NCBI GenBank assembly: GCA_035250975.1
Contig: DATFEP010000014.1
Coordinates: 44,646-108,645 of the forward strand
Source of the DNA: Nitrososphaeraceae archaeon
Lineage (GTDB): Archaea > Thermoproteota > Nitrososphaeria > Nitrososphaerales > Nitrososphaeraceae
Direction: 5' to 3'
DNA: 64,000 nt
Shown here: positions 1 through 64,000 of the stretch, one piece after another
How the letters are laid out: each line of letters starts with the position of its first letter
Numbering within the stretch: the first letter of the stretch is position 1
Made by a program: the position numbers and the translations under genes
The notes under the pieces: model-generated
What the model saw: only the letters and a program-made list of their open reading frames with translations
Database searches by the model: none
What the model was told of the DNA's origin: nothing

Positions 1-62
1 GATAGTAGTAAAATCTTTTTTAGGCGGAGCTATTTATTTTATTTAACCTTATTTTATTTATT

Positions 63-986
63 TTACCATGTCATTCTAGATGTGTCTCTAATATGGTAAT
101 ATAAATATTGTTGGACATACCCTGCATATTCTCCAAAATATTCACGAACTCTGCTTCCTATGATGTTATATTGGTTGTTCGTTGGTTTATTATTAGAATG
201 ATACTTTTTTATGTCCTCAAATAGCCAATAATAATTCTCCAATATGGATCTATAAATCCAAATATCTATAGGAAAAGCATCTAGTTTTTCAAACGCAAAT
301 AAAAGAATACAGTCAGCAGTTTTATTTCCAATTCCCTTCAATTTTACTAACTCTTTTCTAGATTCAAAATAATGTTTCCTTTTTATTTCTTCAAAGTTTA
401 ACATTTTTGATTCAATTTCAGTTGCTACTGATTTCACAAATTTAGCTCTATATCCTAAACCGCATGACGTCAATTCGTTAATTGACGCATTGCTTAATTT
501 CTTTGCATTAGGGAAAAGATAAAATTCTAATCCGTCAAATATTATCTTTCTACCAAATTTTTTAGAAATGTTTGTTAACATATGTCTAATTCTTTTAACA
601 TTTGTATTACTTGCACATACAAAAGTTATCATACATTGAAAGGGCTCCTGTCTTAATATCCTCAATCCATTGTATTTCTGGTATATCCTAAAAATGATTT
701 CATCTTTTGATAATGCTTTATATACTTCTTCATGATCATCATTTAACCTAAAAAAGAATTTCTCCCATAGTTCATTTTTAGGAAAGGATTGATATTCTAC
801 TTTATTTGTTGCAATTATTTTTTTATTATTGATTGTTGGTTCTTTTATTACAGTAAATTTTAATACTTGTTTGCCATTTATCCCATACCATGATCCATTG
901 ACATTTTTCCATAGGAATACTTGACCGCTATTGATACTTCTTATAGGATCAAATAATACTACTTTATGTTCATTGCTTCTTTTCAT
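63..986 (-). CDS. ogg: 8-oxoguanine DNA glycosylase (OGG1-like, OGG_N + HhH-GPD)
   Basis: SGQVFLW N-terminus, GLRILRQEPFQCMITF, GLGYRAK, HhH motif LKGIGNKTADC, AFPIDIW, C-terminal YAGYVQQYLY. Confidence 0.9.
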   Translation of the reverse strand: MKRSNEHKVVLFDPIRSINSGQVFLWKNVNGSWYGINGKQVLKFTVIKEPTINNKKIIATNKVEYQSFPKNELWEKFFFRLNDDHEEVYKALSKDEIIFRIYQKYNGLRILRQEPFQCMITFVCASNTNVKRIRHMLTNISKKFGRKIIFDGLEFYLFPNAKKLSNASINELTSCGLGYRAKFVKSVATEIESKMLNFEEIKRKHYFESRKELVKLKGIGNKTADCILLFAFEKLDAFPIDIWIYRSILENYYWLFEDIKKYHSNNKPTNNQYNIIGSRVREYFGEYAGYVQQYLYYHIRDTSRMTW

Positions 987-1029
987 AATTGCCTATTTTA
1001 TAACAAATATTCATAAAGTATGTGCTCAG

Positions 1030-1224
1030 CTAAATTTTCTCAAATATTTTACGCAAATCATTGTTTAATGTTTCTATAGTTTTTGGAATTTCTACCTTTG
1101 CACATGCTATACAAAAAGATTGTAGAGATAAAGGATAAGAGAAGTATCTATCATTTAATAAGATTTCTTTCTTGCATGAAATACATTTTTTTAGCTTAAA
1201 GGGATCGGTATTTTTTGTAATCAA
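1030..1224 (-). CDS. small putative zinc-finger protein
   Basis: two CxxC motifs (CISC, CIAC); co-oriented in the left-end gene string. Confidence 0.65.
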   Translation of the reverse strand: MITKNTDPFKLKKCISCKKEILLNDRYFSYPLSLQSFCIACAKVEIPKTIETLNNDLRKIFEKI

Positions 1225-1302
1225 TCATTATATGTTCCCTTCAAATCATTTTAAATTTATCTATTTATAAGTACAGAATAATATTTTTGAAATCAAAATA
1301 TA

Positions 1303-2562
1303 TCATACTTCATATGAATCTCCCAGGTTAGGAGCAAAGGAGTGATACCCATACTTTTCTGAGATTTCCTCCGAAAATCTTGTACAAGAGTTGCCATCTC
1401 CATGAACTGTGAGCACAGTCGGATTTCCTTTTATTCTATCAAGTATTTCGAATAACTCTTCTCTACTGTTATGACCAGAAAATTCAAATTGCTTAACTTG
1501 AGCAAAACATTTTCTCATTTTTCCATTCAACTTAAAACTTTTTTTCTCCAATAACGTTCTTCCCGGTGTGTTTTCTCCTTGATATGATACCAATGCTATG
1601 CCATTCTTTTCATAATCCATCATATTTTGCATATAAAAAATTGCCGAACCTCCTACTAGCATTCCGGCTGGCGAGATTATCACACAGGGTTCTCTAACAA
1701 CCTTTTTTCTTCTCTTCCATTCTCTTATCCATTCTAAATTCTCTACAGCATTTTTAAAAAGTTCTGAATCCCTTAAAAATTCTGGGTATTTTAGCATTAT
1801 TTCATTGACTTTCAAAGCCATTCCATCCATCACAACTTTGTATTTGAAATTATGTGCTTTTAACACACAAGCAATTTCCTGTGCTCTTTCCACTGAAAAA
1901 GCTGGGATAAACAAAGTTCCATTATTTTCGATAATATCGTATGCAAATTCCAGAAGTTCCCTTTCCGATTGTTCTCTAGGTTTTTGAGTAGTTTGTGAAT
2001 AAGTGCTTTCGATAATCATCAGATCTATGTTGTCAAAATCTAGATCTGCTGGTCTAAGTAATTTTGAGCCTCTTGTATTAATATCTCCAGTATAGAAGAT
2101 TTTCTTACCTTTATTTTCTATTATTATAGAAGATCCGCCAATCACATGACCAGATTCATATAATATAATGTTCAAATCATTGATCTCATAAGAGCTTCTA
2201 TATTCCACGTTAGTATGACTTTTCATCATTTTCTCAACTTCAATATTTTCAAATGGTAGATAAAAACCAGATATTTTCAACATATCTTCTATCAATAGCT
2301 GGGATAGTTCGATTGTAGGCATGGTTGATATAACCTGAATATTAGAAGATGACAAAAATAATGAAGGTACATAACCTGAATGATCAAGGTGTGCATGAGA
2401 AAGAACTACGGCATTGATATCTTTGGGTTTTACATGAATTGGGAATTCAGGTTCTTTTTTCAACAAAACGCCAAAATCTAATAAAATACTGGAGATCTCG
2501 CTACTTACTAAAAAAGCGGACCGTCCAACTTCTTTTCCTGCACCTAAAACTCTAATTTCCAA
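1303..2562 (-). CDS. beta-CASP metallo-beta-lactamase ribonuclease (archaeal CPSF-like)
   Basis: GAGKEVGRS, SHAHLDHSG, GHVIG, YTGD, IIESTY, IPAFSVERAQE, FSGH, VHGD motifs. Confidence 0.92.
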   Translation of the reverse strand: MEIRVLGAGKEVGRSAFLVSSEISSILLDFGVLLKKEPEFPIHVKPKDINAVVLSHAHLDHSGYVPSLFLSSSNIQVISTMPTIELSQLLIEDMLKISGFYLPFENIEVEKMMKSHTNVEYRSSYEINDLNIILYESGHVIGGSSIIIENKGKKIFYTGDINTRGSKLLRPADLDFDNIDLMIIESTYSQTTQKPREQSERELLEFAYDIIENNGTLFIPAFSVERAQEIACVLKAHNFKYKVVMDGMALKVNEIMLKYPEFLRDSELFKNAVENLEWIREWKRRKKVVREPCVIISPAGMLVGGSAIFYMQNMMDYEKNGIALVSYQGENTPGRTLLEKKSFKLNGKMRKCFAQVKQFEFSGHNSREELFEILDRIKGNPTVLTVHGDGNSCTRFSEEISEKYGYHSFAPNLGDSYEV

Positions 2563-2611
2563 TTAGAAATTCATGTAATCTGTGGTTACTTAAAGTATTG
2601 TATAATGTTGC

Positions 2612-3424
2612 TTAAAAAAATTTTATCTCCCATAATCTCTTGTCATTAATTTTTTCAAGAAAGCCAAATCCTAATTCGTCTAGAACTTGTTCAAATTCAT
2701 AGGTGACGGATTTACCAAATGCTTTTTCAGCTTCCACTTGTGCCATTAATGTTTTTTTTATTAATTCTGATTTTTTTTCATTTTTGCAATAAATATACCA
2801 ATAATTGTGACTTCCTCTGAGATCAGAGAGAAATTCTATCAATTTATTGTCAAATCCAGAATAATATTTATTAGCAAGTGAGAAATTTACATCTTCCCAA
2901 GATGGAGTAATCCATTCAGCAAGTTTCTCATACCCATGTCCTTCATATTCTGCTGCCAAACTTAAACCCTCATCTAATGTGGTAATGACTATTTCTGTTT
3001 TTATTGATATTTCATCTCTAAAGTCCTCGCCAGGATCCATCCACCCAACAAAAACTAAATCGTAATCTTCATACAACCCGTATTTCGTGTCGTAAAAATC
3101 TATGTATCTTGGTTTTGATCTGCCTATTGAATAAAAAAGATTAATGTTTTTTTCAATTCCTTTTGCGTTAGGGATAAATTCTCTGATCTTCTCCAAAAAA
3201 TCTCCATTTCCACACCCTACATCTACATATTTGATTTTCTCTTTTTCTTTATTTACAGAATAAGCTATTCTAGAAATCCTCAGAGTATCTATCTTTCTAT
3301 ACGTAAAATATGTTCCACACAAATAGGGGAAAAAATATCTTTCGTGAAACTTGTAATTTGATTTTGATTTAAATTCCTTTAGTTTTTCAATTGCAAATTT
3401 AATACTTGATAAATCATAAAACAT
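2612..3424 (-). CDS. class I SAM-dependent methyltransferase-like protein
   Basis: motif I YVDVGCGNG. Confidence 0.7.
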   Translation of the reverse strand: MFYDLSSIKFAIEKLKEFKSKSNYKFHERYFFPYLCGTYFTYRKIDTLRISRIAYSVNKEKEKIKYVDVGCGNGDFLEKIREFIPNAKGIEKNINLFYSIGRSKPRYIDFYDTKYGLYEDYDLVFVGWMDPGEDFRDEISIKTEIVITTLDEGLSLAAEYEGHGYEKLAEWITPSWEDVNFSLANKYYSGFDNKLIEFLSDLRGSHNYWYIYCKNEKKSELIKKTLMAQVEAEKAFGKSVTYEFEQVLDELGFGFLEKINDKRLWEIKFF

Positions 3425-3516
3425 TGAATAGATCTCGGTGAGAGTTAAGATAATTTTCTAAAATAAAAATATTATAATTTTGATCTTATTTCATACAATT
3501 ACATATACAAAAAAAG

Positions 3517-3777
3517 TTATGGACAGCCTTCCATTTTCTGGATATAATATCCCTTCTCTTGGATATCTCTTGCAATTGACGGAGGAGCTTCTTGTATGTG
3601 ACAAAACTGACATTCTTCCTGAGTCATTCTCTGGTCTCCTTGACCTGCTTGGTCCAAAAATTCCTTTCCATAATTAATAGCTTTTTCATGTGGAGTACTT
3701 GCTTCCACAATTACGTCAAAATGCATAATTTTCCCATCCTTTTTTGTTACATATGTGTCATAAACTGCACATTCCAT
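3517..3777 (-). CDS. DUF2024 family protein
   Basis: VYDTYVTKKDGKIMHFDVIV...ECQFCHIQEA...GYYI signature; ATG at 3777 preferred. Confidence 0.85.
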   Translation of the reverse strand: MECAVYDTYVTKKDGKIMHFDVIVEASTPHEKAINYGKEFLDQAGQGDQRMTQEECQFCHIQEAPPSIARDIQEKGYYIQKMEGCP

Positions 3778-3943
3778 AAGCAAAATATTCACTTGGGAAT
3801 ATTTATTCTATTCACTTCTGTTATCGTTTGACGTACTGAAGAGATTTATGTATATTTCAAAATCATAAATTAAAAACAATTAAATAAGTACAAGTAATTT
3901 ACTATCATCTATTCTCTTTAGGATTGAGGTTTAGTTTGTTAAT

Positions 3944-4231
3944 ATGAAGCTTAAAAAAGAAATTCGTGATAAAGAAAATATGGAAAGATTACAAAGTACT
4001 ATGGATACATTAGAATCATTTAAGGAGAATAAGGATCTTCCTCGTGTAATAAGAAACCAAATTCGAGATATTTATGATATTTTAAAAGATGAGAAAAATG
4101 GTAGTATATCTGTTAGAGCTGCTAATGCTGTGAGCATGTTGGATAGTTTGACTCAAAACAGACATATGGAATCGCATATTCGAACTACTCTCTGGCATGT
4201 TGTATCCAAGTTAGAGAGTATTAGGGAATAG
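3944..4231 (+). CDS. UPF0147 family protein
   Basis: PRVIR...SVRAANAVSMLD...HIRTTLWHVVSKLESIRE. Confidence 0.88.
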   Translation: MKLKKEIRDKENMERLQSTMDTLESFKENKDLPRVIRNQIRDIYDILKDEKNGSISVRAANAVSMLDSLTQNRHMESHIRTTLWHVVSKLESIRE

Positions 4232-4534
4232 CTAATCAGATTATACATTCTGAATAATTTTTACAAAATAACACCGGGTTGAAACAATTCAATTTATAAT
4301 ATTGATATGAACTAAATTTTTTAGTATTCAATAACTAAATAAATTATCATTTAAAGAATTACTCATATAGAACTAATCCTGATATTATTAGAATTGGTTC
4401 TATAGTCGTAATCGATCATCTTGTTTTAACCTAATTAACGAAATGGAACTAACGCCAAATATTAATACATATTAGTTTTGTATTAATGAAAAATAAGAAC
4501 AACAATTATTAACTTTTTAAAACACATCTTTCGT

Positions 4535-5176
4535 ATGGATTCAAATACAAAAACAAAAACATTGAGTTATATTAATAAGAATTTTCTTCTTCCTGGAGAT
4601 CATATAGCTTATATTGAAGAGTTTGAGAGCGGTAAAGATACTTATGTATCCGAAGGTTCGGTCCGATCATCCGCTCTAGGATTAAGGAATTACAACTTAA
4701 AGCATAGGATGGTCAGCGTCGATAGAAAGAATAAAGCTAAATTCCCAAAAATTGGTGATGAAATTATAGGATATATTGAAATGTTATTCAGTAGCATGAT
4801 ATCCATAAAGATCTTATATTTAAATAATACAAAGTTAGGATCTGGCCTTTCAGCTATAGCTTCAACCAGAATATCTACTTCTGGTGGCTTTCCTAGGAGA
4901 GATAGAGAAAGGAGACCAAAATTAATTTACAGAGCAGGTGACATAGTTAGAGGACGAATATTTAGTTTAATGAATTCTTCATCACATGCAACTATTGACG
5001 ATAAAAATCTTGGAGTACTTTACTGTTTGTGCTATATTTGTGGAGGAGAAACTGTGAAGTTAAACAGCAGTATCAAATGCATTGATTGTGGAATGAGTGA
5101 GGAAAAGAAGTTAGCGTCGGATTTTGGTAAAGATGCATTATTAAGACTCGAGAACGTTAATCAGAATCGATCCTAA
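4535..5176 (+). CDS. csl4: exosome complex RNA-binding protein Csl4
   Basis: LPGD-IAYIEEF N-domain, S1 domain (PKIGD; GDIVRGRI), C-terminal zinc ribbon CYIC/CIDC...KKLASDFG. Confidence 0.92.
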   Translation: MDSNTKTKTLSYINKNFLLPGDHIAYIEEFESGKDTYVSEGSVRSSALGLRNYNLKHRMVSVDRKNKAKFPKIGDEIIGYIEMLFSSMISIKILYLNNTKLGSGLSAIASTRISTSGGFPRRDRERRPKLIYRAGDIVRGRIFSLMNSSSHATIDDKNLGVLYCLCYICGGETVKLNSSIKCIDCGMSEEKKLASDFGKDALLRLENVNQNRS

Positions 5177-5307
5177 ATAGATAAACAAAATTTTAATTGG
5201 TAAATATTTTTAATTCTTTTATCAATATTTTTTGTTAAAACAGATTATAGCACATTTCGGTAAATTTCTGAAAGTGATTAAAGGAAGTTATTATAATTTC
5301 TGGTGAA

Positions 5308-7575
5308 ATGATAATGGCAGATACAAATTATGAAATTTATAAAAAGATTAGAAAATTATCCACGTTACTTGTAATATTTATCTTTTTCACTGTTCTAACT
5401 TCTGGCATCATTCAAAATTATTCTACATTTGCACAAGTAGGTAAATTCGGAACATTTTCTGGTTCCAACTTTAAATATATTAAAGATTCAGAACTATTTC
5501 AATTAAAGGAATTTTCTGTTGCATCTTGGTTTAAAACAAATTCTACTAGTAAGTTTATTTCTTTCATTGTTGACAAAGGAGGCACAGGATCAGAAGCTGC
5601 TGGGGAGAATATGAATTTTGGGATGTTTTTGAATCCTCTTGGTCAAATTCAGGCGGGATTTGAAACATTAGACGGATCAAATCACTTCGTGACTTCTCAA
5701 AATAAGTTAAATGATAATAAATGGCATTATGGTACCGTCACGTACGACGGTTCAATCCTAAAATTATTTGTGGATGGAGTTCTCATAAATGATAAAAATA
5801 CCACTAATGCTGAACCTGATTATACTGGAAAAAACCGCATAACAATAGGAGCGAATTCTCTGTTTAAAGATAAGTTGTTTATTGGAGATCTAGACGAGGT
5901 TCGAATTTGGGATCGGGCTTTAACAAATGCAGAGGTCTATGATGGATTTTCAAAAAACAAGTTTAATCTTGAAGGTCAATTAGTTTTTGTATCCTTTGGA
6001 GATAACATTTTATGTAAACAAGAAAAACAGGTCAATGTGACATCGATAGGCAGTCAAGAAGAACATCCTGCAATAGATGCAATAGACGCAAATCAGTCGA
6101 CTAGATGGTCATATCCTGGTCTTAATTCTTGGATATTGTTAGACCTTGGCGGGGAGAAGGAAGTCTGTGATATAGATATATCATGGTACAAAGGTGATAA
6201 CAGAAAAATCAAATTTGTAGTTTCTGCTTCATCTGACGGTGAAATATTCAGCAACATTTTCTCTGAGACAAGCAGTGGTCTAACCGATGGTCCAGAAAGA
6301 TACGATCTTCCTGATATCAATACTCGATTCTTAAAATTAAGTATTATTGCAAATTCAATGAATGACTGGTCAAGTATTTCTGAGATAGATATCAATAATC
6401 CACGTGTTCCAGGTTCACCATCCCCATGTCAAGAATTATCTATATCTCCAAATGGTGTTACCTCCATAGGCAATCAAGCCACTCATCCTGAGCAAGATGC
6501 TGTTGATGGTGATTTGAATACCAGATGGTCCAATTTTGGATTAGGTTCATGGATAGATATAGACATAGGAAAAGAAGTAGATGTTTGTGATCTAGGGATA
6601 TCATGGTACAAAGGCGATGTTCGCAAACTAGATTTCTTAATTTCTGTGTCTTCAGACGGAAATGATTATAGACAAATATTTTCTGCTCGCAGCAGTGGAG
6701 ATACTTCAGAATTAGAAATGCATGATATACCAGACACAACTGCTAAATTTGTAAGGATCACGGTTACTGGAAATAGTATGAATAATTGGTCAAGCATATC
6801 TGAAATAAAGATATTCGGCAAAGACGTTCAATCAGATTCATTTCTATCTGTTTCACAAGTTGGAGTATTAACAAAGGTAATTAATAACAATGGTGGGGAT
6901 AAACAGCCTAAAGACTTTAATATCTCTGTAACAGGAATGCAGGCTATTCCAAATTCATTTTCCGGAAATCCAGATGGACAGATTGTATCATTGAAACCTG
7001 GAGATTATATTGTGAATGTTTCGCAGTCATTGGGGTACAAAACAATATATTCTGCAGGTTGCGTAGGTGTAGTTGGACCGGGCGAAAGTAAGGATTGTGT
7101 AATTACATTGGATGATATTAATCCTCCAACCCAACCCATAAATCAAACTTTGTCTGTACAACAAAAAGAATCTTTACAGAATGCAAACAATTCTTTACAG
7201 AAGATGAACAATTCTTTACAGAATGCAAACAATTCTTTACAGAAGATGAACAATATTAAGAGTGATGAAAGACGCCTAATATCAAATATACCAGAATTGA
7301 AGGTTATTGTAGAAGTATTAAATGTATACGGAGGAACGAAAAATCCTTCTGATTTCACACTGGTTATTAAAGGAGAAAATCCCCTACCCAATACCTTTAC
7401 AGGTAATTCCAATTTACAGATAGTGTCTATAAGTCCTGGAAAATATGAAGTTGAGGTAAAGGATCTATTAGGATATACGGTTAATAGAATTTCAGGATGT
7501 GATGGGATAATAGAAACCATAGATAAGACTTGTATAATAGAATTGATCGATAAGCCAAATAAAACAGGGGACTAA
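5308..7575 (+). CDS. secreted surface protein: LamG-like jellyroll + 2x F5/8 type C (discoidin/CBM32-like) + 2 Ig/prealbumin-like domains
   Basis: N-terminal hydrophobic leader; WHYGTVTYDG..LFVDG..GDLDEVRIWDRAL; two AIDA/AVDG..TRWS..WI.LDLG..SISEI repeats; two NNGG.K.P.DF-type modules. Confidence 0.85.
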   Translation: MIMADTNYEIYKKIRKLSTLLVIFIFFTVLTSGIIQNYSTFAQVGKFGTFSGSNFKYIKDSELFQLKEFSVASWFKTNSTSKFISFIVDKGGTGSEAAGENMNFGMFLNPLGQIQAGFETLDGSNHFVTSQNKLNDNKWHYGTVTYDGSILKLFVDGVLINDKNTTNAEPDYTGKNRITIGANSLFKDKLFIGDLDEVRIWDRALTNAEVYDGFSKNKFNLEGQLVFVSFGDNILCKQEKQVNVTSIGSQEEHPAIDAIDANQSTRWSYPGLNSWILLDLGGEKEVCDIDISWYKGDNRKIKFVVSASSDGEIFSNIFSETSSGLTDGPERYDLPDINTRFLKLSIIANSMNDWSSISEIDINNPRVPGSPSPCQELSISPNGVTSIGNQATHPEQDAVDGDLNTRWSNFGLGSWIDIDIGKEVDVCDLGISWYKGDVRKLDFLISVSSDGNDYRQIFSARSSGDTSELEMHDIPDTTAKFVRITVTGNSMNNWSSISEIKIFGKDVQSDSFLSVSQVGVLTKVINNNGGDKQPKDFNISVTGMQAIPNSFSGNPDGQIVSLKPGDYIVNVSQSLGYKTIYSAGCVGVVGPGESKDCVITLDDINPPTQPINQTLSVQQKESLQNANNSLQKMNNSLQNANNSLQKMNNIKSDERRLISNIPELKVIVEVLNVYGGTKNPSDFTLVIKGENPLPNTFTGNSNLQIVSISPGKYEVEVKDLLGYTVNRISGCDGIIETIDKTCIIELIDKPNKTGD
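7171..7254 (+). repeat. 42-bp perfect tandem duplication (built of 21-bp sub-units) encoding SLQNANNSLQKMNN x2
   Basis: TCTTTACAGAATGCAAACAATTCTTTACAGAAGATGAACAAT occurs twice in tandem. Confidence 0.9.
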
Positions 7576-7751
7576 ATAATTATTTTAAAATATTTCTGCT
7601 ATGGCTTTTTATGAATACTTTTAGAACTTTGAACCAGAAATTTAAAATTTGAAAAAGTAACAAATGTATTATATGTTAAAATTTTCTAAACTTTTGTTAC
7701 TTTCTGTATTAATACTAAAAGATATAAGATGTAAAGAGGAATATGCACTAA

Positions 7752-8336
7752 ATGAAATTTCTGATGATACTATCTCTTTTATCCGTTATAATGATATCTC
7801 TGATCTCTAATACCGAAAATTATAATCAATTGTTTGCTCAACCAACACATGCCACTAAAGTAAATACAACCGATATCGACAGGGCTATAGTTGACATGCT
7901 TAACAAAATAAGCCGTGGAAATGTGATTGATAGCACTCTGAACTCAATAGTTAGCGGTATGAATGTTGGCACGACTCAGACTAATCTATCCCTACCAAGT
8001 TCTTCAAATGAGGCAAATTCTATTATATCTACTGATTCGATTAATACCAATAGTAAATTAGCTACTTCGCAATCTGGATTTTCTGATCTTAATAAATTCG
8101 TATTGAAGATAATAAACCAAGATAACAATACCGAAACAATAGTAGCAAGCAATTCTTTGATAGACTTCAATAACAAATTAATAAAATTCTGTACTACATT
8201 ATCATTATCATCATTTGAGTGTATTTCAAATCTTAAGGATTCGATACAATCAGTTGAATTTACAAATTCTTATATGGGACCTACAAAATTGATAACTTAT
8301 GTAGACAATTATAAATTAGACCTAGAAATAAAATAA
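7752..8336 (+). CDS. hypothetical secreted protein
   Basis: 194-aa ORF with N-terminal signal-like sequence. Confidence 0.7.
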   Translation: MKFLMILSLLSVIMISLISNTENYNQLFAQPTHATKVNTTDIDRAIVDMLNKISRGNVIDSTLNSIVSGMNVGTTQTNLSLPSSSNEANSIISTDSINTNSKLATSQSGFSDLNKFVLKIINQDNNTETIVASNSLIDFNNKLIKFCTTLSLSSFECISNLKDSIQSVEFTNSYMGPTKLITYVDNYKLDLEIK

Positions 8337-8444
8337 TATTATTTAATATTATTTATATTTGCTATTTTTATAATCAAGAAGTTGCAATAGACTTTGTCTA
8401 CACTTTTATGACTTTAAACAAGTTATATTTTAATATTTGTTCTG

Positions 8445-8831
8445 TTACATTGTAATTAATTTAACATGGTCTAGTTTTTTATTTGTTTGAAAGTTCTTTG
8501 TCATATTTCTAATCAACTCAGCATCTCCTTTTAATAAAAACACTTCCACACATCTGTCGATATCTATTTTACTATGGAGATGTGTAGTGATGATTTCTTC
8601 ATAATCATGTCTCATATTCGTTACCTGATCGTCATCTCTTTCCTGATGAATTATCAATAATAAGGCACTCAATTCTCCATGCAGAGATTCTCTTTGTTTT
8701 TGTTCTGCGAGGATACTTCTCAATCCGGCTCTCACAATTTCGGAGCGGCCCGAAAATCCCAAATCCTTTTGCAATTTATTTATATCATTTATAATATCAT
8801 CATTTAGAGAAATGCTTACTATTGGCAACAT
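8445..8831 (-). CDS. nikR: NikR-family (CopG RHH) metal-responsive transcriptional regulator
   Basis: IVSISL...GFSGRSEIVR ribbon-helix-helix; H...HLH...C metal-binding C-domain; ATG 8831 preferred. Confidence 0.85.
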   Translation of the reverse strand: MLPIVSISLNDDIINDINKLQKDLGFSGRSEIVRAGLRSILAEQKQRESLHGELSALLLIIHQERDDDQVTNMRHDYEEIITTHLHSKIDIDRCVEVFLLKGDAELIRNMTKNFQTNKKLDHVKLITM

Positions 8832-9077
8832 CGATAAATTACTAGTACAGATATAAAATTTTATGGTTATAACAAGCATATTGATCTAAAGTTATGGAGT
8901 TAGCGAGAATATCCTATTACAAGATAATTTGATTACATTGTTCGCGGTAGAGTATTCTTGCTTGCGGTTATCGACTAATTTATATGTCCTTGGTCAAATA
9001 CTGAATAATAAATCAGAAATATTACAATAAACTAACTACAAAAAAAGGTTATATATCTTATTTGTCAAGTCATTATA

Positions 9078-9362
9078 TTGAGCTTTGAATCTGTTTCTCC
9101 AAAAAAGTTGGCTTTAGTTATTGGGATTGCAGGCGTCGTAATAATCATAGCGTTATTGGGCTCGTCTGCAAAAAACCTATTCAGTGGAAGCATAACAGAT
9201 GAAGCCATAGTAAAGATTAAACAAGGATCTAACTGTATAGTAGAGGGGAATGATAAAATCCCAAGGATGATAACTGATTGTTCATATAAAGTGAACGATA
9301 CGATTCTGATTACCTTTAAATCACAACAGCCGACTATCGAAAAACATGAGATCAAACAATAA
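9078..9362 (+). CDS. small membrane-anchored protein
   Basis: single N-terminal TM segment, two Cys, 94 aa. Confidence 0.65.
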   Translation: MSFESVSPKKLALVIGIAGVVIIIALLGSSAKNLFSGSITDEAIVKIKQGSNCIVEGNDKIPRMITDCSYKVNDTILITFKSQQPTIEKHEIKQ

Positions 9363-9516
9363 TTAATGCAATTATAGTAATTTACGAAAAGGTAAAGTCG
9401 TTAAGTCTTTCTAAATAGAATTGTAAAATTTTTTATCTTATTAATAGAAATGCAAAATATACATGAGACAATAGTGTGTCTGAAATAAAGTAACAACACT
9501 GTAGTACTACCAAATT

Positions 9517-10235
9517 GAGTCTATCCCAAAATTAATCTCTTGTAAACAGTTATACTACATGCTAACTGTACAAGACCAAAAAAATTCTTTTTTTCTTTTC
9601 ATACCTTGTAAATAATTTGCCAAATCTGTTAGGTCATGAATTTGTTCCCTCTACCACTCCGCTTCTTCCCGATTGATCTCGCTTGCAGATTTTGTTTTTT
9701 TGTCTTCTATGTCGTATATGTGAGACGTATCTTCCCATGATTATTTATGTTTCTACTTCTTTGTAATGATATTGTTTATCATGAGATGGATTGTACTTTT
9801 TCTTGGATGTATTTTCATCTTTAGATTTGTTTTAGGTGGTAGTTGCTTTTTGATAGCCTGTACTGACAGATTTTATAAAAGTAGAAAGTGGAATTCCTTC
9901 CTTATCTATTAAAATGTCTCTTTTTATGACTAATGTTAGGATATAATTAGGATTATGACCTCTTATCACTGCCTCAAGATGATTTTATATATACTGGCAA
10001 ATATCTGTGATATCCATTTGACTCGCCTTTTGTCATCGTCTATTTTTATCAATCTGGTGCGTATTTAGTCATATAAAATCTGATTGTATCGACTTTTTAA
10101 ATGTTTAATCACCTTTAGATTCTGAACCATTTCGGTCGGTAACTTTGTTCATCGACATCCAGTTCTCAATACAAACATTATTCCGTCAATGACTTATCTG
10201 TAGCATACAACAGAACGACCTATTGTGGTCCCTGG
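9517..10235 (-). mobile_element. degenerate IS5-family transposase remnant
   Basis: minus-strand fragments VIDGIMFVLRTGC and VVEGTNS*PNRFGKLFTRYEKK..FGLVQLACS..KRLILG* with stops and frameshifts; end GAGTCTATCCCAAAA resembles the end of the 51-kb copy. Confidence 0.8.
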
Positions 10236-10243
10236 ATTTTAGA

Positions 10244-10510
10244 TCAGTGACCTCTATTTGACATTGCCCATACAAGATCATCAAACATACTATTCATATG
10301 ATGAATTTTAATTTTTATACCGTCGAGTAAATTTATTGCTTCAGCAGTATGATTTGATTTGACCAAGTCGGTGACCTCATCGACATTATTTGCCAATTGA
10401 GTATGAATAAATCTCATATGATCCATCAGTATATCTTCAGAACGAGGTTGAGCAAATACATGCGGAATAAGAAGAATTCCAATCATAAGACTTATCGAAA
10501 TTTTATTCAT
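10244..10510 (-). CDS. small secreted helical His-containing protein
   Basis: signal peptide ending VFA; 88 aa. Confidence 0.7.
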   Translation of the reverse strand: MNKISISLMIGILLIPHVFAQPRSEDILMDHMRFIHTQLANNVDEVTDLVKSNHTAEAINLLDGIKIKIHHMNSMFDDLVWAMSNRGH

Positions 10511-11133
10511 ATTAATTATTATATCATATAATCTTTTAAACTTTTTATAATTAATTGTTAACGGATTTCCATCTTATTCTGTTTTAGTGCGGATGTTTGA
10601 ACAAACTTGTTTCATAAAATTATATTGATTTTTATCTTACAACTGTATAAAGTTATGAAATTCACTTCAATATTAGAATATTTAAATTTTAAGGTGAAGA
10701 TTGAGGCGAAATGTTTACAGACCTGATCTTAAATGGAAATCCAACTACCAATACGCTATTTCTGTTGAATATGACTTTGTATTGGAATGGGAAACTTGGA
10801 GCTAAATCTATGACCTTTAATTGGCAGAATTTTTTTATATAGAGTGACGGTGAAAATTCAATTACAAATAGCAAATTTCAGTAAAATTTTTGCTTGATAT
10901 TATAATCTATGTTTTGGATTATGTCAGTTTTTCTTAGCTTTTTTTGTGCATTTTTTGAATTAAAATTATTTTAATTTTGCCTAGATCCTCGGTCTGAATG
11001 AAATATAATATATTTTTTCTAACTTTCCAATAAAAATTTTAATAAAAATTACTTTCTACCTGTATCGTTATTATTTTTTCAAGAATAATGTATAATAAGT
11101 ATAAAATATTTATCTGTGGATGTATAAGAATAA

Positions 11134-12651
11134 TTGTTGACGGAGGATGGGATGAGTTTGTTAGCAGAACAAGATCGTATGAATGAGAGTGAGAAAGATG
11201 ATCATGATTTCCTTTTCTTTAATCCGCTTGCTCAACCTATCTCTAAATGGTATGAATTGCATAAACGTCTTAACTTGTTTCCATGGTGGATAAGATATAA
11301 TCTTGGATCTGCTAAGGAGGCGAATCTAAAGAACAGAATCTTAGAAGTCGGTAAAAATTTAGGACTCTCGACTATTTGGATGAATAAGATCATAAGACAT
11401 TCAATATCTGAATTTTCTAAGAAAGGTCTAGGATTTGACTATTATGGTTATCACAATATTTATCATGAGTTAGAGGCGACGTACTTTACATTGCTTGCAG
11501 CGAGCGGCCAAAATCAAGATAATAGATTTGACTTAAAAGATATCAAATACTTGTTTTTATCCGCGCTTTTCCATGATTATGATCCGTTGAAGAGTTTTGA
11601 TAAACCAAATGAAGAGGAAGTTGAATGGTTTATAAGAAAAGATAAAAAAATAAGAGAATGGATAGAGGAAGAAGGATTAAACATTGATATCATGATGGCC
11701 ATGATTCATAGAACAGCGTATCCCTTTAGAGGCAAGATAGCATCAGATGCAATTGAAAGGATGAATCAGTTATTCTCTAAAGCCGGGATCCCAATGGAGG
11801 ATGAAAAGACAAGAACATATTATCATGATTTGGGTTGGTTTCTTTCAGTCTCTGAGCGTGTTGCTGGTTATGCATTAGGCAATTTTGATCGCGCAATTGA
11901 ACTTGCTAGACTCAATGCTCATGGGCTTGGTTGGCATCCTTCTCTTATTAATCAAGAGTCTGTTAAGTACTTTAGTCTATTAAAACAAGAAAAAGAAATG
12001 TTATACAGAGTATTAAATTCAGTCTCTGAAAATTATAAACAAAATTTTCTCGAAAATATTTCAAAATTTAAAGAAGCATGGATACAAGAAGTGGAAATCA
12101 AGAGATCGTTGAGAAAAAATGAGATTAGTTTAATTCCAGTCATAGAGGATAAAAATGTGAAAATTGACCCAGAGATTGTTAGTTCTATAATAGATATTCG
12201 AAATGATCTCAACGGTCCATTATTAGTAGATAACAAGCAAGATTTTGCTGAATCCTTATCACATCCTGATACTATCCTTGTTACTCTAAGAGTAAAAGAG
12301 AAGGATAGAATAGTAATAGGTTTTGCAAAAGGTGGACCACTAGAACAATACCGGTTACGTAGAGGTACAAATGATGCAAATCATGGAAAGAAAAATACGG
12401 TATTTTTAGAATCGATGTATATTCGATCTGGATACTGGGGTGAAAAAGGGGGCCATTTACTTCGATTGTATTTTTTAACTCGATCCAAAGAACTCGGATA
12501 TGAATATGTTACCGGATATGTTCACCGCGATGTTTTATTACGTAGAAGTGACAAAGGAGAACCCATTAAACTAGTCCAAAAATACGATCCTGATAAGCTA
12601 GATTATTATAGAATTGATTTAAACCAATTTAATTATGATCCACTCTTCTAG
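11134..12651 (+). CDS. HD-domain protein with C-terminal GNAT-like domain
   Basis: YHNIYH...ALFHDYD HD signature; C-terminal VIGFAKG...FLESMYIRSGYWGEKGGHLLR resembles GNAT motif A. Confidence 0.8.
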   Translation: MLTEDGMSLLAEQDRMNESEKDDHDFLFFNPLAQPISKWYELHKRLNLFPWWIRYNLGSAKEANLKNRILEVGKNLGLSTIWMNKIIRHSISEFSKKGLGFDYYGYHNIYHELEATYFTLLAASGQNQDNRFDLKDIKYLFLSALFHDYDPLKSFDKPNEEEVEWFIRKDKKIREWIEEEGLNIDIMMAMIHRTAYPFRGKIASDAIERMNQLFSKAGIPMEDEKTRTYYHDLGWFLSVSERVAGYALGNFDRAIELARLNAHGLGWHPSLINQESVKYFSLLKQEKEMLYRVLNSVSENYKQNFLENISKFKEAWIQEVEIKRSLRKNEISLIPVIEDKNVKIDPEIVSSIIDIRNDLNGPLLVDNKQDFAESLSHPDTILVTLRVKEKDRIVIGFAKGGPLEQYRLRRGTNDANHGKKNTVFLESMYIRSGYWGEKGGHLLRLYFLTRSKELGYEYVTGYVHRDVLLRRSDKGEPIKLVQKYDPDKLDYYRIDLNQFNYDPLF

Positions 12652-12896
12652 TAAGGTTACAATTTTTTCAGAATAATATAAGTACATTTGTAGATTTTTT
12701 ATTTAGAAAAGATCCAGAATTAGGGAACTTATACAGGATATTAGAGATGATATTTTAATATATAGCGATCTAATTTTATCTAGATAAATAATTAAAGAAA
12801 TGATTTTCAAAAACAATAAGATAATTTAATTGGTTGATAAATAACATACGAGAAATATTTCATGATAAATAAAAAAAAGTGGTTGAAATTAATTCT

Positions 12897-13112
12897 TCAA
12901 GAATGTTCGATGCCAAATGCAATTTTTACACAAGCACGATATTGTGTTATTTTGCTAGTAGTAGGATCTACTTTTGCTGTCATATCTACTACCTCTATTC
13001 CTGTTATTCCATGTATTGTTTTTCGTGCTTCATCAATAGCTACCTGTGCTGCAGCTTCCCATCCTTTTTCTGAACCTCCAATAATCTCGATTATTTTTGC
13101 AACGTGTGCCAT
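12897..13112 (-). CDS. dodecin family (flavin-binding) protein
   Basis: VAKIIEIIGGSEKGWEAAAQ.A...A.KTIHGI...YRACVKIAF; ATG 13112. Confidence 0.9.
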   Translation of the reverse strand: MAHVAKIIEIIGGSEKGWEAAAQVAIDEARKTIHGITGIEVVDMTAKVDPTTSKITQYRACVKIAFGIEHS

Positions 13113-13406
13113 ACCTATAGGTATATATTTTTCTTGGTATAAAAGGTTATTATTTATTATAAAATTAATTGCCAAAATGAATATAAATAAATCCATTTAT
13201 CTTACATGTTTAAGTGTCCATTGCATAATAATTTCCATATATAACTAAATAAATCAATAATTGGGAAAATGTGCAATAAATACTTTTTCATTAATATTTA
13301 TTGTCAAAATATTGAACATATGACTATTATTATGTAATAGGTTTTTGATAATAGTGTGTTGTTTATTTATGTATCTAAATCTAAATACTTTATCGCCTTT
13401 TGGACC

Positions 13407-14615
13407 TCAAATTGAGTTAGAAAAGATTTTCTCCAAAGCAGAGACTAATTTATCGATATCATCTTCATTGTTATAGAAATGCGGAGATATACGAATACCA
13501 TTACTACGCGCTGAGACAATTATTTTATATTTCTTTTCTAATATTTTTATTATGTCCAAAGGTTTTCTATTTTTGGATTGAAATAGTATTATTCCGGATC
13601 TATCATTTTTATCTTCAATCGGTGAAAGAATTTTCAAATTGATGGAATGAAGTTTATCAATAATATAGTCAGTTAACTGCAATATTCTTTGCTCTATATT
13701 TTTGATTCCAATGCTTGAAATATATTGTAATCCTGCGTTTAATGCACTTATGTTGGGTAAGTTTGGAGATCCTACCTCAAATTTTGTTGCTGTATTTGAC
13801 ATTAATATTTGAGTGTTAATGCTATATAGATTCCTATCCCTTTGGCCAGATTGACTAAAGAATGAGGGTCTGAATTGATTTGCTTGTTGTAAATATGTTC
13901 CTTTTATGTATAGCGATCCAATACCAAAAGAAGATAATAACCATTTATGACCATTGGAGGAAGCAAAATCAATATCAAAATCTTTCACATCAAAATACAT
14001 GCATCCCAAAGACTGAGTAGCATTGACTACAAGGAAAATACCGTATTTTTTTGAAATCTTTGCAAGCTGCTTTAAATCTTGTTTGAAACCAGTAGAATAT
14101 TGAACATGACTTGTAACAATGGTTTTAACGACACTTTGAGGCTTTAGAGAATTTGTCTTGTCTATCATTTCCACTATATCTTTTATTAGTATCTTATTTT
14201 GATCTCTTGCCTTAACAAATTTTAGATTTTCTCTGTCATCGTTTTTGTTAATCCAAGGAAGGTTTGTTGCAGGAAACTCCAAATCATTTAAGATGACTAT
14301 TCCTTTTTCTGAAAGCATATGAGCAACAATATTCATCCCTTCACTTGTTGAATGTGTAAATGCAATCTCTTCAGGGCCTGCAGCTCCAATAAATTTAGCA
14401 TAGAGTTCACGAGTTTGCTCTATCATCTTTTCCCATATATTCCAAAGTGTACCGCCATAGTAAAGTGAATCTCGATAAAATTTTACCACCTGCTCGTATA
14501 CTGTTTTAGGTATAGGTGATATAGCTGCATTGTTAAGATAGGTATATTTCTGTATAACCGGAAAATCATCTCTATATTTATTCCAATCAGGGGACATCAT
14601 TTGTAAATGCACCAA
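13407..14615 (-). CDS. class V PLP-dependent aminotransferase (cysteine desulfurase/selenocysteine lyase-like)
   Basis: TYLNNAAISP, STSEG, SNGHKWLL (PLP Lys), IRISPHFYN. Confidence 0.9.
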   Translation of the reverse strand: MVHLQMMSPDWNKYRDDFPVIQKYTYLNNAAISPIPKTVYEQVVKFYRDSLYYGGTLWNIWEKMIEQTRELYAKFIGAAGPEEIAFTHSTSEGMNIVAHMLSEKGIVILNDLEFPATNLPWINKNDDRENLKFVKARDQNKILIKDIVEMIDKTNSLKPQSVVKTIVTSHVQYSTGFKQDLKQLAKISKKYGIFLVVNATQSLGCMYFDVKDFDIDFASSNGHKWLLSSFGIGSLYIKGTYLQQANQFRPSFFSQSGQRDRNLYSINTQILMSNTATKFEVGSPNLPNISALNAGLQYISSIGIKNIEQRILQLTDYIIDKLHSINLKILSPIEDKNDRSGIILFQSKNRKPLDIIKILEKKYKIIVSARSNGIRISPHFYNNEDDIDKLVSALEKIFSNSI

Positions 14616-14805
14616 ACAAACATTATAAATATTAAGACTGTGACGATAAAAGCATCCTTAATTGAAACAGATTTGCCAATAATTTTGGCGATTTATAGAA
14701 AATATCCTTTCTGGTTTATTAAATCAATTGCAACTCCATTCATAAAAAGATAAAATATAAAAATTAAAGAATGAAATCGAGTATCTTGAGGAAATACGTA
14801 ATTAC

Positions 14806-15132
14806 ATGTTTCTATTATATTATGATATGTTAGTAAAAATTAACAATATTAATCCCAATAAGGTAAATGTTACACAACTAGATATTGACGACTATGGATC
14901 TGTAGTACCTTTAAGAGATTTGGAATTAACCTTACCGCCCTTGGATATAGACGATTCCGTATATAATATTTTAAAAAACATACAATATGCGGCGGTATTT
15001 ACAAGACAAGAACTTGACGATGAGAATAAAATTAAAGATACTGTAATAATCCTTGCAAATCCGATCACATTAGAAGAACTTAATGCGGAAAAAAATCGCG
15101 TAATAGAAGGTTCGTATGAAAAAAAGAAATGA
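14806..15132 (+). CDS. hypothetical protein
   Basis: acidic 108-aa ORF with plausible composition. Confidence 0.6.
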   Translation: MFLLYYDMLVKINNINPNKVNVTQLDIDDYGSVVPLRDLELTLPPLDIDDSVYNILKNIQYAAVFTRQELDDENKIKDTVIILANPITLEELNAEKNRVIEGSYEKKK

Positions 15133-15173
15133 ATATTGTTTGATAATTTTTCTATTTTGTCAGTATGTTGAGG

Positions 15174-15536
15174 TTAAGGAATCTCAACAAAGATACTCCC
15201 ATCCTTTTCCAATACGTTGTAAAGAGTTAGATCCTTGGATTTCTTCCATTCCTGGCTCTGGTCTGCCCATTTGTCCGGTATCTTCTCTAATTTTCCAGAA
15301 AAAATATCATATTCAAAGTCGTGAAGATAACATACTATCCTATTCGAATCACAGGATAACTCGCTTTTTGATAGGGAAGCACCTCTATGTGGACAATAGT
15401 TATCAAATGCAAACAAATTATTGTTTTTCTTACCTACCAAAAGATCTAAAGAGAGGTCATTATTGTTGGTCTTAATGGTAAAGAGGTTAATTGTATTGTC
15501 GCGAATAAAGCCAGAATTACACACCCGGTAGAGCAC
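15174..15536 (-). CDS. Rieske [2Fe-2S] ferredoxin
   Basis: CPHRGASL...CYLH (CxH/CxxH) Rieske motif. Confidence 0.9.
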   Translation of the reverse strand: MLYRVCNSGFIRDNTINLFTIKTNNNDLSLDLLVGKKNNNLFAFDNYCPHRGASLSKSELSCDSNRIVCYLHDFEYDIFSGKLEKIPDKWADQSQEWKKSKDLTLYNVLEKDGSIFVEIP

Positions 15537-16820
15537 ATTTTAAATCATCTGTATTGGTTATAATAATTTATACAGTTAGTAAAAGCAATACCAAGTATTT
15601 CATTTGAGAATATTTATTCGTTTATATAATTTGAATAAAAAAACAAAGTGCATAATAATTCTTTCAAAAATAATAATTTTGTACTTTATTTTTTCTCTAA
15701 AAGGTATCAGATCGATTATCATTCTTTGAGATTTCTGTCAGTTTTAATAGTTTTACTTTATTTTTAGTATTTGAACAGGATTAGGATGAATTTAAGATAA
15801 ACTAAATAAACCATAAAACTCTACTGAAAAGATGAGTTATAAACCGTAAAGTACCTTGTTTATACTTTTTAGTACGAAGTAATAAATAATTTGGTTTTAT
15901 TTATAAAATATGAGAAGAAAAAAATCAATATACTGGACAATAGCATCATCTCAGGAAAACTTTATAGACATAGACAAAGTTGGAAATTCCGAAGATCCTT
16001 TTGATGCAACAATAAAGGATATATCCAAGAAATTGAAGAACAAGCGATGTAACAGTGAAATAAATATTTAATTTTTCATTTTTTCATTTTTATCATTATT
16101 TCTATTAAAATATTTGACATATGAAGACTTGCGTATAAATCAATAATAGACAAAACAAGGTTGAGAAAAAAATCAAACACCAAATTGTTTGCTTACAAAT
16201 TTCTGACAATCATAACCCCAATCAAGGTTTTGTACAGAATCTCTATACCCTTTGTAATATTCCAAAGGTAGCCAGCTGATTACACCAGGTACAACCAAAT
16301 AATTTCGATTAAATCTTTTCAATTCATTACTCAAAATCTGTATAAGAATTACTTATAATTCACATCGTTAATGACTTGTATTTTCACAATTTTACTTTTA
16401 TCCCTATTTGGTTAAGAATCTTTCAATAATTTTCCTGAGATTCTGTCTAAACATTGACTATGGTAAAATTCTTTTTCAAAATCCTCTATCGTAACTAGTA
16501 CATAATTTTAAATTTTCGTCAATGAAACGATATTCATGTGTAAAAGAACAATATAAGTAGAAAAGATTGGTTCGATTAACTACCTTGATCCTTAATTGTT
16601 TCTTCAACTTTAGCTTAGAAGAATTTACTTTTAAACAATAACGAATTACTTGAGCTATTCTTCATATTCTTGCAGGATGATTTTGACCAGATATGGCTAC
16701 ATAATAAGTTTATAATTACTGATTATCTTGGTCTAATGGATTCAACTGATCTGTTTAAAATGGTTCGTATAATGTTCCGCATGTCATGATTTCTTAAAAA
16801 CTTTAAAAATAACATTCTAG

Positions 16821-17426
16821 TTATATTTTCGGATCAGAATTTGTTATAGAGAACGAATTAAATATTTTTTCTACTATTGGCAAAAAATCATAATATTTAT
16901 CTGGAGGTGTTCCAAACGAGAGCACATAAATATTGTCTTTAACGAAAAATATTTCGTGAGTCATTACGAATTTTGCAGTCATTGGCTTCAAACCGGCTAC
17001 GTACGAATACGAAATGGTTCTAGATGGTAGACTATCTTCATCTGTTGTTTTATCAGATATTAATTTGAACGCAGTGTATGTTTTATTAAATTGATTCAGA
17101 GCATCATCTACATATTTTTCAAAAGTAACCTTTTGAGGCAGTTTATTTATACTAAGAAGAAATTTTTCTTGAATCATGTCACGAGTATCTGAAAATGGGG
17201 ATATAATCTCAATATTAAAGAGGTTCTCCTCAGATGCAGTTTGTATCTCTGTGAGATTCCAACTATCAGGATATTCAATAGAAAAATTGAATCTATTATT
17301 ATCATATTTTAAAAAAGTAGGTTCATGCTGAGAAAAGGCGAGTAAGTTAGAATTTAAAACATTCAATATGATAAAAAATAATATAATAAAAATAGATAAT
17401 ATGGTATAAAATCTCCTCATTCTCAT
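16821..17426 (-). CDS. secreted PsbP-like fold protein
   Basis: signal/TM; YDN..FNFSIEYPDSW; YVLSF..YYDFLPIVEKIFNSFSI. Confidence 0.75.
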   Translation of the reverse strand: MRMRRFYTILSIFIILFFIILNVLNSNLLAFSQHEPTFLKYDNNRFNFSIEYPDSWNLTEIQTASEENLFNIEIISPFSDTRDMIQEKFLLSINKLPQKVTFEKYVDDALNQFNKTYTAFKLISDKTTDEDSLPSRTISYSYVAGLKPMTAKFVMTHEIFFVKDNIYVLSFGTPPDKYYDFLPIVEKIFNSFSITNSDPKI

Positions 17427-18219
17427 AAAGATAGAATAAAGCCATCCGTAATATATTTATCTTGATAGAATGAATTTTTCACGATTTTTGTTTATTTTGG
17501 AATATGTTTATTTAAAAATCAAATATGGGTGAGTTTTTTTAATATTAAAAATTGTCATATCTGTTAGATTTACGATAGTGTCTACTCCATCCCAAATCGG
17601 TTTTCATCTTGTTATATTAAAATCATATAGTTATGGCAAGATTCCTATTGATTTTGGAGGATAATTCAGTATCATTTGAAATAAAATATATCCAATAAAC
17701 GCTAATGAAAATCCCGGAAAGATATAAGATCTTAAGCTTCGCAAAATAAGTAATGAACGTTGAATCGGAATTAGTATCTCTGACATGAAATAGGATAAAT
17801 GATTAAGGATATTTGGTTTTCAGTAATTTATTAGTTAAAAGTCATATTCAGAAATATTATATCTTTATTTTCTCTTAGATATCCCTTATTTTAGTTAACC
17901 TGAGATTGTTCAATCATATTTAATAATAACATTTCGGCCACTAAATCTTCTAGATGTATCTCTAGGTAGTATTAATCAAACAAATCAAATATGACTAATC
18001 AAATAATACATAAATTAATACTTCTATTTGCAATATGAAATTATTCAAAAATGTCGAGATGACGTTTTATGTTATTTAGCGAATTTATCCCATATTGAGT
18101 TGAGAAAAATTGAAGACTGGATTTAAAAGAATTTTCTAAAATTGGACAAAGAACATAATAGAAACTTGGAAGATCTCTTATTTTTTCAAGTTAAGGGGTC
18201 AATAAATTCTATATTTTTT

Positions 18220-20385
18220 TTAATGACTGGACCCTACTGGCTCATCTTCTATTTTCCATATATAATGACCTTTCTGCTCATCTTTAGAAACGGTCCACAA
18301 ATCATAATTTCCACCTGTACGATCTCCTGCTTCATTAAGTTTTATTTTTCCAGAAACACCATCAAAAGATTCTGCGGTTTCTATCACAATATCTTTAAAA
18401 GTTTTCCTAATGTTTTTCATATCAACATAGTTACTAGTACTATTCTTATCCAAGCTTAAGGAGGAAATCCAGAAACAATCATAAGCTATCGCAGGATATG
18501 TTATTGATTCTGTATTATGTAACTCATTATAGAGTTCCTCAATTAAAGCATGAATTTTGGGATTTTTGACATCTATGGAATATAATGGATTAGAAAAATT
18601 GGTTTTAATTGCAAATAACGCAGAGTCTATATTCTTTATAATATGATGATTTTGCGCTATACTATCACTTCCATACCATCTGACATTTCCAAGTGAATGA
18701 TATATAGGAGATTGAATTAGTATTGGAGTTATTTCATCAAAAGACACTATATACACCCCTACTGATTTACTATCGTATTTTTTTATCGCTTCAGCTACAA
18801 TATTGTTTAATTTTTCAAGATCTTCATTCCACATAATAAAATTAATTCTATGTAAGCTCGTAGCAAATTTTCCAGTATGTGGCTTGTAGTTTATTCCATC
18901 TTCCATTTTACCTCCCAGTTTTTCAAAATGAAATTTGGTAGATTTGTAAAGTTCATTTCCATAGATATCCCCTCTCCATATTGGAACGACAACTTTTATA
19001 CCATCTTTAATCATTCTTTCTGCAATCACTCTCCCTTGGTTAATGTCATCTGGTATCAGTCTTAGCAGACTGTCTCCTTTTATAGAAAGTAAGGGAGAAG
19101 TACTCGAATAGCTTAGCAATATGATATCATTGGTATCTGCATATTCTTTTACCGCAGAAACGGCAGTACTGGTTGCAGGACCGACAATGATCTTTGCGCC
19201 AAGTGAATGAAGTTGTTTTATCGCCTCAAGAGAGTCCTTTGGATCTGTTTTTGAATTAGCCATAACTAGATTGAATCTCGACGAATAATTCATTTTTTCA
19301 AAATACTTGTTTACATCATATTCGGCTTTTTCTAGGGCCACTTTTATTGGTTTCCCCATTGAAGAAAATGAACCAGTAAATGGTATGATAGCTCCAACTA
19401 CAAATTCTTTATTAGTTTCTCCAACAGCAGAAAGAAATGAACTTTCAGCATAATGATTTTTCTCAAGTACTAACGAATTTTTTTCATTACCATTGAATCC
19501 ATTGCTAATGTAAAATCCAGAAAACAAAAGCAGCGAAAGAATAGTAATCGACGTCATAATCATCTTCTTAGAAATCCTCGTTTGCATTCCACCAACAAAT
19601 TTGAAGATAAGATCTTTTGAATTCCATTTAATAGAATACCGTAAATACCATATAAGACCACCAGCAATTAGTAAATAATGTGCTGAGAGCAACAAAGTAG
19701 AAATCCAGAGTTGCTCGACATATGTTGTTAGAACTATTATCGCAAACCAGCTATCGCCTATTACAATAGCTAAGAATCCCACCAATTCGCATACCCACGG
19801 GACAAGATGATGTTTATCGTTCTTAATGCCAAGCAAAATTGTTACTGCAAGAATTGTCAATATCGAATTTAATGTTGGATAAGCTAGTGTAACAATAAAT
19901 AACATCAGACCTCGAAAGTTGGATGTTTCAGCTAGATCCAATGTCAAAGTTAAAATATAAATTAAGAATAATCCAGTTACAGATATTATTAGAAACATAA
20001 TTTTTCTATCTATAACGTGACCGAGGTTCTTTTTTATTATCATTAATCTGTAAATTAAAAAAACATATGCAGATATTAAGAAAAAATCTGCAATGGAGGG
20101 TACAGGTGCTACAATATCCAAACCTACTTCATAATATGCCCATATAATATTGGCAATAAACCAGAAAACGAGTCCTATTGTTAAAAGAATATTTTCTTTA
20201 TCGCCTGCAAGATTTTCTCTATTTTTAAGAAGAATATATGAAGAAAGCCCTGCAGCAATAAGAGAATTTATTATTAGGATCCAGTTAGAATAGATTATTT
20301 TACTGTCTGATTCTGCAAAAATTATAATAGAATTTCCTATAGCTATCGTAAAAATGATACACAGGAAAAAATACAGTGGCTTCAA
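18220..20385 (-). CDS. multi-TM membrane domain fused to a type I (LivJ-like) substrate-binding domain
   Basis: about 9 hydrophobic segments, then VGAIIPFTG, IIVGPATS, STSPLLS, F.GVSGKIKLNEAGDR. Confidence 0.85.
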   Translation of the reverse strand: MKPLYFFLCIIFTIAIGNSIIIFAESDSKIIYSNWILIINSLIAAGLSSYILLKNRENLAGDKENILLTIGLVFWFIANIIWAYYEVGLDIVAPVPSIADFFLISAYVFLIYRLMIIKKNLGHVIDRKIMFLIISVTGLFLIYILTLTLDLAETSNFRGLMLFIVTLAYPTLNSILTILAVTILLGIKNDKHHLVPWVCELVGFLAIVIGDSWFAIIVLTTYVEQLWISTLLLSAHYLLIAGGLIWYLRYSIKWNSKDLIFKFVGGMQTRISKKMIMTSITILSLLLFSGFYISNGFNGNEKNSLVLEKNHYAESSFLSAVGETNKEFVVGAIIPFTGSFSSMGKPIKVALEKAEYDVNKYFEKMNYSSRFNLVMANSKTDPKDSLEAIKQLHSLGAKIIVGPATSTAVSAVKEYADTNDIILLSYSSTSPLLSIKGDSLLRLIPDDINQGRVIAERMIKDGIKVVVPIWRGDIYGNELYKSTKFHFEKLGGKMEDGINYKPHTGKFATSLHRINFIMWNEDLEKLNNIVAEAIKKYDSKSVGVYIVSFDEITPILIQSPIYHSLGNVRWYGSDSIAQNHHIIKNIDSALFAIKTNFSNPLYSIDVKNPKIHALIEELYNELHNTESITYPAIAYDCFWISSLSLDKNSTSNYVDMKNIRKTFKDIVIETAESFDGVSGKIKLNEAGDRTGGNYDLWTVSKDEQKGHYIWKIEDEPVGSSH

Positions 20386-20575
20386 TTTTCTCGTTTTCCT
20401 TATGAGAGCTAAGATCGATTATAAAATCTTTCGTTACTAAAATGGAATGGTCTATCTGTAAAGTAGCTCGCAAAGCACAGTGGGCCCCTAAAAATTGATG
20501 TAACCCTTCATAAGAAAAATTTTTCCAATTGCAAAATGCATTATGAGATGAATTACATTCTGAATGCACATTGTC

Positions 20576-23500
20576 CTATTTTTCAGTTTTCCTTGGTTTG
20601 TAGATAATATCCTTATATCTATCCAATTCATGTAAGCTGTCTCCAAGTCTTTTTTCATTTTTAATAAACAGCAGTGTAGTTAAAATTAATCCAATTACTA
20701 TCAACGGACCGAATACATCACCAAATCTTACTTTAGAAATATCTATACCAAATATGTTGGTTAGCCTTTTATCTTTATTCTTATCAGATTTTATTGATAA
20801 GGTCTTTTCGTCAGTAGTTGATTGAACATTTGATGGATTAAAAGTTGTTGTGATCTTTCCCAAGGCATTACCCCTCTGTTCTGCAAACCATATTTCACCA
20901 TCAGAATCAGAAATGACGTATTGAGCAAAGGATCCTTTTTTGGGTATATTGACATTCATCGTCTCTCCTGTTTCTGGTTCCAATACTGCTAAGGTGTCTG
21001 AAACATGCTGGGCTATCCATAAATTGTCATATTTATCAGATGCGATTCCAAAAGCGAGTCCGTTTACATCAGTTAGTTTATATTTTGTAAATGTTTCTAA
21101 AAACGAATTAAAATGTAATATCATATTATTTTTATGGTCACTAATAAATAAATTTGAAGTCAGAGGATCTAAGAACAAGAAAGTAGGTTCTGACATAACT
21201 TTAACATCAGAGGACATATCATATGGATATTCTGTGATATTGTTGGTCCGAGCATCTATTTTCCCTAGTTTACCAGCAGATTCAACAAACCAGATACTCT
21301 CGTTATCTTTATCAAAGAGCAAGTTGAGAGGTCTAGAATCCTTAGTTGGAATGATCAGTGATTCAAATTTATTATTCTTCGAATCATATTTTAAAATAGA
21401 ATTATTTTGAATATTACTTAACCAAAGATTCTGATTATCGTCTATTGCTATGCCAGATATAACACCTTCTTCTGGAATTTCAATACTAATATACTGTCTA
21501 GTAACTATATCATATTTTCCAATCATATTGGAAGTTGGATCGATAAACCACAATATGTTGTTATCATGGGGGTCAAAAACAGACAAAGTAATAAGATTGG
21601 TTCCATTTATCCTATGTTTGGTAAAGGTTTTAGTATCTAAATGAAATTCCCACAGTTGTCCACTACCAGGTTTAGTATCGCCTACCCAAATTGAATTACT
21701 TTGAGGATGATAAACTGGATATAATGGGAGAGTATCAACTGGAAATTTATATTCTGTTACGTTGAATTTGAGGTCATTCAATTTTGGTTTTATATCTATA
21801 TTAAAGGAAGATACAGTGTTTGGAATACCTGCTTTCGACGTTTTTCCCTGTAACTCCACATTCCATAATCCCAATGTACTGAATGGAATATTTCCAGAGA
21901 ATACACCGTTAGAATCTTTATTCATTTCGACCTGGATCGGTCCTATACCTTTTTCGAGCTGGAATAATTTGACTGTGGCCGCCTCTATGTTTGTATCTAC
22001 CTTTCCATCTGAAGTTGCAAAGGATGCCGATAACCTGTTTTCACCTAGTCTGGCGGGATCTAAAGTAACAGAGATCTTTTGATCATTTGAATAAAGAGTG
22101 CTTAAAAATACGTTACTATCTTGTACAGTAGATCTTGTATTATAAATATTTTCATCATAATTTGATAATTGAAGGGAAGAGAATTCTCCCGAAGGTAGTA
22201 CCATGTTAGCCATCAAAGAAACGGTAAATAAAAGGAGTATACCGATACAAGATTCTATTTTTAGACTTGATGAAAATTTATTTAGAATTAGAGAGTTTAC
22301 AGGTATCGGATCCACACCTCCAACTGATTTCACTAAAACAGTATTGATCTTTTTCTGGGTAACAAATTGGTGATAAGATCCTAAAGCTATCATTATTGAA
22401 GCCAAAATTATTTTACAAATCAAGATTTTTCCATAAAGAGAAGAAAGAATAATTGGAAAATTGTTTTCAAGAGAATATAACAATGACGGTCCAGTAATTA
22501 CTGTGAGTGCAATGGTCGGTAGAATAATTCTTGAAAATCTAGGAATAATAATAGATATCAATTTTATCTTTAGTTCTTCGAAATTAACGGAAGAGAGTGT
22601 AGGTACTAATATAAATGACAGAAAAATGAGACCTCCAATCCATATAGAAGCTAAAATTATATGAAAATAATCTACCAATAACGGGACAAAATTGTCTAGA
22701 GCTGCAGCATGGGAAATCAGACTGTGAGTAAAAAGAAGGATGAATCCAAAAATCATAATATATGTGATATTTCTTGTATTTAAATCGGATTGCTTTTTAT
22801 TTTTTCTATATAGAAATACGAGGAAAGCCAACAGGATTGTTGATAAAATGAGTCTGACAAGAACCATTGTTCCAAATTCAGTAGATATTACATCGGCAAT
22901 TGTTCCACCTATTGATATTGCTTGAAAAAGCATCAGCAAAATAATAGAAAAAATAACAAGCGAAGCTGAAATTATACATAATATCAGCAATTTTCTTTTG
23001 ACAGTAAAAATATCTAATTGAAGAGTCTCAATTAGCCATTTAAATTTTTTAATAGGTCTTGTTATCCATAAGAAAATAAGAGGTGCTCCAATCAGAACTA
23101 CGTGACCAACATAACCCAAAATATTTGCCAAAGAATTTTCAATTGACAATAGATCGAGTAGATTTTTTGAAGTAATATTTCCTTGATCAAATGTGACTCC
23201 TCCCTTTCCAATATTGAATACAACTGAATTATCTACCACATGTCCATCTACCGCAGAGAGAACTTTAGTTACGACAGTATAGGTTCCTGAAGTCAGATTT
23301 TCATTCAATGGGATACTTAATGATGCTAAATCACCGTTTACATTAGATGGCGTTCCACTATCCACTCGATTTCCCCCAGAGTCCAAAACGGAGATCTGAC
23401 TGAACTTCAACACTATTGGTTCACTAAAAAAAACAGAGGCGTCATTTGGTGCTGAATCAAGTGATTGGAATTGTTTTGGGTTAGAATCTATAATGACTGG

Positions 23501-23590
23501 ATGTGCTGAGGCCTCACAGGTAAGTCCTGCCAATACCATAATTGAAAGGGTAAAAACTATGATATGTAAATATTGTAAATTTTTAATCAA
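20576..23590 (-). CDS. copper acquisition/resistance fusion CopC-CopD-YtkA-like-Vgb-like beta-propeller
   Basis: signal then N-terminal His (AH), VLSAVDGH (CopC); SHAAA, YFHIILASIWIGGL (CopD); P.RLGEN; repeated IWF.E propeller blades; C-terminal TM. Confidence 0.88.
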   Translation of the reverse strand: MIKNLQYLHIIVFTLSIMVLAGLTCEASAHPVIIDSNPKQFQSLDSAPNDASVFFSEPIVLKFSQISVLDSGGNRVDSGTPSNVNGDLASLSIPLNENLTSGTYTVVTKVLSAVDGHVVDNSVVFNIGKGGVTFDQGNITSKNLLDLLSIENSLANILGYVGHVVLIGAPLIFLWITRPIKKFKWLIETLQLDIFTVKRKLLILCIISASLVIFSIILLMLFQAISIGGTIADVISTEFGTMVLVRLILSTILLAFLVFLYRKNKKQSDLNTRNITYIMIFGFILLFTHSLISHAAALDNFVPLLVDYFHIILASIWIGGLIFLSFILVPTLSSVNFEELKIKLISIIIPRFSRIILPTIALTVITGPSLLYSLENNFPIILSSLYGKILICKIILASIMIALGSYHQFVTQKKINTVLVKSVGGVDPIPVNSLILNKFSSSLKIESCIGILLLFTVSLMANMVLPSGEFSSLQLSNYDENIYNTRSTVQDSNVFLSTLYSNDQKISVTLDPARLGENRLSASFATSDGKVDTNIEAATVKLFQLEKGIGPIQVEMNKDSNGVFSGNIPFSTLGLWNVELQGKTSKAGIPNTVSSFNIDIKPKLNDLKFNVTEYKFPVDTLPLYPVYHPQSNSIWVGDTKPGSGQLWEFHLDTKTFTKHRINGTNLITLSVFDPHDNNILWFIDPTSNMIGKYDIVTRQYISIEIPEEGVISGIAIDDNQNLWLSNIQNNSILKYDSKNNKFESLIIPTKDSRPLNLLFDKDNESIWFVESAGKLGKIDARTNNITEYPYDMSSDVKVMSEPTFLFLDPLTSNLFISDHKNNMILHFNSFLETFTKYKLTDVNGLAFGIASDKYDNLWIAQHVSDTLAVLEPETGETMNVNIPKKGSFAQYVISDSDGEIWFAEQRGNALGKITTTFNPSNVQSTTDEKTLSIKSDKNKDKRLTNIFGIDISKVRFGDVFGPLIVIGLILTTLLFIKNEKRLGDSLHELDRYKDIIYKPRKTEK

Positions 23591-23774
23591 ATACAGGTAA
23601 TAGAGATAACTAAATGTTATAATAAATTTGTGGAAAAAATTTATTACAAGCCAAACAACGACATAATTTGTATAAAAGCCCTCCTTTTGACTAAAACTCT
23701 GATTTTGTTGAACAAAGAAATTATAGTATCATCTTATATCTTGTAAATAATGACAAGTATTAAAACAAAAAAAA

Positions 23775-24470
23775 TTATTGAAGGTTAAATTTAGACGTAA
23801 TCTGATCTATCGGTTGAAAAACTAAACTAGTAATAGTTATTTCTGCATAAGGAGATTTGTAGATATCATGGAATTTGTAAGATGATTGTTCAACTCCCCA
23901 TCCAGAATGTAGTGGAAATCCCTGGAATATAGTTTTACCATCCATATCCTTTATGGCAAAGATATAATCTACATGTTCATAGTTGTTCTTACTCTTAGAA
24001 TTAGTGAAAATAATTTTGAAATTTACAGTATTATTTTTTATATCCTTTGGTGTCCAAGTTAAATCTACATTCACACCATTCAAATCTTTCTTTATAGCAT
24101 TATCCAGATCATCTGTAACTTTAACTATACCTTTCATCCAAGGAAATTTTGGAGAGCTGAAGGTAAATATTCCTAGTTCTTCAAATTTATGTTCAAAGGC
24201 TTCATTTGGTGGGATTTTTCCAGATCGTGCTAATGTTATATTATCTTGAGATATAGCTATTTCATGTGAAATATTGTCTGCGTTATTCCATGCTATGGAG
24301 GTACCGACCTCTACGGGATAATATGTGATATCGAAGAATCTTTCCCTATTTTGATCACTTGATCCAGGAATTATTGTGATAATTTCTTCGGCAGTGACAT
24401 TGTTAATACTGAAAAAGATACTGGTAAGTGATATGAACAAGATAACGATTAAAGTGGGGTTTTCGTACAT
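23775..24470 (-). CDS. secreted cupredoxin/plastocyanin-like protein (degenerate Cu site)
   Basis: VGTSIAWNNADNISH...F.H.FEELG.F...PWMKG.VKV; ATG 24470 preferred. Confidence 0.75.
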   Translation of the reverse strand: MYENPTLIVILFISLTSIFFSINNVTAEEIITIIPGSSDQNRERFFDITYYPVEVGTSIAWNNADNISHEIAISQDNITLARSGKIPPNEAFEHKFEELGIFTFSSPKFPWMKGIVKVTDDLDNAIKKDLNGVNVDLTWTPKDIKNNTVNFKIIFTNSKSKNNYEHVDYIFAIKDMDGKTIFQGFPLHSGWGVEQSSYKFHDIYKSPYAEITITSLVFQPIDQITSKFNLQ

Positions 24471-24628
24471 ACTGAGGATTCGCAGATTATGTATATTTTT
24501 AGCTTTCTTTTGCTGACGCTCTTTGAAATATACAGGCACATTAAAATATTATTATGGTTTACATTAAAATAATAATTAACATTTTTTTCATGTATAAAAC
24601 AATTTTTTTAATTTTGCTATTTTTATTT

Positions 24629-25080
24629 ATGTTGAGCGTCAGCGATTTCCATATGGTTAATTCCGATATACCTGAAAATGCTCCAAATGTAGTTGTAAAA
24701 GAATAGGACAAGTATAAAGTACTTTTCTTAGCCTATCCAAAAGAACCTATTAAAGGTACAACACTACATTACTAAATTTCAATATTGTAGATGAAAATCG
24801 TGATCTTAAAAATATTTATTCTTCTGTTATTATTTCAAACAAGAAAAATGGTTCGATAGTATCTCAAACACCCTTTAAATTTTATGTGGTAAGCGATCTT
24901 AGCGTTCCATAAATGTTCCTTAACGAAGGAGATTATATCGTATCTTTACTAACAAAAATAAATGGTGATCCAAAGTATGAGTCAAGTCCAATAATAGCAA
25001 ACTTTGATCTAAAAGTCAGAGATAAAAAAACAGAGTCAAGTGATAGTTTACTGAATAAAATTTTGGGATATTTCAAATGA
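24629..25080 (+). pseudogene. pseudogene of a hypothetical (probably secreted) protein
   Basis: one frame of about 150 codons (MLSVSDFH...YKVLFLAYPKEP...GDYIVSL...GYFK*) broken by in-frame TAG and TAA. Confidence 0.6.
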
Positions 25081-25615
25081 TAAATTTTAGAGTTATTGAA
25101 ATCAAATTAATAAACAAAAAAAGATATGGGATTTAACAGTTATAAATTTACAAAGATTAGTCTTTAATATCACATACGGTATAACATAATTTCCTTAATC
25201 TATTGTTCATTATACTTTACAATATGCAGATTGAATGTTGTTGTTCTATAATTAATGCAAAATTGTGTCTTTTAGACAACCAAACTTAGGATAATAAGTA
25301 CAAAGTAAATAGTTGCTGCACTTGACAAATTGGAAAATATTGCTATAAAAGATAATAAGCAAGATGTAATATCTTTTATTGCAGATCTAAAGAGCCATGG
25401 AATGAACGAAGAAAAAGTAAGATATGCTACCACGATAGCTATATGGGAGATTACTTGAGTTAAAGGAAAAAAACAACAGATACTCTAATAATCCTCTTTA
25501 TTCCTAACTATTTTTATAAAACCAACGAGATTACACCAACATTAAACCATGCTGGCTTAATCCTGTGTTCATGAATTACCTATAGATTTTTTTAATTTAT
25601 CATTTATTTATTTAT

Positions 25616-26209
25616 TTATTTGTTTTTCATCCATTCTCTTTCTTCCAAGTATTCAATAAGTATTATCATTTCTTGTATTCTTACTTCGCCCCCAGCTTGA
25701 TTTTTGCATACCTCATAATGCTTCAGTAACATTTCATTTTCCTTATCTGATATTACGTTTCTTTCATCTATTAGGTCAAAGAATTTATCCTCTTTTCCTG
25801 TATGGTCATCGATAAATAGTGCGTATGATTTTAAGAATCTGGCTACTGGCTCCAGGGTTGTCATGATGTGTTTATTTGTTTCTGTTGATGTTTCTTTCAT
25901 ATTCTTTTTCCATTCATTTAATTCTCTCCTTAACATAGTTGCTATCCTTCTTCCAAATTCATGTTCAATCAAGAATTTTCGAACATCCTCTGCAAATCCA
26001 TTCTTATCTTTTGTATCAGGAAAAAATGCTTTCTCTTCTTTCCCATGATGAAAATGATCTACAAATTCTTCTATTATTACAGAAATAATTTCTATATCCT
26101 CTATTGGCACATACTGGTTCGCATATAATTTGTTTGAACATTTTTGAGCAATGTCTTTGACTCTTCTTAGCGTAATATGATCATTCTTGAGGTTCTGTGT
26201 TGCATTCAT
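25616..26209 (-). CDS. hemerythrin (HHE) domain protein
   Basis: LKNDH, FVDHFHHGKEE, EHEFGR, HTGKED. Confidence 0.9.
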   Translation of the reverse strand: MNATQNLKNDHITLRRVKDIAQKCSNKLYANQYVPIEDIEIISVIIEEFVDHFHHGKEEKAFFPDTKDKNGFAEDVRKFLIEHEFGRRIATMLRRELNEWKKNMKETSTETNKHIMTTLEPVARFLKSYALFIDDHTGKEDKFFDLIDERNVISDKENEMLLKHYEVCKNQAGGEVRIQEMIILIEYLEEREWMKNK

Positions 26210-26732
26210 CTTTAGAATATATCAAATACTGCAGTAATAAATTTGAATTACTTGTGATAACAATAAAGCAACAAGATATGGTAGAGAGAAAGATGTAAAG
26301 CAAAGTATGATGACAAAAAGGAAAGAAGGAGGATACAGATCCTAACTTTTTAGGAAATATGTGTCTTACCAAGATATCTCTTTCCTATCACTTTATAACT
26401 TTCTCATTTTTCGTTGTTGATTCCACTTTTATCCGAAAGATTGAATTTTATATTTCTTGGATTCCTTAATATTGTTGAGAGCTGAATATCGCCGTTAGTG
26501 GTGGGGGCAAGAACTTCATTTGGATAACGTTTGCCGATCTGTAAGAATATCTTGAGCGAAGGTAAAGATTAGAGATAAAATCAGTTATAAAATCAGTTAT
26601 AATATTACAATGTGAACATTTTTCTTTAATACGTTGGTTATTTTTAAATATTTGATAAAACTGTGCGAATGTTTCTAATAAAGAGACAAGTAATTGTAAA
26701 TGATCGTTCAAGTACACAATTAATATATATTT

Positions 26733-27326
26733 TCAAATCTCAACTTCAATATTTAATAACTCTCTTAAAATAATCAAACATCTATTTGTGAGATTTCTAT
26801 TAGTCGTAAAGAATCCTCTATATCGGCCTGGTTTGAACTCTTCTGCAACTAAAGCACAACCTTCATCACTGGCAATAGCTATTATGACCCAATTGTTTTC
26901 TAACCCTGACTCAGTAAAATCTATGATCTCAACATTTGATAAATTTGTTCCTTGCGCCAATCCTTGCCCTCCTATCAAATATGTTTTTTTTGACAACGGA
27001 GAAATAGTAGCATATTGTTCTGCTACAGAATTAAAATTACTTCTTCTTTGAAACAACGATAACAAGACAAATTTATTAAATGGTGGTTTTATGCGTAAAA
27101 TATTTTCTAGTCCTTTACTTAGTACAAGCATGTTTTTTCTTGATGTAGTATAAAAACATTCATGCCAGCTATCTGGTGCTACAAAGTAATTATTAGGATA
27201 ATTTAGAGTATTATTGTAATCAGCTTGAATCTGTTCATCAGGAATATTTTTTCCTTTAAAATCTGATATTAATTGTGTAAAAGGGCTAAGATTAGATGAA
27301 CTTGTTGTGTTATGAATTTTAGACAT
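26733..27326 (-). CDS. stand-alone DICT-like sensory domain protein
   Basis: MLVLSKGLE...SLFQRRSNF....QYATI...NNWVII...CALVAEE...GFFT matches the DICT pattern. Confidence 0.65.
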   Translation of the reverse strand: MSKIHNTTSSSNLSPFTQLISDFKGKNIPDEQIQADYNNTLNYPNNYFVAPDSWHECFYTTSRKNMLVLSKGLENILRIKPPFNKFVLLSLFQRRSNFNSVAEQYATISPLSKKTYLIGGQGLAQGTNLSNVEIIDFTESGLENNWVIIAIASDEGCALVAEEFKPGRYRGFFTTNRNLTNRCLIILRELLNIEVEI

Positions 27327-28019
27327 AGGAAAAATATAGTAATATCTCTAGCATATTAGGATTTCCTAAATTTATTAACATTATGCTAAATGCAAAAGAA
27401 TTTGACAAGAAAAGGATCCTTGAGATATTTTATTTTTTTTGATTCTATGTAATAAACCTAATTTAACATTAAATAAATATTTTTGAGATATATAAATCAA
27501 AGTGAATTAGGATTATTAATTGATACAAATACATTTTTTTAGACCTCTTGGGAAAAAATGGTAAAAGTGACTAAATGAAATTAAATTATATTTAAAACAA
27601 TAGATGATTTGACCCTGTTGCATACATCTAAGAATGTTTCTGTAAAATCCTTAGAGCTAGCGATAATCAAAAGAATCTTCAGGCTTCATCTTTTGTTATA
27701 TTCTTAATCCGTTTTCTTGCAGCTGTAAATTTAACAAAAAGATGTTCTATCTTTATACGATTCGGTCTAAATAACTGTGAATTGAAGCTACATAAGCATT
27801 AAGATATATCGGTTCTTATATATGGCGTGGGAAAAATTATATCGTAATATAGCAATTTGACTTGCGCATGGTCATTTAATAGGAATTTATTTTATAAAGG
27901 TTATATTTTTCTACCGCTGCAATTAACATTATGTCTTACAAAAAGAAATTATATTAGGTCTAGAAGTGTCATAGAATAACTAGGTGTTGTTATAATAATA
28001 TTAAAAATTGTATTATAAA

Positions 28020-28790
28020 TTATTTTATCGTTAATATGTAAGTGGTCGTGTAATTCCAACCTACAGGTCCTGCAAATTCGTCTTTGTCTGAACTGCCATT
28101 TGTTTCATCATTTTTAGTTTTAATGTTTCCCTTAAATTTAAGTTCATAATCACCAGGATATAGAGGTTTTAAAAATACCCAAATTCCGTCAGAAACCGCT
28201 TGAGTAGTTTGTGATGGTAAATCTAAAATGTTCTTTTCAGGTAAAGTAAAATTAAAAATATCTGATTGAATGCGATAATTTTCTAGATTTGATATTTTTA
28301 CACTGTCAAGTGTTGCAAACTCTGAAAATGTTGTATCTTGAATTTTTTTAGCGCAGGTACTTAATTCCTCTTTTGTTTTCATATTTGGGTACTCAGCAAA
28401 TGAACATTCAGAATTTAATATAGGAAATAGTATACCTACACCAAAAGGGATTTCACAATATCTAATAACTGAGTGTTGATAAGTACCTGGGAAAAACCAG
28501 ACAGGTTCTTTCTGACCCTCTTTACAGAATTTTCCAGTATCATCATATGCTGGATGAATATTTTGTGGAATTGAATATGCCCATTGCCACCATTTTTCAG
28601 TCCATTGTGGATATGTAAGATTAAAAGGACTTGAATCAGACTCAAAAACTAAATTAGCTACATCCAAATTCGTATTATTTGTTTTAGTAGTTTGATTAGA
28701 AGGGCCTTCACTATACGAAACCAAATTATTTGAATCTAGTAGAATTATAATTGTAATAAATGAACTTAGAAGTAAGATAAATTTTATCAT
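28020..28790 (-). CDS. conserved secreted protein (WWQWA...HPAYDDTG..C family)
   Basis: signal peptide; WWQWAYSIP, PVWFFPGT, ILFPILNSEC, VSDGIWVFLKPL. Confidence 0.8.
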   Translation of the reverse strand: MIKFILLLSSFITIIILLDSNNLVSYSEGPSNQTTKTNNTNLDVANLVFESDSSPFNLTYPQWTEKWWQWAYSIPQNIHPAYDDTGKFCKEGQKEPVWFFPGTYQHSVIRYCEIPFGVGILFPILNSECSFAEYPNMKTKEELSTCAKKIQDTTFSEFATLDSVKISNLENYRIQSDIFNFTLPEKNILDLPSQTTQAVSDGIWVFLKPLYPGDYELKFKGNIKTKNDETNGSSDKDEFAGPVGWNYTTTYILTIK

Positions 28791-29179
28791 ATTCCTATTT
28801 TTTATTTCAATATATGTTAAGAATCTTTCTCTGATGTTAATAAGATAAACTTAAAAAATAAGATGATTTTTCTTTATCATTATCATTTCTAGGATTTGTT
28901 TTTGTATATGTTGTAAATAGGATATTAAGGAGATATGCATGATACTGACTTTTATATCTTGCAGCTTTAATCGTAAGAGAGCTCAAAGGAGCCTTACTCT
29001 CTCCATCACTGCATCGAATATTACATGACGACAACAGATGGAATTAGCACTAGTTAATTCCACGGTAGTATAGACGTAAAATAATTATAAAATTTTTTTG
29101 GAAGCTAAGACTAACATAACCTAGAATTTATTTTTGATATGTGATTTGATTATTGTTATAAAGTTGAAATTAATATTAT

Positions 29180-29722
29180 ATGTATATGCATGTCATTATA
29201 AGACCAATAATTAAACTCGATAATGATATTTTAAATTTTTTAATAGGCGCCTTGTCAAAGGAATTTGATTATGCCAATGTTACTGTTAGTAATACACCAA
29301 AAATCGATATTGAAGAATTTATTGATCGCAGAAGAAATCAAATAAGATCATCTGAATTGTTATATTGGGTATTAGAAAAAATGAAACCGACAAGAGAAAC
29401 GAAGATTCTAATCATTTGTGATATGTATGCCTATACAGTAGATTTGAACTTTGTATTCGGAGAAGCCTATATAGGTGGAAGAGCTGCTGTTATATGTCTT
29501 CCTAGGTTAAGACAAGAATTCTATCATCTTAAACCTGATGAACTAGTATTTCGCGATAGAATTGTAAAAGAAGCAATCCATGAATTAGGTCATTCATTTG
29601 GTTTATATCATTGCGCAAATAAAAAATGTGTTATGCATTTTAGTAATTCATTACCAGATACTGATTTCAAACAAAGAAGCTTTTGTCCAAATTGCAGGAA
29701 TAATTTACAATATAAAGACTGA
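29180..29722 (+). CDS. amzA: archaemetzincin (peptidase M54)
   Basis: LNFVFGEA, HELGHSFGLYHC, CVMHFSNS, FCPNC. Confidence 0.93.
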   Translation: MYMHVIIRPIIKLDNDILNFLIGALSKEFDYANVTVSNTPKIDIEEFIDRRRNQIRSSELLYWVLEKMKPTRETKILIICDMYAYTVDLNFVFGEAYIGGRAAVICLPRLRQEFYHLKPDELVFRDRIVKEAIHELGHSFGLYHCANKKCVMHFSNSLPDTDFKQRSFCPNCRNNLQYKD

Positions 29723-29976
29723 GAGCATTGTTCTGTTTATTCACCTTTCAAGCCAAATAACATAAATCATAAATAGAATATTTACAACTAAATAGTTTTT
29801 TGTTTAAATTAAAAATGTTGTATTAATCTATTAAATCCTATTTTATTTTTAAATTTGTAACTTTAAGACAATTAAAATAAAAGATAAGGCATCGAAGTAA
29901 AAGAATGAATGGTCAGAAAAAAGTTGCTTTAATGGTTTTATAATTAAATTGGTTTGGTTGTAGATATATTCCTTTG

Positions 29977-31881
29977 TTAGTTAGCAATATTATTGAATAT
30001 AGGTATAACAAATTTCTGATCAAACGATCTTACAAATTTTGTGAAATCTCTGATATCGCCATCTATGCTTACTTTCTTTGCTATTATTTTGTCAAGCAGT
30101 TTCGATTTGCCGACCATAACATCTTTGAGTGTTTCTGAATCTGTAAACAATGCAATGTTATATTCTTTAGGAAATGAGTCTTCATATTCAACAACGTCGT
30201 TTCGAATTTCCAGGGTAAAACCTTCTTCTGTATCGTTCAAATATAATCCCAAAATCAGGTCATAATCTGGGCTTTTTGCAGGATCAAGTTTGAATATCAT
30301 GTTAAAGAGAAGATCGTCAATTGATACTGTAGGAAGTATCTGATCAACTATGTTTGTACTTGGAAGTCTTTGTAACGTAGAGGCATTTATCTTACCATCA
30401 AGGATGTCTGCTTGTGTTAAATACCAATTTCTGCCCCCAGAAGTAGGATTCTCCCAGCCTAATTTTCTAAGTGCATCGGCTTTCAATAACTTGGCATCTT
30501 TATTATCTGGATAAGCGTATATAGTATAAGTAGCAAGCTCTGCTGCCCAAGAATATTCTCGATTATCTATTGACCTCTTTACCTCATCTAATGTTGCATT
30601 CAATCCTCCAAAGCCGTTAACAATTTTTGATCCTCTTTCTTGCAGGGTAATAGGGTTAAACCAGGTAGCATCACCAGAATTCCAGCCTACTACATAGCTA
30701 TATATCTGTCTTATCGCCCAAGAAAGTTCGCCGGTTTTTTCCTGTAACCAAGGATGCTCTTTTAGATAAGGAGGAAGTTCTAGAATTTCAGTTATCTCGT
30801 CAGCATTGAACCCGTGATTGATATATCTGATGGTTTGTTGAACCAAATAAGATATCGCATCCCTATAGGAGATCAAAATGTCCGAAACATTATCGTAACC
30901 TCTGGCAGGTAATAAGTGACTAGGTATTAGATATGTAGCATTCAGTTCTCTCATGGCATCTATTGCATCAATCCATGACTGTATATCAACATCTTCCAAA
31001 CCGGACATGGAATAAAGATTTGGAAATGATTGATACACTAGATCACTTGAAAAAAGCGCTCCTTTATCTGGTATCCAAACATAAATCTGTTCAGGTGATG
31101 GTCCCGGCGCTGAAATGAGAGTAATATTTATTCCTGAATATGTCGTATCAAGTGTGTCGTTAAACAGGATATTTGGAGTAGCATAAGAGATATTCCCTAA
31201 TTTCCAGTTTGGTCCCAGTCCGCTGCTTATTGAACTATCGCTTTCATTACCTTTGGGAAGTAACAATCCGCTCCAATAAAGTTCATAAATGGATTTTTGT
31301 TTTGCTATTTCTCCTATCGATGGAAAAACATTTTCAGGGAATTCGCTATTTGCTATAATATCCAGTTGCTGTCCTTTTATCTTACTATCGTTAACAAATA
31401 TTCCAGCTCCACTTACATGATCTGCTTTCCCATTCGTATAGATAAGAGCAGAAACAGGTTTGTCGGTAATTTTTCGAAATTCAGAAAGAACCATTTTGGC
31501 TTGGTCAACAGATGAACCACTATCTATGACTAGTATGCCGTCTGTTCCTTCAAGCATAATAATATTTGATGGACCATATCCAATAGCTGTATAGACATCA
31601 GGTGTAACTTCAACTACGCTTGGTGGTGTAAATTGTTTTATTTGTTGCAAGAGCAAAGGATTTACTGTTGTATTACTGACAGGTCCAATGAGTGTAGATG
31701 GCATAGATTCAACAGAGGATTGATTTTTGGTAATGACAGCTTCTGCAAAATAAAAGTCTGAATATAAAAATAATAAAGACAGCGCAAGTAACATCATGAA
31801 ATTTGCTAAAAAAATAGTTTGTACAATAAATGATTTTTTGTGAATCATAAACAATATGAACATAAACAGAATCCTTGTCAT
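29977..31881 (-). CDS. secreted alkyl-sulfatase (SdsA1-like MBL + dimerisation + SCP2) homolog with degenerate Zn site
   Basis: VYTAIGYG.SN, LIYTNGKADH, FPNLYS, LIPSH, WAAEL, KADALRKLG, RNWYLT. Confidence 0.85.
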   Translation of the reverse strand: MTRILFMFILFMIHKKSFIVQTIFLANFMMLLALSLLFLYSDFYFAEAVITKNQSSVESMPSTLIGPVSNTTVNPLLLQQIKQFTPPSVVEVTPDVYTAIGYGPSNIIMLEGTDGILVIDSGSSVDQAKMVLSEFRKITDKPVSALIYTNGKADHVSGAGIFVNDSKIKGQQLDIIANSEFPENVFPSIGEIAKQKSIYELYWSGLLLPKGNESDSSISSGLGPNWKLGNISYATPNILFNDTLDTTYSGINITLISAPGPSPEQIYVWIPDKGALFSSDLVYQSFPNLYSMSGLEDVDIQSWIDAIDAMRELNATYLIPSHLLPARGYDNVSDILISYRDAISYLVQQTIRYINHGFNADEITEILELPPYLKEHPWLQEKTGELSWAIRQIYSYVVGWNSGDATWFNPITLQERGSKIVNGFGGLNATLDEVKRSIDNREYSWAAELATYTIYAYPDNKDAKLLKADALRKLGWENPTSGGRNWYLTQADILDGKINASTLQRLPSTNIVDQILPTVSIDDLLFNMIFKLDPAKSPDYDLILGLYLNDTEEGFTLEIRNDVVEYEDSFPKEYNIALFTDSETLKDVMVGKSKLLDKIIAKKVSIDGDIRDFTKFVRSFDQKFVIPIFNNIAN

Positions 31882-32065
31882 ATAATATAAATTCTTTGTA
31901 AAATTTATAATCTCTTTAAAATATGCAATATAGTGATTTGGTAGAGAACAATATTAAAATTTAAAAGAGATATAGCGAAAATCAAGAGATACTGGCCATC
32001 TATTAGAAAAATGTTTTCCAAAACAATTAAAAAAAGGCACGAGATATTAACATGACAGAGTAACA

Positions 32066-33163
32066 CTGATTAATAGGTTTAATTTCATATTTGGGGTATT
32101 ATTAATTTCGATTCTTGGCATAATTTTTTCCAATCTCGAAATTCCCTCAGCTGACGCAGCGAAAAAATCCTTTAAATCCAAGAGTAAAAAATCTAAATCC
32201 GATTTCAAAAAGTCCGATTTCAAGTCCAAGAGTAAAAAATCTAAATCCGATTTCAAGAAATACGATAAAAAAATTAAAGATAAAAAGTTCAAACCAAGCA
32301 GCATTTCTCAAGGTTCTTCTTTACCTTCTTTTAAGCCAGCAAATATCAAGGATCTGGATACAGATAAAATCAAGAGTCTGGATAAAGGTAAAATCAAGAG
32401 TCTGGATAAAGATAAACTCGATAACTTTGCCGGTATTTCACAGTTACCATATTTTCCTAATTGCGGAAAACAAGGAACCTGTATAGACATTGGGGACGGA
32501 ATCAACATTGATGATGAAATTGACATTGATGGCGATGTGGATATCGACTGGGATAATGACTGGGATGTCGACTGGGATAATATAGATGTTGACATCGATG
32601 AAGATATAGATGTTGACATCGATGATGATGACGTAGATATCGTGGTTAAAGATAATGACGATGATGACGATGATGACGATGATGACGATGATGACGATTA
32701 TGACGATGATGACGAAGATATTACATATGTCTATAATTATGGATATCAGGATTCAAGTTATCAAGAACCGTATGGATATGAATATGGTATATTTCCTGTT
32801 CAAGAAGACACAAGTCCCCAACAATCTTATGTGGAATCTGAGGTACAGAGAATAGTTAATGAAGGATCCTTTAAACTTCAGTTGGTGGACTCTGGAAAAC
32901 CTTTCACCCCTGTAAACAATACTGGATATATACTTCTAGGAGCTAACCAAGGAACAAATAATGAACTTGAAATATCAAATGGTTCTAATGGTCAACTTAT
33001 CGTACTAACTGGCGCAGATGATTCAAGACCTGTAAAGATATCAAATATAGGAAACATAAAACTCGATCTAAATGAAGCAATACTAGGTAAAAATGATGCA
33101 TTAGTACTTGCATACTTGGATCAATCAACTTCATGGGTCCAGATAGCATCCAAGTTTGTATAG
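32066..33163 (+). CDS. secreted low-complexity protein (Lys/Ser-rich block, then Asp-rich block, then globular C-terminus); non-canonical start inferred
   Basis: frame of the 32537 ORF is open back to 32051 and encodes a signal peptide (FNFIFGVLLISILGIIF...SADA) and KSKSKKSKSDFKK repeats; CTG at 32066. Confidence 0.7.
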   Translation: MINRFNFIFGVLLISILGIIFSNLEIPSADAAKKSFKSKSKKSKSDFKKSDFKSKSKKSKSDFKKYDKKIKDKKFKPSSISQGSSLPSFKPANIKDLDTDKIKSLDKGKIKSLDKDKLDNFAGISQLPYFPNCGKQGTCIDIGDGINIDDEIDIDGDVDIDWDNDWDVDWDNIDVDIDEDIDVDIDDDDVDIVVKDNDDDDDDDDDDDDDDYDDDDEDITYVYNYGYQDSSYQEPYGYEYGIFPVQEDTSPQQSYVESEVQRIVNEGSFKLQLVDSGKPFTPVNNTGYILLGANQGTNNELEISNGSNGQLIVLTGADDSRPVKISNIGNIKLDLNEAILGKNDALVLAYLDQSTSWVQIASKFV

Positions 33164-33999
33164 ACTCCAACAATAAATACCTTAAGGTAAATACAAAATA
33201 ATTTTTTTTAATCATATGTAAATTGAATTATATTGGTAATGGAAGTAGAAAAATATTGTTATGTTATTTTAATTTTGATAATCGTCATATAGATAATAAA
33301 TATGAGCGGTTATTTTTTTAGTGCAGCATTTTCTGAAATATGTTCATTTCTCTAAGTGAGAAATGAAGGATTTCTCCTTGGGTATAGAAGCTGATGTCTG
33401 TAAAAACAGCACATGAAAGAAAATTTTCATCACCATGTCTTAAAAAAAAGAAAAATGAATTTTAATTAGGTCATATAATATTGGTATATGTAAATACTCT
33501 AGATGTATTTAGATGAATTCAGAGCAAATCTCAAGTCAAATTGAAATCTAAACTCGAATTATTATCTTGTGTATCTTCATCATTGTTTATTGTTTAAAAA
33601 ATAATTAATGTAATCATGCGTCACATTTTTGTCACCAAAATTCAGATTATATTTTTAAAAAATTGATTATTCTGGATTTTAAAAATTGGCTTTCATTGTA
33701 GTGTGATCGGAGTGGCAAAAAACAACAAAATATTAAAATCTTATTTTAATTAGTCTATATAGTAGAAAAATAAAAAAGTTATTTAGCTTTTTACATACCT
33801 ATTAACTAATTTTATATTTTTTACATCTATGCCAAAAAGAACAGCAAAATATTTTGTTAAGAGCAATATATGAATTCTTGTATATTCATAAAGTGTGCCA
33901 ATAATCAGGATCGAGATCTTCATAGCGATTGATCAGAATTTCAGGCCTCCAGATAATCGTATCTAATAGCAGAGCTCATTTTAAAAAATAATACATCTT

Positions 34000-34716
34000 T
34001 TAGTCGATTTCCTTTCCTATATCGTCTATATCTATCTTGTCTTGAGACGATCCTGTGCCAAATTTTTCTAGATGAGATTTAATCTTAGTTGGTTGGGCGA
34101 AAATTTCCATATCATCATGATAACTTTCAATTACTTCACAATTGTTATTTTGAACATCGCCATCATCGAGATCGAAATCTATTACAATATCAAAGTTTTC
34201 ACCACAATCAAAAGTGTCCGCCCCTTTTCCACCAATCAATACATCAGTACCCAGGCCTCCATAAAGTTCATCATCACCTTTTCCTCCCACTAATAAGTTT
34301 GAACCTATACTAACCTTTAGAATATCATTACCAGGACCTCCGAATATCTTATCGTCGCCTCCCGCGCCTGAAATTTTATCATTCCCGTCATCCCCATAGA
34401 GTACATCATTACCCTCTGAGCCTTGAATAACATCATCTTTTTCAAGGCCTCTGATAAGATCCCCTGTAGAACAACCACCAGGTCCTGTATTAAGTGGTGA
34501 AAATGCACAACCCACTATTACGTCATTACATTTTGTCCCAATAGTTGTAGTACGAGTACCTATTATGACATCGGCATCTTTCTTATCACAATCTTCCTTG
34601 GCTAGTACGTAGACTACAAGTTGTTCAGAAAATATCATAAAAGAAAATATTGTTGCTATAATTACTATTGAAATCACAATTTTATAACAAGACATTAAAG
34701 AAAAAACATTAATCAA
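34000..34716 (-). CDS. secreted RTX/hemolysin-type calcium-binding repeat protein
   Basis: tandem GGxGxDxL nonapeptides; signal peptide. Confidence 0.88.
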   Translation of the reverse strand: MINVFSLMSCYKIVISIVIIATIFSFMIFSEQLVVYVLAKEDCDKKDADVIIGTRTTTIGTKCNDVIVGCAFSPLNTGPGGCSTGDLIRGLEKDDVIQGSEGNDVLYGDDGNDKISGAGGDDKIFGGPGNDILKVSIGSNLLVGGKGDDELYGGLGTDVLIGGKGADTFDCGENFDIVIDFDLDDGDVQNNNCEVIESYHDDMEIFAQPTKIKSHLEKFGTGSSQDKIDIDDIGKEID

Positions 34717-35144
34717 GCAATCTCTCCTTTGTTGAGAGGATCATATTTAAAAAGTATTCTCAACGTTATTCTATCAAAAAAATAGCTAAAAATTATCATT
34801 ATTTTACTCTATAAAATATTTCCAAAAAAAGAGTGTAATGAATCTCGTACAATTATACTAGATTAATTTTATTCTAAAATCCTGTTATTGCTCTATGTCA
34901 ATAGTATAGCGCAAAAGTAAAAGATAGACATTACCTTGAAATATTACTATACTCTATATTGCCAACTTATCTTTTTTTCCATTAATAAAATCATTTGTTC
35001 TGAATATGTGGCAAGACGTGAATGTTTGGTAAATAGGTCACGTATGATATATAATTTTATACTACTTATTATCCACTACTATAATTTTTCAAATAAAAAA
35101 TATATGAAAATTTTTCAAATTTTTATACTTTAGGCTTTGTTAGC

Positions 35145-35660
35145 TTACATTACTTTTTCTTCAACTAAATTCTTAGCGTGAGCCTTTAACAGTTTTTGTA
35201 AAACTTCAGCAGCAAAATAACCTTTGACACTTTCTTTCAGGTCTAAAGCGGATATTCCTTCAGCTAAAGCAGTGAATTTTGGATGCTTTGCTTTGAAGTC
35301 TGCTACCTTTGCTTGAATCTGTTCGTCTGTCATCATTTCTTCTAATGATGAACCAGTTTGATTGCCCACTTTTTCTTCAACTATATTCTTAACATGGAAT
35401 TTTAGCATTTTTTGTATACCTCCAGCTGCCATGTATGCTTTGACAGTTTCTTTCAAGTCTAGGTTGGGTATTTCCTCAACTATGGCAGCAAATTTTGGAT
35501 GCTTTGTCTTGAATTCCGTTATTTTTGTCTTGATCTCCTCTTCTGTCACTGTGTAGTCCATAGAGTCAGCTTGTGCAATTGCATTTCTAGGGACAGATGT
35601 AAGTACAGCTGCACTCACTAACATGATTCCTATAGTTATGAAGATTGATACATTTTTCAT
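35145..35660 (-). CDS. secreted protein with two ~60-aa internal repeats
   Basis: signal peptide; FK.KHPKF..DLKE.VK.Y.AA...QK.LK.H.KN.VEEKV occurs twice. Confidence 0.8.
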   Translation of the reverse strand: MKNVSIFITIGIMLVSAAVLTSVPRNAIAQADSMDYTVTEEEIKTKITEFKTKHPKFAAIVEEIPNLDLKETVKAYMAAGGIQKMLKFHVKNIVEEKVGNQTGSSLEEMMTDEQIQAKVADFKAKHPKFTALAEGISALDLKESVKGYFAAEVLQKLLKAHAKNLVEEKVM

Positions 35661-35747
35661 GGTAGAAATACAATAAATATTGTACAATAAAAAACTAATC
35701 AATATTCTCTATATAGAGAAATATATTCATTTCATGAAAAACTAACA

Positions 35748-36818
35748 TCATTTTTCTCTTCGATTCTCTTTATTGCTTTTATTTTTAGTTATCAAATCTT
35801 TAAGAATATCAGTCATATTATCCTTTAATATCTCATATTGATCCTGGGTTATCTTTCCCCGAATAAATTCATGTTTTGTAATTCTAATATTTTTCATCAT
35901 ATTTTTAATAGAATTATCAAGATCCTCGGAATCTTGTTCTTTAAGAATATTTTTTAGAAAGGTATTTGCATTTCGTTTTTGGATATACTCCTTAGTAAGC
36001 CTAGTAATAGACGGAATAAAAAAGCTGAATACAGCTCCAATAAATACTGCAATATATTGAGATGGAATTTCACTGAAATTTATTAAGGGAATCTTTCCCT
36101 GAACTTTAAAATTCAGGTAAACTATCTTGTTATATATGTGTTCATACGTTAGTGAATTATTAAAATCTGAGTTGGTAAAATCGTTTTCTCTGATAACACT
36201 ATATGATAGATTCAAAGGAATAACAATATTTTTTTGTATATCATTAGTATTGACGATAATGTCCAGGGGAAGTGCTCCCTTTCCATCCAACATATTAAAG
36301 TGATTTCCTTGACTGAATTTAATTAACACATGATTATCAGAGAGACTTTTATTCAGCATTTCCGCCTTCACATTTAAATTATATAAACCAGTATTATTAA
36401 ATCCAAGAACTATCGAGTTCTGACCCTTAGCAATATCTATTGTTTTATCGTTTACAATCAAATCTGGATGTGGAATATGTATTTTTCCAAAGATATTGGA
36501 GAATTTGTATTCTTCTGATTTTCTTCCAGCCTCAATTAATAAGGCATAATTTAAAGGATAATTTATTTGACCAAGATCCAAAGTAATCTTCAATCCGTCT
36601 GGGATGATTGATATATATTTTTCATTGACTTCAGAGGAAAAGAATAATGGCTGAAACTCGTAGTCTAGAAGTTCATATCCCTTTATTACCCAGTCAAGTT
36701 TTCCAAATATATCTTTAGAATTCGAAGTTCTTGTTATTATTTCTTCTATCTCTTCTCCCTCGAGAATCTCTGGAAAAAAATCTGGATGTTTGTGTAGGTA
36801 CATTTGGTCAAGATGCAT
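35748..36818 (-). CDS. hypothetical membrane protein (possibly 5'-truncated)
   Basis: 356-aa ORF, one TM near the C-terminus, G.IT.DQYEIL short C-terminal motif. Confidence 0.65.
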   Translation of the reverse strand: MHLDQMYLHKHPDFFPEILEGEEIEEIITRTSNSKDIFGKLDWVIKGYELLDYEFQPLFFSSEVNEKYISIIPDGLKITLDLGQINYPLNYALLIEAGRKSEEYKFSNIFGKIHIPHPDLIVNDKTIDIAKGQNSIVLGFNNTGLYNLNVKAEMLNKSLSDNHVLIKFSQGNHFNMLDGKGALPLDIIVNTNDIQKNIVIPLNLSYSVIRENDFTNSDFNNSLTYEHIYNKIVYLNFKVQGKIPLINFSEIPSQYIAVFIGAVFSFFIPSITRLTKEYIQKRNANTFLKNILKEQDSEDLDNSIKNMMKNIRITKHEFIRGKITQDQYEILKDNMTDILKDLITKNKSNKENRREK

Positions 36819-36909
36819 GTTAGAATAGGAGATTTACAGCAAAATCCATTTTGTTAACTTAACAGGCTCACATATATACATAAGTGCATACTATTTCAAT
36901 CTGATATAC

Positions 36910-37951
36910 ATGAATGTAAATTCTAAGTGTATTCATATTTGGAGTATTATTTCTCCTTACTTTAAGTCTGGCAGTTATACCCTCGTTTAAGACATTCAAT
37001 TTCAGTTATGCGCAAATGACAGAAGGAAAGGATACACCTCCTAATATTATATTATTTATTGGTGACGATTTTGGTTACTCGGATATAGATGCATTTGGTG
37101 GCGAGATATCAACATCAAATCTGGATAACTTAGCAAAGAACGGAAAAATTTTAACAAATTACCATACAGTTCCTGTGTGTTCTCCGGCGAGAGTCGCATT
37201 GCTAACTGGTGTAGACCACAATATAGGCGGAGCAGGATCGATGTATGAATTGATTGCTGAGAACCAGATAGGAAAACCAGGTTATTAAACTTGGATAAAC
37301 GATAAAGTTGTTACTGTTGCTCAACTACTACGTGATTCTGGCTATCACACATATTTGTCAGGGAAATCGCATCTTTCCGGCAATCACTTTCAAAATGCAA
37401 CTTGGCCATATGATAAAGGATTTGAACAAAGTCTGACCTTGCTAAACGGTGGAGCTAATCACTTTAATGATTTTTCAGAGATTCCATTAGAGAAGATAAC
37501 ATTCGCAGAAAATGATCAAGGAATAGATGTAACAAGAACTATAGAATCACAAATAGTTTATGATTTAGCAGACACGGTTGCAAAATAATTCCGAGACCAG
37601 GCAATAAAACACTATATTCCAATGAACTCTATACTGACAAAATGATAGAATTCCTCAAGAATTCTACTTGCGGAAAACCACTCTTTGCTTACCTATCCTT
37701 CCAAGTTGCACATTCGCCATTTCAGTCACCACAAGAGTCAGTGACCAAGTACGAGAAGATAAAACAGCGTTGGATGGGACACAATAAGGGAAGATAGATT
37801 TAAAAAGCAGCAGGATCTAGGATTTTGGAACATAGATATGAAATTACCTGACAGAATCCTGCCAAACCAGCCCTGGGAAGAGCTCACACAAGAACAGAAA
37901 GACTATGCATCCAGAATATTAGCCGTACGAGCTGCAATGATAGAAAATTAG
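36910..37951 (+). pseudogene. arylsulfatase pseudogene (paralog of 42260-44068)
   Basis: PNIILFIGDDFGYSD, CSPAR, SGKSHL, SFQVAHSPFQ, AAMIEN fragments separated by stops, frameshifts and a short insertion; 3' half missing. Confidence 0.9.
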
Positions 37952-38943
37952 TTCTGAAACTCCTGTATCTTAACATGGCAGGTCGGTTCTGCTAACACCA
38001 AGATATCCAACTTGTATAGACTCCGCTGCTCCTATAAAAAACAATCTGCATTTCATTTTCTCTTTTTTTAGGATTATGAGTATACATATTGCTAAAATAA
38101 ATAATAAACATAGAATACATTCTATTACCAAGAGGAACAAAATCAACTTTTAATGATCATTTTGTTAGTATCTTGAAATAAAGTAATTCGATGGTTTTTA
38201 AAGCTATTATAAAGAGAAGTCAATAGTAGATCTTATATAACAAACTCTCTAAGGTTTACGATTTAAGATATCAATGGTATTTTCACATTTGTACATATAT
38301 TTCATAGAGTAGAAATCAATGGTATTTACAGGGATTTTGTATCACAAGCATATGAGAAATTAGTATTTGATTTTGTTGTTCTTGCAATCAGATGTTAAAT
38401 ACATTTGGAAACAAATTTAGCAAGAAACAGCAAAAAACAATATCAAATAATCTATAAAAGGATCAGCTAACCTGTATATCCATCCAACAAACGAAACCTT
38501 ATTGTAGTAACATTGGTGAGTAAAAAAGGTTGGTAAGTCGAATAAAAAATAGATATAACTAAAGGAAATTTCCCTGTATTCAACAAAGCATACTAATGAT
38601 GTAGTTATTGTAGATTGCCTCAATTAAATAGTATTATGAATTCATATGACATAGAAATAATAAACAATCATCCGGATACATAAAGATTGGTGATAATAAA
38701 ACATCTATTCCATCCTAGAAGACCAAGTACCAATCATTGTAAACTTTCCCATCAATTAGTCTCATAATATCATACAATGTTGTATCATACCGATAGATAA
38801 AATATCAAATATGACACAGCAGTTATATTTGTATAAAGTAATACGTTCAACGGAGACTTTTACATATATGAGCAAGCAATCAACTACTATTGATAAAGTT
38901 TGAAACCATCGAAAATATATACAAGTATTTAATTTGTAACGAT

Positions 38944-39435
38944 ATGAAGCCAGACATCAATATAGAATCTACTTTAGTAGTATTGATAGTTCTCACTCTT
39001 TCCGTAACTATAGTACAGTTTGAATATGCAAATACACAAACTATTAGTTCAAGTGATCATAAAGAGCTTATAAAAGAATTTAAAACAGGAAAGGACAATA
39101 TTCAAAAAGACATTCAGGTTTATTTCAATCAATTAATTAATGAAGTTAAATCACAACTAAATTTTAGTTCGGTCGATTCACATCTTTCATTGGCATCTCA
39201 ACATCTTGTAAATGGAAGAATATCTGAAGGATTATCTGAATTGGAAACTGCAAATCAAGAATGGAAGAATTCCAGTATAACAATTATTAAAACAGGAAAT
39301 GAATTTGTTTCTTTTGCTAAAAGTAATTCGACATCTATGAGTGATAGTACAAGCGAGATTTTAGATCATTTCGGAAATATTTTAGTAAACTTGGGAAAGA
39401 AAATTGAAAATTTGAGAATTGAACTTTCTAATTGA
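38944..39435 (+). CDS. hypothetical secreted helical protein
   Basis: N-terminal TM/signal; ATG 38944. Confidence 0.65.
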   Translation: MKPDINIESTLVVLIVLTLSVTIVQFEYANTQTISSSDHKELIKEFKTGKDNIQKDIQVYFNQLINEVKSQLNFSSVDSHLSLASQHLVNGRISEGLSELETANQEWKNSSITIIKTGNEFVSFAKSNSTSMSDSTSEILDHFGNILVNLGKKIENLRIELSN

Positions 39436-39729
39436 ATTACATCTAATTATATACAGTGAGATTATTATTTTAATAGTTTGAAAATATGTTAATCAGAATT
39501 GTCTTTACATCTTAATATGAGAAGATACACATGTTGAATCTATATGAAAAAGAAATTGAAATAATAGATGTAAATTATAGTTATAAATTTATTAGTGAAA
39601 GAGAATCCAAATCAACATCTAAAATTATTGTAAATGTAAGTCCGAATGTAGACAGATATAATTATAGTATTAACAATATGATGTTTGGTATTAAAGTTAC
39701 TGAGGATGAAGCTGGTAAATTGATCATAA

Positions 39730-40090
39730 TTGATAATTAAAAACCTAAAAGAATTTTTTAGATCTTTTGTATCAACCTATGGAAAACATATCGCATACAC
39801 AGATGGAGGTACATGGTATGATGAAGCATCTGAAATAATTGGATTAAAACATTATTTGCATTCGTCGGTGGAGAAAAGTTTGATGGAAAGAGTCAACCAG
39901 TATTTCAAAGATATAATAGAATTGAAAGTTTTGACGATTACTATCCATGTATGCAGAAAGAAGAGTGTAATCTATTTCATGTACATAACTGGATACGATT
40001 CTTTGTATCCATGTATAATGATACAATAACAAATAATAATTATGATTATGAGTTAGAGGAGGTGAATATTATCTTAAATTAAGAGCCGCT
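39730..40090 (+). mobile_element. IS6-family transposase 3' remnant
   Basis: YGKH..YTDGGTWYDEA..GLKHYLHS..EKSLMERVNQYFKD, then frameshift into FDDYYPC. Confidence 0.75.
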
Positions 40091-40392
40091 AACTCTATTT
40101 GACCTAATGAAAACATGGCAGATATCTGTTAATTTCTTGTAAAATTATTGCTATTCTTTTTCTATGACATGTATTGAGCTTTTTCATTAGTTCCTATGTA
40201 AGATAACAATAAATTTTGGATTTCTATTTTTTCGTCTTCCTATATTCTTGCATATAGATTGAAACATTTTAGTGTATAAAAACTTTAGATTGGGGTCTAT
40301 CTGTTTATTTTACTCTAAAAGCACTTTCTTTTATGACTAAAAGCTTGAAAACTCCGAGAGTAACAAACATACTTTTTCTGGTACGTAAGTGA

Positions 40393-40533
40393 TCGGTCAT
40401 CAAAAGATTATTTGGTGAATATATTAGATCTAGATTATTGAAAACACAGAGAAGAGAAATAATGTTTAGATCTATTGCATACAAAGTTCATATAATGATA
40501 AATGTTATTGTTACAAGATAGTTTCTAGGGACC
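40393..40533 (+). mobile_element. IS5-like transposase C-terminal remnant (different subgroup from the 9.5/51-kb copies)
   Basis: SVIKRLFGEYIRSRLLKTQRREIMFRSIAY; followed by GTTTCTAGGGACC, a possible terminal repeat. Confidence 0.6.
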
Positions 40534-40567
40534 AAAATATTATCTATTTCGATTATTATCGTAGATT

Positions 40568-40972
40568 ATGGAAGATATGATTGGAATGCTTTGCACAATT
40601 TTTTGGAATAGATCCCAAGATCGCTGGTTTAGGGGTCAATGGTGCAACCAAAATCTTTCTTCAAAAATCTCCTCCCAAGTCTGCTTCTGGTCTTCTATCT
40701 GCTTTACCGAAAAATATTACTGACCAATTTGATGACAATGATAAACAAAGATTTAAAACAACGCAAGATAATGTAAATCGTTATGATTTGGTAAAGGAGT
40801 TGTCAGAAATAACAGGTATAAAAGATATCGACAATTAGATAATTTTGCTGATACTATTTTGGAGAGTATAAAGCAAAATACCTGGATTGATTTAAGTGAT
40901 GGTCTTGACAAAGAAGAATTGTTACAAGGATTAAAAGATTTATCAAGACAGCAACAATCTCGTCAATTTTAA
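40568..40972 (+). pseudogene. frameshifted hypothetical protein
   Basis: MEDMIGML / AQFFGIDPK...IKDID / LDNFADTILES...RQF* joined by two frameshifts. Confidence 0.6.
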
Positions 40973-41171
40973 TTCTTAATAATCTCTTTTTTTATAAAAG
41001 TTCTTTAAGTATGTGTATAGTATATCACTATATTATTTATGGATAACAAATATAACATATTTAATGATATTTTACCAATATTGTTAAATAACTAATTTGT
41101 CTTCAATAAAGATTAAAATGGGCTTTTATGCGCATATCAATACTTATTAATACTAAATAATAATCTAGTTT

Positions 41172-41900
41172 GTGAATAACAATAACCAGGCCAAGAATAT
41201 ATCAAATAATGTTAGTGGTAAATCAAGGTCCAATCTGAGACATAAATATTTAGTAGAAATTGTTGGTACATTTATTTTAGTTTATGCCATTGCGTCTGCT
41301 GCTACTGTTTATTCAGACAGTGGACAATTAGGAGTAATTGGAATAGGATTAGTACATGCATTAGTACTAACAGCAATCATATACGCTATTGGTTATCGTT
41401 CTGGTGCTCAGGTTAATCCTGCTGTTACAATCGGTTTATTAGTAGCAAGAAAAATTGGAGGAAAAGAGGCAGCATTATACATAATATGTCAGTTAATTGG
41501 AGCCGTATTAGGTGCTGCTGTTGTATATGCAATGTTTGGTTCTGCAATGGCAGCAAGTGTAACTTTACCATCAGAGAATAATGTAATGAGAGCTTTTATT
41601 CTAGAAACAGTAATGACATTTACTTTAGTATATGTAGTTTTAGCTACTACTACTGCTAAAAATTTCAAAATTGCACCATTGGCAGGAGTTGCAATAGGCT
41701 TTACACTTGGATTTAATGTAATATTTGGTGGATCTATAACCGGTGGTTCTCTTAATCCTGCTAGATCATTTGGTCCTGCTTTGATGACTGGAAATTTTGA
41801 TTTTAACTGGCTTTATTGGGTTGCTCCAATCATGGGAGGCATAATAGCAGCAGGCATATATAAAACACTACATAGAGACTCAGATCTTGCTTTAGAATAG
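41172..41900 (+). CDS. aqpZ: aquaporin (MIP family)
   Basis: SGAQVNPAVT and GGSLNPARSFGPA NPA boxes, 6 TM. Confidence 0.93.
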   Translation: MNNNNQAKNISNNVSGKSRSNLRHKYLVEIVGTFILVYAIASAATVYSDSGQLGVIGIGLVHALVLTAIIYAIGYRSGAQVNPAVTIGLLVARKIGGKEAALYIICQLIGAVLGAAVVYAMFGSAMAASVTLPSENNVMRAFILETVMTFTLVYVVLATTTAKNFKIAPLAGVAIGFTLGFNVIFGGSITGGSLNPARSFGPALMTGNFDFNWLYWVAPIMGGIIAAGIYKTLHRDSDLALE

Positions 41901-42259
41901 CAAAGTAACAAAATCAATTATTTTTAATAGATCATCACCTGGTAAATAACATGGTTTCTGCCTGCAATGACTATGCGAACTAGACACAAATAATAGAACC
42001 AGATTTTAGTCCAGAAACTTAGATGAAACTTCTATAAAGGTCTAGACAAGAACAATTAAGAAAATACCATTTTTTAGTTTTTATTCTTAATTTCAATTAC
42101 TTTTGTTTTCATTTTCATATTTAATGGTTAGAACATAAAAAAAGTATCCTTCATTACCACGTAAAAAGTCATGTAAATATATATTATATATAGATAATAT
42201 AGAAAATAGATATCGTTATAGGTAAAATATATATTACTTTTTCCTTGATGGTTATTTAA

Positions 42260-44068
42260 ATGAAAAAATTCAGGACGTCATATTTTGTATCTATTTTAAC
42301 GGCATTTGTGGTTTCATTAGGTTACATGATGCCAGGTACTGTTCTTGCACAGAATGATAATCGTCCAAACATATTGGTAATAATGGGAGATGATTTTGGT
42401 TTTTCTGATATAGGTATATTTGGAAGTGAGATTTCTACGCCTAATTTAGATCAATTGGGAAAGGAAGGAAAAATCTTGACCAATTATTATACACATCCAG
42501 TATGTTCTCCAGCAAGAAGTACTTTTCTTACTGGCGTTGATAATCATATAGCTGGCATCGGTACTATGTTTGAAAACATTGCTCCCAATCAGGTGAATAA
42601 AACAGGCTACGAAACTTATATTACTGATAGAGTTGTCACGGTTGCAGAGCTACTACGGGATGCGGGTTATGATACACTTCTTTCAGGTAAATGGCATCTT
42701 TCAGGAAAGGGGTATCATAATGGTACTGGACCAGCAGACAGAGGATTTGATCAGAGCTTTACGTTACTTGAATCTGGAGCCAATCATTTCACGTATGGAC
42801 CATACTATCCTGGCGGTGTTACTACTTTCATAGATAATGACAAAATAGTTGAAAAACCAAATGGTACTCAGTTTTCAAATGAATTTTACACAGATAAAAT
42901 GATCGATTTTATCAAGAAATCAAAAGAGAACAATAAACCGTTTTTCGGATATCTTGCATTTCAGGTAGCACATACACCATTCCAGGCTCCACAGGAAAAC
43001 ATAAAGAAATATGAGGGAGTTTACGATGGTGGATGGGATAAAATAAGAGAACAAAGGTTTGAAAAGCAAAAAGAACTAGGAATATGGCCTACAGATATGA
43101 CATTACCAAAAAGCTATCCAACTTTTCCAGATTGGAATGCATTGCCTATGGATGAACAAAAACAAAGATCACAGATATTTGCAGCACATGCAGGCATGAT
43201 AGAGGACATGGACTATAATATAGGCAGGGTAATTCAATTCCTCAAAGATACAGGTCAATATGAAAATACTTTCATCATGTTTACTTCAGACAACGGTGGT
43301 AGTGAGCCATCTGATTCTCCTGTGGTAGTTGGAACCTTAGAGGGTGCAAATGATAAGGAATTAGAGGAATTTAAAGCAGGAGGGTTCAGCGAAACCTTTG
43401 ATGCCATAGGCGGCAAAGACTCCTATTGGGGATATGGCTGGCAGGGAGCCGTTATGTCAAATACTCCATATTCTGGAGTTAAATCAACTAAGTTCAATGG
43501 AGGAATAAAACCAGCATTTGTAATAAAGGAACCACATGCAACAAATACACCTGAACTTGATATTGTAAAGGAATTTGTTCATGTCAGCGATATGACTCCT
43601 ACATTTCTAGAATATGCAAATACTATACATCCTGGTTCAGAGTATAAAGGAAAACAAGTCAGTCCAATGATGGGAAAATCCATAAAACCACTCTTAGAAG
43701 GTACGGTTGAACAGGTACATAGGGATGATGAAACAATATCCTCAGAGATGTTTGGTAACCGTGCCGTATTCATGGGAGACTGGAAGGCACGTAATAATAT
43801 ATTTCCAATAGGAGATGGACAATGGAAGCTATTTAACATAAAACAAGATATTCGTGAAGCAACAGATTTGTCAAAAGAACATCCCGATATACTTGAAAAG
43901 ATGGTTTCTGCCTATGACAACTATGCAAAGGAAGTTGGAATTATACCACCAAAATATAGTGAACAACAAAAGCAAGGAGTAATGGAAATGTTAGCGGCGA
44001 CCAACCAAACAGAATTTACAGGGTTCCCAATGGAGAAGTTATTAGCAGGCTACCCAGCGGAACCGTGA
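42260..44068 (+). CDS. atsA: secreted arylsulfatase (Cys-type, formylglycine-dependent)
   Basis: signal peptide; PNILVIMGDDFGFSD, CSPAR, SGKWHL, FTSDNGG, W.LFNI.QDI.E. Confidence 0.92.
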   Translation: MKKFRTSYFVSILTAFVVSLGYMMPGTVLAQNDNRPNILVIMGDDFGFSDIGIFGSEISTPNLDQLGKEGKILTNYYTHPVCSPARSTFLTGVDNHIAGIGTMFENIAPNQVNKTGYETYITDRVVTVAELLRDAGYDTLLSGKWHLSGKGYHNGTGPADRGFDQSFTLLESGANHFTYGPYYPGGVTTFIDNDKIVEKPNGTQFSNEFYTDKMIDFIKKSKENNKPFFGYLAFQVAHTPFQAPQENIKKYEGVYDGGWDKIREQRFEKQKELGIWPTDMTLPKSYPTFPDWNALPMDEQKQRSQIFAAHAGMIEDMDYNIGRVIQFLKDTGQYENTFIMFTSDNGGSEPSDSPVVVGTLEGANDKELEEFKAGGFSETFDAIGGKDSYWGYGWQGAVMSNTPYSGVKSTKFNGGIKPAFVIKEPHATNTPELDIVKEFVHVSDMTPTFLEYANTIHPGSEYKGKQVSPMMGKSIKPLLEGTVEQVHRDDETISSEMFGNRAVFMGDWKARNNIFPIGDGQWKLFNIKQDIREATDLSKEHPDILEKMVSAYDNYAKEVGIIPPKYSEQQKQGVMEMLAATNQTEFTGFPMEKLLAGYPAEP

Positions 44069-44702
44069 AACTAGAAAGCAGGAACAAATTAAAATGGTTC
44101 TGGAAACGATATATTGAAAGTAGCTCTGGCATGGATTTTTTTGATTGTAACGAGCGAATTGATACAGTGCTGGATTTCAATTCGAAAGAAAATACTATAA
44201 ATTTAAATTGTGAAAATATATAGATCGAGTTCTTTGATCGATATTTGATAGATTAGAAAAAAATGGAAAAAGTTGTAAAAATATTAATACCCTTCTTTAT
44301 TGATTTTAACATTAAATTATAAAGTTATTTATTCAAATCTTTTAAGTTATTCGAGATTAAATCTATAACTCATTCACAAAAAAAGAATATGTAAAAGATA
44401 CAATTCATATGAATAACTGTGAATGGAGAGGTAATATGTTGGATATGGATGAAAAAGTTCATGGGTTTGAAAAATAGAATTAAGATGGATATTGTAATTT
44501 ATTTCAGTTTATTCATCATAATACAAGAAAGCAGGGATTTACGGAAATTCATTGCTATCAGGTGCGAACCATTCAGAAAATAGAGGAATCAGTTCTTATG
44601 AATATACAGAAAAATTTGACTCTTCTTCGTACCCTAAATTTGATAGATAAAAAAATTTCTAAAAATATTAATAATTTTGGTATGTATTCATATCAGGAGA
44701 AA

Positions 44703-45149
44703 ATGAATCATCAATATAATTTAAATATAATTTTATTAGTAATGATTAGCATTAGTGGTATATTTTTAGCTTTTCCTCTATTCGAAAATATATATACAAA
44801 AGATGATTCTGACGATTCTACCAAACAGAAAGATATTGATAAAAATGAATCAGAAAACAACAATATAATTCCTAATCAATATATTATATATCTCAATGAT
44901 AATAAACAAGGTAGCAATACTATTGACCCAATTGAATTTTTTAATTCTGAATTGAAAGATACTGGAACAGAACTATTACATGTGTACGATAATGTTGCAA
45001 AAGGATTTGCAATAAAAGTTCCTAACGAAAAAGTTCTAGAAAAACTGAAAGATAATCCATCTGTGAAATATATAGGACAAGATAAAAGAACAGAAGCTTT
45101 TACAAATTCAGACAGCGATGAACAGAAAATAACAATAAAAGTAAATTAA
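44703..45149 (+). CDS. stand-alone peptidase inhibitor I9 (subtilase propeptide-like) protein
   Basis: TM/signal; IPNQYIIYL, HVYDNVAKGFAI, L.DNPSVKYI.QD; no catalytic S8 domain follows. Confidence 0.8.
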   Translation: MNHQYNLNIILLVMISISGIFLAFPLFENIYTKDDSDDSTKQKDIDKNESENNNIIPNQYIIYLNDNKQGSNTIDPIEFFNSELKDTGTELLHVYDNVAKGFAIKVPNEKVLEKLKDNPSVKYIGQDKRTEAFTNSDSDEQKITIKVN

Positions 45150-45919
45150 TGACAATATATTACTATCTAATATATTGATAATATCACTTGGTATGTGTTA
45201 TACGGATCTTCGAACAGACACTATTAAAAGCTATATTAACGGTTGAGGTTATTGATTTTAATAATTAGTATGTACAACCCTATTCCGTCAAATTTTTTGT
45301 ATTATTTTTTCTTAATTCTCTTTTCTCTTTATAACATTTTTCTTTTTGTTGTTTCCTGCATTCAATCTTATATTTTGAGCTGATTGACTTTTATTTGTTA
45401 TATTTGCAGAAAAGCAAATAAACAACATATTGCGCAGAAAAAATTTCTATAACCTTTTTTGTATTTGTACCTGCTTGACCTCTAATATAATACAGTGGAA
45501 ATAAATAACCTGGACCTATGAGTAAATAAAACTCTCTAGATTGGATTTATATGCTCACAATCTATCTACCTAAGATTTCCTTCACTTTCATATTCAAATT
45601 TTAAATATCCTTAACAGTTTTATACTTCTCTAGGTCTTCCGACAGACATTCAAGATAAGTTTCAAGGTCTATCGGTACCGGAAGAAGAATGAAATATATT
45701 TAAAAACGAACTTCTTGTTGGACCCATTTATACATTTAAAAAATAAATATGCTCACGTCTTTCGAGAAAAAGATTCAATCTGAATATTAGACACTATCTG
45801 TTAGGAGATGTCAACCAAGATGTGCTACGCGGCCCAGCTTTTTTTAATATGTGAGAAAACGGACATATCAGCCTACAACAAAAAACTTAAGACTAACTAT
45901 AAAACTCATATATTAAAGC

Positions 45920-47320
45920 ATGGGCCAAGATCCCAACTCAATCAAGGTTTTCATTAGTTATTCTCATGAGGATAGTGAAAAAGCCAAACGTCTTTATTCA
46001 AAATTAAAGGAGTGGAACGTAGATCCTTGGTTTGATCAGGAATCGCTTAGAGCAGGTGAGAAATGGGAGGTAAAGATAAAGGAAGCAATCAAAAATAGTC
46101 AGTATTTTATACCAGTATTATCCAAAAATTCGACAGAGGAAACAGGATACGTATTAAAAGAGTTAAATGATGCCATAAAAATTCTTAAAGAACTTCCGGA
46201 CTCTAAGATCTATATAATACCTATACGTGTCGATGATTGCCAAGTACTAGAATCAACAGTTGAAGAACTTCAAAAAATTCAAGAACTTCATATTGTTGAC
46301 CTCTTTCCAGATGAAGAATGGAATAAAGGGTTTCAGAAAATATTGGATGCAATGGGAATTGAAGATAAACCAGATAAATTAGGTAAGGAATACTGGGAAA
46401 GTTTACTGACTGATATCGATAAAAAAGAATGTATTCCAGTCATAGGGGATGGATCGCTGGAATCCTATGATCGACAGGACGATGAAGCCTTTCTCACAAC
46501 TAAAGAAATCGCCTTGGAATTGGCAGAAAAAAATGACTACCCTTTGGATGATCCCTCTCAGTTATCGAAGGTTACTCAATATTTAGCAATACGTGAAAAT
46601 AATGAAATGTATCCAAAAAATGTAGTTAGTAATATGCTCGGTCGTTTAAAACCTCCCGATTTTGCAAATAAATATAGAAGATCTCTTCATGCAGTCCTTA
46701 CCAAGTTAAATTTGCCAATATACATTACTACCACTTACGATCTCTTCATGGAAGAAGCCTTGAAGAGTGATGGAAAGGAGCCTCACAGTGAGTGTTGTCG
46801 CTGGAATGATGACTTGCGTAAGTTGACAACATATGGAGGTTTTCCTTCCGTGTTTGATAAAAAATCAGGATATAAGATACCTACAGAAAAGGATCCACTA
46901 GTATATCATCTTCATGGGTCCATCGAGTATCCTAATTCCATGGTTTTGACCGAACGAGATTATTTCGATTTTGTTATTAATATGAATAAAATAGAAGATG
47001 AAAAAGTAATGCTACCATCGGTTCTTAGAACTAAAATAACACAATCTACACTATTATTTCTTGGATATCGCTTAGATGATATAGATTTTCGTTCAATATT
47101 TCAAGGAGCACTCAGCTTTTATGCAAGTACACGTGGTATGAAAAATAATTTTGTAATAATACAGCTTCCAGATATCGATGATTACGGTAAAAGAAAAAAG
47201 GTAATACAGTATTTAAGAGACAAATCTAAAAATATGTTTCATTTAATTGTTTACTGGGGAAGTATTGATGAATTTGTAGAAGAATTATTGAAAAATTGGG
47301 AAAAATTTAAAAATGGATAG
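45920..47320 (+). CDS. TIR domain + SIR2-like (SIR2_2) domain protein
   Basis: VFISYSHED..WFDQESLRAGEKW..KEL (TIR); CIPVIGDGS, YITTTYD, VYHLHGS, VLTERDY, LLFLGYRLDD.DF (SIR2). Confidence 0.88.
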   Translation: MGQDPNSIKVFISYSHEDSEKAKRLYSKLKEWNVDPWFDQESLRAGEKWEVKIKEAIKNSQYFIPVLSKNSTEETGYVLKELNDAIKILKELPDSKIYIIPIRVDDCQVLESTVEELQKIQELHIVDLFPDEEWNKGFQKILDAMGIEDKPDKLGKEYWESLLTDIDKKECIPVIGDGSLESYDRQDDEAFLTTKEIALELAEKNDYPLDDPSQLSKVTQYLAIRENNEMYPKNVVSNMLGRLKPPDFANKYRRSLHAVLTKLNLPIYITTTYDLFMEEALKSDGKEPHSECCRWNDDLRKLTTYGGFPSVFDKKSGYKIPTEKDPLVYHLHGSIEYPNSMVLTERDYFDFVINMNKIEDEKVMLPSVLRTKITQSTLLFLGYRLDDIDFRSIFQGALSFYASTRGMKNNFVIIQLPDIDDYGKRKKVIQYLRDKSKNMFHLIVYWGSIDEFVEELLKNWEKFKNG

Positions 47321-50300
47321 CTCTGGAGAATCATCCCAATCTTCCAATGGAGAGAACAAAAATTATTATGAACCTTACATAGGACCCCGCGCTTTCGGTA
47401 GAACTGAGGATGATGAGGAACGATTCTTTGGAAGAGACGAGGAAACTCAAGAGATTGTTGCTCTTATTTCTTCTCATAAGCTCGTTTTGATTTATGCCCA
47501 ATCAGGGGCAGGAAAGACATCCATAATGAATGCTGAGGTTATTCCAACTTTAGAAAGATATGGATTTATGGTTCTTCCAGTGACCAGAGTGAGAGTTTCT
47601 TCCGATATTGTTTATGACCAGTCATCATATGATAATTCGATATATAAGACACAAATATCAAATGTTTATATTTTTAATGCTCTTACAAGTCTCAAATCAG
47701 ATACAGACCCGCAATTATTCAAGAATAAAACATTATCTGAATTTTTAAAAGAATATTTCCCTTCTAACAAAGAAAAGAATGGAAAGAACCGTCCACAAGT
47801 ATTAATATTTGACCAGCTCGAAGAAATTTTTAGCATTTTTCCAAAGAATTGGAAAGAGCAAAGAGAAGATTTCTTTAACCAAGTAACAAATGCCTTGAAT
47901 GATATTATTCCACTTCAAGTTGTATTTATTATTAGAGAAGACTATTTAGCTCAATTAGATACTTATAGGGATCTCCTTCCTGAAAAATTGAGACCACGTT
48001 TTAGACTCGAACGACTGAATCAAGATTCGGCTTTATCAGCAGTTCAAGGTCCATTAAAAAAAATTCCAAAAGATTTCATGAAAGAAAAAAAAGAGGATGT
48101 GGAAAGAGAAATAAAAAGATTAATCAAAGAGTTGATGAAAATTCAAGTTGAAGATTCACTAGGTAGGACACATCAGGTAGAAGGTGAATTTATAGAACCA
48201 ATACAGCTACAGGTTGTTTTTAGGAGATGGTGGAAAAACAAACAAAGCCTTCATGACAAAAATAACGAAGACAAAATGGTTGATATATTTGAAGTAGATA
48301 AAGCGTTGGAAGATTTCTATGATGAAGCCATTCATCAATGTCTTCAAACTGGAACATCTGAGGATGAAATTAGAAAATGGTGTGAAGAAAAATTAATTAC
48401 TTCTAGTGGAACTCGTAGTATTGTTCATCGAGGTTTACAGGATACTGAAGACTTGAAAAATAACGTCATCGAAATTCTTGAAAATAAATATTATTTGATT
48501 AGGGGAGAATGGCGTGCTGGAGCAAAATGGTATGAACTTGCACATGATCGATTAATTAATCCAATAAAATCATCAAATCAGAGATGGAGAAGAGAGCAGG
48601 AATTAAAAAAGAGATCCACGATTAAAAAAGTTGCTATACCATCAATAATAACAGCTGTTATGATAGGCATAGCTCTTTCTATGTATTTTGCACCTATTCA
48701 GTATGATATAAATTCCTTTGAGGATATTAAGTTGAGTGAAACTCCATACATACTGGCTGTGAATTCAGGTACTGGAGCTGTATATGCTTCTAATGCTCCT
48801 GATACTAACATAACTGTGATAGATGGAGAAAGTGACAAAGTTACTAAATATATTCAGGTAAAATATAAACCGTTCGACATAGAAGTTGATCCGAAGAGGG
48901 ATACATTATATGTGACACATCCAGAGAGCGATAAAATATCTGTTATAGATTTGAAAAAAGACCAGGACAATTTTAAATACCTAGACTCCAAGGGACGTCC
49001 TTCTTTTATGGGGTTAGATTCTAATAATTCCCTATTATACGTAACTAACTTTGCAGGTAGCACTGTGTCTGTTATTAATTTAACTACAAACAATGTGCAG
49101 GATACTGTGAAGGTGGGAAGAAATCCTATGGGCATAGACATAGATTCCGGGACGGCATATGTAACTAATTCTAGGGATAACACTGTGTCTGTTATAGATT
49201 TAACTACAAACAATGTGCAGGATACTGTGAAGGTGGGAAGAAATCCTACAGATATAGAGATAGATTCGGGTAAGGCATATGTAACTAATTGGATAGACAA
49301 TACTGTGTCTGTTATAGATTTAACTATAAATAAGGTTCAACATACTGTGAATGTGGGAAGAAATCCTACAGATATAGAGATCAATCCTTCTTCTAGTAAG
49401 GTATTTGTAGCTCATTCTGGAGACACAATCGTGTCTGTTATAGATCCACAATTAGATATCGTAGTGGGAACATTGAAAGTAGGCGAAGGAAAGCGACCCA
49501 TTGCATTAGGAATAAATTCAGTTCAAAATATATTATATGTAGCTCGTCATAACGATAACTTCATAAGAGCTATAGACATGAAGGACCATCCGTCAACAGA
49601 AGTTTTGTCCAATATCCCAGTAGCCACTCACCCTTCTGGAATAGCAATTGCGACATCTCAAGATAATAAAACCAAAACGGTATACGTAACTAACAAAGGC
49701 TCCAATAGTGTAAGTATCATAGATGGAATTACAAACATGGTTAAAAAAGTTCTTCAGGTTGGACAAGAGCCCAGCGATATAGATATTAATTCTAACACTA
49801 AAAAATTATATGTGTCTAATTCACTTTCAAACAGTATATCTGTTATAGACATAGGCAAGGAAGAAGTTGAGTATACGATAGATTCCATCGGTAAAAGCCC
49901 AATCAAACTAGCAGTTGACGATAATAAAGATTTAATATATGTGATTAACAACGGCTCTAACAACGTATCTGTTATAAATGGAACTACAAGAGAAGTTATA
50001 GGAGATATAAAAGTGAAAGATATGCCTACAGATATTGTTGTCGATTCCAATAATCATCTAGTATATGTAACTAATTCTGATAATTCTTCTTCTTCTGTAT
50101 CTGTTATAAATGGAACTACAAGAGAAGTTATCGGAGACATACCTATGAATCCTAATAATACAAAATCTGTTGGAGATAAACCTACAGATATTCTTGTTGA
50201 TTCAAAGGACAAGCGAGCATATATAGTTACGCAGGATGGTAAAATCGTCAAGCTAGAAACGCAAAAAATTACAGATAAGAATAGCCAGTTTAACTATAAT

Positions 50301-50450
50301 ATAACGGATTATGTTACAATTGTTGCCGATAATTTTGGTAAACTTCCTGGTTTGGATTTAAATTCGGAAATCGCTTTAAATTCAGAATCTGATGAAATTT
50401 ATATCACTAGTATGGAAAAGAATGTTATGTACATTCTTCATACGAAGTAA
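47313..50450 (+). CDS. STAND (nSTAND1-like) P-loop ATPase + single TM + YVTN/YncE beta-propeller
   Basis: PYIGPRAF..FFGRDEE, Walker A YAQSGAGKTS, Walker B VLIFDQLEE, IREDY, PIQLQVV, YELAHDRL; TM VAIPSIITAVMIGIALSMYF; about 13-14 YVTN..VSVID blades. Confidence 0.9.
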   Translation: MDSSGESSQSSNGENKNYYEPYIGPRAFGRTEDDEERFFGRDEETQEIVALISSHKLVLIYAQSGAGKTSIMNAEVIPTLERYGFMVLPVTRVRVSSDIVYDQSSYDNSIYKTQISNVYIFNALTSLKSDTDPQLFKNKTLSEFLKEYFPSNKEKNGKNRPQVLIFDQLEEIFSIFPKNWKEQREDFFNQVTNALNDIIPLQVVFIIREDYLAQLDTYRDLLPEKLRPRFRLERLNQDSALSAVQGPLKKIPKDFMKEKKEDVEREIKRLIKELMKIQVEDSLGRTHQVEGEFIEPIQLQVVFRRWWKNKQSLHDKNNEDKMVDIFEVDKALEDFYDEAIHQCLQTGTSEDEIRKWCEEKLITSSGTRSIVHRGLQDTEDLKNNVIEILENKYYLIRGEWRAGAKWYELAHDRLINPIKSSNQRWRREQELKKRSTIKKVAIPSIITAVMIGIALSMYFAPIQYDINSFEDIKLSETPYILAVNSGTGAVYASNAPDTNITVIDGESDKVTKYIQVKYKPFDIEVDPKRDTLYVTHPESDKISVIDLKKDQDNFKYLDSKGRPSFMGLDSNNSLLYVTNFAGSTVSVINLTTNNVQDTVKVGRNPMGIDIDSGTAYVTNSRDNTVSVIDLTTNNVQDTVKVGRNPTDIEIDSGKAYVTNWIDNTVSVIDLTINKVQHTVNVGRNPTDIEINPSSSKVFVAHSGDTIVSVIDPQLDIVVGTLKVGEGKRPIALGINSVQNILYVARHNDNFIRAIDMKDHPSTEVLSNIPVATHPSGIAIATSQDNKTKTVYVTNKGSNSVSIIDGITNMVKKVLQVGQEPSDIDINSNTKKLYVSNSLSNSISVIDIGKEEVEYTIDSIGKSPIKLAVDDNKDLIYVINNGSNNVSVINGTTREVIGDIKVKDMPTDIVVDSNNHLVYVTNSDNSSSSVSVINGTTREVIGDIPMNPNNTKSVGDKPTDILVDSKDKRAYIVTQDGKIVKLETQKITDKNSQFNYNITDYVTIVADNFGKLPGLDLNSEIALNSESDEIYITSMEKNVMYILHTK
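49041..49390 (+). repeat. three near-identical 120-bp tandem units (40-aa propeller blades)
   Basis: units begin GTAACTAA at 49041, 49161, 49281 and share ACTGTGTCTGTTAT..ATTTAACTA..GTGGGAAGAAATCCTA. Confidence 0.9.
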
Positions 50451-50669
50451 TAACTAGTGCAAGGTTTAAAGAGTGAAAGATCAAGTGTATATTGGGCACC
50501 GTAGATATAAAATATCTAATAATATACTGCATATATAAAAAAGTAAATATGTAAACATATTAACAAAATTTTCACTTTGATTTATAGGTTGTCAATAAAT
50601 AAATAAATTCATTATGTAAAGTGTCTATAATGATCATGACATAGTCTTCTATCCTAAATTTGGCAGTTA

Positions 50670-51489
50670 GCGAGTAAGCATTTAACTGTAGTAGACACAG
50701 ATAGATCCTTTTTTTCATACCTTGTAAATAATTTCCTGAACCTATTATGCCATGAATTCGTTCTCTCCACGTGTCATCTTCTTGTAGGACGTCTGTTATT
50801 ATTGAGTTTTTTTTCTTCTCTTATGCGTTGTATATGTAAATATATTCTCATTTGACAATTGTTCTGTTTTTTGAATCGTGTGTTTTATAAAGAGACATGG
50901 TTGCTTTTTCATCTTCCTGTTTGTATATTTCGTTGTTGATTTTGAAAAAGGTCTTTTGATAACTATGATGTGAAATTGCAGCAGTAATGTCATGAGAATT
51001 TGGAGATGTTACAACAGTAGAACGTGTGATACCTTGCTTACGTGTTAAAATATGTCTTTACGTTTTAAACCTTCTTCTATCAACAGGATCATGTCAGGTA
51101 ATCGCCTTTCAAATGTCATTTTACTGATATCTTTCAAGAGACTGCCATTTCCAAGTTATTCACTGTTTATTAAGAATACCAAGTTGACTCTCTTGCCGAA
51201 ATCTTCCGGACATGTTGAACCAGAACCATATCCTTCCGGTACCATATATTTTTCATCAACATCCAGTCCTCAGGAGAATTATGATACCATCAATTAGTTT
51301 TCCCTACGGTAGATTAGGACGGCCTGTGGTGTTATCCGCTTTCTCATCCGGTGCAACATTTTTAATCTCATTTCAAAGATCATCTGCACTACGTGTGCTG
51401 GTTCTAAAGAACTTTTTATTCTTAAACAAACATTACCAGATACAACAAGAAACCAACAAGCCACTTCGTATCTCTTTTTGGGTAGGCTC
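50670..51489 (-). mobile_element. degenerate IS5-family element (related to 9517-10235)
   Basis: minus-strand GIIILLRTGC..PEGYGSGSTC and VERTNSWHNRFRKLFTRYEKK; element start GAGCCTACCCAAAA on the minus strand. Confidence 0.8.
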
Positions 51490-51605
51490 CAAGTATTTTG
51501 ATATGTACGATTGATACAGTAGAGAATTAATACAGTACATTATCCATAGCAGATTTGCAGATATCTTTAAAAATAAGAATGCAGAATAATATTCTAGACC
51601 CAAAT

Positions 51606-51818
51606 ATGGAAAAAAAATCCCTATTAGCAGTTTTAATTCCCATTATTGCGTTTAACGCTGTAATGGTTTCGCCAGTGTTTGCAATAGATGGACAAGACAA
51701 TAATGTAAGTGAAATGCAGTACTATGGTGGTGGATATTGCTGCTCTATCATAGAGGAGCCAACGTATAATTTACATCCAATGATGATAGTTTCTAGCGTA
51801 TTAGAAGGAAATACATAG
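51606..51818 (+). CDS. small secreted peptide
   Basis: MEKK + hydrophobic core + SPVFA cleavage site; mature part contains YYGGGYCC. Confidence 0.5.
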   Translation: MEKKSLLAVLIPIIAFNAVMVSPVFAIDGQDNNVSEMQYYGGGYCCSIIEEPTYNLHPMMIVSSVLEGNT

Positions 51819-52399
51819 TTACATTAATTCTAATACCGTTTCCAATATTATAAGTAGGAGAATTTTATTTCGTGCTTATATGTAAATTTTTTTTATGTCA
51901 CGTTCAGATCAAGATAATCTAAATATTCATTTATAATAATACAGCACCTATCTAAAAATATTGATAAAGGAAGAATGCAATTTACTTGATATTTTCAAAT
52001 AAAAATATAGAGGCATCTATACAAAGAGGTATATTTTTCGAAACTCATTAATTTGAAGATCGAATATATGGAAATTTTCGGGAAATTATCAGTGAGTGAT
52101 TCTAACGAAACAAATTATTCACCTATGCTTTGAGATAACTATAAAGTATACAAGAATAAAAAAGGTTAGTTGCGCGAGAATTAAAACGTAGCTCCAATAT
52201 CTATTTTTAAATTTTAAGAGAATAAATTTAAAAAAATGTTCAAGAGACCATAGTGTATTTGTGCAATGAAAAATAAGAATCACGGATACTTGTAAAATTA
52301 CTATTTAACTATAGATTCAATCTCCTCTTATCTTCATAAGGTAAAATACTCATAGTAATTTTTCTTACTTTTGTTCGAGATTGTAGTTTTATATCTAAA

Positions 52400-52435
52400 A
52401 ATAAATAATTTTTCGGCGCCGAAAAATTATTTATT
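52400..52435. repeat. 36-bp perfect palindrome
   Basis: AATAAATAATTTTTCGGCGCCGAAAAATTATTTATT equals its own reverse complement. Confidence 0.95.
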
Positions 52436-53020
52436 ATAATGTATAATTGAAATATAAAAAATTCCTTAAAAGTTATGTAAATCCATAGATTAACAATTAA
52501 CTAACATTTACCTTTGTGGCAATCATGTCTGATGTATCTTTAGCTCGGTGTATATCTACAAAATTATCGCTTGGTAAGATGCACTCATCTCATAGAAATC
52601 GCAGATAAAGACGTCAAAAAAAACAGCTGGGTTAACCGAAATATTTGTGTCTTTTCTTAAAATATTTTGGAGTGCATTCCAAAAATTAATCTGCTGAAAA
52701 TAATTGTAATAAATTAAAGATCCTGTATTTCATCGACAGGCATAGGTGATATCACTATTCTTCGATAGAAAGAGCTCTGCCCATGTCAATTCTCTTGAGT
52801 TTGCTATTTTTTGTATGATTTTTTTGTTCTTTTTTCATGTATTTATAGACAGATATTTACTCATACTAAGCTTCTCTTGCTACTGTCTGTCTATCTTTTT
52901 GGCAGGATGTAGTCTCTGTCTCTAAGAGGCTTGTCCTCAAAAGCTCATTTGTGACTAGGCTCAAGACCATAATAATATTAGTAATTAGTGGGAACATTAT
53001 ATTTGGATGTCTGGATTGAT

Positions 53021-54406
53021 TTAATCTATCTTTTTCTGGATTGCTTCTTCTATTTTTTTTGTCCATGGTACAAGTTCATTCCTTTTTTCTCTTGCCTTTC
53101 TTATGGTACGTAAATTTCTCAAGGTAGTTTCACCTTCCCATCTTTCCCTTAAATGAGATAATGCTTTTGAAAGGAAATTAAAAGATGTCTCTTTATTTTT
53201 CGCAAGAATTGCCAGTTCTAATAGAGTGGCATAATCCCAGTAATCAGGCTTACCCTTTGTAATTTTTCGTTCGACAGAATATTTAACCACAGGAATGAGA
53301 TCCATTATTTTTGGATCTGGATTCTTTTTTATCTCCATCAAAGTAACAGCGTTAATCCCGGGATATGTGTCCCTCCAATCACTTTCAAATCCTTTTAGAT
53401 ATGCATCAATAGCTTGATCTAGATATGCATCTGATAAGTAATAGGATTCATTATTGTCTTTGTCATTTCCTTTTTGTCTTTCTTCCTTGTTGTATTCTTT
53501 TTCCCATCTATCTTTATAGACACGACCCAAAATACCATAGGTTTCACTACTAGGTCCTTTTTTTTCTATAAGCGATAACAAAATCCTTTCTGCTTCCTCA
53601 CTATGGCCTGCCCTATTAAGAGCAAAAGCATACTGCTCTTGAACAAGAGTAGTGGAATACAAAGGTTCCGGCATTAAAGTAACAAATTCAGCCATCTCCT
53701 CCCATTCTTCTTTTTTCTTTGCTAATGCTCTGTAAGAAAGAAAGATATCTATTATTACTCCGGCTTCTTGGTTCTTGATATCCTTTAATGATAAAACAAA
53801 ATTTCTCAGATCAATAATATTCTTTTCTCTTCGTATTTGTGCTAACTGTTTCTTTAATTCCTCAGAATAATTTACTCTTTCTCGAAAAACATCAGTTTTT
53901 ATGTGTTGAATATCTGGAAATCCTTCAACTAATTGAAATATGGGGCTATCTGTATTAGGATTTTGTGCTTCAATCAGTCTTCTTTTTAAAATCTCTTTTG
54001 ACTTATTGTTTGCTTGTTGATCAGGTTTGCCTGAATAAGAATCAAGTTTATACGGGATAGCATGAAGAGGAGCTATATCAAATGGTAGTTGTTTTGTTCC
54101 TTCTGCAAACAACAAGACTGTACTATAGGGACGTACTGCATGTCTAACTCCCAATTCATAAAATACATTAGGATTAGCAGTGGTAAGATCTACAACAGCA
54201 TATTCACATAAAATTAATCTTTCAAACATTGGTTTATGAATTACTCCACCTACTTTCTCTTCGTCTGCTCTAATTGGTTTTAGACCTGCCTCTTCAATAG
54301 CTGGAAAAATAAGGTTGTTATAAACAGAATCAAAATCTATCAAAAGCCCACCATTATCAGCCTTTTTACCAAACGGCATGAGAACAAAACATAGTGGGGA
54401 AGACAC
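53021..54406 (-). CDS. DUF4071/MAP3K TRAFs-binding family protein (deoxyribohydrolase-like N-domain + TPR sensor)
   Basis: CFVLMPFG, RADEE..GG.IH..MF, DLTTANPNVFYELGVRHA, Q.AFALNR, ETYGILGRVYKD, YPGINAVTL, DYWDYAT. Confidence 0.88.
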   Translation of the reverse strand: MSSPLCFVLMPFGKKADNGGLLIDFDSVYNNLIFPAIEEAGLKPIRADEEKVGGVIHKPMFERLILCEYAVVDLTTANPNVFYELGVRHAVRPYSTVLLFAEGTKQLPFDIAPLHAIPYKLDSYSGKPDQQANNKSKEILKRRLIEAQNPNTDSPIFQLVEGFPDIQHIKTDVFRERVNYSEELKKQLAQIRREKNIIDLRNFVLSLKDIKNQEAGVIIDIFLSYRALAKKKEEWEEMAEFVTLMPEPLYSTTLVQEQYAFALNRAGHSEEAERILLSLIEKKGPSSETYGILGRVYKDRWEKEYNKEERQKGNDKDNNESYYLSDAYLDQAIDAYLKGFESDWRDTYPGINAVTLMEIKKNPDPKIMDLIPVVKYSVERKITKGKPDYWDYATLLELAILAKNKETSFNFLSKALSHLRERWEGETTLRNLRTIRKAREKRNELVPWTKKIEEAIQKKID

Positions 54407-54727
54407 TATAGTCTATAACAATATGGATGATAAAAAGATATTTAATAAATAAAAACAATATTAAAAAGAGGTAATACGTGTTACAAGATAATAGTTTAAA
54501 AATCTATTAGTAGATACTGACAATTACTGAATTAAATTGTTAATAAAAGTAGAATTTATTTCTTTTATGTCTTTTAAATATAAAATGGAAAATTCTTGAT
54601 AACTCTAATGTATAACAAGAAGATGCGATCAAAATTTTGGAAGGTACAATTAAGAGGCTTTTAATTGAATTTCCCAAATTTTTAAAGAATTTCACAAAAA
54701 AAATAAATACTTTAAAACAAGATAAAT

Positions 54728-55936
54728 ATGGATCTGAAAAAAATTTTTGTGTCATATAGCAGGGCTGATGGAGGTGATTTTGCGGATCATATCCAAGAAC
54801 ACTATGAAAAAGATGGGCATCAGGTTTTTATTGATTTTTACGATATAAAACCAGGAGAAGACTGGTCAGAGACTATAAGAAATTCAATAACTGAATCTGA
54901 TTTTGTAGCTGTAATTGTAACTCGTTCAGCACTGAGAAGTACAGAAGTGGAAAAAGAAATTTTGGAAGCAAGAAAACAAAATAAGACTATAATCCCATGT
55001 AGATATAAAGGAATCTTGTGGACTGATTTAAAGTGGGATTTGAATAAATTGCAAGGTTTCCAATTTGATAATAAAAATTCTTTGATTAGACAACTCGATG
55101 ACATAATTTTTAGTGAAAATAGATCTGCTATTCCAAGTTTACACGAAGAGAAGGAAGAAGAACTAGGAATTCGTAATCAGGAGTTTAGACGTAAAAAATT
55201 AATAAAAATGATATCTATAACAATTATTTCAATCATTGCAATTACAGGAGTTGTTATTGGAATCGTAGGTTTTACGCCTCAACCTTCACCCGGTACGATA
55301 GATAGTGGGACCAATGGGACCAATAACGAAGCAACAATTCAGCCTGATGTAGATACTTTATTTTCCTCTGCACTCTCATCTTATAAAATAGGGGAATATT
55401 CTGACGCTGTATCTTCTTTTGATAAGGTACTTCAAATAGAGCCAAACAATGTCACAGCTCTATTCTTGAAAGGCTCTTCACTATTTAAAGATGCAAAGTA
55501 TCCTGACGCTGTATCTTCTTTTGATAAAGTAATTAACATCAATGCAAATAATACAGACGCCTTGTTATACAAAGGATTATCCCTTTACAATTTAGAAAAA
55601 TACAATGATGCTATAGCTGAATTTAACAGAATACGTGCCGTAGAACCAACAAACACAGACGCCTTGCTATACAAAGGATTATCTCTTTATAATTTAGTGA
55701 GATACAATGAGGCTATAGCTGAATTTAACAGAGTACTTGCAGTAGAACCAACAAACACAGACGCCTTGCTATACAAAGGATTATCTCTTTACAATTTAGA
55801 GAGATACAATGAAGCAGTTGCATATTATAATAGAGTATTAGAAATAGATCCAAATAACATAAATGCAACAAAAGAAAAAGAGAAAATCCAACAAATCCAA
55901 CAAAAAGAATCAATTATAAATAGCAGCAAAAAATAA
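54728..55936 (+). CDS. TIR domain + single TM + TPR repeat protein
   Basis: IFVSYSRAD..VFID..IKPGEDW..KEI (TIR); RRKKLIK then a ~22-aa hydrophobic helix; 5 TPRs, the last three near-identical at DNA level (102-bp period). Confidence 0.88.
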   Translation: MDLKKIFVSYSRADGGDFADHIQEHYEKDGHQVFIDFYDIKPGEDWSETIRNSITESDFVAVIVTRSALRSTEVEKEILEARKQNKTIIPCRYKGILWTDLKWDLNKLQGFQFDNKNSLIRQLDDIIFSENRSAIPSLHEEKEEELGIRNQEFRRKKLIKMISITIISIIAITGVVIGIVGFTPQPSPGTIDSGTNGTNNEATIQPDVDTLFSSALSSYKIGEYSDAVSSFDKVLQIEPNNVTALFLKGSSLFKDAKYPDAVSSFDKVININANNTDALLYKGLSLYNLEKYNDAIAEFNRIRAVEPTNTDALLYKGLSLYNLVRYNEAIAEFNRVLAVEPTNTDALLYKGLSLYNLERYNEAVAYYNRVLEIDPNNINATKEKEKIQQIQQKESIINSSKK

Positions 55937-56219
55937 TTAAAAAAGCTTCTAACTCTTTTTCTTTACCCATTTTAATGATATTGTTTAGTCATATTAGATT
56001 AATATTGATAATTTTTAACTTTATTTTTATTTAGAGCTAGATTATTAAATGATATTCAACTTCATCAAGAAAATAATGCTCAAATATTACTGATGTTATT
56101 AAAAATATAAAAATCTAACCTGATATTTATACCATCTGTTGGAATGAAGTCCATCTCGAATAAGACTAACATCTAATAATTTTTTCTTATATCTAATCTT
56201 ATATCTAAAATAGTATTTT

Positions 56220-59200
56220 CTATTGTTTTGCATTATTATTATTCATTATTTTATTAAAAACGCTTAATTCTTTTTCAGTTAATATGTCTGTTAAGTTAGC
56301 ATTTATTTTCAGAGATTTCTCATAATATAACTTGGCCTCATCAGTTTTACCCAGGTTATATAGGATGAATGCCATAGTACTTTGGAAAATGTCGTTATTA
56401 TCAGGATTAGATAAAGCTGCTTTTTCTATAACTGAAAGTGCTTCACCATATCTTTCCAATTCAGCTAAAGCAACGGCTTTCCCGTTTAGTGCACGAAGAT
56501 CTGATGGCCATATAGATAGGACTTTATCATAGTACTGTAGAGCTTCATCATATCTTTGTAGATGATCCAAAACACTGGCTTTGTTATATGTTGCACTAAC
56601 ATCTAATGGCTCAATAGCTAAAATTTTATCATAGTTCTCTAATGCTTCATCATATCTTTTGAGATCTTTTAAAACAAGGGCTTTGCCCTTTAGTGCAAAA
56701 ACATCCTGAAGATCTATAGCTAGGACTTTATCATAGTACTGTAGAGCTTCATCAAATTTTTGTAGACTTTGTAAAACAAGGGCTTTGCCCATTAGTACAC
56801 TAATACGTGTTGGATCTACAGCTAGTGCTTTATGATAGTACTGTAGAGCTTCATCATATCTTTGTAGATCATCTAAAATACTGGCTTTGTTAGAAAGTGC
56901 ATAAACATGTGTTGGATCTACAGCTAGGACTTTATCATAGTACTGTAGAGCTTCATCATATCTTTGTAGATTTTCTAAAACAACGGCTTTGCCATTTAGT
57001 ACACTAATATGTGTTGGATCTATATCTAATGCTTTATCATAGTACTGTAGAGCTTCATCATATCTTTTTAAATGTTGTAAAGCACTGGCTTTGTTATACA
57101 ATGCACTATCATATTTTGGATCAATAGCTAGTGCTTTATCGTAATACTCTAATGCTTCATCATATCTTTGCAGATCTTTTAAAACAACGGCTTTGCCATT
57201 TAGTACACTAGTATGTGTTGGATCTATATCTAATGCTTTATCATAGTACTGTAGAGCTTCATCATATTTTTTTAGCTCTTGTAAAACAACGGCTTTATTA
57301 TACAATGTAGTAACACGTAATGGCTCAATAGCTAAAATTTTGTCATAGTACTCTATAGCTTCATCATATCTTTGCAAATTTTTTAAAGCAAGGGCTTTCC
57401 CATTTAGGATACTGATATCCAATAGATCTATGGCTAGGGCTTTATCATAGTACTCTACAGCTTCATCATATCTCTTTAAATCTGATAAAGCATTGGCTTT
57501 GCCGTTTAGTGCACTAACATCTGATGGTTCTATAGATAGCACTTTATCAAAGTACTCTACAGCTTCATCATATCTCTTTAAATCTTGTAAAAGAGTGGCT
57601 TTATCAATGAGTATCCTAACATCCAATGGTTCTATTGCAAGTACTTTATCATAGTACTGTAGAGCTTCATCATATCTTTGCAAATTTTTTAAAGCATATC
57701 CTTTATCATTTAGTGCACGAGCATTTGATGGTTCTATCGCTAAAATTTTGTCAAAGTACTCTATAGCCTCATCATATTTTTTTAGATCTAGTAAAACAGT
57801 GGCTTTGTTACCCAGTGCATTAAGATATTTTGGATCTATAGATAATATCTTATCAAAGTACTCTATAGCTTCGTCATTTCTTTGCAGATTTTTTAAAACA
57901 GTGGCTTTATCATTTAGGGCATTAACATTTGATGGCTCGATAGCTAAAATTTTGTCAAAGTACTCTATAGCCTCATCATATTTTTTTAGATCTAGTAAAA
58001 CAGTGGCTTTGTTGCCTAATGCATAAATATGTAAAGGCTCTATTTTAAGTACTTTATCATAGTACTCTATAGCCTCATCATATCTTTGCAGGTTTTTTAA
58101 AACAAATCCTTTATCATTTAATGCATAAATATTTGAAGGCTCTATCGCTAAAATTTTATCATAGTTCTCTAAGGCTTCATCATATCTTTTCAGATCTAGT
58201 AAAACATGGGCTTTGTTACCCAGTGCATTAAGATGTTTTGGATCTATAGATAATATCTTATCATAGTTCTCTAAGGCTTCATCATATCTTTTCAAATCTT
58301 TTAAAGCAACGGCTTTATCATTTAGTGCATTAACATTTGAAGGCTCTATTTTAAGTACTTCGTCATAAAACTCTATAGCCTCATCATACCTTTGCAGATT
58401 TTTTAAAATATATCCTTTATCATTTAATGCATTAACATTTGTTGGTTCTATAGCAAGGATTTTATCATAGTTCTCTAAGGCTTCATCATATCTTTGTAAG
58501 AAACCGAAGATAATGGCTCTGTTATGTAATGCATAAATATGTGAAGGCTCTATCGCTAGGACTTTATCAAAGTACTCTATAGCCTCATCATATCTTTGCA
58601 GATTTTTTAAAATATATCCTTTATCATTTAGTGCATAAATATTTGAAGGCTCTATTGAAAGTACTTCGTCATAAAACTCTATAGCCTCATCATATTTTTG
58701 CTGTTCATTAAAAACCATTGCTTTGTTATATAGTGCAAGAACATATGTTGGCTCTATCGCTAGGACTTTATCAAAGTACTCTATAGCCTCATCATATTTT
58801 TTTAGCTCTTGTAAGACTAAACCTTTATTATTTAGTGCATAAATATGTGAAGGCTCTATTTTAAGTACTTTATCAAAGTACTCTATAGCCTCATCATATC
58901 TTTGCAGGTTTTTTAAAGCAAGACCTATGCCATTCAAGGCATTGATATATGTTGGCTCTATCGCTAGGACTTTACCATAGTACTCTATAGCTTCGATATA
59001 TCTTTGTAGATTCTGTAAAATATTGGCTTTGTTATAAAGTGAATTAACATATGTTGGCTCTATCGCTAGGACTTTATCATAATACTCTATAGCTTCATCA
59101 TATCTTTGTAGATTCTGTAAATAAATACCTTTATCATTTAGTGCATTAACATTTGAAGGATCCAGTACAAGTACTTTATCAATATACTCTATAGCTTCAT

Positions 59201-59424
59201 CATATTTTTGTTGCTCATAAAATAGAAGCTTTGTGATGAAATGTGCCTATGTCTGTTAAATTTATTATTGATGATGCATTTTGAGATTCACCAAAAGTAG
59301 GAAGAAATAGGTAAAAAGATAACGAAAAAAAAAAAATAAAAATCATATTAAAAAAATAAAAATAATTGATTTTTGTTAATGATACAGTAGTGGATGGACC
59401 TGTTTTAAGAATAATCAAATACAA
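56220..59424 (-). pseudogene. large secreted TPR-array protein (about 28 repeats) split by a frameshift near 59220; downstream ORF 56220-58937 intact
   Basis: 59215-59424 encodes a signal peptide ending HHKASIL*; the next frame reads YEQQKYDEAIEY... without a stop into the 905-aa TPR ORF; 102-bp repeat periodicity. Confidence 0.8.
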
Positions 59425-59548
59425 TTACATTATAATTCTAACACTATAAAAATATTTAACAGTCATTCTGGTTTATTATTTTAAATTACTTTGGATTTGT
59501 ATAAATATTTTGTAATCATTGATTTATATAGTAGAGATTATATTTTTT

Positions 59549-59870
59549 ATGATCAGAAAAAAAATGATGAAGCAATACAATACTAGAACAAGGCTTTAGA
59601 AATAGATTCTAATTTCACTGATTCTATAAATGGAAAAACCTATACTTTAGCTAAAATGGGAAAATATAACAAAACATTTTCAGTTATAGAAAAAGTAGTC
59701 AATGATGAATATTTGTCAAGTACTATGGCTTTATTCTATATAATTTAGGGAAAATCGATGGTGCTAGATCGCAGTAAGACAAATCTCTAAAAATAAATGT
59801 GAATTTGACTACGATACGAACACCAAAAGATTTAACTGTATTTAATAAACTAATGAATAATGCAAAATAA
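59549..59870 (+). pseudogene. inverted degenerate paralog of the TPR protein C-terminus
   Basis: fragments NDEAIQY*NKALEID, STMA..LYNLGKID, KSLKINVNLT..FNKLMNNAK* match the C-terminus of 56220-58937. Confidence 0.75.
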
Positions 59871-60417
59871 GATTCAGTATCTTGACCTCATTTAATTTGA
59901 GGCACAAATTGTTAAGAAATCAACTAAATTGAATATGTATTGGAGACTATCTACAAATCATAGTATAAACAAAAGATTCAGAAATACAAAAGAGCTCATG
60001 AAGTAGGTTGTTTGCCTCTTCACATATCATCGTAATTTATAACATTGTTTATTTCTAAAATCTAGCATTTCAAAATTTAAGATGTAAAAAACATTCAATC
60101 TTATAACAAGCAAAGCATTTAATGTAATTCTAGAAAAGATATTTCGAAGTACAGGAAAGAATTCAAAAAGAAAATTCTGTGATGCAGAGAGAAATTTTTC
60201 ATTTATTTTTATAAGTAAAAATGTTTCAGAATTAATCAGCAAGCATATTTTTTCTTTAGCACATTTTAAGTTAATCTTCTTGACTTTTCTACCTGTATTT
60301 TACTGTGAATATTTATTCTATGTTTTCAATTCTGACTAAAAGGAAAATAAAATTTCAGAAATTTAGGCACATATGTCTTAATATAACTTTATATTTAATA
60401 AGTTAACCAATATTACA

Positions 60418-60753
60418 GTGCTTAAAGGAAAATTACTAAATTTGGTATTTAATATATTTATTATTTTTAGTACCTTTATGTTAGTAAATACCATACCGTA
60501 TGTATTAGGACAAGCAAGTACTGCAGACCATGAAACAATGCAGAAAATCCAAGAATTGGCAATTCGGATTCAACAAACGTTCGATCAATTACCACCAGAA
60601 CAACAAGAAATAGCAATACCACTTTTACAAAAAATGATGCAAAATGTTTTTACGGAATCTTCTCCACAACAACAAGAATTGATCATTCAAAAGTTGAATC
60701 AAATATTCCCACCCCAATTTGTAGAAAAATTATTGCCACCTGGCTATAAGTAA
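60418..60753 (+). CDS. small secreted Gln-rich helical protein
   Basis: hydrophobic leader; LPPEQQE / SSPQQQE repeats. Confidence 0.7.
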   Translation: MLKGKLLNLVFNIFIIFSTFMLVNTIPYVLGQASTADHETMQKIQELAIRIQQTFDQLPPEQQEIAIPLLQKMMQNVFTESSPQQQELIIQKLNQIFPPQFVEKLLPPGYK

Positions 60754-61278
60754 AATACTTTACCAGTACCTGAGAACCCCATCGAAACTGCTCCTTGAGC
60801 TCCTTATATTATATTTCTTCTGATTTTGGTAGATCAGTAATTATGTAAGATTTTAATTTTCGTACAAAAAAAGCTTTAATATGTAATATAACCCCCAATA
60901 TTAGAAACAATGAGTCGACAGGAAGGTTAATAATCATATGATCTAACTAACTAAAGACACAAAAAGTATTATCTATTTAAAAATTACTATACTTAATTAC
61001 GTTTTTTTAATCTGTTTTTAGAAAATTAATTTCTATTCTTTTATTAAGGATTTATGCATATTAATAGATAAACAATCTCTAAGAATCTATTATCGAGTAA
61101 CTAGTAATAGTATTTGCAAATAAATTTCTGTCTTAAAATATAATTAAATTGCCTATTAAAGTATCAACATAGATTTTTTGTTATGATATAACTAAAAACA
61201 AAAAATAATTGTCAGTATTGCAATGGTGCTTTATCAATGGATATATTTAAAGATTAGATATATCTAGAATGAGTTGAT

Positions 61279-62655
61279 TTGTCCGAAAAACCAACAAACT
61301 ATTATACAGCATTATGTTTTGTTGATATGCCATTTGGTAAAAAGATAGATCCCATCAGTGCTGTTGAGATTGATTTTGATCATATATATGAATCAGCTAT
61401 CAAACCAGCAATAGAAGATGCAGGCTTAGAAGCGTTAAGAGGTGATGAAGAAAAAACTGGTGGTATTATTCATACTGCAATGTTTGCTCGGCTTATACTT
61501 GCAGAATTTGTTGTTGCAGATTTAACTCTGGCCAATGCAAATGTGTTTTATGAACTTGGGATTCGTCATGCAGCAAAGCCTTATACCACGGTATCAATTT
61601 ATGCAAATTCCCATCAATTACCTTTTGACGTTACTATGATACGGTCTATTAACTACAAATTAGAGAATGGACGACTAAGTGATAATGAAATAGAGAAGCT
61701 AAGAAAAGAAATAGGAAAGAGACTCACGGAACCAATGCAAGGACAAGCAACAAAAGATAGTCCTTTATTTCAGCTAATTCCTCAATTTCCCGGAATCGAC
61801 TTACCGAATGAAGTAACAGATGCCTTCAAGGATCGAATAAAACATGAAAAGAAATTCCAAGAAAAATTAGACAATGCAAAAAACAACAAGAATTCAAAAG
61901 AGCAAAAGCGTAATGCTCTTTTACAAATTCAACAAGATTTGGGAAATTTAAAAAGGGTTCAACGTAATGTGTTGGTAGATCTTATGTTTTCATTTCGTTC
62001 TGTAGAGTGTTTCGACGAAATGGCACAACTTTGTGAAGAATTTCCTGATAGTCTTAAGAATACCGATATAGTTCGCCAACAATGGGCTTTTGCATTAAAC
62101 AGAAGTATAGACAACCAGCCAAGTAATAGACAAAAGGCTATTTCAATTCTTAAAGACCTGATAAAAGAACATGGTCCTGACCCAGAAACTTTTGGTATTA
62201 TGGGGCGTGTGCACAAAGATCGATATAAGGAATACAAAGAAAAGAAAGACATTCGTGCATCTTCAGCCCTAGATGATGCAATAGACGCATATACAAAAGG
62301 ATTCATGTCCGATCCTCGTAATTATTATCCTGGTATAAACGCTATAACATTACTTATGGAAAAAGGAGATGATGAATCATTTAAAAATGCCAAAGAATTA
62401 ATTCCGTTGGTAAGTTTTGCAGTATCTCGTGTTGGAGGTATCAGTTCTAGTAATTATTGGGATGTAGCAACTATTCTTGAATTATCTTGCATTAACAATG
62501 ACTGGACCATGGCAAAACGTGTACTTCCTAAAGTACTCGATTTGGGTAAAGAATCTTGGATGCTCAAGACTACTTCTGCCAATCTAAATATGCTAAAAAA
62601 AGCTACATCCAGCCAAGACCTAGATGAAATTATAAGATATTTGGACCAAATCTAA
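61279..62655 (+). CDS. DUF4071/MAP3K TRAFs-binding family protein, second paralog
   Basis: CFVDMPFG, RGDEEKTGGIIH, ADLTLANANVFYELGIRHA, QQWAFALNR, ETFGIMGRVHKD, YPGINAITL, NYWDVAT. Confidence 0.88.
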   Translation: MSEKPTNYYTALCFVDMPFGKKIDPISAVEIDFDHIYESAIKPAIEDAGLEALRGDEEKTGGIIHTAMFARLILAEFVVADLTLANANVFYELGIRHAAKPYTTVSIYANSHQLPFDVTMIRSINYKLENGRLSDNEIEKLRKEIGKRLTEPMQGQATKDSPLFQLIPQFPGIDLPNEVTDAFKDRIKHEKKFQEKLDNAKNNKNSKEQKRNALLQIQQDLGNLKRVQRNVLVDLMFSFRSVECFDEMAQLCEEFPDSLKNTDIVRQQWAFALNRSIDNQPSNRQKAISILKDLIKEHGPDPETFGIMGRVHKDRYKEYKEKKDIRASSALDDAIDAYTKGFMSDPRNYYPGINAITLLMEKGDDESFKNAKELIPLVSFAVSRVGGISSSNYWDVATILELSCINNDWTMAKRVLPKVLDLGKESWMLKTTSANLNMLKKATSSQDLDEIIRYLDQI

Positions 62656-63449
62656 ATAAAAAGAGAATTGAGAAAAGATATAGAAAATCTAGTGAAAACA
62701 TTAAACCAAAAGAGTTTTGACTCAATTTCGGCTTTTCCATCCTTTTGGGGAAAAGGTAAGTATATGATCATTTATTACAATTTTGGCAAATATAATAGTG
62801 GGACACCACTAAAGAAAATAAATTTAACATTTTAATATCTTTTTACCAAATAGGAACAAATATTGTCTAATCGTTAAGACATATCGTTAATAAATGAATT
62901 ATAAATATTTTCATGATGGATATGAGATAATAAAGCTAAAAAGTTCCTGACAATTGAATGTTGATTTCATATTTAGCAATTTAATTATGACGTCAATATA
63001 AAAAATTGTTTATTTATATTTTATAGTTTATGTAGAGATTTTTTGGTTTATATCTAAAAGAATGATCAATCTCCAGAATTCAACATATATGATAAATATG
63101 TGTATATATATAGGCGAAACTTAATTTGTGATTTTTAAAAATATGGAAATTTAAAGTAGCTATAAAAATTATAAAGATAGAAAAAAATAAATTTAAAAGA
63201 AAAACTAATTGTAGGTCACAATTCAAATTAACAAGAATCTGTCACCAAAGAAAAAATTGAAGAAAAAGTCTATATAAAAAGTTTTATAAAAATATGAAAG
63301 GAGTATCTAATAATAATCAATCTTTTAGGATTGTCATGTATCTATTATTGAAGATAGATAGTGTTTTTATAACATTTGTATGTATGCCATTTATAGAAGA
63401 AAATCATATTAACTATTTTAACCTCTATTCTTTTATTATAATATTGAAG

Positions 63450-64000
63450 ATGTCTACCATAAATATTGATCATTACATTAAATCCAGATTAGAAGAGCAA
63501 ATTAGTTGGTATGATCAAAAAGCAAATTATGATAAATTTAGATATCGAATATTTCAAATTATTGTTATAATAGCCAGTGCTCTAATCCCTCTCATTAATC
63601 TAACTTCTTCTGCTTTCACTTGGGCTCAACATGGTGCACTAATAACTTCTGCGATTTTAGGAAGTATCATCACCATAATAACTGCATTTGTAGCAATGGA
63701 AAAATATTATGAAACATGGATCCTATACCGAGCAACTGCAGAATCACTAAAACGAGAAAAATTTTTCTATGAAAATAATGCAAATTCATATCATAATCTA
63801 ATAAAGGAAGAGAAAGATAGAATATTAGTTGAAAGAGTTGAATTATTACTTTCTTTAGAGAACTCAAAGTTCTTTGCATTACAACAGCAACAACCAGAGC
63901 AACAGCAACAACCAGAGCAACAGCAACAACCAGAGCAACAGCAACAACCAGAGCAACAGCAACAACCAGAGCAACAGCAAAAACCAGAGCAACAGCAACA
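63450..64000 (+). CDS. SLATT-domain (DUF4231) two-TM protein, 3'-truncated by the window end
   Basis: absent from the ORF track; YIKSRLEEQISWYDQKA..FQIIVIIASALIPLI..LGSIITIITAF..YETWILYRATAESLKREKFFY..LVERVE. Confidence 0.88.
   Translation, partial: MSTINIDHYIKSRLEEQISWYDQKANYDKFRYRIFQIIVIIASALIPLINLTSSAFTWAQHGALITSAILGSIITIITAFVAMEKYYETWILYRATAESLKREKFFYENNANSYHNLIKEEKDRILVERVELLLSLENSKFFALQQQQPEQQQQPEQQQQPEQQQQPEQQQQPEQQQKPEQQQ
63882..64000 (+). repeat. 18-bp tandem repeat (CAACAGCAACAACCAGAG)n encoding QQQQPE
   Basis: at least 6.5 copies, one variant (QQQKPE), continues past the window edge. Confidence 0.95.

Follow-up and report, generated by a model that had tools for sequence, protein, structure and literature searches.

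Among the closest described relatives of the locus analysed here are the type VII and VIII Thoeris systems. According to the accessible part of the report, their TIR proteins make cADPR upon infection, and cADPR is toxic to cells with ThsH (SLATT) or ThsI ("CMP hydrolase" plus TPR), with rare TIR operons holding both effectors (bioRxiv 10.64898/2025.12.03.692087). BcTir/Tpr of Bacillus cereus provides anti-phage defence (bioRxiv 10.1101/2023.05.26.542521, available text), and both sources, as far as their available text goes, state that the TIR/DUF4071/SLATT part was predicted in 2020. In flies, cADPR was placed genetically upstream of Ask1 (PMC13455253, available part).

The window, the whole 64,000-nucleotide stretch of the contig from a soil Nitrososphaeraceae archaeon that was analysed, holds near its end a cluster which, judged from sequence, appears to couple membrane-spanning receptors with NAD-cleaving enzymes and Thoeris-type effectors, and to recur in other archaea and bacteria. 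Its features are as follows (PF13281 is the family formerly named DUF4071):

45920..47320, + strand, TIR-SIR2 protein of 466 aa (Pfam TIR_2 7.5e-26, SIR2_2 9.7e-25)
47313..50450, + strand, nSTAND1-TM-propeller protein, propeller of YncE/lactonase/NHL type (Pfam nSTAND1 8.5e-28; NCBIfam; hydropathy)
50705..51490, no strand given, degraded IS5-like element, a scar (blastn to C40:19218-20030)
53021..54406, - strand, DUF4071a, ThsI-like (Pfam PF13281 1.4e-43, TPR-S 2.3e-26)
54728..55936, + strand, TIR-TM-TPR protein (Pfam TIR_2 1.4e-20 and TPR; hydropathy)
56220..59346, - strand, giant TPR array, ORF in the window 56220-58937 (Pfam TPR_1 4.1e-212, 25 stretches; ORF frames)
59587..59861, + strand, TPR gene fragment, a remnant (stop-to-stop frame, TPR-like sequence; DNA identity)
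60418..60753, + strand, small ORF of 111 aa with hydrophobic N-terminus (ORF list, hydropathy)
61279..62655, + strand, DUF4071b, ThsI-like (Pfam PF13281 4.8e-48, TPR-S 2.2e-25)
63450..64000, start possibly 63294, + strand, SLATT/DUF4231 protein, two-TM, ThsH-like (Pfam DUF4231 1.1e-22 and SLATT_1 on ORF 63294-63998; NCBIfam)

Pfam confirmed every conflict-type architecture listed in the first-pass annotation (TIR-SIR2, STAND-TM-propeller, two DUF4071, TIR-TM-TPR, giant TPR and SLATT), and the conflict-type nature of the island genes is supported. The label of ammonia-oxidising archaeon was also correct, as an AmoA gene is present elsewhere in the genome. Two of the three TIR_2 matches of the whole 2.49-Mb genome fall within the island stretch, as do both DUF4071 copies and the genome's only SLATT match (tblastn). 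Among the 27 scanned ORFs of at least 100 aa in window positions 1-40 kb, PADLOC matched none save one cysteine desulfurase resembling DndA/SspA. The window ends where the contig ends, inside the SLATT gene and in a PEQQQQ repeat.

The annotated IS scar was borne out by the element at 50705-51490, which has 69% DNA identity over 841 nt to C40:19218-20030 and weaker copies on contigs C87, C32, C89, C14 and C15 (blastn). The C40 copy contains two transposase-like ORFs, whose label "IS5-type" is a reading of their N-termini. Concerning the pseudogenes claimed alongside, the TPR fragment at 59587-59861 stood, as an inverted stretch whose DNA is 70% identical to the giant TPR gene's 3' end, whereas the frameshift near 59218 in the giant gene is probably an assembly slip, because the independent X1 contig has two extra A's behind this position, which join the frames and bring a signal-peptide-like start (ATG 59346) in frame. 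The 111-aa ORF gave a single Pfam match, far under the family cut-off, and no paralogue elsewhere in the genome.

We propose, at about an even chance, that this is a conflict island, most likely antiviral, in which receptor/signal-maker modules and Thoeris-type effector modules form one NAD-derived alarm pathway. The proposal builds on the domains observed, the topology predicted for the proteins, the retention of catalytic residues and a gene linkage that recurs between genomes. One receptor module would consist of TIR-SIR2 and an intracellular nSTAND1 NTPase with one membrane helix and an outer beta-propeller, and the other of a TIR inside, a single membrane helix and TPRs outside. The effectors would be two ThsI-like proteins (TIR/DNPH1/MilB-fold glycosidase domain plus TPR-S sensor) and a ThsH-like SLATT membrane protein. 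For sensing, assembly, signalling and outcome we infer that an outer repeat domain would bind a cell-surface ligand, that the nSTAND1 module would oligomerise in an NTP-dependent way and gather its TIR-SIR2 partner, and that the TIR would produce a cyclic-ADP-ribose-type signal and/or NAD+ would be consumed. Binding of this signal by TPR-S and SLATT would turn on nucleotide/NAD hydrolysis and membrane permeabilisation by these proteins, and growth arrest or cell death would follow.

The TIR-SIR2 protein keeps TIR Glu81 and SIR2 His332. Its SIR2_2 domain carries a Gly-rich loop and TTNYD and HG motifs, and has ThsA and KomC as closest solved relatives by profile (E 1e-12 to 1e-9). In the alignment of four paralogues and in profile alignments with the PDB structures of TIR-APAZ, KomC and ThsA, the window's protein has Thr272 in place of the Asn of TTNYD, a site at which the independent X1 contig agrees (0 differing letters). 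At least 116 of 120 relatives have retained the Asn, and the window's protein is the only one with Thr, which is counted against the alarm pathway. The N-terminal partner domain of SIR2 varies between TIR, caspase and none. A 433-nt metatranscriptome contig that matches a section of the TIR-SIR2 gene without a difference gives a weak hint of expression, as such libraries can contain DNA.

The nSTAND1 gene overlaps the TIR-SIR2 gene by 8 nt and encodes an NTPase (aa 1-435), one TM helix (aa 436-463, the single TM-like segment by hydropathy) and a YVTN/NHL beta-propeller. The charge flanking the helix (+5/-3) fits the positive-inside rule with the NTPase in, and N-x-S/T sequons number 11 in the outer part vs. 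1 in the inner part; the outer propeller is predicted to lie extracellularly. A TM-like segment after the NTPase was seen in 116/120 database relatives and in every full-length partner checked. The outer domains are swapped (propeller, TPR, cadherin-like, FHA or of unknown type), and paralogues share 58% identity in the NTPase vs. 40% in the outer part. SIR2 lies directly upstream of nSTAND1 at 14 of the 15 loci, from archaea, Actinomycetota and Chloroflexota, that could be assessed (three in this genome, G019, L016, L017, L018, G244, G324, G211, G321, L054, L065 and G502), and the lone exception, L089, has a TIR fused to nSTAND1. The kin genomes G000 and G019 are non-independent, a point counted against the pathway. 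For this half of the island, a (TIR-)SIR2 gene immediately preceding an nSTAND1 gene with membrane helix and swappable outer domain, our literature search found no description.

At G244, G321 and L017 the SIR2 or nSTAND1 gene is split into two frames. Together with the lost SIR2 Asn, the IS5-like scar, the TPR fragment and the scattered orientation of the genes, this would suit an island in decay, which would have lost most of its function in this strain and derive by scrambling from a compact cassette of the G324 kind. We regard such decay as highly improbable, since all seven long ORFs are open and the TIR Glu, SIR2 His, Walker A and invariant DUF4071 motifs are kept, the only frameshift is the probable assembly slip, and the island region is found in sequencing runs of other studies at 90-99% identity.

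The TIR-TM-TPR protein has one TM-like segment (aa 157-185, hydropathy) with a flank charge of +3/-1, which fits positive-inside with the TIR in, and prediction places its TPR part extracellularly. The earlier suggestion of surface repeat sensors thus agrees with prediction for the STAND and TIR-TPR proteins, by charge in both and by sequons in the STAND protein. Glu77 is kept, and this Glu is invariant in 10/10 aligned TIRs. A 322-nt spacer separates the gene from the divergently oriented DUF4071a, and a 70% identical relative adjoins DUF4071 genes in L091. The giant TPR array has about 29 repeats and a signal-peptide-like N-terminus, and the repeats of the array share 34-59% identity with the outer TPRs of the TIR-TPR protein, a C32 nSTAND1 protein and a C54 gene.

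Sensors of this kind could also serve the same machinery with a non-viral trigger, the outer domains sensing neighbour cells, competitors, envelope damage or a chemical cue and the output being a controlled dormancy or death of cells in aggregates, which has been suggested for the conflict systems of prokaryotes of multicellular habit. Their predicted extracellular position fits this, as phage-sensing STANDs are described as recognising foreign molecules intracellularly (PMC12803255, available part); the genome is rich in secreted propeller and TPR paralogues, and Kaur et al. (2020, 2021), in the portions accessible, connect STAND, TIR and SLATT systems with multicellular prokaryotes. However, the effector half comes from systems shown to be anti-phage (bioRxiv 10.64898/2025.12.03.692087 and 10.1101/2023.05.26.542521, available text), and patchy distribution, swapped sensors and plasmid carriage suit antiviral arms races equally well, so that we consider a non-viral trigger improbable.

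Both DUF4071 proteins are related to the N-terminal half of ASK1 from animals, with a TIR/DNPH1/MilB-fold domain and a TPR-S sensor. DUF4071a matched ASK1 (8qgy) by phmmer (E 3e-6) and is 61% identical to the G324 copy, which lies beside TIR-SIR2/nSTAND1, and 51% to a Rhizobium plasmid copy. The AF2 model of DUF4071b (pLDDT 81.8) had ASK1 8qgy_B as best PDB match (E 2.5e-10), and its N-terminal domain matched TIR-STING, DNPH1 and MilB (E 4e-3 to 2e-2). For the N-terminal fold the matches are of modest strength, with a PDB profile E of 0.067 and no Foldseek E below 3.8e-3, and are counted against the alarm pathway. The DUF4071b family is very large and highly conserved: of 8000 scored candidates, 4567 were relatives at E<=0.001, and identity to DUF4071b is about 60% in Methanosarcina, ANME-2 and Acidobacteriia records. 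The SLATT protein scored 3e-29 with NCBIfam SLATT_1, above its cut-off, and has two TM segments by hydropathy; on the contig as assembled, no TIR gene adjoins the SLATT gene. That DUF4071 and SLATT proteins would read a TIR signal, as first suggested, agrees with what the available text reports for ThsI/ThsH (bioRxiv 10.64898/2025.12.03.692087).

Comparison with other genomes showed that the parts recur together. In G324, another Nitrososphaeraceae genus, SLATT, DUF4071, TIR-SIR2 and nSTAND1-TM-TPR genes are consecutive on one strand. Soil bacterial L054 has TIR-SIR2, nSTAND1-TM-TPR, a 324-aa gene, DUF4071, SLOG and patatin, and soil bacterial L065 has TIR-SIR2, then an nSTAND1::DUF4071 fusion, then SLOG. 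A DUF4071-like gene is found directly upstream of SIR2-nSTAND1 in L016, and a DUF4071 gene 3 kb away from the pair in G019. Within the class PF13281 was found in 3/251 genomes and nSTAND1 above cut-off in 8/81, yet in G000, G019 and G324 no more than 5 kb separates the two families.

These arrangements (the contiguous single-strand cassette of G324, the single polypeptide of L065, the abutting gene of L016 and the proximity of two rare families) argue against independent systems gathered in a variable hot spot, where proximity would be defence-island clustering without cross-talk, a reading that we hold possible but doubtful. SIR2-nSTAND1 would then be a self-contained Avs-like abortive-infection pair, with the STAND protein as sensor/switch and SIR2/TIR depleting NAD+; SIR2 domains are present in some Avs proteins. 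TIR-TM-TPR plus DUF4071a would form one separate Thoeris-like system and DUF4071b plus SLATT another, of types VIII/VII. In favour of such independence, the pair occurs three times in this genome and its two paralogous loci (C54, C32) adjoin housekeeping-type genes, with no DUF4071/SLATT nearby; it is also solitary in actinobacterial L018, and at G244 and G321 the 16-20 kb covered contained no DUF4071/SLATT. When 80 metagenome loci of the DUF4071b family were searched with purpose-built HMMs that rest on few sequences, SLOG was found in 32, TIR in 26 and SLATT in 20, vs. nSTAND1 in only 5 (75 without) and TIR-SIR2 in only 2; the family thus occurs mostly with TIR, SLOG or SLATT, and 31 loci, many with short flanks, had none of these three. 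Within the window, the island genes are distributed over both strands and make up at least four transcription units, divided by strand changes and by the interposed IS scar and gene fragment, and DNA similarity to same-genus relatives breaks off at about 45162, as expected of a variable spot.

DUF4071 genes are also carried on plasmids, in the order DUF4071, DUF4231, TIR in Rhizobium and with no TIR within 5 kb, by purpose-built HMM, in Aliarcobacter. In G001 (97% complete) a DUF4071a orthologue and a gene for a caspase-TPR-S protein are present, but no TIR_2 match. Counted against the alarm pathway are the solitary pairs at C54/C32, G244 and G321, the both-strand layout with scar and fragment, the rarity of nSTAND1/TIR-SIR2 in the 80 loci, the few sequences behind the HMMs, the Aliarcobacter copy and G001. 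Taken together, gene neighbourhood partly supports the idea of one network, by linkage in G324, L054 and L065, against which stand the solitary pairs and G001 without TIR_2.

The first-pass annotation did not recognise the combination as a named system. This holds for the whole, but for the TIR/DUF4071/SLATT part there are counterparts in type VII/VIII Thoeris and BcTir/Tpr, as far as these are described in the available texts. By those descriptions the DUF4071 proteins match ThsI (type VIII), with its "CMP hydrolase"-type domain plus TPR predicted by Aravind's group, and the SLATT protein matches ThsH (type VII), itself SLATT; as with ThsB TIR, TIR genes with the catalytic Glu are nearby. In contrast, the island TIRs are membrane-anchored with outer repeats, or SIR2-fused with a membrane STAND NTPase, partners that the accessible part of the Thoeris paper leaves unmentioned, TIRs inside Avs proteins having been removed there (bioRxiv 10.64898/2025.12.03.692087); the host is archaeal and the genes are not in one operon. 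The BcTir/Tpr core protein, an N-terminal glycosidase plus C-terminal TPR with TIR genes, is matched by description, and its LSDAT, patatin, caspase and TM partner assemblies resemble our metagenome loci, but in the available text NADase activity and cADPR-isomer synthesis are assigned to the Tpr protein rather than the TIR, and the seven groups given there are without STAND or SIR2 partners (bioRxiv 10.1101/2023.05.26.542521).

With Avs/AVAST, bNACHT and nSTAND1 systems, as described in the accessible parts of PMC8195603, PMC12803255 and PMC10907252, the island shares a STAND NTPase of a named clade (nSTAND1), NAD-targeting TIR/SIR2, a variable sensor region and patchy distribution. It differs from what is described there in that the effector is encoded by its own gene upstream instead of being fused to the N-terminus, and the NTPase is followed by a membrane helix and a sensor predicted to be extracellular. 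ThsA (type I Thoeris) and KomC (Kongming) share the SIR2_2 motifs (Gly-rich loop, TTNYD, HG), whereas the island SIR2 protein is without a SLOG domain, has a variable N-terminal partner (TIR, caspase, none) and in the window copy has Thr for Asn. Finally, a single-pass receptor with outer repeats and cytoplasmic TIR is reminiscent of animal Toll-like receptors, although the island protein is TIR-first and its repeats are TPR or propeller, not LRR, and the DUF4071 proteins, related in sequence and fold to the N-terminal half of ASK1 (8qgy, 5ulm), recall the SARM1/cADPR-ASK1 axis, although the island has no kinase. The resemblance to animal Toll/ASK1 wiring is one of parts, from which shared descent of the wiring does not follow.

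The window, the final 64 kb of a 108,645-base contig, comes from a genome of 2.49 Mb (94.6% complete) that encodes an archaeal AmoA. Pfam confirmed every architecture that the first-pass annotation had listed for the island running from position 45920 to the contig end, and the features are as follows:

45920-47320 (+), TIR_2 and SIR2_2 protein (TIR-SIR2)
47313-50450 (+), nSTAND1 NTPase with YVTN/NHL beta-propeller, overlapping the TIR-SIR2 gene by 8 nt
53021-54406 (-), PF13281 (formerly DUF4071) and TPR-S protein, DUF4071a
54728-55936 (+), TIR_2 and TPR protein
56220-58937 (-), TPR array with 25 scored repeats (giant TPR protein)
61279-62655 (+), PF13281 (formerly DUF4071) and TPR-S protein, DUF4071b
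from 63294 or 63450 (+), DUF4231/SLATT_1 protein, cut by the contig end within a PEQQQQ repeat

The nSTAND1 domain (PF20703) scored 98.5 bits against a cut-off of 27.1 and has a P-loop (AQSGAGKTS) and a Walker B motif (LIFDQLEE), with G65, G67, K68, D167 and E170 invariant in 38 aligned relatives. PF13281 reached 149.8 and 164.5 bits in the DUF4071 proteins (cut-off 24.1), and TPR-S was above cut-off in both (2.3e-26 and 2.2e-25, Pfam). The SLATT protein matched DUF4231 (1.1e-22) and SLATT_1 (3e-9) in Pfam and SLATT_1 in NCBIfam (101.6 bits, cut-off 41); its SLATT domain holds two TM segments, and the gene is truncated at the contig end. The protein runs into at least six PEQQQQ repeats at 63900-64000, where the contig breaks, and this repeat is probably the reason the assembly stopped; no extending contig was found for the gene.

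Hydropathy analysis showed a single TM-like segment in the STAND protein (aa 436-463, after the NTPase) and in the TIR-TPR protein (aa 157-185, between TIR and TPR). The charges flanking these segments are +5/-3 and +3/-1, respectively, and N-x-S/T sequons in the STAND protein number 11 in the C-terminal part vs. one in the N-terminal part. This pattern fits a predicted topology with the NTPase (or TIR) inside and the repeats outside. The repeats of the giant TPR protein are 34-59% identical to those of the receptor ectodomains.

Two of the three TIR_2 matches of the whole genome fall in the island, together with both DUF4071 copies and the sole SLATT match. The 27 scanned ORFs of at least 100 aa in the first 40 kb of the window are housekeeping or surface proteins, and the one PADLOC match among them is a class-V aminotransferase/cysteine desulfurase (13407-14615, -) resembling DndA and SspA (1e-20 to 1e-21). 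We read it as a generic IscS-like enzyme; the window holds no further Dnd or Ssp gene. Compared with 24 congeneric genomes, the window loses DNA similarity at about 45162, just ahead of the first island gene. Since neither tRNA genes nor Rfam families were detected within the window, no integration site was identified. Two observations concern the flanking DNA. At 39750-40086, about 330 bp overlapping a 99-aa ORF without a Pfam match recur in many copies (78-86% identity) in nearly all genomes of the genus, with at least ten copies in one genome; a small mobile element is one possible identity, a repeated gene another. The gene at 20576-23590 (-) encodes a 1004-aa protein in which CopC and CopD, both copper-resistance domains, are fused with a beta-propeller (Vgb_lyase/SGL-like). 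Such a combination is unusual for an ammonia oxidiser that depends on copper.

The first-pass annotation had also described IS scars and pseudogenes between the island genes. The scar was borne out: an element with two transposase-like ORFs on contig C40 has a diverged counterpart at 50705-51490 (69% over 841 nt) and weaker copies on five other contigs. The pseudogenes held in part. A TPR gene fragment lies at 59587-59861, whereas we read the frameshift of the giant TPR gene as an assembly slip or a population variant: its signal-peptide-like start at 59346 is in a different frame from the repeats, and a contig from sequencing run X1 has two extra A behind 59218 that join the frames. X1, which contains a fraction of 0.96 of the words sampled, is possibly the source sample. 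At two non-coding positions, 45450 and 50900, contigs of all three aligned DNA runs (X1, X2 and X4) have a single additional base; taken with the AA at 59218, these insertions point to homopolymer errors in the window assembly. That the island is a decaying remnant, a reading that the IS copy and the TPR fragment would suit and the joined giant TPR frame would not, we consider very unlikely.

The (TIR-)SIR2 gene directly upstream of a membrane nSTAND1 NTPase is present in three copies in the genome. In the copy on contig C54 the TIR-SIR2 protein is 51% and the nSTAND1-propeller protein 45% identical to that in the window, and the copy on C32 has a SIR2 gene without TIR followed by nSTAND1-TM-TPR. 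The genes around these two copies are those of a cupin, a ferredoxin, a P450, a dehydrogenase and a GAF regulator, and the pair is therefore a unit of its own. A search of public genomes with the four SIR2 partners gave four loci, all with nSTAND1 directly downstream and two of them bacterial (Dehalococcoidia and Ilumatobacteraceae); one duplicates the arrangement in genome G019 and was entered once in the count. nSTAND1 was above cut-off in 8 of 81 searched Nitrososphaeraceae genomes, of which five were examined. Custom HMMs confirmed G244, G324, G211 and G321, where SIR2 lies directly upstream in every case, sometimes split into two frames; G259 gave a weak match without custom-HMM support, and the G296 match was left out. 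Close relatives were found in two of 301 genomes from the phylum of the Ilumatobacteraceae locus, again with SIR2 upstream in both, and two further pairs (L054 and L065) came from loci anchored on DUF4071. Altogether SIR2 is directly upstream of nSTAND1 in 14 of the 15 assessable loci, the exception being the TIR-nSTAND1 fusion of L089; L047 and L066 were excluded because their sequence begins inside nSTAND1. Entries of the same longest-contig size, 11 common to the nSTAND1 and SIR2 lists and two common to the DUF4071b and SIR2 lists, suggest co-location as a rough hint.

A TM-like segment follows the NTPase in all full-length partners checked; of the 120 best database relatives 116 have it, the median start being residue 441. 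The domains C-terminal to it vary (propeller, TPR, cadherin-like, FHA or unknown), and between the window and C54 proteins the NTPase is 58% identical vs. 40% for the outer part. The N-terminus of the SIR2 family varies as well, being mostly TIR, often absent and a caspase domain in 3 of the 120 best relatives. All 10 aligned TIRs (10 of 10) have the TIR Glu, which aligns with the catalytic Glu of TIR-APAZ. The SIR2 His corresponds in the alignment to KomC His146, which is mutated in PDB entry 9xvc. At least 116 of 120 relatives retain the Asn of the TTNYD motif, but the window protein has Thr there, in agreement with the X1 contig; the SIR2 of this copy may therefore be impaired, with its TIR intact.

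The family of DUF4071b is very large: 4567 of 8000 scored candidates were relatives at E<=0.001, and proteins whose names refer to Methanosarcina mazei, ANME-2 and Acidobacteriia are about 60% identical to DUF4071b. In the class, PF13281 turned up in 3 of the 251 genomes sampled, all from the genus of the window; horizontal transfer would fit so large a family that is so rare in the class. The match of DUF4071a to human ASK1 extends from its N-terminal domain onward (phmmer to 8qgy, E 3e-6), and ASK1 was the best solved match for an AF2 model of DUF4071b (pLDDT 81.8; Foldseek, 8qgy_B at E 2.5e-10 and 5ulm at E 2.3e-8). All 11 PDB matches of the N-terminal profile were DNPH1/Rcl (E 0.067-2), with an alignment that covers the invariant YELG Glu. 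The N-terminal model (pLDDT 80.8) matched TIR-STING, many DNPH1, the MilB CMP hydrolase and the SARM1 TIR at E 3.8e-3 to 2e-2 and TM about 0.5-0.6, none of them at E<=1e-3. From these model and profile matches, modest in score, the predicted fold class is TIR/deoxyribosyltransferase-like. With hhalign, no relation of the domain to canonical TIRs was found (probability 0.4). TPR-S is elsewhere fused to patatin, trypsin, alpha/beta hydrolase and caspase-pentapeptide. In L019 (G001:C60), a 787-aa protein at 10527-12890 (-) with caspase, pentapeptide repeats and the TPR-S half of DUF4071 adjoins a DUF4071a orthologue.

The neighbourhoods of this family were analyzed in 80 metagenome loci of DUF4071b relatives, many with short flanks. 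A SLOG (LSDAT_prok) gene is immediately downstream in 32 loci; TIR is present in 26, DUF4231/SLATT in 20, nSTAND1 in five and TIR-SIR2 in two. At least one of TIR, SLATT and SLOG occurs in 49/80 loci, in 24/48 clusters after collapse at 90% identity, and in 21 of the 31 loci whose two flanks each reach at least 2 kb. A further 69 plasmid records had a match, and three annotated loci were examined. On a Rhizobium plasmid DUF4071, DUF4231 and TIR follow in sequence with two more TIR genes upstream, and the window has the same DUF4071b-then-SLATT order. An Acinetobacter pittii plasmid carries TIR, TIR, a DUF4071-like TPR protein and TIR; on an Aliarcobacter plasmid the neighbours are hypothetical only, with no TIR by custom HMM. 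L104, L100 and L101 are relatives with adjacent TIR genes, and bacterial TIR-WD40 and TIR-YARHG proteins beside DUF4071 have a TM segment between TIR and repeats. In the window, no TIR gene adjoins DUF4071b, the TIR-TM-TPR gene is divergent from DUF4071a over a 322-nt spacer and thus not co-directional, and the TIR nearest to the SLATT gene, inside which the contig ends, lies about 7.5 kb upstream.

Do the receptor half (TIR-SIR2 and nSTAND1) and the effector half (DUF4071 and SLATT) belong together? The comparison of gene neighbourhoods showed that the parts co-occur in other archaeal and bacterial loci. In G324, from another genus of the same family, one strand carries SLATT (4802-5932), DUF4071 (6144-7490), TIR-SIR2 (7638-9137) and nSTAND1-TM-TPR (9142-11445), and a TIR-TM-cadherin protein is encoded 7.5 kb beyond this cassette. 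The bacterial locus L054 has the order TIR-SIR2, nSTAND1-TM-TPR, a 324-aa gene, DUF4071, SLOG and patatin. In L065, from a soil metagenome, TIR-SIR2 is followed by a 971-aa protein that contains both nSTAND1 and DUF4071/TPR-S (2650-5565, +) and then by SLOG. A 652-aa protein with the DUF4071 N-terminal domain and TPR-S abuts SIR2-nSTAND1 in L016, and in G019 a 657-aa DUF4071 protein and a CHAT protease lie within 3-5 kb of the pair. L091 brings together a TIR-TM-TPR protein 70% identical to that of the window, a CHAT protein and two DUF4071 genes. Because both families are rare in the class and the junctions nevertheless recur, a fusion included, we argue for a functional link.

The earlier claim that the island genes form one network is thus partly supported, by the loci where the halves lie together (G324, L054, L065, L016 and G019) and weakened by those where the pair stands alone (C54, C32, L018, G244 and G321). 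Also counting against the link, 75/80 loci of the DUF4071b family are without nSTAND1, the window genes are spread over both strands, and genome G001 has a DUF4071a orthologue (87% identical) with a caspase-TPR-S gene; no TIR_2 match was found in G001 (97% complete). These findings suit the main rival explanation, that separate systems share a hot spot, which the recurring junctions oppose and which we regard as possible.

TIR_2 matches are present in 20/81 sampled Nitrososphaeraceae genomes (19/80 without G310, which is flagged as unpublished), so TIR proteins are not rare in the family; full-length relatives of the window TIR-SIR2 were found in 1/60 other related genomes. A limited literature search found no paper on TIR systems in ammonia-oxidising archaea. 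Another conflict island occurs in the same genus (L014, G003:C296, 382-17585), with DUF4231/SLATT, DUF4062-NB-ARC-TPR (1358 aa), TIR, DUF4062-HEAT (982 aa), a SLOG(LSDAT)-SLATT fusion (650 aa) and a four-TM TIR; DUF4062 is renamed as a NADase domain in a 2026 preprint (10.64898/2026.09.04.749371). Parts of the window are present in runs of several studies, and contigs of X2 and X4 (labelled organism A, wastewater) align to it at 90-99% identity. Coverage is little or none over 52608-63385 in X4 and reaches 4/30 bins in the RNA run X20. A 433-nt contig from an RNA library is an exact match to the TIR-SIR2 gene, at best a weak hint of transcription.

Taken together, we favour a single pathway from outer sensor through nSTAND1 and a TIR-SIR2 signal to a TPR-S and SLATT response, and give it even chances. 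A ligand would be bound by the outer propeller or TPR domain, whereupon the nSTAND1 module would assemble and bring together its TIR-SIR2 partner, which would make a cADPR-type signal and/or consume NAD+. This signal would be read by the TPR-S proteins and SLATT, whose targets would be nucleotides or NAD and the membrane. A second receptor, of simpler build, would be the TIR-TM-TPR protein, and one may speculate that the secreted giant TPR protein presents the same ligand or competes for it. That the trigger of such a pathway is non-viral is an unlikely alternative.

Prokaryotic TIR and STAND immune sensors have so far been described as intracellular. Tentatively, and with considerable doubt, we propose an outside-in innate immunity in archaea and bacteria, in which membrane NLR-like (nSTAND1) and Toll-like (TIR-TM-repeat) receptors with swappable outer sensors would detect virions or foreign cells at the surface and evoke a TIR-made cADPR-type signal, to be read by ASK1-like TPR-S proteins, SLOG proteins and SLATT pores. 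If true, STAND and TIR immunity in prokaryotes would include surface sensing, and the receptor-TIR and cADPR-ASK1 wiring of animals would have a prokaryotic counterpart. With the STAND switch and TIR enzyme placed behind a membrane helix and the outer domains variable, threats could be sensed at entry or even earlier, and the Thoeris type VII/VIII effectors would gain an upstream receptor. A single cassette in archaea and bacteria joins relatives of the ASK1 sensor half to TIR, SIR2 and an NLR-type switch, which bears on the origin of the animal TIR/cADPR/ASK1 connection. The virus defence of ammonia-oxidising archaea is also ecologically relevant because of their role in the soil nitrogen cycle.

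The first-pass annotation recognised no named defence system in the island. A PADLOC search (PADLOC-DB v2) likewise named no complete system: the SLATT protein matched no family at E<=0.01, the STAND protein matched only mad8 (0.0028), the two DUF4071 proteins gave partial matches only, and the G324 SLATT and DUF4071 proteins matched no family at 1e-5. The literature searched does not describe the pairing of a SIR2 gene with a membrane nSTAND1, which tables of Thoeris candidates and of STAND clades (PMC12803255) may already list, or the linkage of this pair to Thoeris-type effectors. To that extent the claim stands for the receptor pair and this linkage; the effector half resembles type VII/VIII Thoeris. 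In Avs proteins a single polypeptide carries the effector at its N-terminus, the STAND NTPase, and a C-terminal sensor that is cytoplasmic. The window differs from this Avs/AVAST layout in that the effector is a separate gene and a TM segment and predicted outer domain follow the NTPase, which belongs to the nSTAND1 clade named by Kaur et al. 2021 (PMC8195603). Unlike ThsA of type I Thoeris (SIR2 and SLOG), the window TIR-SIR2 is without SLOG, and PADLOC ThsA matches cover its SIR2 part alone. The predicted single-pass layout of the TIR-TPR protein, whose repeats are TPR and not LRR, is a likeness to Toll-like receptors and not membership. The DUF4071 proteins match the N-terminal half of ASK1 in family model (PF13281) and fold.

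Among Tpr-centred systems, one preprint (bioRxiv 10.1101/2023.05.26.542521) describes phage defence by BcTir/Tpr, assigns NADase activity and cADPR-isomer synthesis to the N-terminal glycosidase domain of Tpr, and lists TIR, YpsA, LSDAT, patatin, calcineurin, TM and caspase as assembly partners. In another preprint (bioRxiv 10.64898/2025.12.03.692087), type VII Thoeris consists of TIR and the SLATT effector ThsH, and type VIII of TIR and ThsI, which has a 'CMP hydrolase' domain and a TPR whose role in TIR signalling was predicted by Burroughs and Aravind. According to that preprint, their TIRs make canonical cADPR upon infection, cADPR halts growth of cells with either type, and rare operons hold both effectors. 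Like type VII, the window has a SLATT membrane protein, and the homologous Rhizobium locus has TIR right after DUF4231. Like ThsI, its DUF4071 proteins have TPR-S, the TPR of ThsI being equated with TPR-S via the citation in that preprint and not by sequence. The TIR-TM-TPR protein keeps the Glu but is divergent from DUF4071a and thus not in one operon with it. Compared with ThsI and ThsH by description, the effector half is probably a new archaeal member of the type VII/VIII Thoeris-like systems.

Follow-up and report, generated by a model that had tools for sequence, protein, structure and literature searches.

The analyzed window comprises 64,000 nt of contig DATFEP010000014.1 (positions 44,646 to 108,645, forward strand; assembly GCA_035250975.1) from a Nitrososphaeraceae archaeon. 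Within it, a gene encoding TIR and SIR2_2 domains overlaps the start of a second gene, which encodes an nSTAND1 NTPase followed by a hydrophobic segment and two YVTN beta-propellers (Table 1). The original prediction had described this two-gene unit, and both open reading frames, the overlap, the domains, the motifs, and the lone hydrophobic segment were found. The gene junction is bridged by near-identical contigs of two DNA runs from different studies (46393-49171 and 46483-47702). RNA libraries yielded two short contigs each, which do not establish transcription.

Table 1. Features of the two-gene unit, in window coordinates
Feature	Position	Strand	Basis or details
TIR_2 + SIR2_2 effector/partner gene	45920..47320	+	466 aa; ORF, Pfam, PADLOC TIR and ThsA-type SIR2 models
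TIR domain, residues 10-142	45947..46345	+	Pfam TIR_2, E 7.5e-26, 91.4 bits (cut-off 28)
Candidate catalytic Glu E81 of TIR	46160-46162	+	VLKEL aligned with VLKEL of TIR-APAZ PDB chains
SIR2_2-type domain with flanks, residues 150-466	46367..47317	+	Pfam SIR2_2, E 9.7e-25
T272 of SIR2 domain	46733-46735	+	Replaces Asn of family TTNYD
H330 in HLHG, SIR2 domain	46907-46909	+	His in 59/61 aligned partners
8-nt overlap ATGGATAG	47313..47320	+	ATG starts the STAND gene; TAG ends the partner gene
nSTAND1 NTPase - TM - double YVTN propeller gene	47313..50450	+	1045 aa; ORF, Pfam, TIGR02276, AF2 model
nSTAND1 NTPase module, residues 21-416	47373..48560	+	Pfam PF20703, 98.5 bits (cut-off 27.1)
Walker A AQSGAGKTS	47496-47522	+	K68 at 47514-47516
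Walker B LIFDQLEE	47799-47825	+	D167 at 47811-47813
K/R-rich juxtamembrane patch KKRSTIKK, residues 432-439	48606..48629	+	Sequence
Predicted single transmembrane helix, about residues 440-462	48630..48698	+	Hydropathy, flank charges, AF2 helix, homologues
First YVTN beta-propeller, about residues 465-755, roughly 7 blades	48705..49577	+	29 strands (AF2), TIGR02276, PDB profile match
Tandem repeat of one blade, first propeller	49061..49381	+	Period 120 nt, 2.7 copies, 88% matches
Second YVTN beta-propeller, about residues 774-1045, roughly 6-7 blades	49632..50447	+	AF2, TIGR02276, PDB profile

NTPase module and SIR2 partner

The STAND protein was said to carry intact Walker motifs and no N-terminal effector domain, and both statements hold. 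The two motifs are present, with G65, G67, K68, D167, Q168, and E170 invariant across the NTPase family, and just 20 residues lie ahead of the NTPase, which leaves no N-terminal effector domain. The AF2 model of the module (pLDDT 89.1, pTM 0.86) matched AAA+/STAND-type folds with Z 10-14. As a PADLOC scan of the NTPase returned nothing beyond a marginal mad8 match (E 0.0028), no tested defense system vouches for it.

Linkage of the two genes was evaluated across 80 related bacterial and archaeal loci taken from genome contigs, for which 74 upstream ORFs were scanned. SIR2_2 was present in 69 of the 74, and the SIR2 and STAND genes overlapped in 51 of these 69 pairs (longest-ORF calling), so the proposed linkage is strongly conserved. 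TIR (4 loci), CHAT (7), and EAD7 (7) were optional additions, which identifies SIR2 as the constant partner and not TIR-SIR2 as originally proposed. Among seven long SIR2 homologues, three contained nSTAND1 in the same polypeptide; these fused proteins had the opposite order, NTPase first and SIR2 last, and were without the helix. The archaeal genome itself holds three divergent paralogous pairs of SIR2 (with or without TIR) and nSTAND1-TM-repeat genes, the window unit being one. TPR repeats replace the propeller in another, giving the same pair with a swapped sensor, which supports the original reading. Homologues elsewhere carry NHL, Big_9 plus FHA, WD40, Amidase_2, FGE-sulfatase, PD40, CBM96, or Peptidase_M4_C in this position.

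Residue conservation suggests how the partner protein might work. The Pfam SIR2_2 match covers residues 267-421 (87.8 bits; cut-off 24.5), and among solved structures the SIR2 part is closest to 7uxt_B (E 8.7e-11), in which 'ttnyd' lies opposite 'tttyd' of the window protein. In an alignment of 61 partners, this Asn is present in 58, and the C-terminal YWG..EF..EL..W motif (W446, G447, E455, L456, and W460) is invariant or almost so. Having Thr at the conserved Asn, the SIR2 domain of the window protein is doubtful as an NADase. The TIR domain retains a candidate catalytic Glu, E81, aligned with the residue that we take to be catalytic in the TIR-APAZ chains. With the Asn missing from SIR2, the working NADase of this copy may therefore be the fused TIR, and SIR2 may act mainly as a docking module.

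Interaction of the two proteins was assessed by structure prediction using NTPase residues 1-436 and SIR2 residues 150-466. The pair was classed as 'weak support' with a score of 0.39, against 0.00 for the best of three controls; contact agreement between runs was at least 74% and partner pLDDT at least 81. Of 80 solved complexes, 58 reached the pass mark, as did 2 of 110 mismatched pairs, and passes at 0.60 or under comprised 7 of the 80 solved complexes plus both passing mismatches, counts which hold only roughly for this prediction because it used custom alignments. The interaction check was a weak in silico pass, obtained for the SIR2 part of the partner.

Predicted membrane helix and propeller sensor

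The transmembrane assignment combines hydropathy, charge bias, conservation within the family, and the AF2 model. Residues 440-458 have a 19-residue Kyte-Doolittle mean of 2.02, and the next best value elsewhere in the protein was 1.26. Seven K/R residues lie in the 15 positions before the segment, a stretch that includes KKRSTIKK, and one in the 15 after. AF2 placed an isolated helix (444-457) within a low-confidence stretch (434-462, pLDDT under 50) which separates the confident NTPase module from the confident beta-strand propellers, and the helix packs against neither.

A helix follows the NTPase in 117 of the 119 nearest homologues, every one of these 117 with K/R excess on the N side (mean 6.7 vs 0.8). 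It was likewise found in 91 of 120 evaluable representatives (N-side excess in 87 of 91; seven further representatives were truncated and fall outside the 120) and in 65 of 80 evaluable ORFs from the related loci (N-side excess in 57, C-side excess in 6). Charge bias was weaker among bacterial members. Overall, the helix comes directly after the NTPase in about three quarters of the clade. Its sequence is variable, with hydrophobicity and position conserved, and a helix with a K/R-rich N flank and KD19 of 2.0-3.2 is in place across hundreds of homologues. The transmembrane segment and its positive-inside bias, both part of the original prediction, are thus family features. The helix is absent from 15 of the 80 loci ORFs and 29 of the 120 representatives. 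These relatives retain the SIR2 partner where examined, so the helix is dispensable for the system as such. The design, a predicted membrane-spanning STAND with a SIR2 partner, is common across bacteria and archaea, its function being putative.

The STAND protein matched the YVTN repeat model TIGR02276 at 220.5 bits (cut-off 27.85), as well as YNCE and Lactonase propellers in Pfam; AF2 confidence was lower for the last blades of the second propeller. A database variant of the protein is without one blade. Among solved structures, the sensor is most closely related to an archaeal surface-layer protein (1l0q_A, E 1.4e-56), YncE, LRP ectodomains, and the PknD sensor (1rwi_B, E 9e-18). Signal-like hydrophobic N-terminal segments were present in all five other related propeller ORFs of this genome. 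An outside location of the propeller, as first proposed, fits these extracytoplasmic relatives and signal-like N-termini. N-x-S/T sequons had been offered as a further sign, but they are no evidence: the propeller part contains 11, compared with 10.05 +/- 2.8 in same-composition shuffles (41.5% of which reach 11), and the observed/expected ratio is 0.80 across 109 homologues. Among 39 scanned bacterial relatives, domains after the helix included Amidase_2 (2), FGE-sulfatase (2), PD40, CBM96, Peptidase_M4_C, WD40 (23), and TPR (3), and two homologues carried FHA there. WD40, TPR, and FHA are domain types common in the cytoplasm.

Distribution of the unit is patchy. Matches occurred in 6 of 81 genomes of the family with its own included (5 of 80 others); within the genus, 1 of the 7 genomes besides its own had a match. 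Neighboring genes encode TIR, TPR-S/MAP3K_TRAF_bd, and SLATT proteins.

Proposed mechanism and alternatives

Domain make-up, conserved linkage, the family-wide helix and charge bias, propeller kinship, patchy distribution, and island context were all computed directly. Most likely, this soil archaeon pairs a NAD-destroying enzyme with an NLR-like ATPase switch which spans the membrane and holds its propeller sensor outside. We consider it on balance probable that the two genes form a conflict system, most likely antiviral and of an abortive type, around a membrane-spanning STAND receptor that senses the outside and activates NADase effectors. For this STAND/SIR2 pair we infer topology, binding, signaling direction, ligand, and NAD+ depletion as follows. 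P-loop NTPases require cytoplasmic nucleotide; the nSTAND1 module would be cytoplasmic, with one helix passing through the membrane N-in/C-out and both propellers outside, in the cell-envelope space. Receptors would be clustered by an external ligand, probably multivalent (part of a virion, or an envelope component that is foreign or damaged), and clustering would set off the usual STAND step, in which the NTPase modules in the cytoplasm exchange nucleotide and oligomerize. Oligomers would in turn activate the co-translated partner, whose SIR2-type domain constantly accompanies this NTPase clade, and NAD+ would be destroyed, resulting in growth stop or cell death. If true, microbes could detect threats at the cell surface. 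The receptor reading originally put forward survives in part: linkage, swapped sensors, charge bias, and the outside propeller stand, while the definition of the partner, the sequons, and the strength of the novelty claim do not.

A less probable but still credible alternative retains the same machine, with the outside sensor detecting neighboring cells or their secreted or surface molecules for kin recognition, allorecognition, or programmed death in aggregates and filaments, not for virus defense. Relatives among the 80 loci are concentrated in filamentous or aggregate-forming groups (Anaerolineae, other Chloroflexota, Methanosarcina, and Nitrososphaeraceae). Near-identical adjacent blades, the blade-number variant, and exchange of whole sensors recall repeat-driven diversification, which is known from fungal NLR allorecognition genes. 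Passages of Kaur et al. also associate conflict systems of this NTPase kind with multicellular lifestyles (PMC7159879, PMC8195603). However, the TIR, SLATT, and TPR-S neighbors and the patchy distribution suit virus and cell sensing alike, and defense islands are better documented for antiviral systems.

It is improbable that the helix and propellers merely tether the NTPase to the membrane or S-layer, with the trigger sensed in the membrane or cytoplasm, e.g. as a perturbation on virus entry. For NACHT proteins with TM regions, passages of Kibby et al. (bioRxiv 10.1101/2022.07.19.500537) speak of intra-membrane signals, and the helix-less relatives, which keep the same SIR2 partner and repeat domains, suggest that triggering is possible without an outside domain. 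Arguing for a sensor, the C-terminal repeat region is established as the ligand sensor of STAND proteins (e.g. the available text of PMC6468293), and the domain after the helix is the variable, swapped part, as expected of a sensor rather than a tether.

Two further readings are very improbable. In one, the unit is housekeeping: an environmental receptor would regulate metabolism through a SIR2-type protein deacylase or ADP-ribosyltransferase, and conflict would play no part. SIR2 folds do include protein deacetylases, and regulatory STAND proteins exist (e.g. MalT; 8bob_D is one of many matches to the NTPase model, at Z 11.7). However, the partner matches Pfam SIR2_2 and ThsA-type defense models and not classical sirtuin models, 11 of 74 partners carry TIR or CHAT (caspase-like) additions, only 5 of 80 other family genomes have a match, three divergent paralogous pairs share one genome, and the unit lies in an island with TIR and SLATT genes. 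In the other, the hydrophobic stretch is no membrane helix and the whole protein is cytoplasmic like characterized Avs and bNACHT sensors; low AF2 confidence there and WD40, TPR, or FHA after the stretch in many relatives would allow this, but hydrophobicity and the K/R-rich N flank are conserved in place and not in sequence, the stretch packs against neither of two independently folding modules in the model, and the sensor relatives are extracytoplasmic.

Relationship to known systems

In layout, the predicted receptor resembles PknD, a receptor Ser/Thr kinase of Mycobacterium tuberculosis in which one membrane helix joins an N-terminal cytoplasmic nucleotide-using enzyme to a beta-propeller sensor outside the cell; that propeller is also a profile match of the sensor here. 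PknD signals by phosphorylation, whereas the STAND NTPase would activate its effector by oligomerization. Animal Toll-like receptors, in which a repeat sensor outside the cell is followed by a single membrane helix and receptor clustering triggers a cytoplasmic TIR-based output, offer an analogy only: the ectodomain here is non-homologous, TIR belongs to another protein, an NTPase switch stands in between, and the expected output is NAD+ destruction. As in type I Thoeris (ThsB TIR and ThsA SIR2-SLOG), TIR and SIR2_2-type domains are combined, and among solved structures the SIR2 part is nearest to ThsA-like chains (7uxt_B and 6lhx_A 'ThsA', the latter at E 4.4e-05). In contrast to Thoeris, TIR and SIR2 share one chain, Pfam found no SLOG, and an NTPase is the partner; NCBIfam Thoeris models scored far below their cut-offs (24.5 vs 220 bits).

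Avs5 (AVAST type 5, e.g. EfAvs5), as portrayed in the available accounts, likewise combines a STAND NTPase, a SIR2-type NADase effector, and a C-terminal sensor, with oligomerization or filamentation as the expected activation logic, and its fold is among the NTPase matches (9jap_A and 9nc9_D, Z 10.9-11.2). In Avs5 these parts form one protein ordered SIR2-STAND-sensor. Here SIR2 has its own upstream gene, which overlaps that of the NTPase (in the rare fusions SIR2 is C-terminal), the NTPase is Pfam nSTAND1 with no match to PADLOC Avs models, and a predicted membrane helix separates it from a YVTN propeller of the extracytoplasmic kind.

The nSTAND1 systems of Kaur, Iyer, Burroughs, and Aravind (eLife 2021, PMC8195603) share the PF20703 family and, in the available text, have variable C-terminal 'antigen-receptor-type' modules (FGE-sulfatase also occurs among relatives here) and effector-associated domains (EAD7 in 7 of 74 partners here). 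In that text the NTPase is fused to EADs or effectors at the N-terminus and combined with FGS sensors, and there is no mention of a SIR2_2 gene as constant partner or of a helix separating NTPase from sensor.

The original claim that a membrane-crossing receptor is novel was too strong, as proposals of periplasm-sensing NACHT proteins and descriptions of effectors acting in trans via EADs are already in print. Passages of Kibby et al. propose that some TM-bearing bacterial NACHT proteins sense intra-membrane or periplasmic signals, those of Dore et al. (PMC10907252), on STAND-type DGR targets, give a predicted periplasmic location for one STAND-system target, and those of Kaur et al. (PMC8195603) describe effectors supplied in trans through EADs. 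Sensing of intra-membrane or periplasmic signals by prokaryotic STAND/NLR-like proteins is thus a published prediction, as it is a prediction here; the present unit differs in its single helix after nSTAND1, large folded ectodomain, and SIR2 partner in trans. We regard the receptor as a variant of STAND/NLR-like immunity, in which the combination of helix, large ectodomain, and SIR2 in trans is new relative to the periplasm-sensing NACHT proposals as given in those passages.

Composition and setting of the gene pair

The anatomy of the pair is real and conserved. The upstream gene encodes a partner protein with TIR_2 (Pfam PF13676; residues 10-142; 91.4 bits against a cut-off of 28) followed by SIR2_2 (PF13289; residues 267-421; 87.8 bits against 24.5). 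The downstream gene encodes a STAND protein with nSTAND1 (PF20703; residues 21-416; 98.5 bits against 27.1), a helix and, C-terminal to nSTAND1, YNCE/Lactonase-type Pfam propellers; the YVTN repeat model TIGR02276 scored 220.5 bits against this protein (cut-off 27.85). Two features claimed in the original prediction were recovered as described: the genes overlap by 8 nt, and both Walker motifs of the STAND protein are intact. Walker A (AQSGAGKTS, with K68) and Walker B (LIFDQLEE, with D167) are invariant in both NTPase alignments (A1 and A3).

Folded alone with AlphaFold2, the NTPase module reached a pLDDT of 89.1 and a pTM of 0.86. Both this model and its VIA-align matches conform to an AAA+-type NOD fold with helical and winged-helix extensions. 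The matches, among which rows within 1 Z unit count as ties, formed a broad AAA+/STAND tie comprising 2qen_A (Z 14.1, rmsd 8.2, 280 aligned), ORC/Cdc6 chains (Z 13-14), NRC2 8rfh_A (Z 13.3, rmsd 5.5, 290 aligned), NLRP3 (Z 12.3), MalT (Z 11.7), Avs3 and Avs4 (Z 11.3), Avs5 (Z 10.9-11.2), and the TPR-STAND 6mfv_A (Z 11.0). Foldseek returned only generic AAA+/ORC/Apaf-1 matches for the model (TM-scores 0.3-0.4), and no PDB chain matched the sequence of the NTPase by itself below E 0.78.

The window is AT-rich (GC ~0.27-0.35), and its contig belongs to a 2.49-Mb assembly with a completeness of 94.6%. This genome holds three copies of the NTPase plus helix, and nSTAND1 scores of 91.8 and 88.9 bits were obtained for the two paralogues. 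In the paralogous locus L005 and the related locus L006, the STAND gene is followed by one for a protein of 317 aa that has a hydrophobic segment at its N-terminus and no counterpart in the window. The nearest homologues and loci come from sources named as Nitrososphaeraceae, including Nitrosocosmicus and Nitrosopolaris. An NTPase-plus-helix query matched 6 of 81 sampled genomes of the family, the source genome counted, and one of seven other genomes of the genus.

Coordinates of the gene pair, its paralogues and neighbouring features (window positions unless a contig is named)
Feature	Position	Strand	Remark
TIR_2 + SIR2_2 gene, 466 aa	45920-47320	+	ORF
nSTAND1-helix-propeller gene, 1045 aa	47313-50450	+	ORF
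Gene overlap ATGGATAG	47313-47320	+	Common to both ORFs
Paralogous unit L004 (contig C32): SIR2-only (302 aa) + nSTAND1-helix-TPR (888 aa)	5084-8655	-	4-nt overlap
Paralogous unit L005 (contig C54): TIR-SIR2 (464 aa) + nSTAND1-helix-propeller (1101 aa)	4899-9613	+	14-nt gap
Blade tandem repeat in sensor (40-aa YVTN blade)	49061-49381		Period 120 nt, 2.7 copies, 88% matches
MAP3K_TRAF_bd/TPR-S gene, TIR-like N-terminus (PADLOC)	53021-54406	-	Downstream of pair
TIR_2 + TPR gene	54728-55936	+	Downstream of pair
904-aa TPR protein gene	56220-58937	-	Downstream of pair
Second MAP3K_TRAF_bd/TPR-S gene	61279-62655	+	Downstream of pair
SLATT_1/DUF4231 membrane protein gene	63294-63998	+	Downstream of pair; runs off window

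The genes downstream of the pair form a cluster of further conflict-type genes. Ordinary genes (aquaporin, sulfatase, and Inhibitor_I9) lie upstream. The 2.6 kb directly 3' of the STAND gene (50451-53020) contain only short ORFs (64-100 aa) and a near-perfect 29-nt palindrome at 52389-52446. No Rfam family reached its gathering score between 44000 and 54000, and no tRNA was found in the whole window. Between 45100 and 53100, a repeat scan recovered the blade repeat only, with no long flanking inverted or direct repeats of the kind that mark mobile elements.

The pair was also recovered from independent samples. Contigs of two DNA sequencing runs from different studies (X2 and X3) cover it at ≥95% identity and bridge the gene junction (X3 record 14, 46393-49171, 42 differences; X2 record 6, 46483-47702, 9 differences). 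Two metatranscriptomic libraries each yielded two short contigs inside the genes (e.g. 46255-46687, no differences) and none across the junction. As these contigs are short and DNA carry-over is possible, they do not demonstrate transcription or co-transcription.

Predicted topology and the exchangeable sensor

The STAND protein contains a sole strongly hydrophobic 19-mer, at residues 440-458 (Kyte-Doolittle mean 2.02; runner-up elsewhere 1.26), with seven Lys/Arg in the preceding 15 residues and one in the following 15. The paralogous proteins match at this position (KD 2.44 and 2.60; flanks 7/1 and 7/0). Scoring a segment as present when KD19 was at least 1.8 C-terminal to the NTPase, we found it in 117 of 119 nearest homologues, at a median gap of 10 residues and with a Lys/Arg excess on the NTPase side in all 117 (mean 6.7 vs 0.8). 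Among 127 further representatives, 91 had the segment, 29 lacked it, and 7 were truncated; the N-side excess was found in 87 of the 91. The 80 evaluable ORFs at genomic loci divided into 65 with and 15 without it (N-side excess in 57 of the 65, equal in 2, reversed in 6). The helix sequence itself is unconserved across homologues, a pattern typical of membrane anchors and unlike that of helices packed into a core.

Modelled in full length with AlphaFold2 (mean pLDDT 80.0, pTM 0.41), the protein comprises a confident NTPase module with a C-terminal long helix (412-435), an isolated helix (444-457) within a low-confidence stretch (434-462), and two beta-propellers (~465-755 and 774-1045) with a disordered loop between them (758-769). 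Block-mean pLDDT was 82-98 over residues 471-750. Hydropathy, charge bias, and model concur in predicting a single-pass, N-in/C-out protein, and the single positively flanked segment of the original prediction stands, as a prediction. A P-loop NTPase has to be cytoplasmic, so with one helix the C-terminal part would lie outside.

Placement of the propeller outside the membrane finds independent support in its apparent relatives. A family profile placed the Methanosarcina 'Surface layer protein' 1l0q_A (E 1.4e-56) first, followed by LRP2/4/6 ectodomains, designed Pizza propellers, YncE, hydrazine synthase beta, and then the PknD kinase sensor domain (1rwi_B, E 9e-18). Almost every natural protein among these matches is extracytoplasmic. 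All five remaining propeller-matching ORFs of the genome (contigs C19, C72, C12, C15, and C56) have a hydrophobic, signal-like stretch at their N-terminus (KD15 2.37-2.73 within residues 1-60). Elsewhere in the window (20576-23590, minus strand), a protein of 1003 aa has CopC and CopD domains with a Vgb_lyase/SGL-type propeller after them, and is another membrane protein of this genome whose propeller lies past its membrane part.

N-x-S/T sequons, noted in the blades by the original prediction, had to be discarded as a sign of an outside propeller. The propeller part has 11 sites against a composition-based expectation of 10.05, with 41.5% of shuffles reaching 11, and the NTPase part has 1 against 2.6. 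Across 109 homologues, observed/expected ratios were 0.80 and 0.87 for the propeller and NTPase parts, respectively. The higher sequon density outside arises from an N/S/T-rich, R/E-poor composition and nothing further.

What follows the helix varies. Close archaeal homologues carry YVTN or NHL propellers, TPR, Big_9+FHA, or more hydrophobic segments. Of 60 post-helix parts of at least 60 aa at the other loci, 39 were scanned, revealing WD40 (23), TPR (3), PGRP-type Amidase_2 (2), FGE-sulfatase (2), PD40 (1), CBM96 (1), Peptidase_M4_C (1), or no domain (6). Such differences among homologues identify the sensor as a swapped module. The same pair with a swapped sensor, a search proposed with the original prediction, was found within the source genome itself (TPR on C32 vs propeller on C54). 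Two bacterial loci with a TIR-SIR2 partner as in the window, L018 and L037, both carry the Amidase_2, and L024, also TIR-SIR2, fell outside the scan. This Amidase_2 may indicate that peptidoglycan is sensed on the outer side of the membrane.

Exchange may also be recent. In the homologue P0002, identity to the window protein is only 67.4% over the NTPase (426 aligned) and 93.5% over the propellers (587 aligned). Other close homologues have the opposite pattern, at 54-70% for the NTPase and 39-49% for the propellers. The P0002 pattern suggests a recent swap of the whole sensor module between receptors. P0001, a second database protein, differs from the window protein solely by the loss of one blade (1005 vs 1045 aa), and contigs of two other DNA runs end within the blade repeat (49131-49356). 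The one-blade difference represents either blade-number variation or assembly collapse.

The SIR2-fold partner

For 80 related loci, we defined the partner as the largest ORF on the same strand whose end lies close to the start of the STAND gene. Such an ORF preceded 76 STAND ORFs; two were another STAND gene, and the other 74 were scanned. SIR2_2 was present in 69 of these, the remaining five being short ORFs (81-208 aa) without any family. An N-terminal TIR occurred in 4 of the 74 (L006, L018, L024, and L037), an N-terminal CHAT in 7 (L045, L061, L063, L074, L075, L077, and L083), and a C-terminal EAD7 in 7 (L011, L012, L014, L015, L016, L025, and L028). The conserved companion is therefore the SIR2-fold domain, onto which TIR or caspase-like heads have been grafted. 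Of the TIR-SIR2 effector originally paired with the STAND, the SIR2 portion held across these loci, but TIR did not hold as a constant part. STANDs without the helix still have a SIR2 partner. The EAD7-bearing loci are from Chloroflexota; their STANDs have no N-terminal EAD, and a small gene of 108-454 aa lies 3' of the STAND. These loci may include a third, EAD7-recruited component.

Linkage between the two genes is tight. By longest-ORF calling, SIR2 and STAND genes overlap in 51 of 69 pairs, most commonly by 11, 8 or 4 nt. A C-terminal motif, YWG..EF..EL..W, is invariant or nearly so in an alignment of 61 partners (A2) and ends a few residues 5' of the STAND start codon. Among 2004 candidates, seven were long proteins with a partner-type SIR2. 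Three of them (P0252, P0253, and P0254) have nSTAND1 first and SIR2 last in one chain, with no hydrophobic segment. Despite an order unlike that of the operon, such fusions speak for a functional tie. In the other four, the SIR2 domain is joined to TIR and TPR, in some also to a caspase-type (PF00656) or ParA-type (PF13614) domain, at 43-53% identity. A further candidate fusion, P0155, was rejected, as the 418 residues before its NTPase had no SIR2 likeness (hhalign probability 0.2) and no Pfam match.

Complex prediction was also suggested with the original prediction. The NTPase (1-436) with the SIR2 part (150-466) scored 0.39, while the best of three controls scored 0.00, a result graded as 'weak support'. 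Runs showed at least 74% contact agreement, with a partner pLDDT of at least 81. Of 80 solved complexes, 58 pass the mark set for such predictions, as do 2 of 110 mismatched pairs; just 7 of the 80 pass with scores ≤0.60, a range that contains both passing mismatches. These counts hold only roughly here because custom alignments were used. Taken with the strong genetic linkage as a prior, the score lends mild support to a predicted NTPase-SIR2 binding.

Catalytic residues differ between the copies. Of 61 partners, 58 have the TTNYD Asn and 59 the HxHG His, the two residues essential in ThsA. In the window SIR2, T272 (ACT, 46733-46735) occupies the Asn position and H330 is kept. The T272 codon is one base from an Asn codon. 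Both paralogous SIR2 partners of the genome retain the Asn, and the best solved relative of the window SIR2, the ThsA-like 7uxt_B (E 8.7e-11), has 'ttnyd' opposite the window 'tttyd'. Because T272 replaces this residue, the window SIR2 may be inactive or weakened. In its TIR, E81 lies within 'VLKEL' and aligns with the 'VLKEL' of TIR-APAZ chains, whose Glu is presumably catalytic. On these residues, TIR would be the likelier NADase in the window copy, with the SIR2 fold as a docking part.

Proposed mechanism and relation to known systems

In the best-supported mechanism, which we regard as somewhat better than an even bet, the ectodomain of the STAND receptor would sense outside the membrane, and receptor clustering would activate the SIR2/TIR NADase partner. 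The main rival keeps this mechanism and differs solely in its trigger, which would be cells instead of viruses; we consider it rather improbable.

Outside sensing coupled to activation by clustering could extend well beyond this pair. Of 8000 candidates scored against query region 1-470, 1524 matched at E ≤ 1e-5. In a 50%-identity library, a cut-off of E ≤ 1e-3 gave 18471 matching representatives and one of E ≤ 1e-30 gave 3104 representative clusters, and about three quarters of sampled family members have the helix. We tentatively raise the possibility, itself doubtful, that prokaryotes possess a large uncharacterised class of surface pattern-recognition receptors. Helix-split STAND/NLR switches with variable ectodomains (YVTN, NHL, WD40, and PD40 propellers, TPR, PGRP-like amidase, FGE-sulfatase/lectin-like, and carbohydrate-binding modules) would detect virions or foreign cells before genome entry and fire cytoplasmic SIR2/TIR/caspase-like effectors by clustering. 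The SIR2-fold partner would be a universal docking adaptor bearing a grafted TIR or CHAT; a constant SIR2 partner with swappable TIR/CHAT heads suggests such an adaptor role. This arrangement would be Toll-like-receptor logic built from NLR parts. If members do sense outside the membrane, they would constitute an early-warning arm of immunity in microbes, acting at adsorption, and a simple model of a STAND switch driven through a single helix by clustering. For archaea, in which few defence mechanisms have been tested, one ammonia-oxidiser genome offers three candidate systems.

The original prediction set the pair against known cytoplasmic NLR-like sensors. That contrast is weakened by outside- or membrane-sensing STANDs already in print as predictions, while the widespread SIR2_2 + nSTAND1-helix-ectodomain pair is undescribed in the openly accessible literature searched. 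The supplements of PMC7159879, PMC8195603, Kibby et al., and PMC13581612 may well list it. In the available parts of these sources, Kaur et al. 2021 (PMC8195603) named nSTAND1 and described it as bearing FGS sensors and, at the N-terminus, EADs or effectors. Several membrane-proximal conflict systems were described by Kaur et al. 2020 (PMC7159879), with a SIR2 partner absent from the available text and zero occurrences of 'SIR2' listed for that paper. Kibby et al. (bioRxiv 10.1101/2022.07.19.500537) listed 'TM regions' as one C-terminal class in bacterial NACHT proteins, and the available text of Dore et al. 2024 (PMC10907252) predicted one STAND-system DGR target to be periplasmic. A 2026 survey (PMC13581612) reported at least 90 defence-associated STAND families, with membranes unmentioned in its main text as available.

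Compared with catalogued systems, the NTPase gave a single marginal match (mad8, E 0.0028) in PADLOC-DB v2, which covers families named up to 2023 and not those of PMC13581612. For the partner, PADLOC has matching models of defence proteins that bear TIR or SIR2, and NCBIfam Thoeris and retron-TIR models fall far under their cut-offs. Type I Thoeris combines ThsA (SIR2 + SLOG) with a separate TIR protein, ThsB, whereas the window partner has no SLOG match and fuses TIR to SIR2. Avs families carry an effector fused N-terminal to the NTPase; in the window pair, as originally predicted, there is no N-terminal effector domain, only 20 disordered residues precede the NTPase, and the effector is a separate gene.

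Follow-up and report, generated by a model that had tools for sequence, protein, structure and literature searches.

The window, a 64,000-nucleotide stretch of Nitrososphaeraceae DNA analysed here as a whole, contains a gene for a 402-residue protein in which a TIR domain with a conserved glutamate is joined through a single hydrophobic helix to an array of five TPRs. We propose, at about an even chance and from sequence and predicted structure, that this TIR-TM-TPR protein is a type-II receptor-like TIR NADase belonging to a prokaryotic immunity or conflict system. The conserved domains and glutamate, the TM helix and the charge bias around it, the swapping of ectodomains among relatives, a cassette shared with STAND proteins and the location in a conflict island led us to this receptor-like reading, and from them we infer its orientation in vivo, the binding of a ligand, clustering, cleavage of NAD+ and the resulting product, and a role in immunity. 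The gene and its parts are as follows.

54728..55936, + strand: gene for the TIR-TM-TPR protein, 402 aa, ATG start, stop codon at 55934..55936 (ORF list)
54737..55108, + strand: TIR domain, residues ~4-127, predicted to be cytoplasmic (Pfam TIR_2, AF2)
54956..54958, + strand: codon of Glu77, the putative catalytic glutamate (A1 alignment, SARM1 alignment)
55187..55207, + strand: basic juxtamembrane RRKKLIK, residues 154-160, a predicted cytoplasmic-side topology signal (sequence, K/R flank counts)
55208..55273, + strand: single TM helix, residues 161-182, MISITIISIIAITGVVIGIVGF, with a small-xxx-small motif (Kyte-Doolittle)
55274..55339, + strand: Pro/Ser/Thr/Asn-rich linker, residues 183-204, a predicted extracellular stalk (sequence)
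55340..55933, + strand: five TPRs, C-terminal capping helix and Gln-rich tail, residues 205-402, predicted to be extracellular (Pfam, AF2)
55553..55812, + strand: 102-bp tandem duplication, 2.5 copies, TPR3 to TPR5 (Tandem Repeats Finder)
54407..54727, no strand: 321-bp divergent intergenic spacer (ORF coordinates)
54659..54698: 20-bp direct repeat in the divergent intergenic spacer (Tandem Repeats Finder)

A chance ORF at 54728..55936 is ruled out by conservation in many homologues, as 27 database relatives share its frame and architecture. Two 151-nt Logan contigs from an RNA library match 54857..55162 with 2 and 7 mismatches, which is no proof of transcription; Logan contigs break within the 102-bp repeats, and no joints were reported.

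An earlier note, made from the sequence, had recognised an N-terminal TIR domain with a conserved glutamate in the motif EVEKEI, and both observations hold. Pfam TIR_2 (PF13676) matches residues 6-115 at 74.4 bits against a cut-off of 28 (E 1.4e-20; 77.6 bits in a scan of the protein's own genome), and within EVEKEI, residues 73-78, E77 is present in 18/18 and E75 in 17/18 of the aligned relatives (alignment A1). The closest solved relative by sequence is the TIR domain of SARM1 (E 4.7e-4). VEKEI aligns with VHKEI of SARM1, which places E77 on the glutamate of HKEI; this we take to be E642, the catalytic residue. The BB-loop residue G43 is invariant in alignments A1 and A2 and aligns with the glycine of SARM1 'LEAGKF'. 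In TIR NADases the catalytic glutamate lies in the alpha-C region, and the BB-loop glycine is required to form the head-to-tail interface. A conserved catalytic glutamate is reported to be required in TIR NADases, and the G174A variant of AbTir to be inactive (10.1101/2022.05.07.491051). The invariance of E77 argues for catalysis by this TIR domain. The domain lacks the aromatic residue of WxxxE, which lies four positions ahead of the catalytic glutamate: the position is E73 here and E, H, Y, N, K, V or D in the aligned relatives. As described in the available part of the same source, this aromatic residue is tied to cyclic ADPR products, and mutation of the WxxxE tryptophan reduced activity in both AbTir and SARM1 (10.1101/2022.05.07.491051). 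Since it is missing, the products of NAD+ cleavage would probably be ADPR and nicotinamide rather than a cyclic isomer. AF2 models the TIR domain as a beta-alpha fold (pLDDT ~90), and a Foldseek search with the full-length model returned TPR structures only. Matches of the TIR domain to ThsB are weak (Pfam ThsB_TIR, 21.4 bits against a cut-off of 21.2; PADLOC ThsB1, E 4.8e-10).

Topology was predicted from hydropathy and the positive-inside rule with a custom script. As the earlier note had described, RRKKLIK at residues 154-160 precedes one hydrophobic helix at residues ~161-182, which has a 19-residue Kyte-Doolittle mean of 2.69 and is the sole segment above 1.6. The helix is found in 16/18 sequences of A1; at the small positions of its small-xxx-small motif, all 17 rows of A2 have G/A at residue 174, and 15/17 do so at residue 178. 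Within 15 residues on either side of the helix there are four K/R on the N side versus none on the C side. Summed over 38 single-TM relatives, defined as having an N-terminal TIR domain and one TM and drawn from the best 150 cluster representatives of the TIR clade, the counts are 159 versus 24, with the N side richer in 38/38. The type II orientation that the note had put forward is therefore the predicted one, N-in/C-out, with the TIR domain inside and the TPRs outside. The reverse arrangement, TPRs inside and TIR outside, is rejected on the K/R bias, which runs the opposite way in 38/38, and on the lack of an N-terminal signal peptide. The Pro/Thr/Asn linker TPQPSPGTIDSGTNGTNNEATIQPDVD carries the NGT sequon, noted before, at residues 196-198, and homologues have comparable P/S/T/N linkers after the TM. 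Since the AF2 pLDDT is below 50 over residues 131-204, the model is uninformative on the helix and the arrangement of the domains. Sequons occur at 1.94 per 100 aa after the TM versus 0.80 in TM-less C-termini and 0.58 in TIR domains, with observed/expected ratios of 1.27, 1.19 and 1.05, respectively; the post-TM density is mostly a matter of composition and lends weak support to an extracellular location.

The domains that relatives carry after the TM bear on the same point. Of the 26 TIR-clade representatives whose post-TM part is 80 residues or longer (Pfam was run on 23, and 3 were already characterised), 7 have TPRs, 4 NHL, 1 NHL and Big_9, 3 Big_9/cadherin, 3 PKD and Big_9, and 1 PsbP_2, while 7 have no Pfam match. 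PKD, Big_9/cadherin and PsbP_2 thus follow the TM in 8/26 paralogues versus 0/22 of the TM-less TIR-clade members scanned, in agreement with the placement of the TPRs outside the cell in the earlier note. Eight of these 22 TM-less representatives have TPRs and two have NHL; TM-less members with either repeat (L085, L105, L106, L107, L114 and L128) indicate that such repeats work in the cytoplasm too. A tree of the TIR domain mixes TM-bearing and TM-less members throughout, with 30 state changes versus 30-37 in five shuffles, so that the TM state shows no more clustering than in the shuffles; the tree is poorly resolved, and some of its 'TM-less' entries may be fragments. In bacteria the layout is frequent: an N-terminal TIR domain is combined with one hydrophobic segment and a large sensor domain at 42/73 loci retrieved, and the Atlas lists bacterial TIR+TPR clusters. 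The gene itself is rare: the survey of Nitrososphaeraceae that had been suggested found it in 10/151 genomes of the family, and it occurs in 4/301 genomes of the class.

The five TPRs counted earlier are borne out by ten paired helices in the AF2 model (residues 208-373), followed by a capping helix (378-401), at a pLDDT of ~95. Pfam TPR_1 and TPR_2 match at E ~1e-28, and among several matching TPR families the best reaches E 3e-29. The top Foldseek matches, at E ~4e-8, are a consensus TPR (E 3.9e-8, rmsd 1.3 A over 178 columns), MamA and the TPRs of OGT; MamA is a self-assembling scaffold TPR protein. The 102-bp duplications, which had been called recent, were recovered by Tandem Repeats Finder with a period of 102 and 92% matches, and in the best register 96/102 bases are identical. 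Adjacent TPR repeat pairs are at least 80% identical in 15/20 homologues examined and 100% identical in P0002, P0007, P0008 and P0022, and close orthologues differ by one TPR unit (368 vs 402 aa, 369 vs 403 aa).

The linker and TPRs form a cassette that is also found behind a different head. In the nSTAND1-TM proteins P0356 and P0333 it is 62% (E 2e-74) and 59% (E 7e-93) identical, respectively, to that of the TIR-TM-TPR protein. P0356 is composed of nSTAND1 (15-418), a TM (428-446), TPRs (461-684) and two Big_9/cadherin domains (Ig-like, 686-875), with a single TM and no second. At a threshold of at least 55% identity, 8 TIR-TM-TPR proteins and 3 STAND-TM-TPR proteins have the cassette, as against 0/13 TM-less TIR-TPR proteins, where the maximum was 39%. 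The presence of the same ectodomain cassette on STAND NTPases points to modular receptor evolution in Nitrososphaeraceae.

The TIR-TM-TPR gene lies among other genes of conflict systems in the window.

45920..47320, + strand: TIR-SIR2_2 gene (Pfam TIR_2 E 7.5e-26, SIR2_2 E 9.7e-25)
47313..50450, + strand: nSTAND1 NTPase-single TM-beta-propeller gene (Pfam; TM residues ~440-458)
53021..54406, - strand: DUF4071/MAP3K_TRAF_bd (PF13281) and TPR-S gene (Pfam E 1.4e-43 and 2.3e-26)
61279..62655, + strand: second DUF4071 and TPR-S gene (Pfam)
63294..64000, + strand: DUF4231/SLATT 2TM effector gene, running past the window end (Pfam DUF4231 E 1.1e-22, SLATT_1 E 3e-9)

In the nSTAND1-TM-propeller protein, exactly one TM follows the NTPase in 114/120 of its best homologues, and it is predicted to be a second receptor-like protein of the island. 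Its gene overlaps the TIR-SIR2 gene by 8 nt in an apparent operon, a pair of which C54 carries a second copy. The DUF4071 gene is, as the earlier note had it, transcribed divergently from the TIR-TM-TPR gene, across the 321-bp spacer. The further suggestion that the DUF4071 protein could receive the TIR product is not supported in that form, given its own TPR-S sensor, an N-terminal domain resembling Rcl/DNPH1, a nucleotide N-glycosidase (profile E 1.3e-3, with the YELG motif in alignment), a far larger family, a commoner pairing with DUF4231/SLATT and the lack of the aromatic residue in the TIR domain. The family had 7869 matches among 8000 candidates scored, versus 27 for the TIR-TM-TPR gene; DUF4071 is more often paired with a DUF4231/SLATT gene, being adjacent to one in L106, L107 and L127, and in the window the SLATT gene lies downstream of the second DUF4071 gene. 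No known messenger-binding domain turned up in the protein, which matches ASK1 (8qgy) at E 3e-6 and the PADLOC 'Effector TIR' model at E 3.9e-8; AF2 modelled its N-terminal domain from a 7-row alignment at a pLDDT of 52.5, too low for a search by fold. To us it looks like a self-contained N-glycosidase and TPR-S protein, and we treat it as an associated gene whose role as a partner is putative.

Several other explanations start from the same features. The TIR-TM-TPR protein may be a membrane-tethered TIR effector whose helix and TPRs localise or scaffold it at the envelope or S-layer without sensing anything outside, activation coming from inside, for instance through STAND, DUF4071 or SLATT proteins encoded nearby or through membrane-located phage components. 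Of the 38 single-TM relatives, 12 are short-tailed and 5 further representatives are multi-TM (examples of either are L094, L112, L118, L124 and L126), so the selected feature may be membrane anchoring alone; MamA is among the top structural matches, and the island is dense with other sensor-bearing proteins. However, a mere anchor has no need of a rapidly duplicating TPR array, and tethering explains neither the exchange of TPRs for PKD, Ig, cadherin, NHL and PsbP domains in paralogues nor a cassette held in common with STAND receptors; we consider this explanation unlikely, if one to be taken seriously. Clustered TIR domains could also act as homotypic recruiters that nucleate TIR-SIR2, whose SIR2 domain would then destroy NAD+. 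Only three TIR genes are present in the genome and two of them encode TIR-SIR2, one of which lies 7.4 kb upstream of the TIR-TM-TPR gene; TIR-SIR2 is also next to TIR-(TM-)TPR genes on L100 and L107, and a TIR domain without the aromatic residue would fit a recruiter. Against this stand the invariant E77, the operonic placement of both TIR-SIR2 genes with nSTAND1-TM-propeller genes of their own, and the occurrence of TIR-SIR2 at only 2/10 non-redundant TIR-clade loci with at least 4 kb of sequence, and we find such recruitment quite unlikely.

A Thoeris-like arrangement, with an NAD-derived messenger from the TIR domain activating the DUF4071 N-glycosidase and/or the SLATT pore, draws on the presence of DUF4071 in 5/10 and SLATT in 4/10 of the same non-redundant loci with at least 4 kb, on the divergent TIR/DUF4071 arrangement, on the fact that PF13281 matches the 2.49-Mb genome just twice, both times in the island, and on the association of SLATT with nucleotide-signalling domains for which it is named (Pfam description). 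It appears distinctly improbable to us, since the DUF4071 protein combines its own sensor and an enzyme-like N-terminus with no recognised messenger-binding domain, its family dwarfs the TIR family and retains ~60% identity between archaeal and bacterial members, DUF4071 is absent from the TIR-TM-Big_9 loci, and the missing aromatic residue speaks against cyclic ADPR products. A function outside immunity, in cell-cell recognition, adhesion or envelope assembly or as a 'eukaryote-like' repeat protein with the TIR domain as an interaction module, would suit the generic TPR assembly factors after which homologues are named in their source annotations, and TPR, Ig-like and TIR-like proteins are counted among the eukaryotic-like ones reported from a sponge thaumarchaeal symbiont (PMC6790972). 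It squares poorly with the conserved catalytic glutamate, the sporadic distribution, the caspase, CHAT, SIR2 and STAND modules fused to members of this TIR clade and the location of the gene in a conflict island, and we accord it only a slight chance.

If the TIR-TM-TPR protein is a receptor-like NADase, the SARM1-like TIR domain with its intact catalytic glutamate would form a cytoplasmic head, followed by a signal-anchor helix after RRKKLIK and by a Pro/Ser/Thr/Asn stalk that bears the five-TPR solenoid outside, under or at the S-layer. The TPR ectodomain would bind an extracellular ligand, which may be a component of a virion or other invader or a perturbed component of the envelope. Binding would gather monomers, possibly aided by the small-xxx-small motif of the helix, and TIR-TIR contacts would complete the composite active site that in known TIR enzymes forms only upon self-association. 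Hydrolysis of NAD+, probably to ADPR and nicotinamide, would end in growth arrest or an abortive response, and rapid gain and loss of 34-residue TPR units could retune the sensor.

To our knowledge, almost every prokaryotic TIR system characterised so far detects infection from within the cytoplasm, and we found no description of a TIR-TM-sensor layout in the searchable literature. A TIR enzyme wired to a fast-evolving extracellular repeat sensor would, if confirmed, amount to surveillance from outside the membrane, and no other prokaryotic protein would come nearer to a Toll-like receptor in function. A wider possibility, which we hold tentatively and think rather unlikely, is that a signal-anchor, stalk and TPR, Ig or propeller ectodomain form an exchangeable module placed on TIR or STAND heads, the TIR domain either burning NAD+ itself or recruiting TIR-SIR2. 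Germline-encoded surface receptors of this kind would sense virions or competitors while these are still outside the cell and no genome has entered, with the TIR head as the TLR-like and the STAND NTPase head as the NLR-like version; receptor-to-adaptor signalling through TIR domains would then have been invented independently in prokaryotes. The hosts are soil ammonia-oxidising archaea, globally important nitrifiers whose defence against viruses is poorly studied, and the small size of this archaeal protein (402 aa) makes it a tractable entry point for experiments.

PknB-like PASTA Ser/Thr receptor kinases are type-II proteins with an N-terminal cytoplasmic catalytic domain, one TM and extracellular repeats, and are activated by dimerisation; with a kinase in place of the TIR head, they offer a functional comparison only. 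In Thoeris, a ThsB-type TIR gene stands beside ThsA, a SIR2 or Macro/TM protein with a SLOG sensor. Scans of the neighbouring genes here detected neither a SLOG nor a ThsA family, and the nearby SIR2_2 gene carries its own TIR domain. Soluble TIR-TPR, TIR-WD40 and TIR-FGS proteins likewise couple a TIR effector to TPR or other repeat sensors, as does, with TPRs, the two-gene BcTir/Tpr system as far as described in the available part of its report (10.1101/2023.05.26.542521). Unlike the soluble TIR-TPR proteins, the TIR-TM-TPR protein has a TM helix between the TIR domain and the TPRs, and its TPR subtype is absent from the 13 TM-less proteins compared. With NADases of the SARM1/AbTir type it shares the aligned catalytic glutamate and BB-loop glycine, and self-association-dependent activity would be expected (10.1101/2022.05.07.491051); it differs in lacking a tryptophan or other aromatic residue before the glutamate, in its membrane anchor, and in having a TM-TPR regulatory module rather than ARM-SAM or a coiled coil.

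The ParA systems come close in layout. For them, receptor-like immune proteins of type II, with a single TM and with TPR, cadherin or Ig sensors outside the cell, have been proposed, and the available part of that report also names pentapeptide and peptidoglycan-binding sensors among those of PCTM/TIR-ParA, which are proposed to catch invasion signals outside the membrane (10.64898/2026.10.19.760177). The same plan is predicted here: an unvarying cytoplasmic domain at the N-terminus, then one TM, then an extracellular sensor that varies. As described there, PCTM/TIR-ParA is bacterial and has a ParA NTPase head with a separate upstream TIR gene, whereas the TIR-TM-TPR protein is archaeal, has TIR as its head and gave no Pfam match to a ParA or P-loop family.

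The likening of the protein to Toll-like receptors in the earlier note stands as an analogy: as in Toll-like and IL-1 receptors, a single-pass protein is predicted to combine a TIR domain inside the cell with an external solenoid or Ig ectodomain, with activation presumed to proceed through ectodomain-driven TIR association. The order is inverted, however (type II, TIR N-terminal), the ectodomain is made of TPRs and not LRRs, which are absent among the 24 Pfam matches of the protein, and the TIR domain is of the enzyme type (SARM1-like, with the conserved glutamate) rather than the scaffold type, with no adaptor known; only the TIR fold is homologous. Cnidarian TLR relatives are reported to have Ig domains in place of LRRs (PMC7075850), and Ig-like domains recur in the TIR-TM paralogues described here. 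Closest to home are the nSTAND1-TM-repeat proteins of Nitrososphaeraceae, which differ in their STAND NTPase head and in the TIR-SIR2 gene that precedes them at two loci of the genome, and which share with the TIR-TM-TPR protein the organisms, the island, the type-II layout and, in some members, a TM-TPR cassette that is 59-62% identical.

The TIR gene lies in a conflict island that occupies 45.9–64 kb of the window and holds the following genes:

45920..47320, TIR-SIR2 gene (TIR-SIR2_2), overlapping the next gene by 8 nt
47313..50450, nSTAND1 NTPase head, one TM segment and beta-propellers (Pfam, hydropathy)
53021..54406, minus strand, DUF4071 (PF13281, now named MAP3K_TRAF_bd) with TPR-S (Pfam)
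54728..55936, plus strand, TIR-TM-TPR ORF, 402 residues
56220..58937 and beyond, minus strand, giant TPR gene
61279..62655, second DUF4071 with TPR-S
63294 to beyond 64000, DUF4231/SLATT gene

Two of the three TIR_2 genes in the 2.49-Mb source genome, and both of its PF13281 genes, are inside this island. The earlier note had described an N-terminal TIR domain with a conserved Glu, a basic stretch, a hydrophobic helix, a linker with a sequon, five TPRs with 102-bp duplications and a divergent DUF4071 gene upstream, and all of these were recovered. TIR_2 covers residues 6–115 (Pfam, E = 1.4e-20; score 74.4 bits, cut-off 28), and several TPR families match residues ~205–380 (TPR_2, E = 3.2e-29). 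A hydropathy scan found one strongly hydrophobic segment only, MISITIISIIAITGVVIGIVGF (residues 161–182; 19-residue Kyte-Doolittle mean 2.69), which is flanked by RRKKLIK on its N side and, on its C side, by a linker rich in Pro, Ser, Thr and Asn that contains an NGT sequon; the 15-residue flank of the helix holds four K/R on the N side and none on the C side. An AlphaFold2 model built from a 17-row alignment (mean pLDDT 79) has a beta-alpha fold for the TIR part (pLDDT ~90) and, for the TPR part, five pairs of helices closed by a capping helix (pLDDT ~95), with residues 131–204 unmodelled (pLDDT <50). The helix carries a G/A174-xxx-G/A178 motif, found in 17/17 and 15/17 alignment rows at its two positions. 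Tandem Repeats Finder reported the 102-bp period at 55553..55812 (2.5 copies, 92% matches), and in the best register 96/102 bases are identical. A 20-bp direct repeat, TTTTAAAAGAATTTCACAAA (54659..54698; two copies, 80% matches), lies in the divergent intergenic region 30–70 bp 5' of the TIR gene start and could serve as a promoter or operator.

The solved structures nearest by sequence are SARM1 TIR domains (E = 4.7e-4), whose alignment places VEKEI of the query opposite VHKEI and also aligns the BB-loop Gly. We take the SARM1 Glu opposite E77 to be the catalytic E642. Both E77 and G43 are invariant (18/18 aligned relatives for E77; same alignment for G43), and E73 occupies the position four before the Glu, where SARM1 has W638 and AbTir W204. 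According to the accessible text of a preprint (10.1101/2022.05.07.491051), NAD+ hydrolysis by TIR domains needs the conserved catalytic Glu, all TIRs making cyclic ADPR products have an aromatic residue four before it, W204A and W638A lowered activity, and the active site is composite, two TIR domains contributing to it across their BB-loop interface. Because E73 is non-aromatic, and given these reported properties of the Trp position and the two-TIR active site, we expect the domain to be a self-association-dependent hydrolase giving ADPR, not a cyclase.

HMMER, run exhaustively over 1.84 billion cluster representatives, yielded 8465 matches at E ≤1e-3, the best 150 of which were classified: N-terminal TIR with one TM and at least 80 residues after it (26), the same with a shorter tail (12), N-terminal TIR with several TMs (5) or no TM (71), several TIR domains (27), TIR not N-terminal (6) and partial (3). 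The N flank was richer in K/R in 38/38 single-TM relatives among these best 150 of 8465 (sums 159 vs 24), and the N-in orientation is therefore a family property, in keeping with the type II topology of the earlier note. After the TM, the 26 longer proteins (23 scanned and three already known) carry TPR (7), NHL (4), NHL and Big_9 (1), Big_9/cadherin (3), PKD and Big_9 (3) or PsbP_2 (1), and seven match no Pfam family; ectodomain types have been exchanged within the family. Domains of the PKD, Big_9, cadherin-like and PsbP-like kinds are typical of exported proteins, and none was found in the 22 TM-less members scanned. These comprised TPR (8, one also with an NHL match), NHL (2), CHAT (2), caspase (2), Hsp70, pYEATS and an NDT-like domain (one each) and no domain (5).

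The neighbouring nSTAND1 protein bears on the same question. Exactly one hydrophobic segment followed the NTPase in 114 of its 120 best homologues, with the N flank richer in K/R in 114/114 (725 vs 57), which points to a large family of "transmembrane STAND" receptors of type II in Nitrososphaeraceae, their C-termini being of propeller, TPR, Big_9 or FHA type. Those with TPRs in place of propellers have the same linker-and-TPR cassette as the TIR gene: residues 189–388 of the TIR-TM-TPR protein are 62% identical to residues 481–681 of the relative P0356 (E = 2e-74), and with P0333 the figure is 59% over residues 171–395 (E = 7e-93). P0356 runs nSTAND1 (15–418), TM (428–446), TPR (461–684) and two Big_9/cadherin domains (686–875) with no second TM, and so its TPR cassette and Ig-like domains lie in one compartment. 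At ≥55% identity the cassette was found in eight TIR-TM-TPR and three STAND-TM-TPR proteins and in 0/13 TM-less TIR-TPR proteins compared, where the best value was 39%. What we consider new is that in Nitrososphaeraceae a single TM-TPR cassette serves TIR heads and STAND heads alike. The pair of TIR-SIR2_2 and nSTAND1-TM-propeller genes, with its 8-nt overlap at the nSTAND1 start, occurs twice in the source genome, at 45920..50450 of the window and at 2899..7613 of locus L180 (G000:C54).

As the cassette is common to TIR-TM and STAND-TM proteins, missing from the TM-less TIR-TPR proteins compared and joined to Ig-like domains in P0356, and as the charge bias agrees, which together form the strongest argument, the TPRs very probably lie outside the cell. 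This reading and the mechanism proposed below carry the caveats that TM-less members of this TIR clade likewise have TPR or NHL sensors and that TM-only variants are present among the single-TM relatives. The TIR tree, which is poorly resolved, shows no clustering by TM state, and sequon enrichment after the TM is mostly compositional.

A word-indexed search with residues 1–200 returned 27 proteins, the majority TIR-TM-TPR; four (P0013–P0016) have NHL propellers after the same TIR and TM, P0023 has a C-terminal domain without family assignment, and P0011, P0012 and P0017 lack a TM, with a CHAT domain on P0011. The gene is sporadic in species-representative genomes, being found in 10/151 family genomes and 5/18 genera at E ≤1e-5 and in 4/301 class genomes at E ≤1e-12; no orthologue above 54% identity was present in the family and class representatives searched, and the nearest named loci are labelled Nitrososphaeraceae and Nitrososphaerales. 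One relative, at 602..2590 (+) of locus L108 (653 aa), joins in a single chain TIR, one TM, a Big_9/cadherin-like stretch and an NHL propeller, a predicted composite ectodomain on the same TIR-TM chassis; its Big_9/cadherin-like call rests on likeness to Pfam-confirmed Big_9 domains of loci L093 and L099. The predicted TIR-TM-sensor architecture extends beyond archaea: in bacterial loci fetched with the TIR profile (L007–L082, including Anaerolineae and other Chloroflexota, Alphaproteobacteria, Leptolyngbya and Bacteroidota), the TIR domain is N-terminal in 42/73 best TIR ORFs and is followed by a single hydrophobic segment with 80 or more residues after it. The 22 of these 42 that were scanned carry WD40, TPR, FGE-sulfatase, PD40, TSP3 or VgrG3-C, with TIR the sole domain in three. 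Their topology is less certain because their hydrophobic peaks and charge bias are weaker than in archaea.

TIR-clade loci outside the source genome formed 25 groups at 90% identity, ten with at least 4 kb; DUF4071 occurs in five of these ten and SLATT in four, several of the ten being close kin of the window, so that independent events are fewer than the counts. Both families are absent from the TIR-TM-Big_9 loci. DUF4071 with TPR-S adjoins DUF4231/SLATT in several unrelated contigs (loci L106, L107 and L127, and 61279..64000 of the window), in divergent, convergent or tandem order, which suggests a two-gene module; no description of it was found in the literature consulted. The last stretch of the SLATT protein within the window is a perfect repeat of the hexapeptide QQQQPE, for which an 18-bp tandem array codes. 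The giant TPR gene has its start called at TTG 58937 (minus strand), its frame staying open with TPRs intact up to 59246. Positions 59215..59424 hold, in a different frame, a 69-aa ORF that opens with a hydrophobic signal-like segment and borders a long poly-T run. The stretch 56220..59424 may be a single gene, frameshifted or mis-assembled, whose product would be an exported or anchored protein of ~29 TPRs.

DUF4071 shows homology to ASK1/MAP3K5 in the N-terminal part of the latter (8qgy, E = 3e-6) and belongs to a very large family (7869 matches among 8000 candidates scored); sequences labelled Nitrospirota and Deltaproteobacteria share ~60% identity with the 461-aa protein. In both DUF4071 proteins the first ~140 residues (53987..54406, minus; 61279..61728, plus) make up a conserved domain with CFVxMPFG ... 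NVFYELGxRHA, and its profile matches Rcl/DNPH1 2'-deoxynucleoside 5'-phosphate N-hydrolases (E = 1.3e-3, YELG aligned) and, more weakly, PycTIR (0.095) and ASK1 (0.27). The domain fits the "DRHyd" effector class, so named in the portion available of Kaur et al. (2021, eLife; PMC8195603). Given the ASK1 homology, the family size, the Rcl/DNPH1 match and this fit, we read DUF4071 as a self-contained sensor-effector that tends to co-occur with SLATT and TIR genes. The combination of DRHyd and TPR-S is the ASK-like module. The earlier note had proposed a type II receptor whose TIR product the DUF4071 protein could receive; the receptor architecture is well supported computationally, and support for the receiver role stops at recurrent co-location in five of ten groups.

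The repeats turn over. Neighbouring 34-residue units are at least 80% identical in 15/20 homologues examined, at positions that differ between proteins, and four proteins have 100% identical neighbouring pairs; the close orthologues P0004 (369 aa) and P0007 (403 aa) are exactly one unit apart. P0001 is 100% identical to the TIR protein over residues 1–200 and lacks TPR4 (368 vs 402 aa). On the same 49,471-bp contig, P0297 is 100% identical to the window nSTAND1 protein over the searched part and one propeller unit shorter (1005 vs 1045 aa). Since one contig yields two proteins each one repeat shorter, the shortfall may be an assembly collapse, or else true copy-number variation. Public-run contigs end inside the TPR repeats.

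We infer a mechanism in which the TPR ectodomain would bind an external ligand, binding would cluster the protein, possibly helped by the G/A174-xxx-G/A178 motif, and the assembled TIRs would then hydrolyse NAD+. The analogy with TLRs drawn in the earlier note holds for an inside TIR, an outside solenoid and one TM; the order is inverted here, LRRs are absent and the TIR is of enzyme type, so that the protein would be a functional analogue only. Full-text searches covering the main text of mostly open-access papers turned up no account of a prokaryotic TIR-TM-ectodomain protein, papers on membrane-anchored TIR proteins being eukaryotic or unrelated to judge by their titles, and the accessible text of a paper on ammonia-oxidizing archaea (PMC6790972) names TIR-like proteins only as "eukaryotic-like". 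Within the readable literature, the closest published concept is the type-II single-TM "receptor-like" ParA proteins, whose sensors, in the part available, are extracellular and of TPR, pentapeptide, cadherin, Ig-like or peptidoglycan-binding type (10.64898/2026.10.19.760177); in TIR-ParA systems a gene of its own, lying upstream, encodes the TIR, whereas here it is the head itself. Earlier papers from the same school as the ParA paper (PMC7159879, PMC8195603) describe, in their accessible portions, other conflict systems whose extracellular domains are attached through a TM, and a PNAS 2024 paper (PMC10907252) predicts periplasmic sensors for some STAND targets. TIR effectors with repeat sensors and type-II receptor-like immune proteins are already known, and the present protein is a variation on these kinds.
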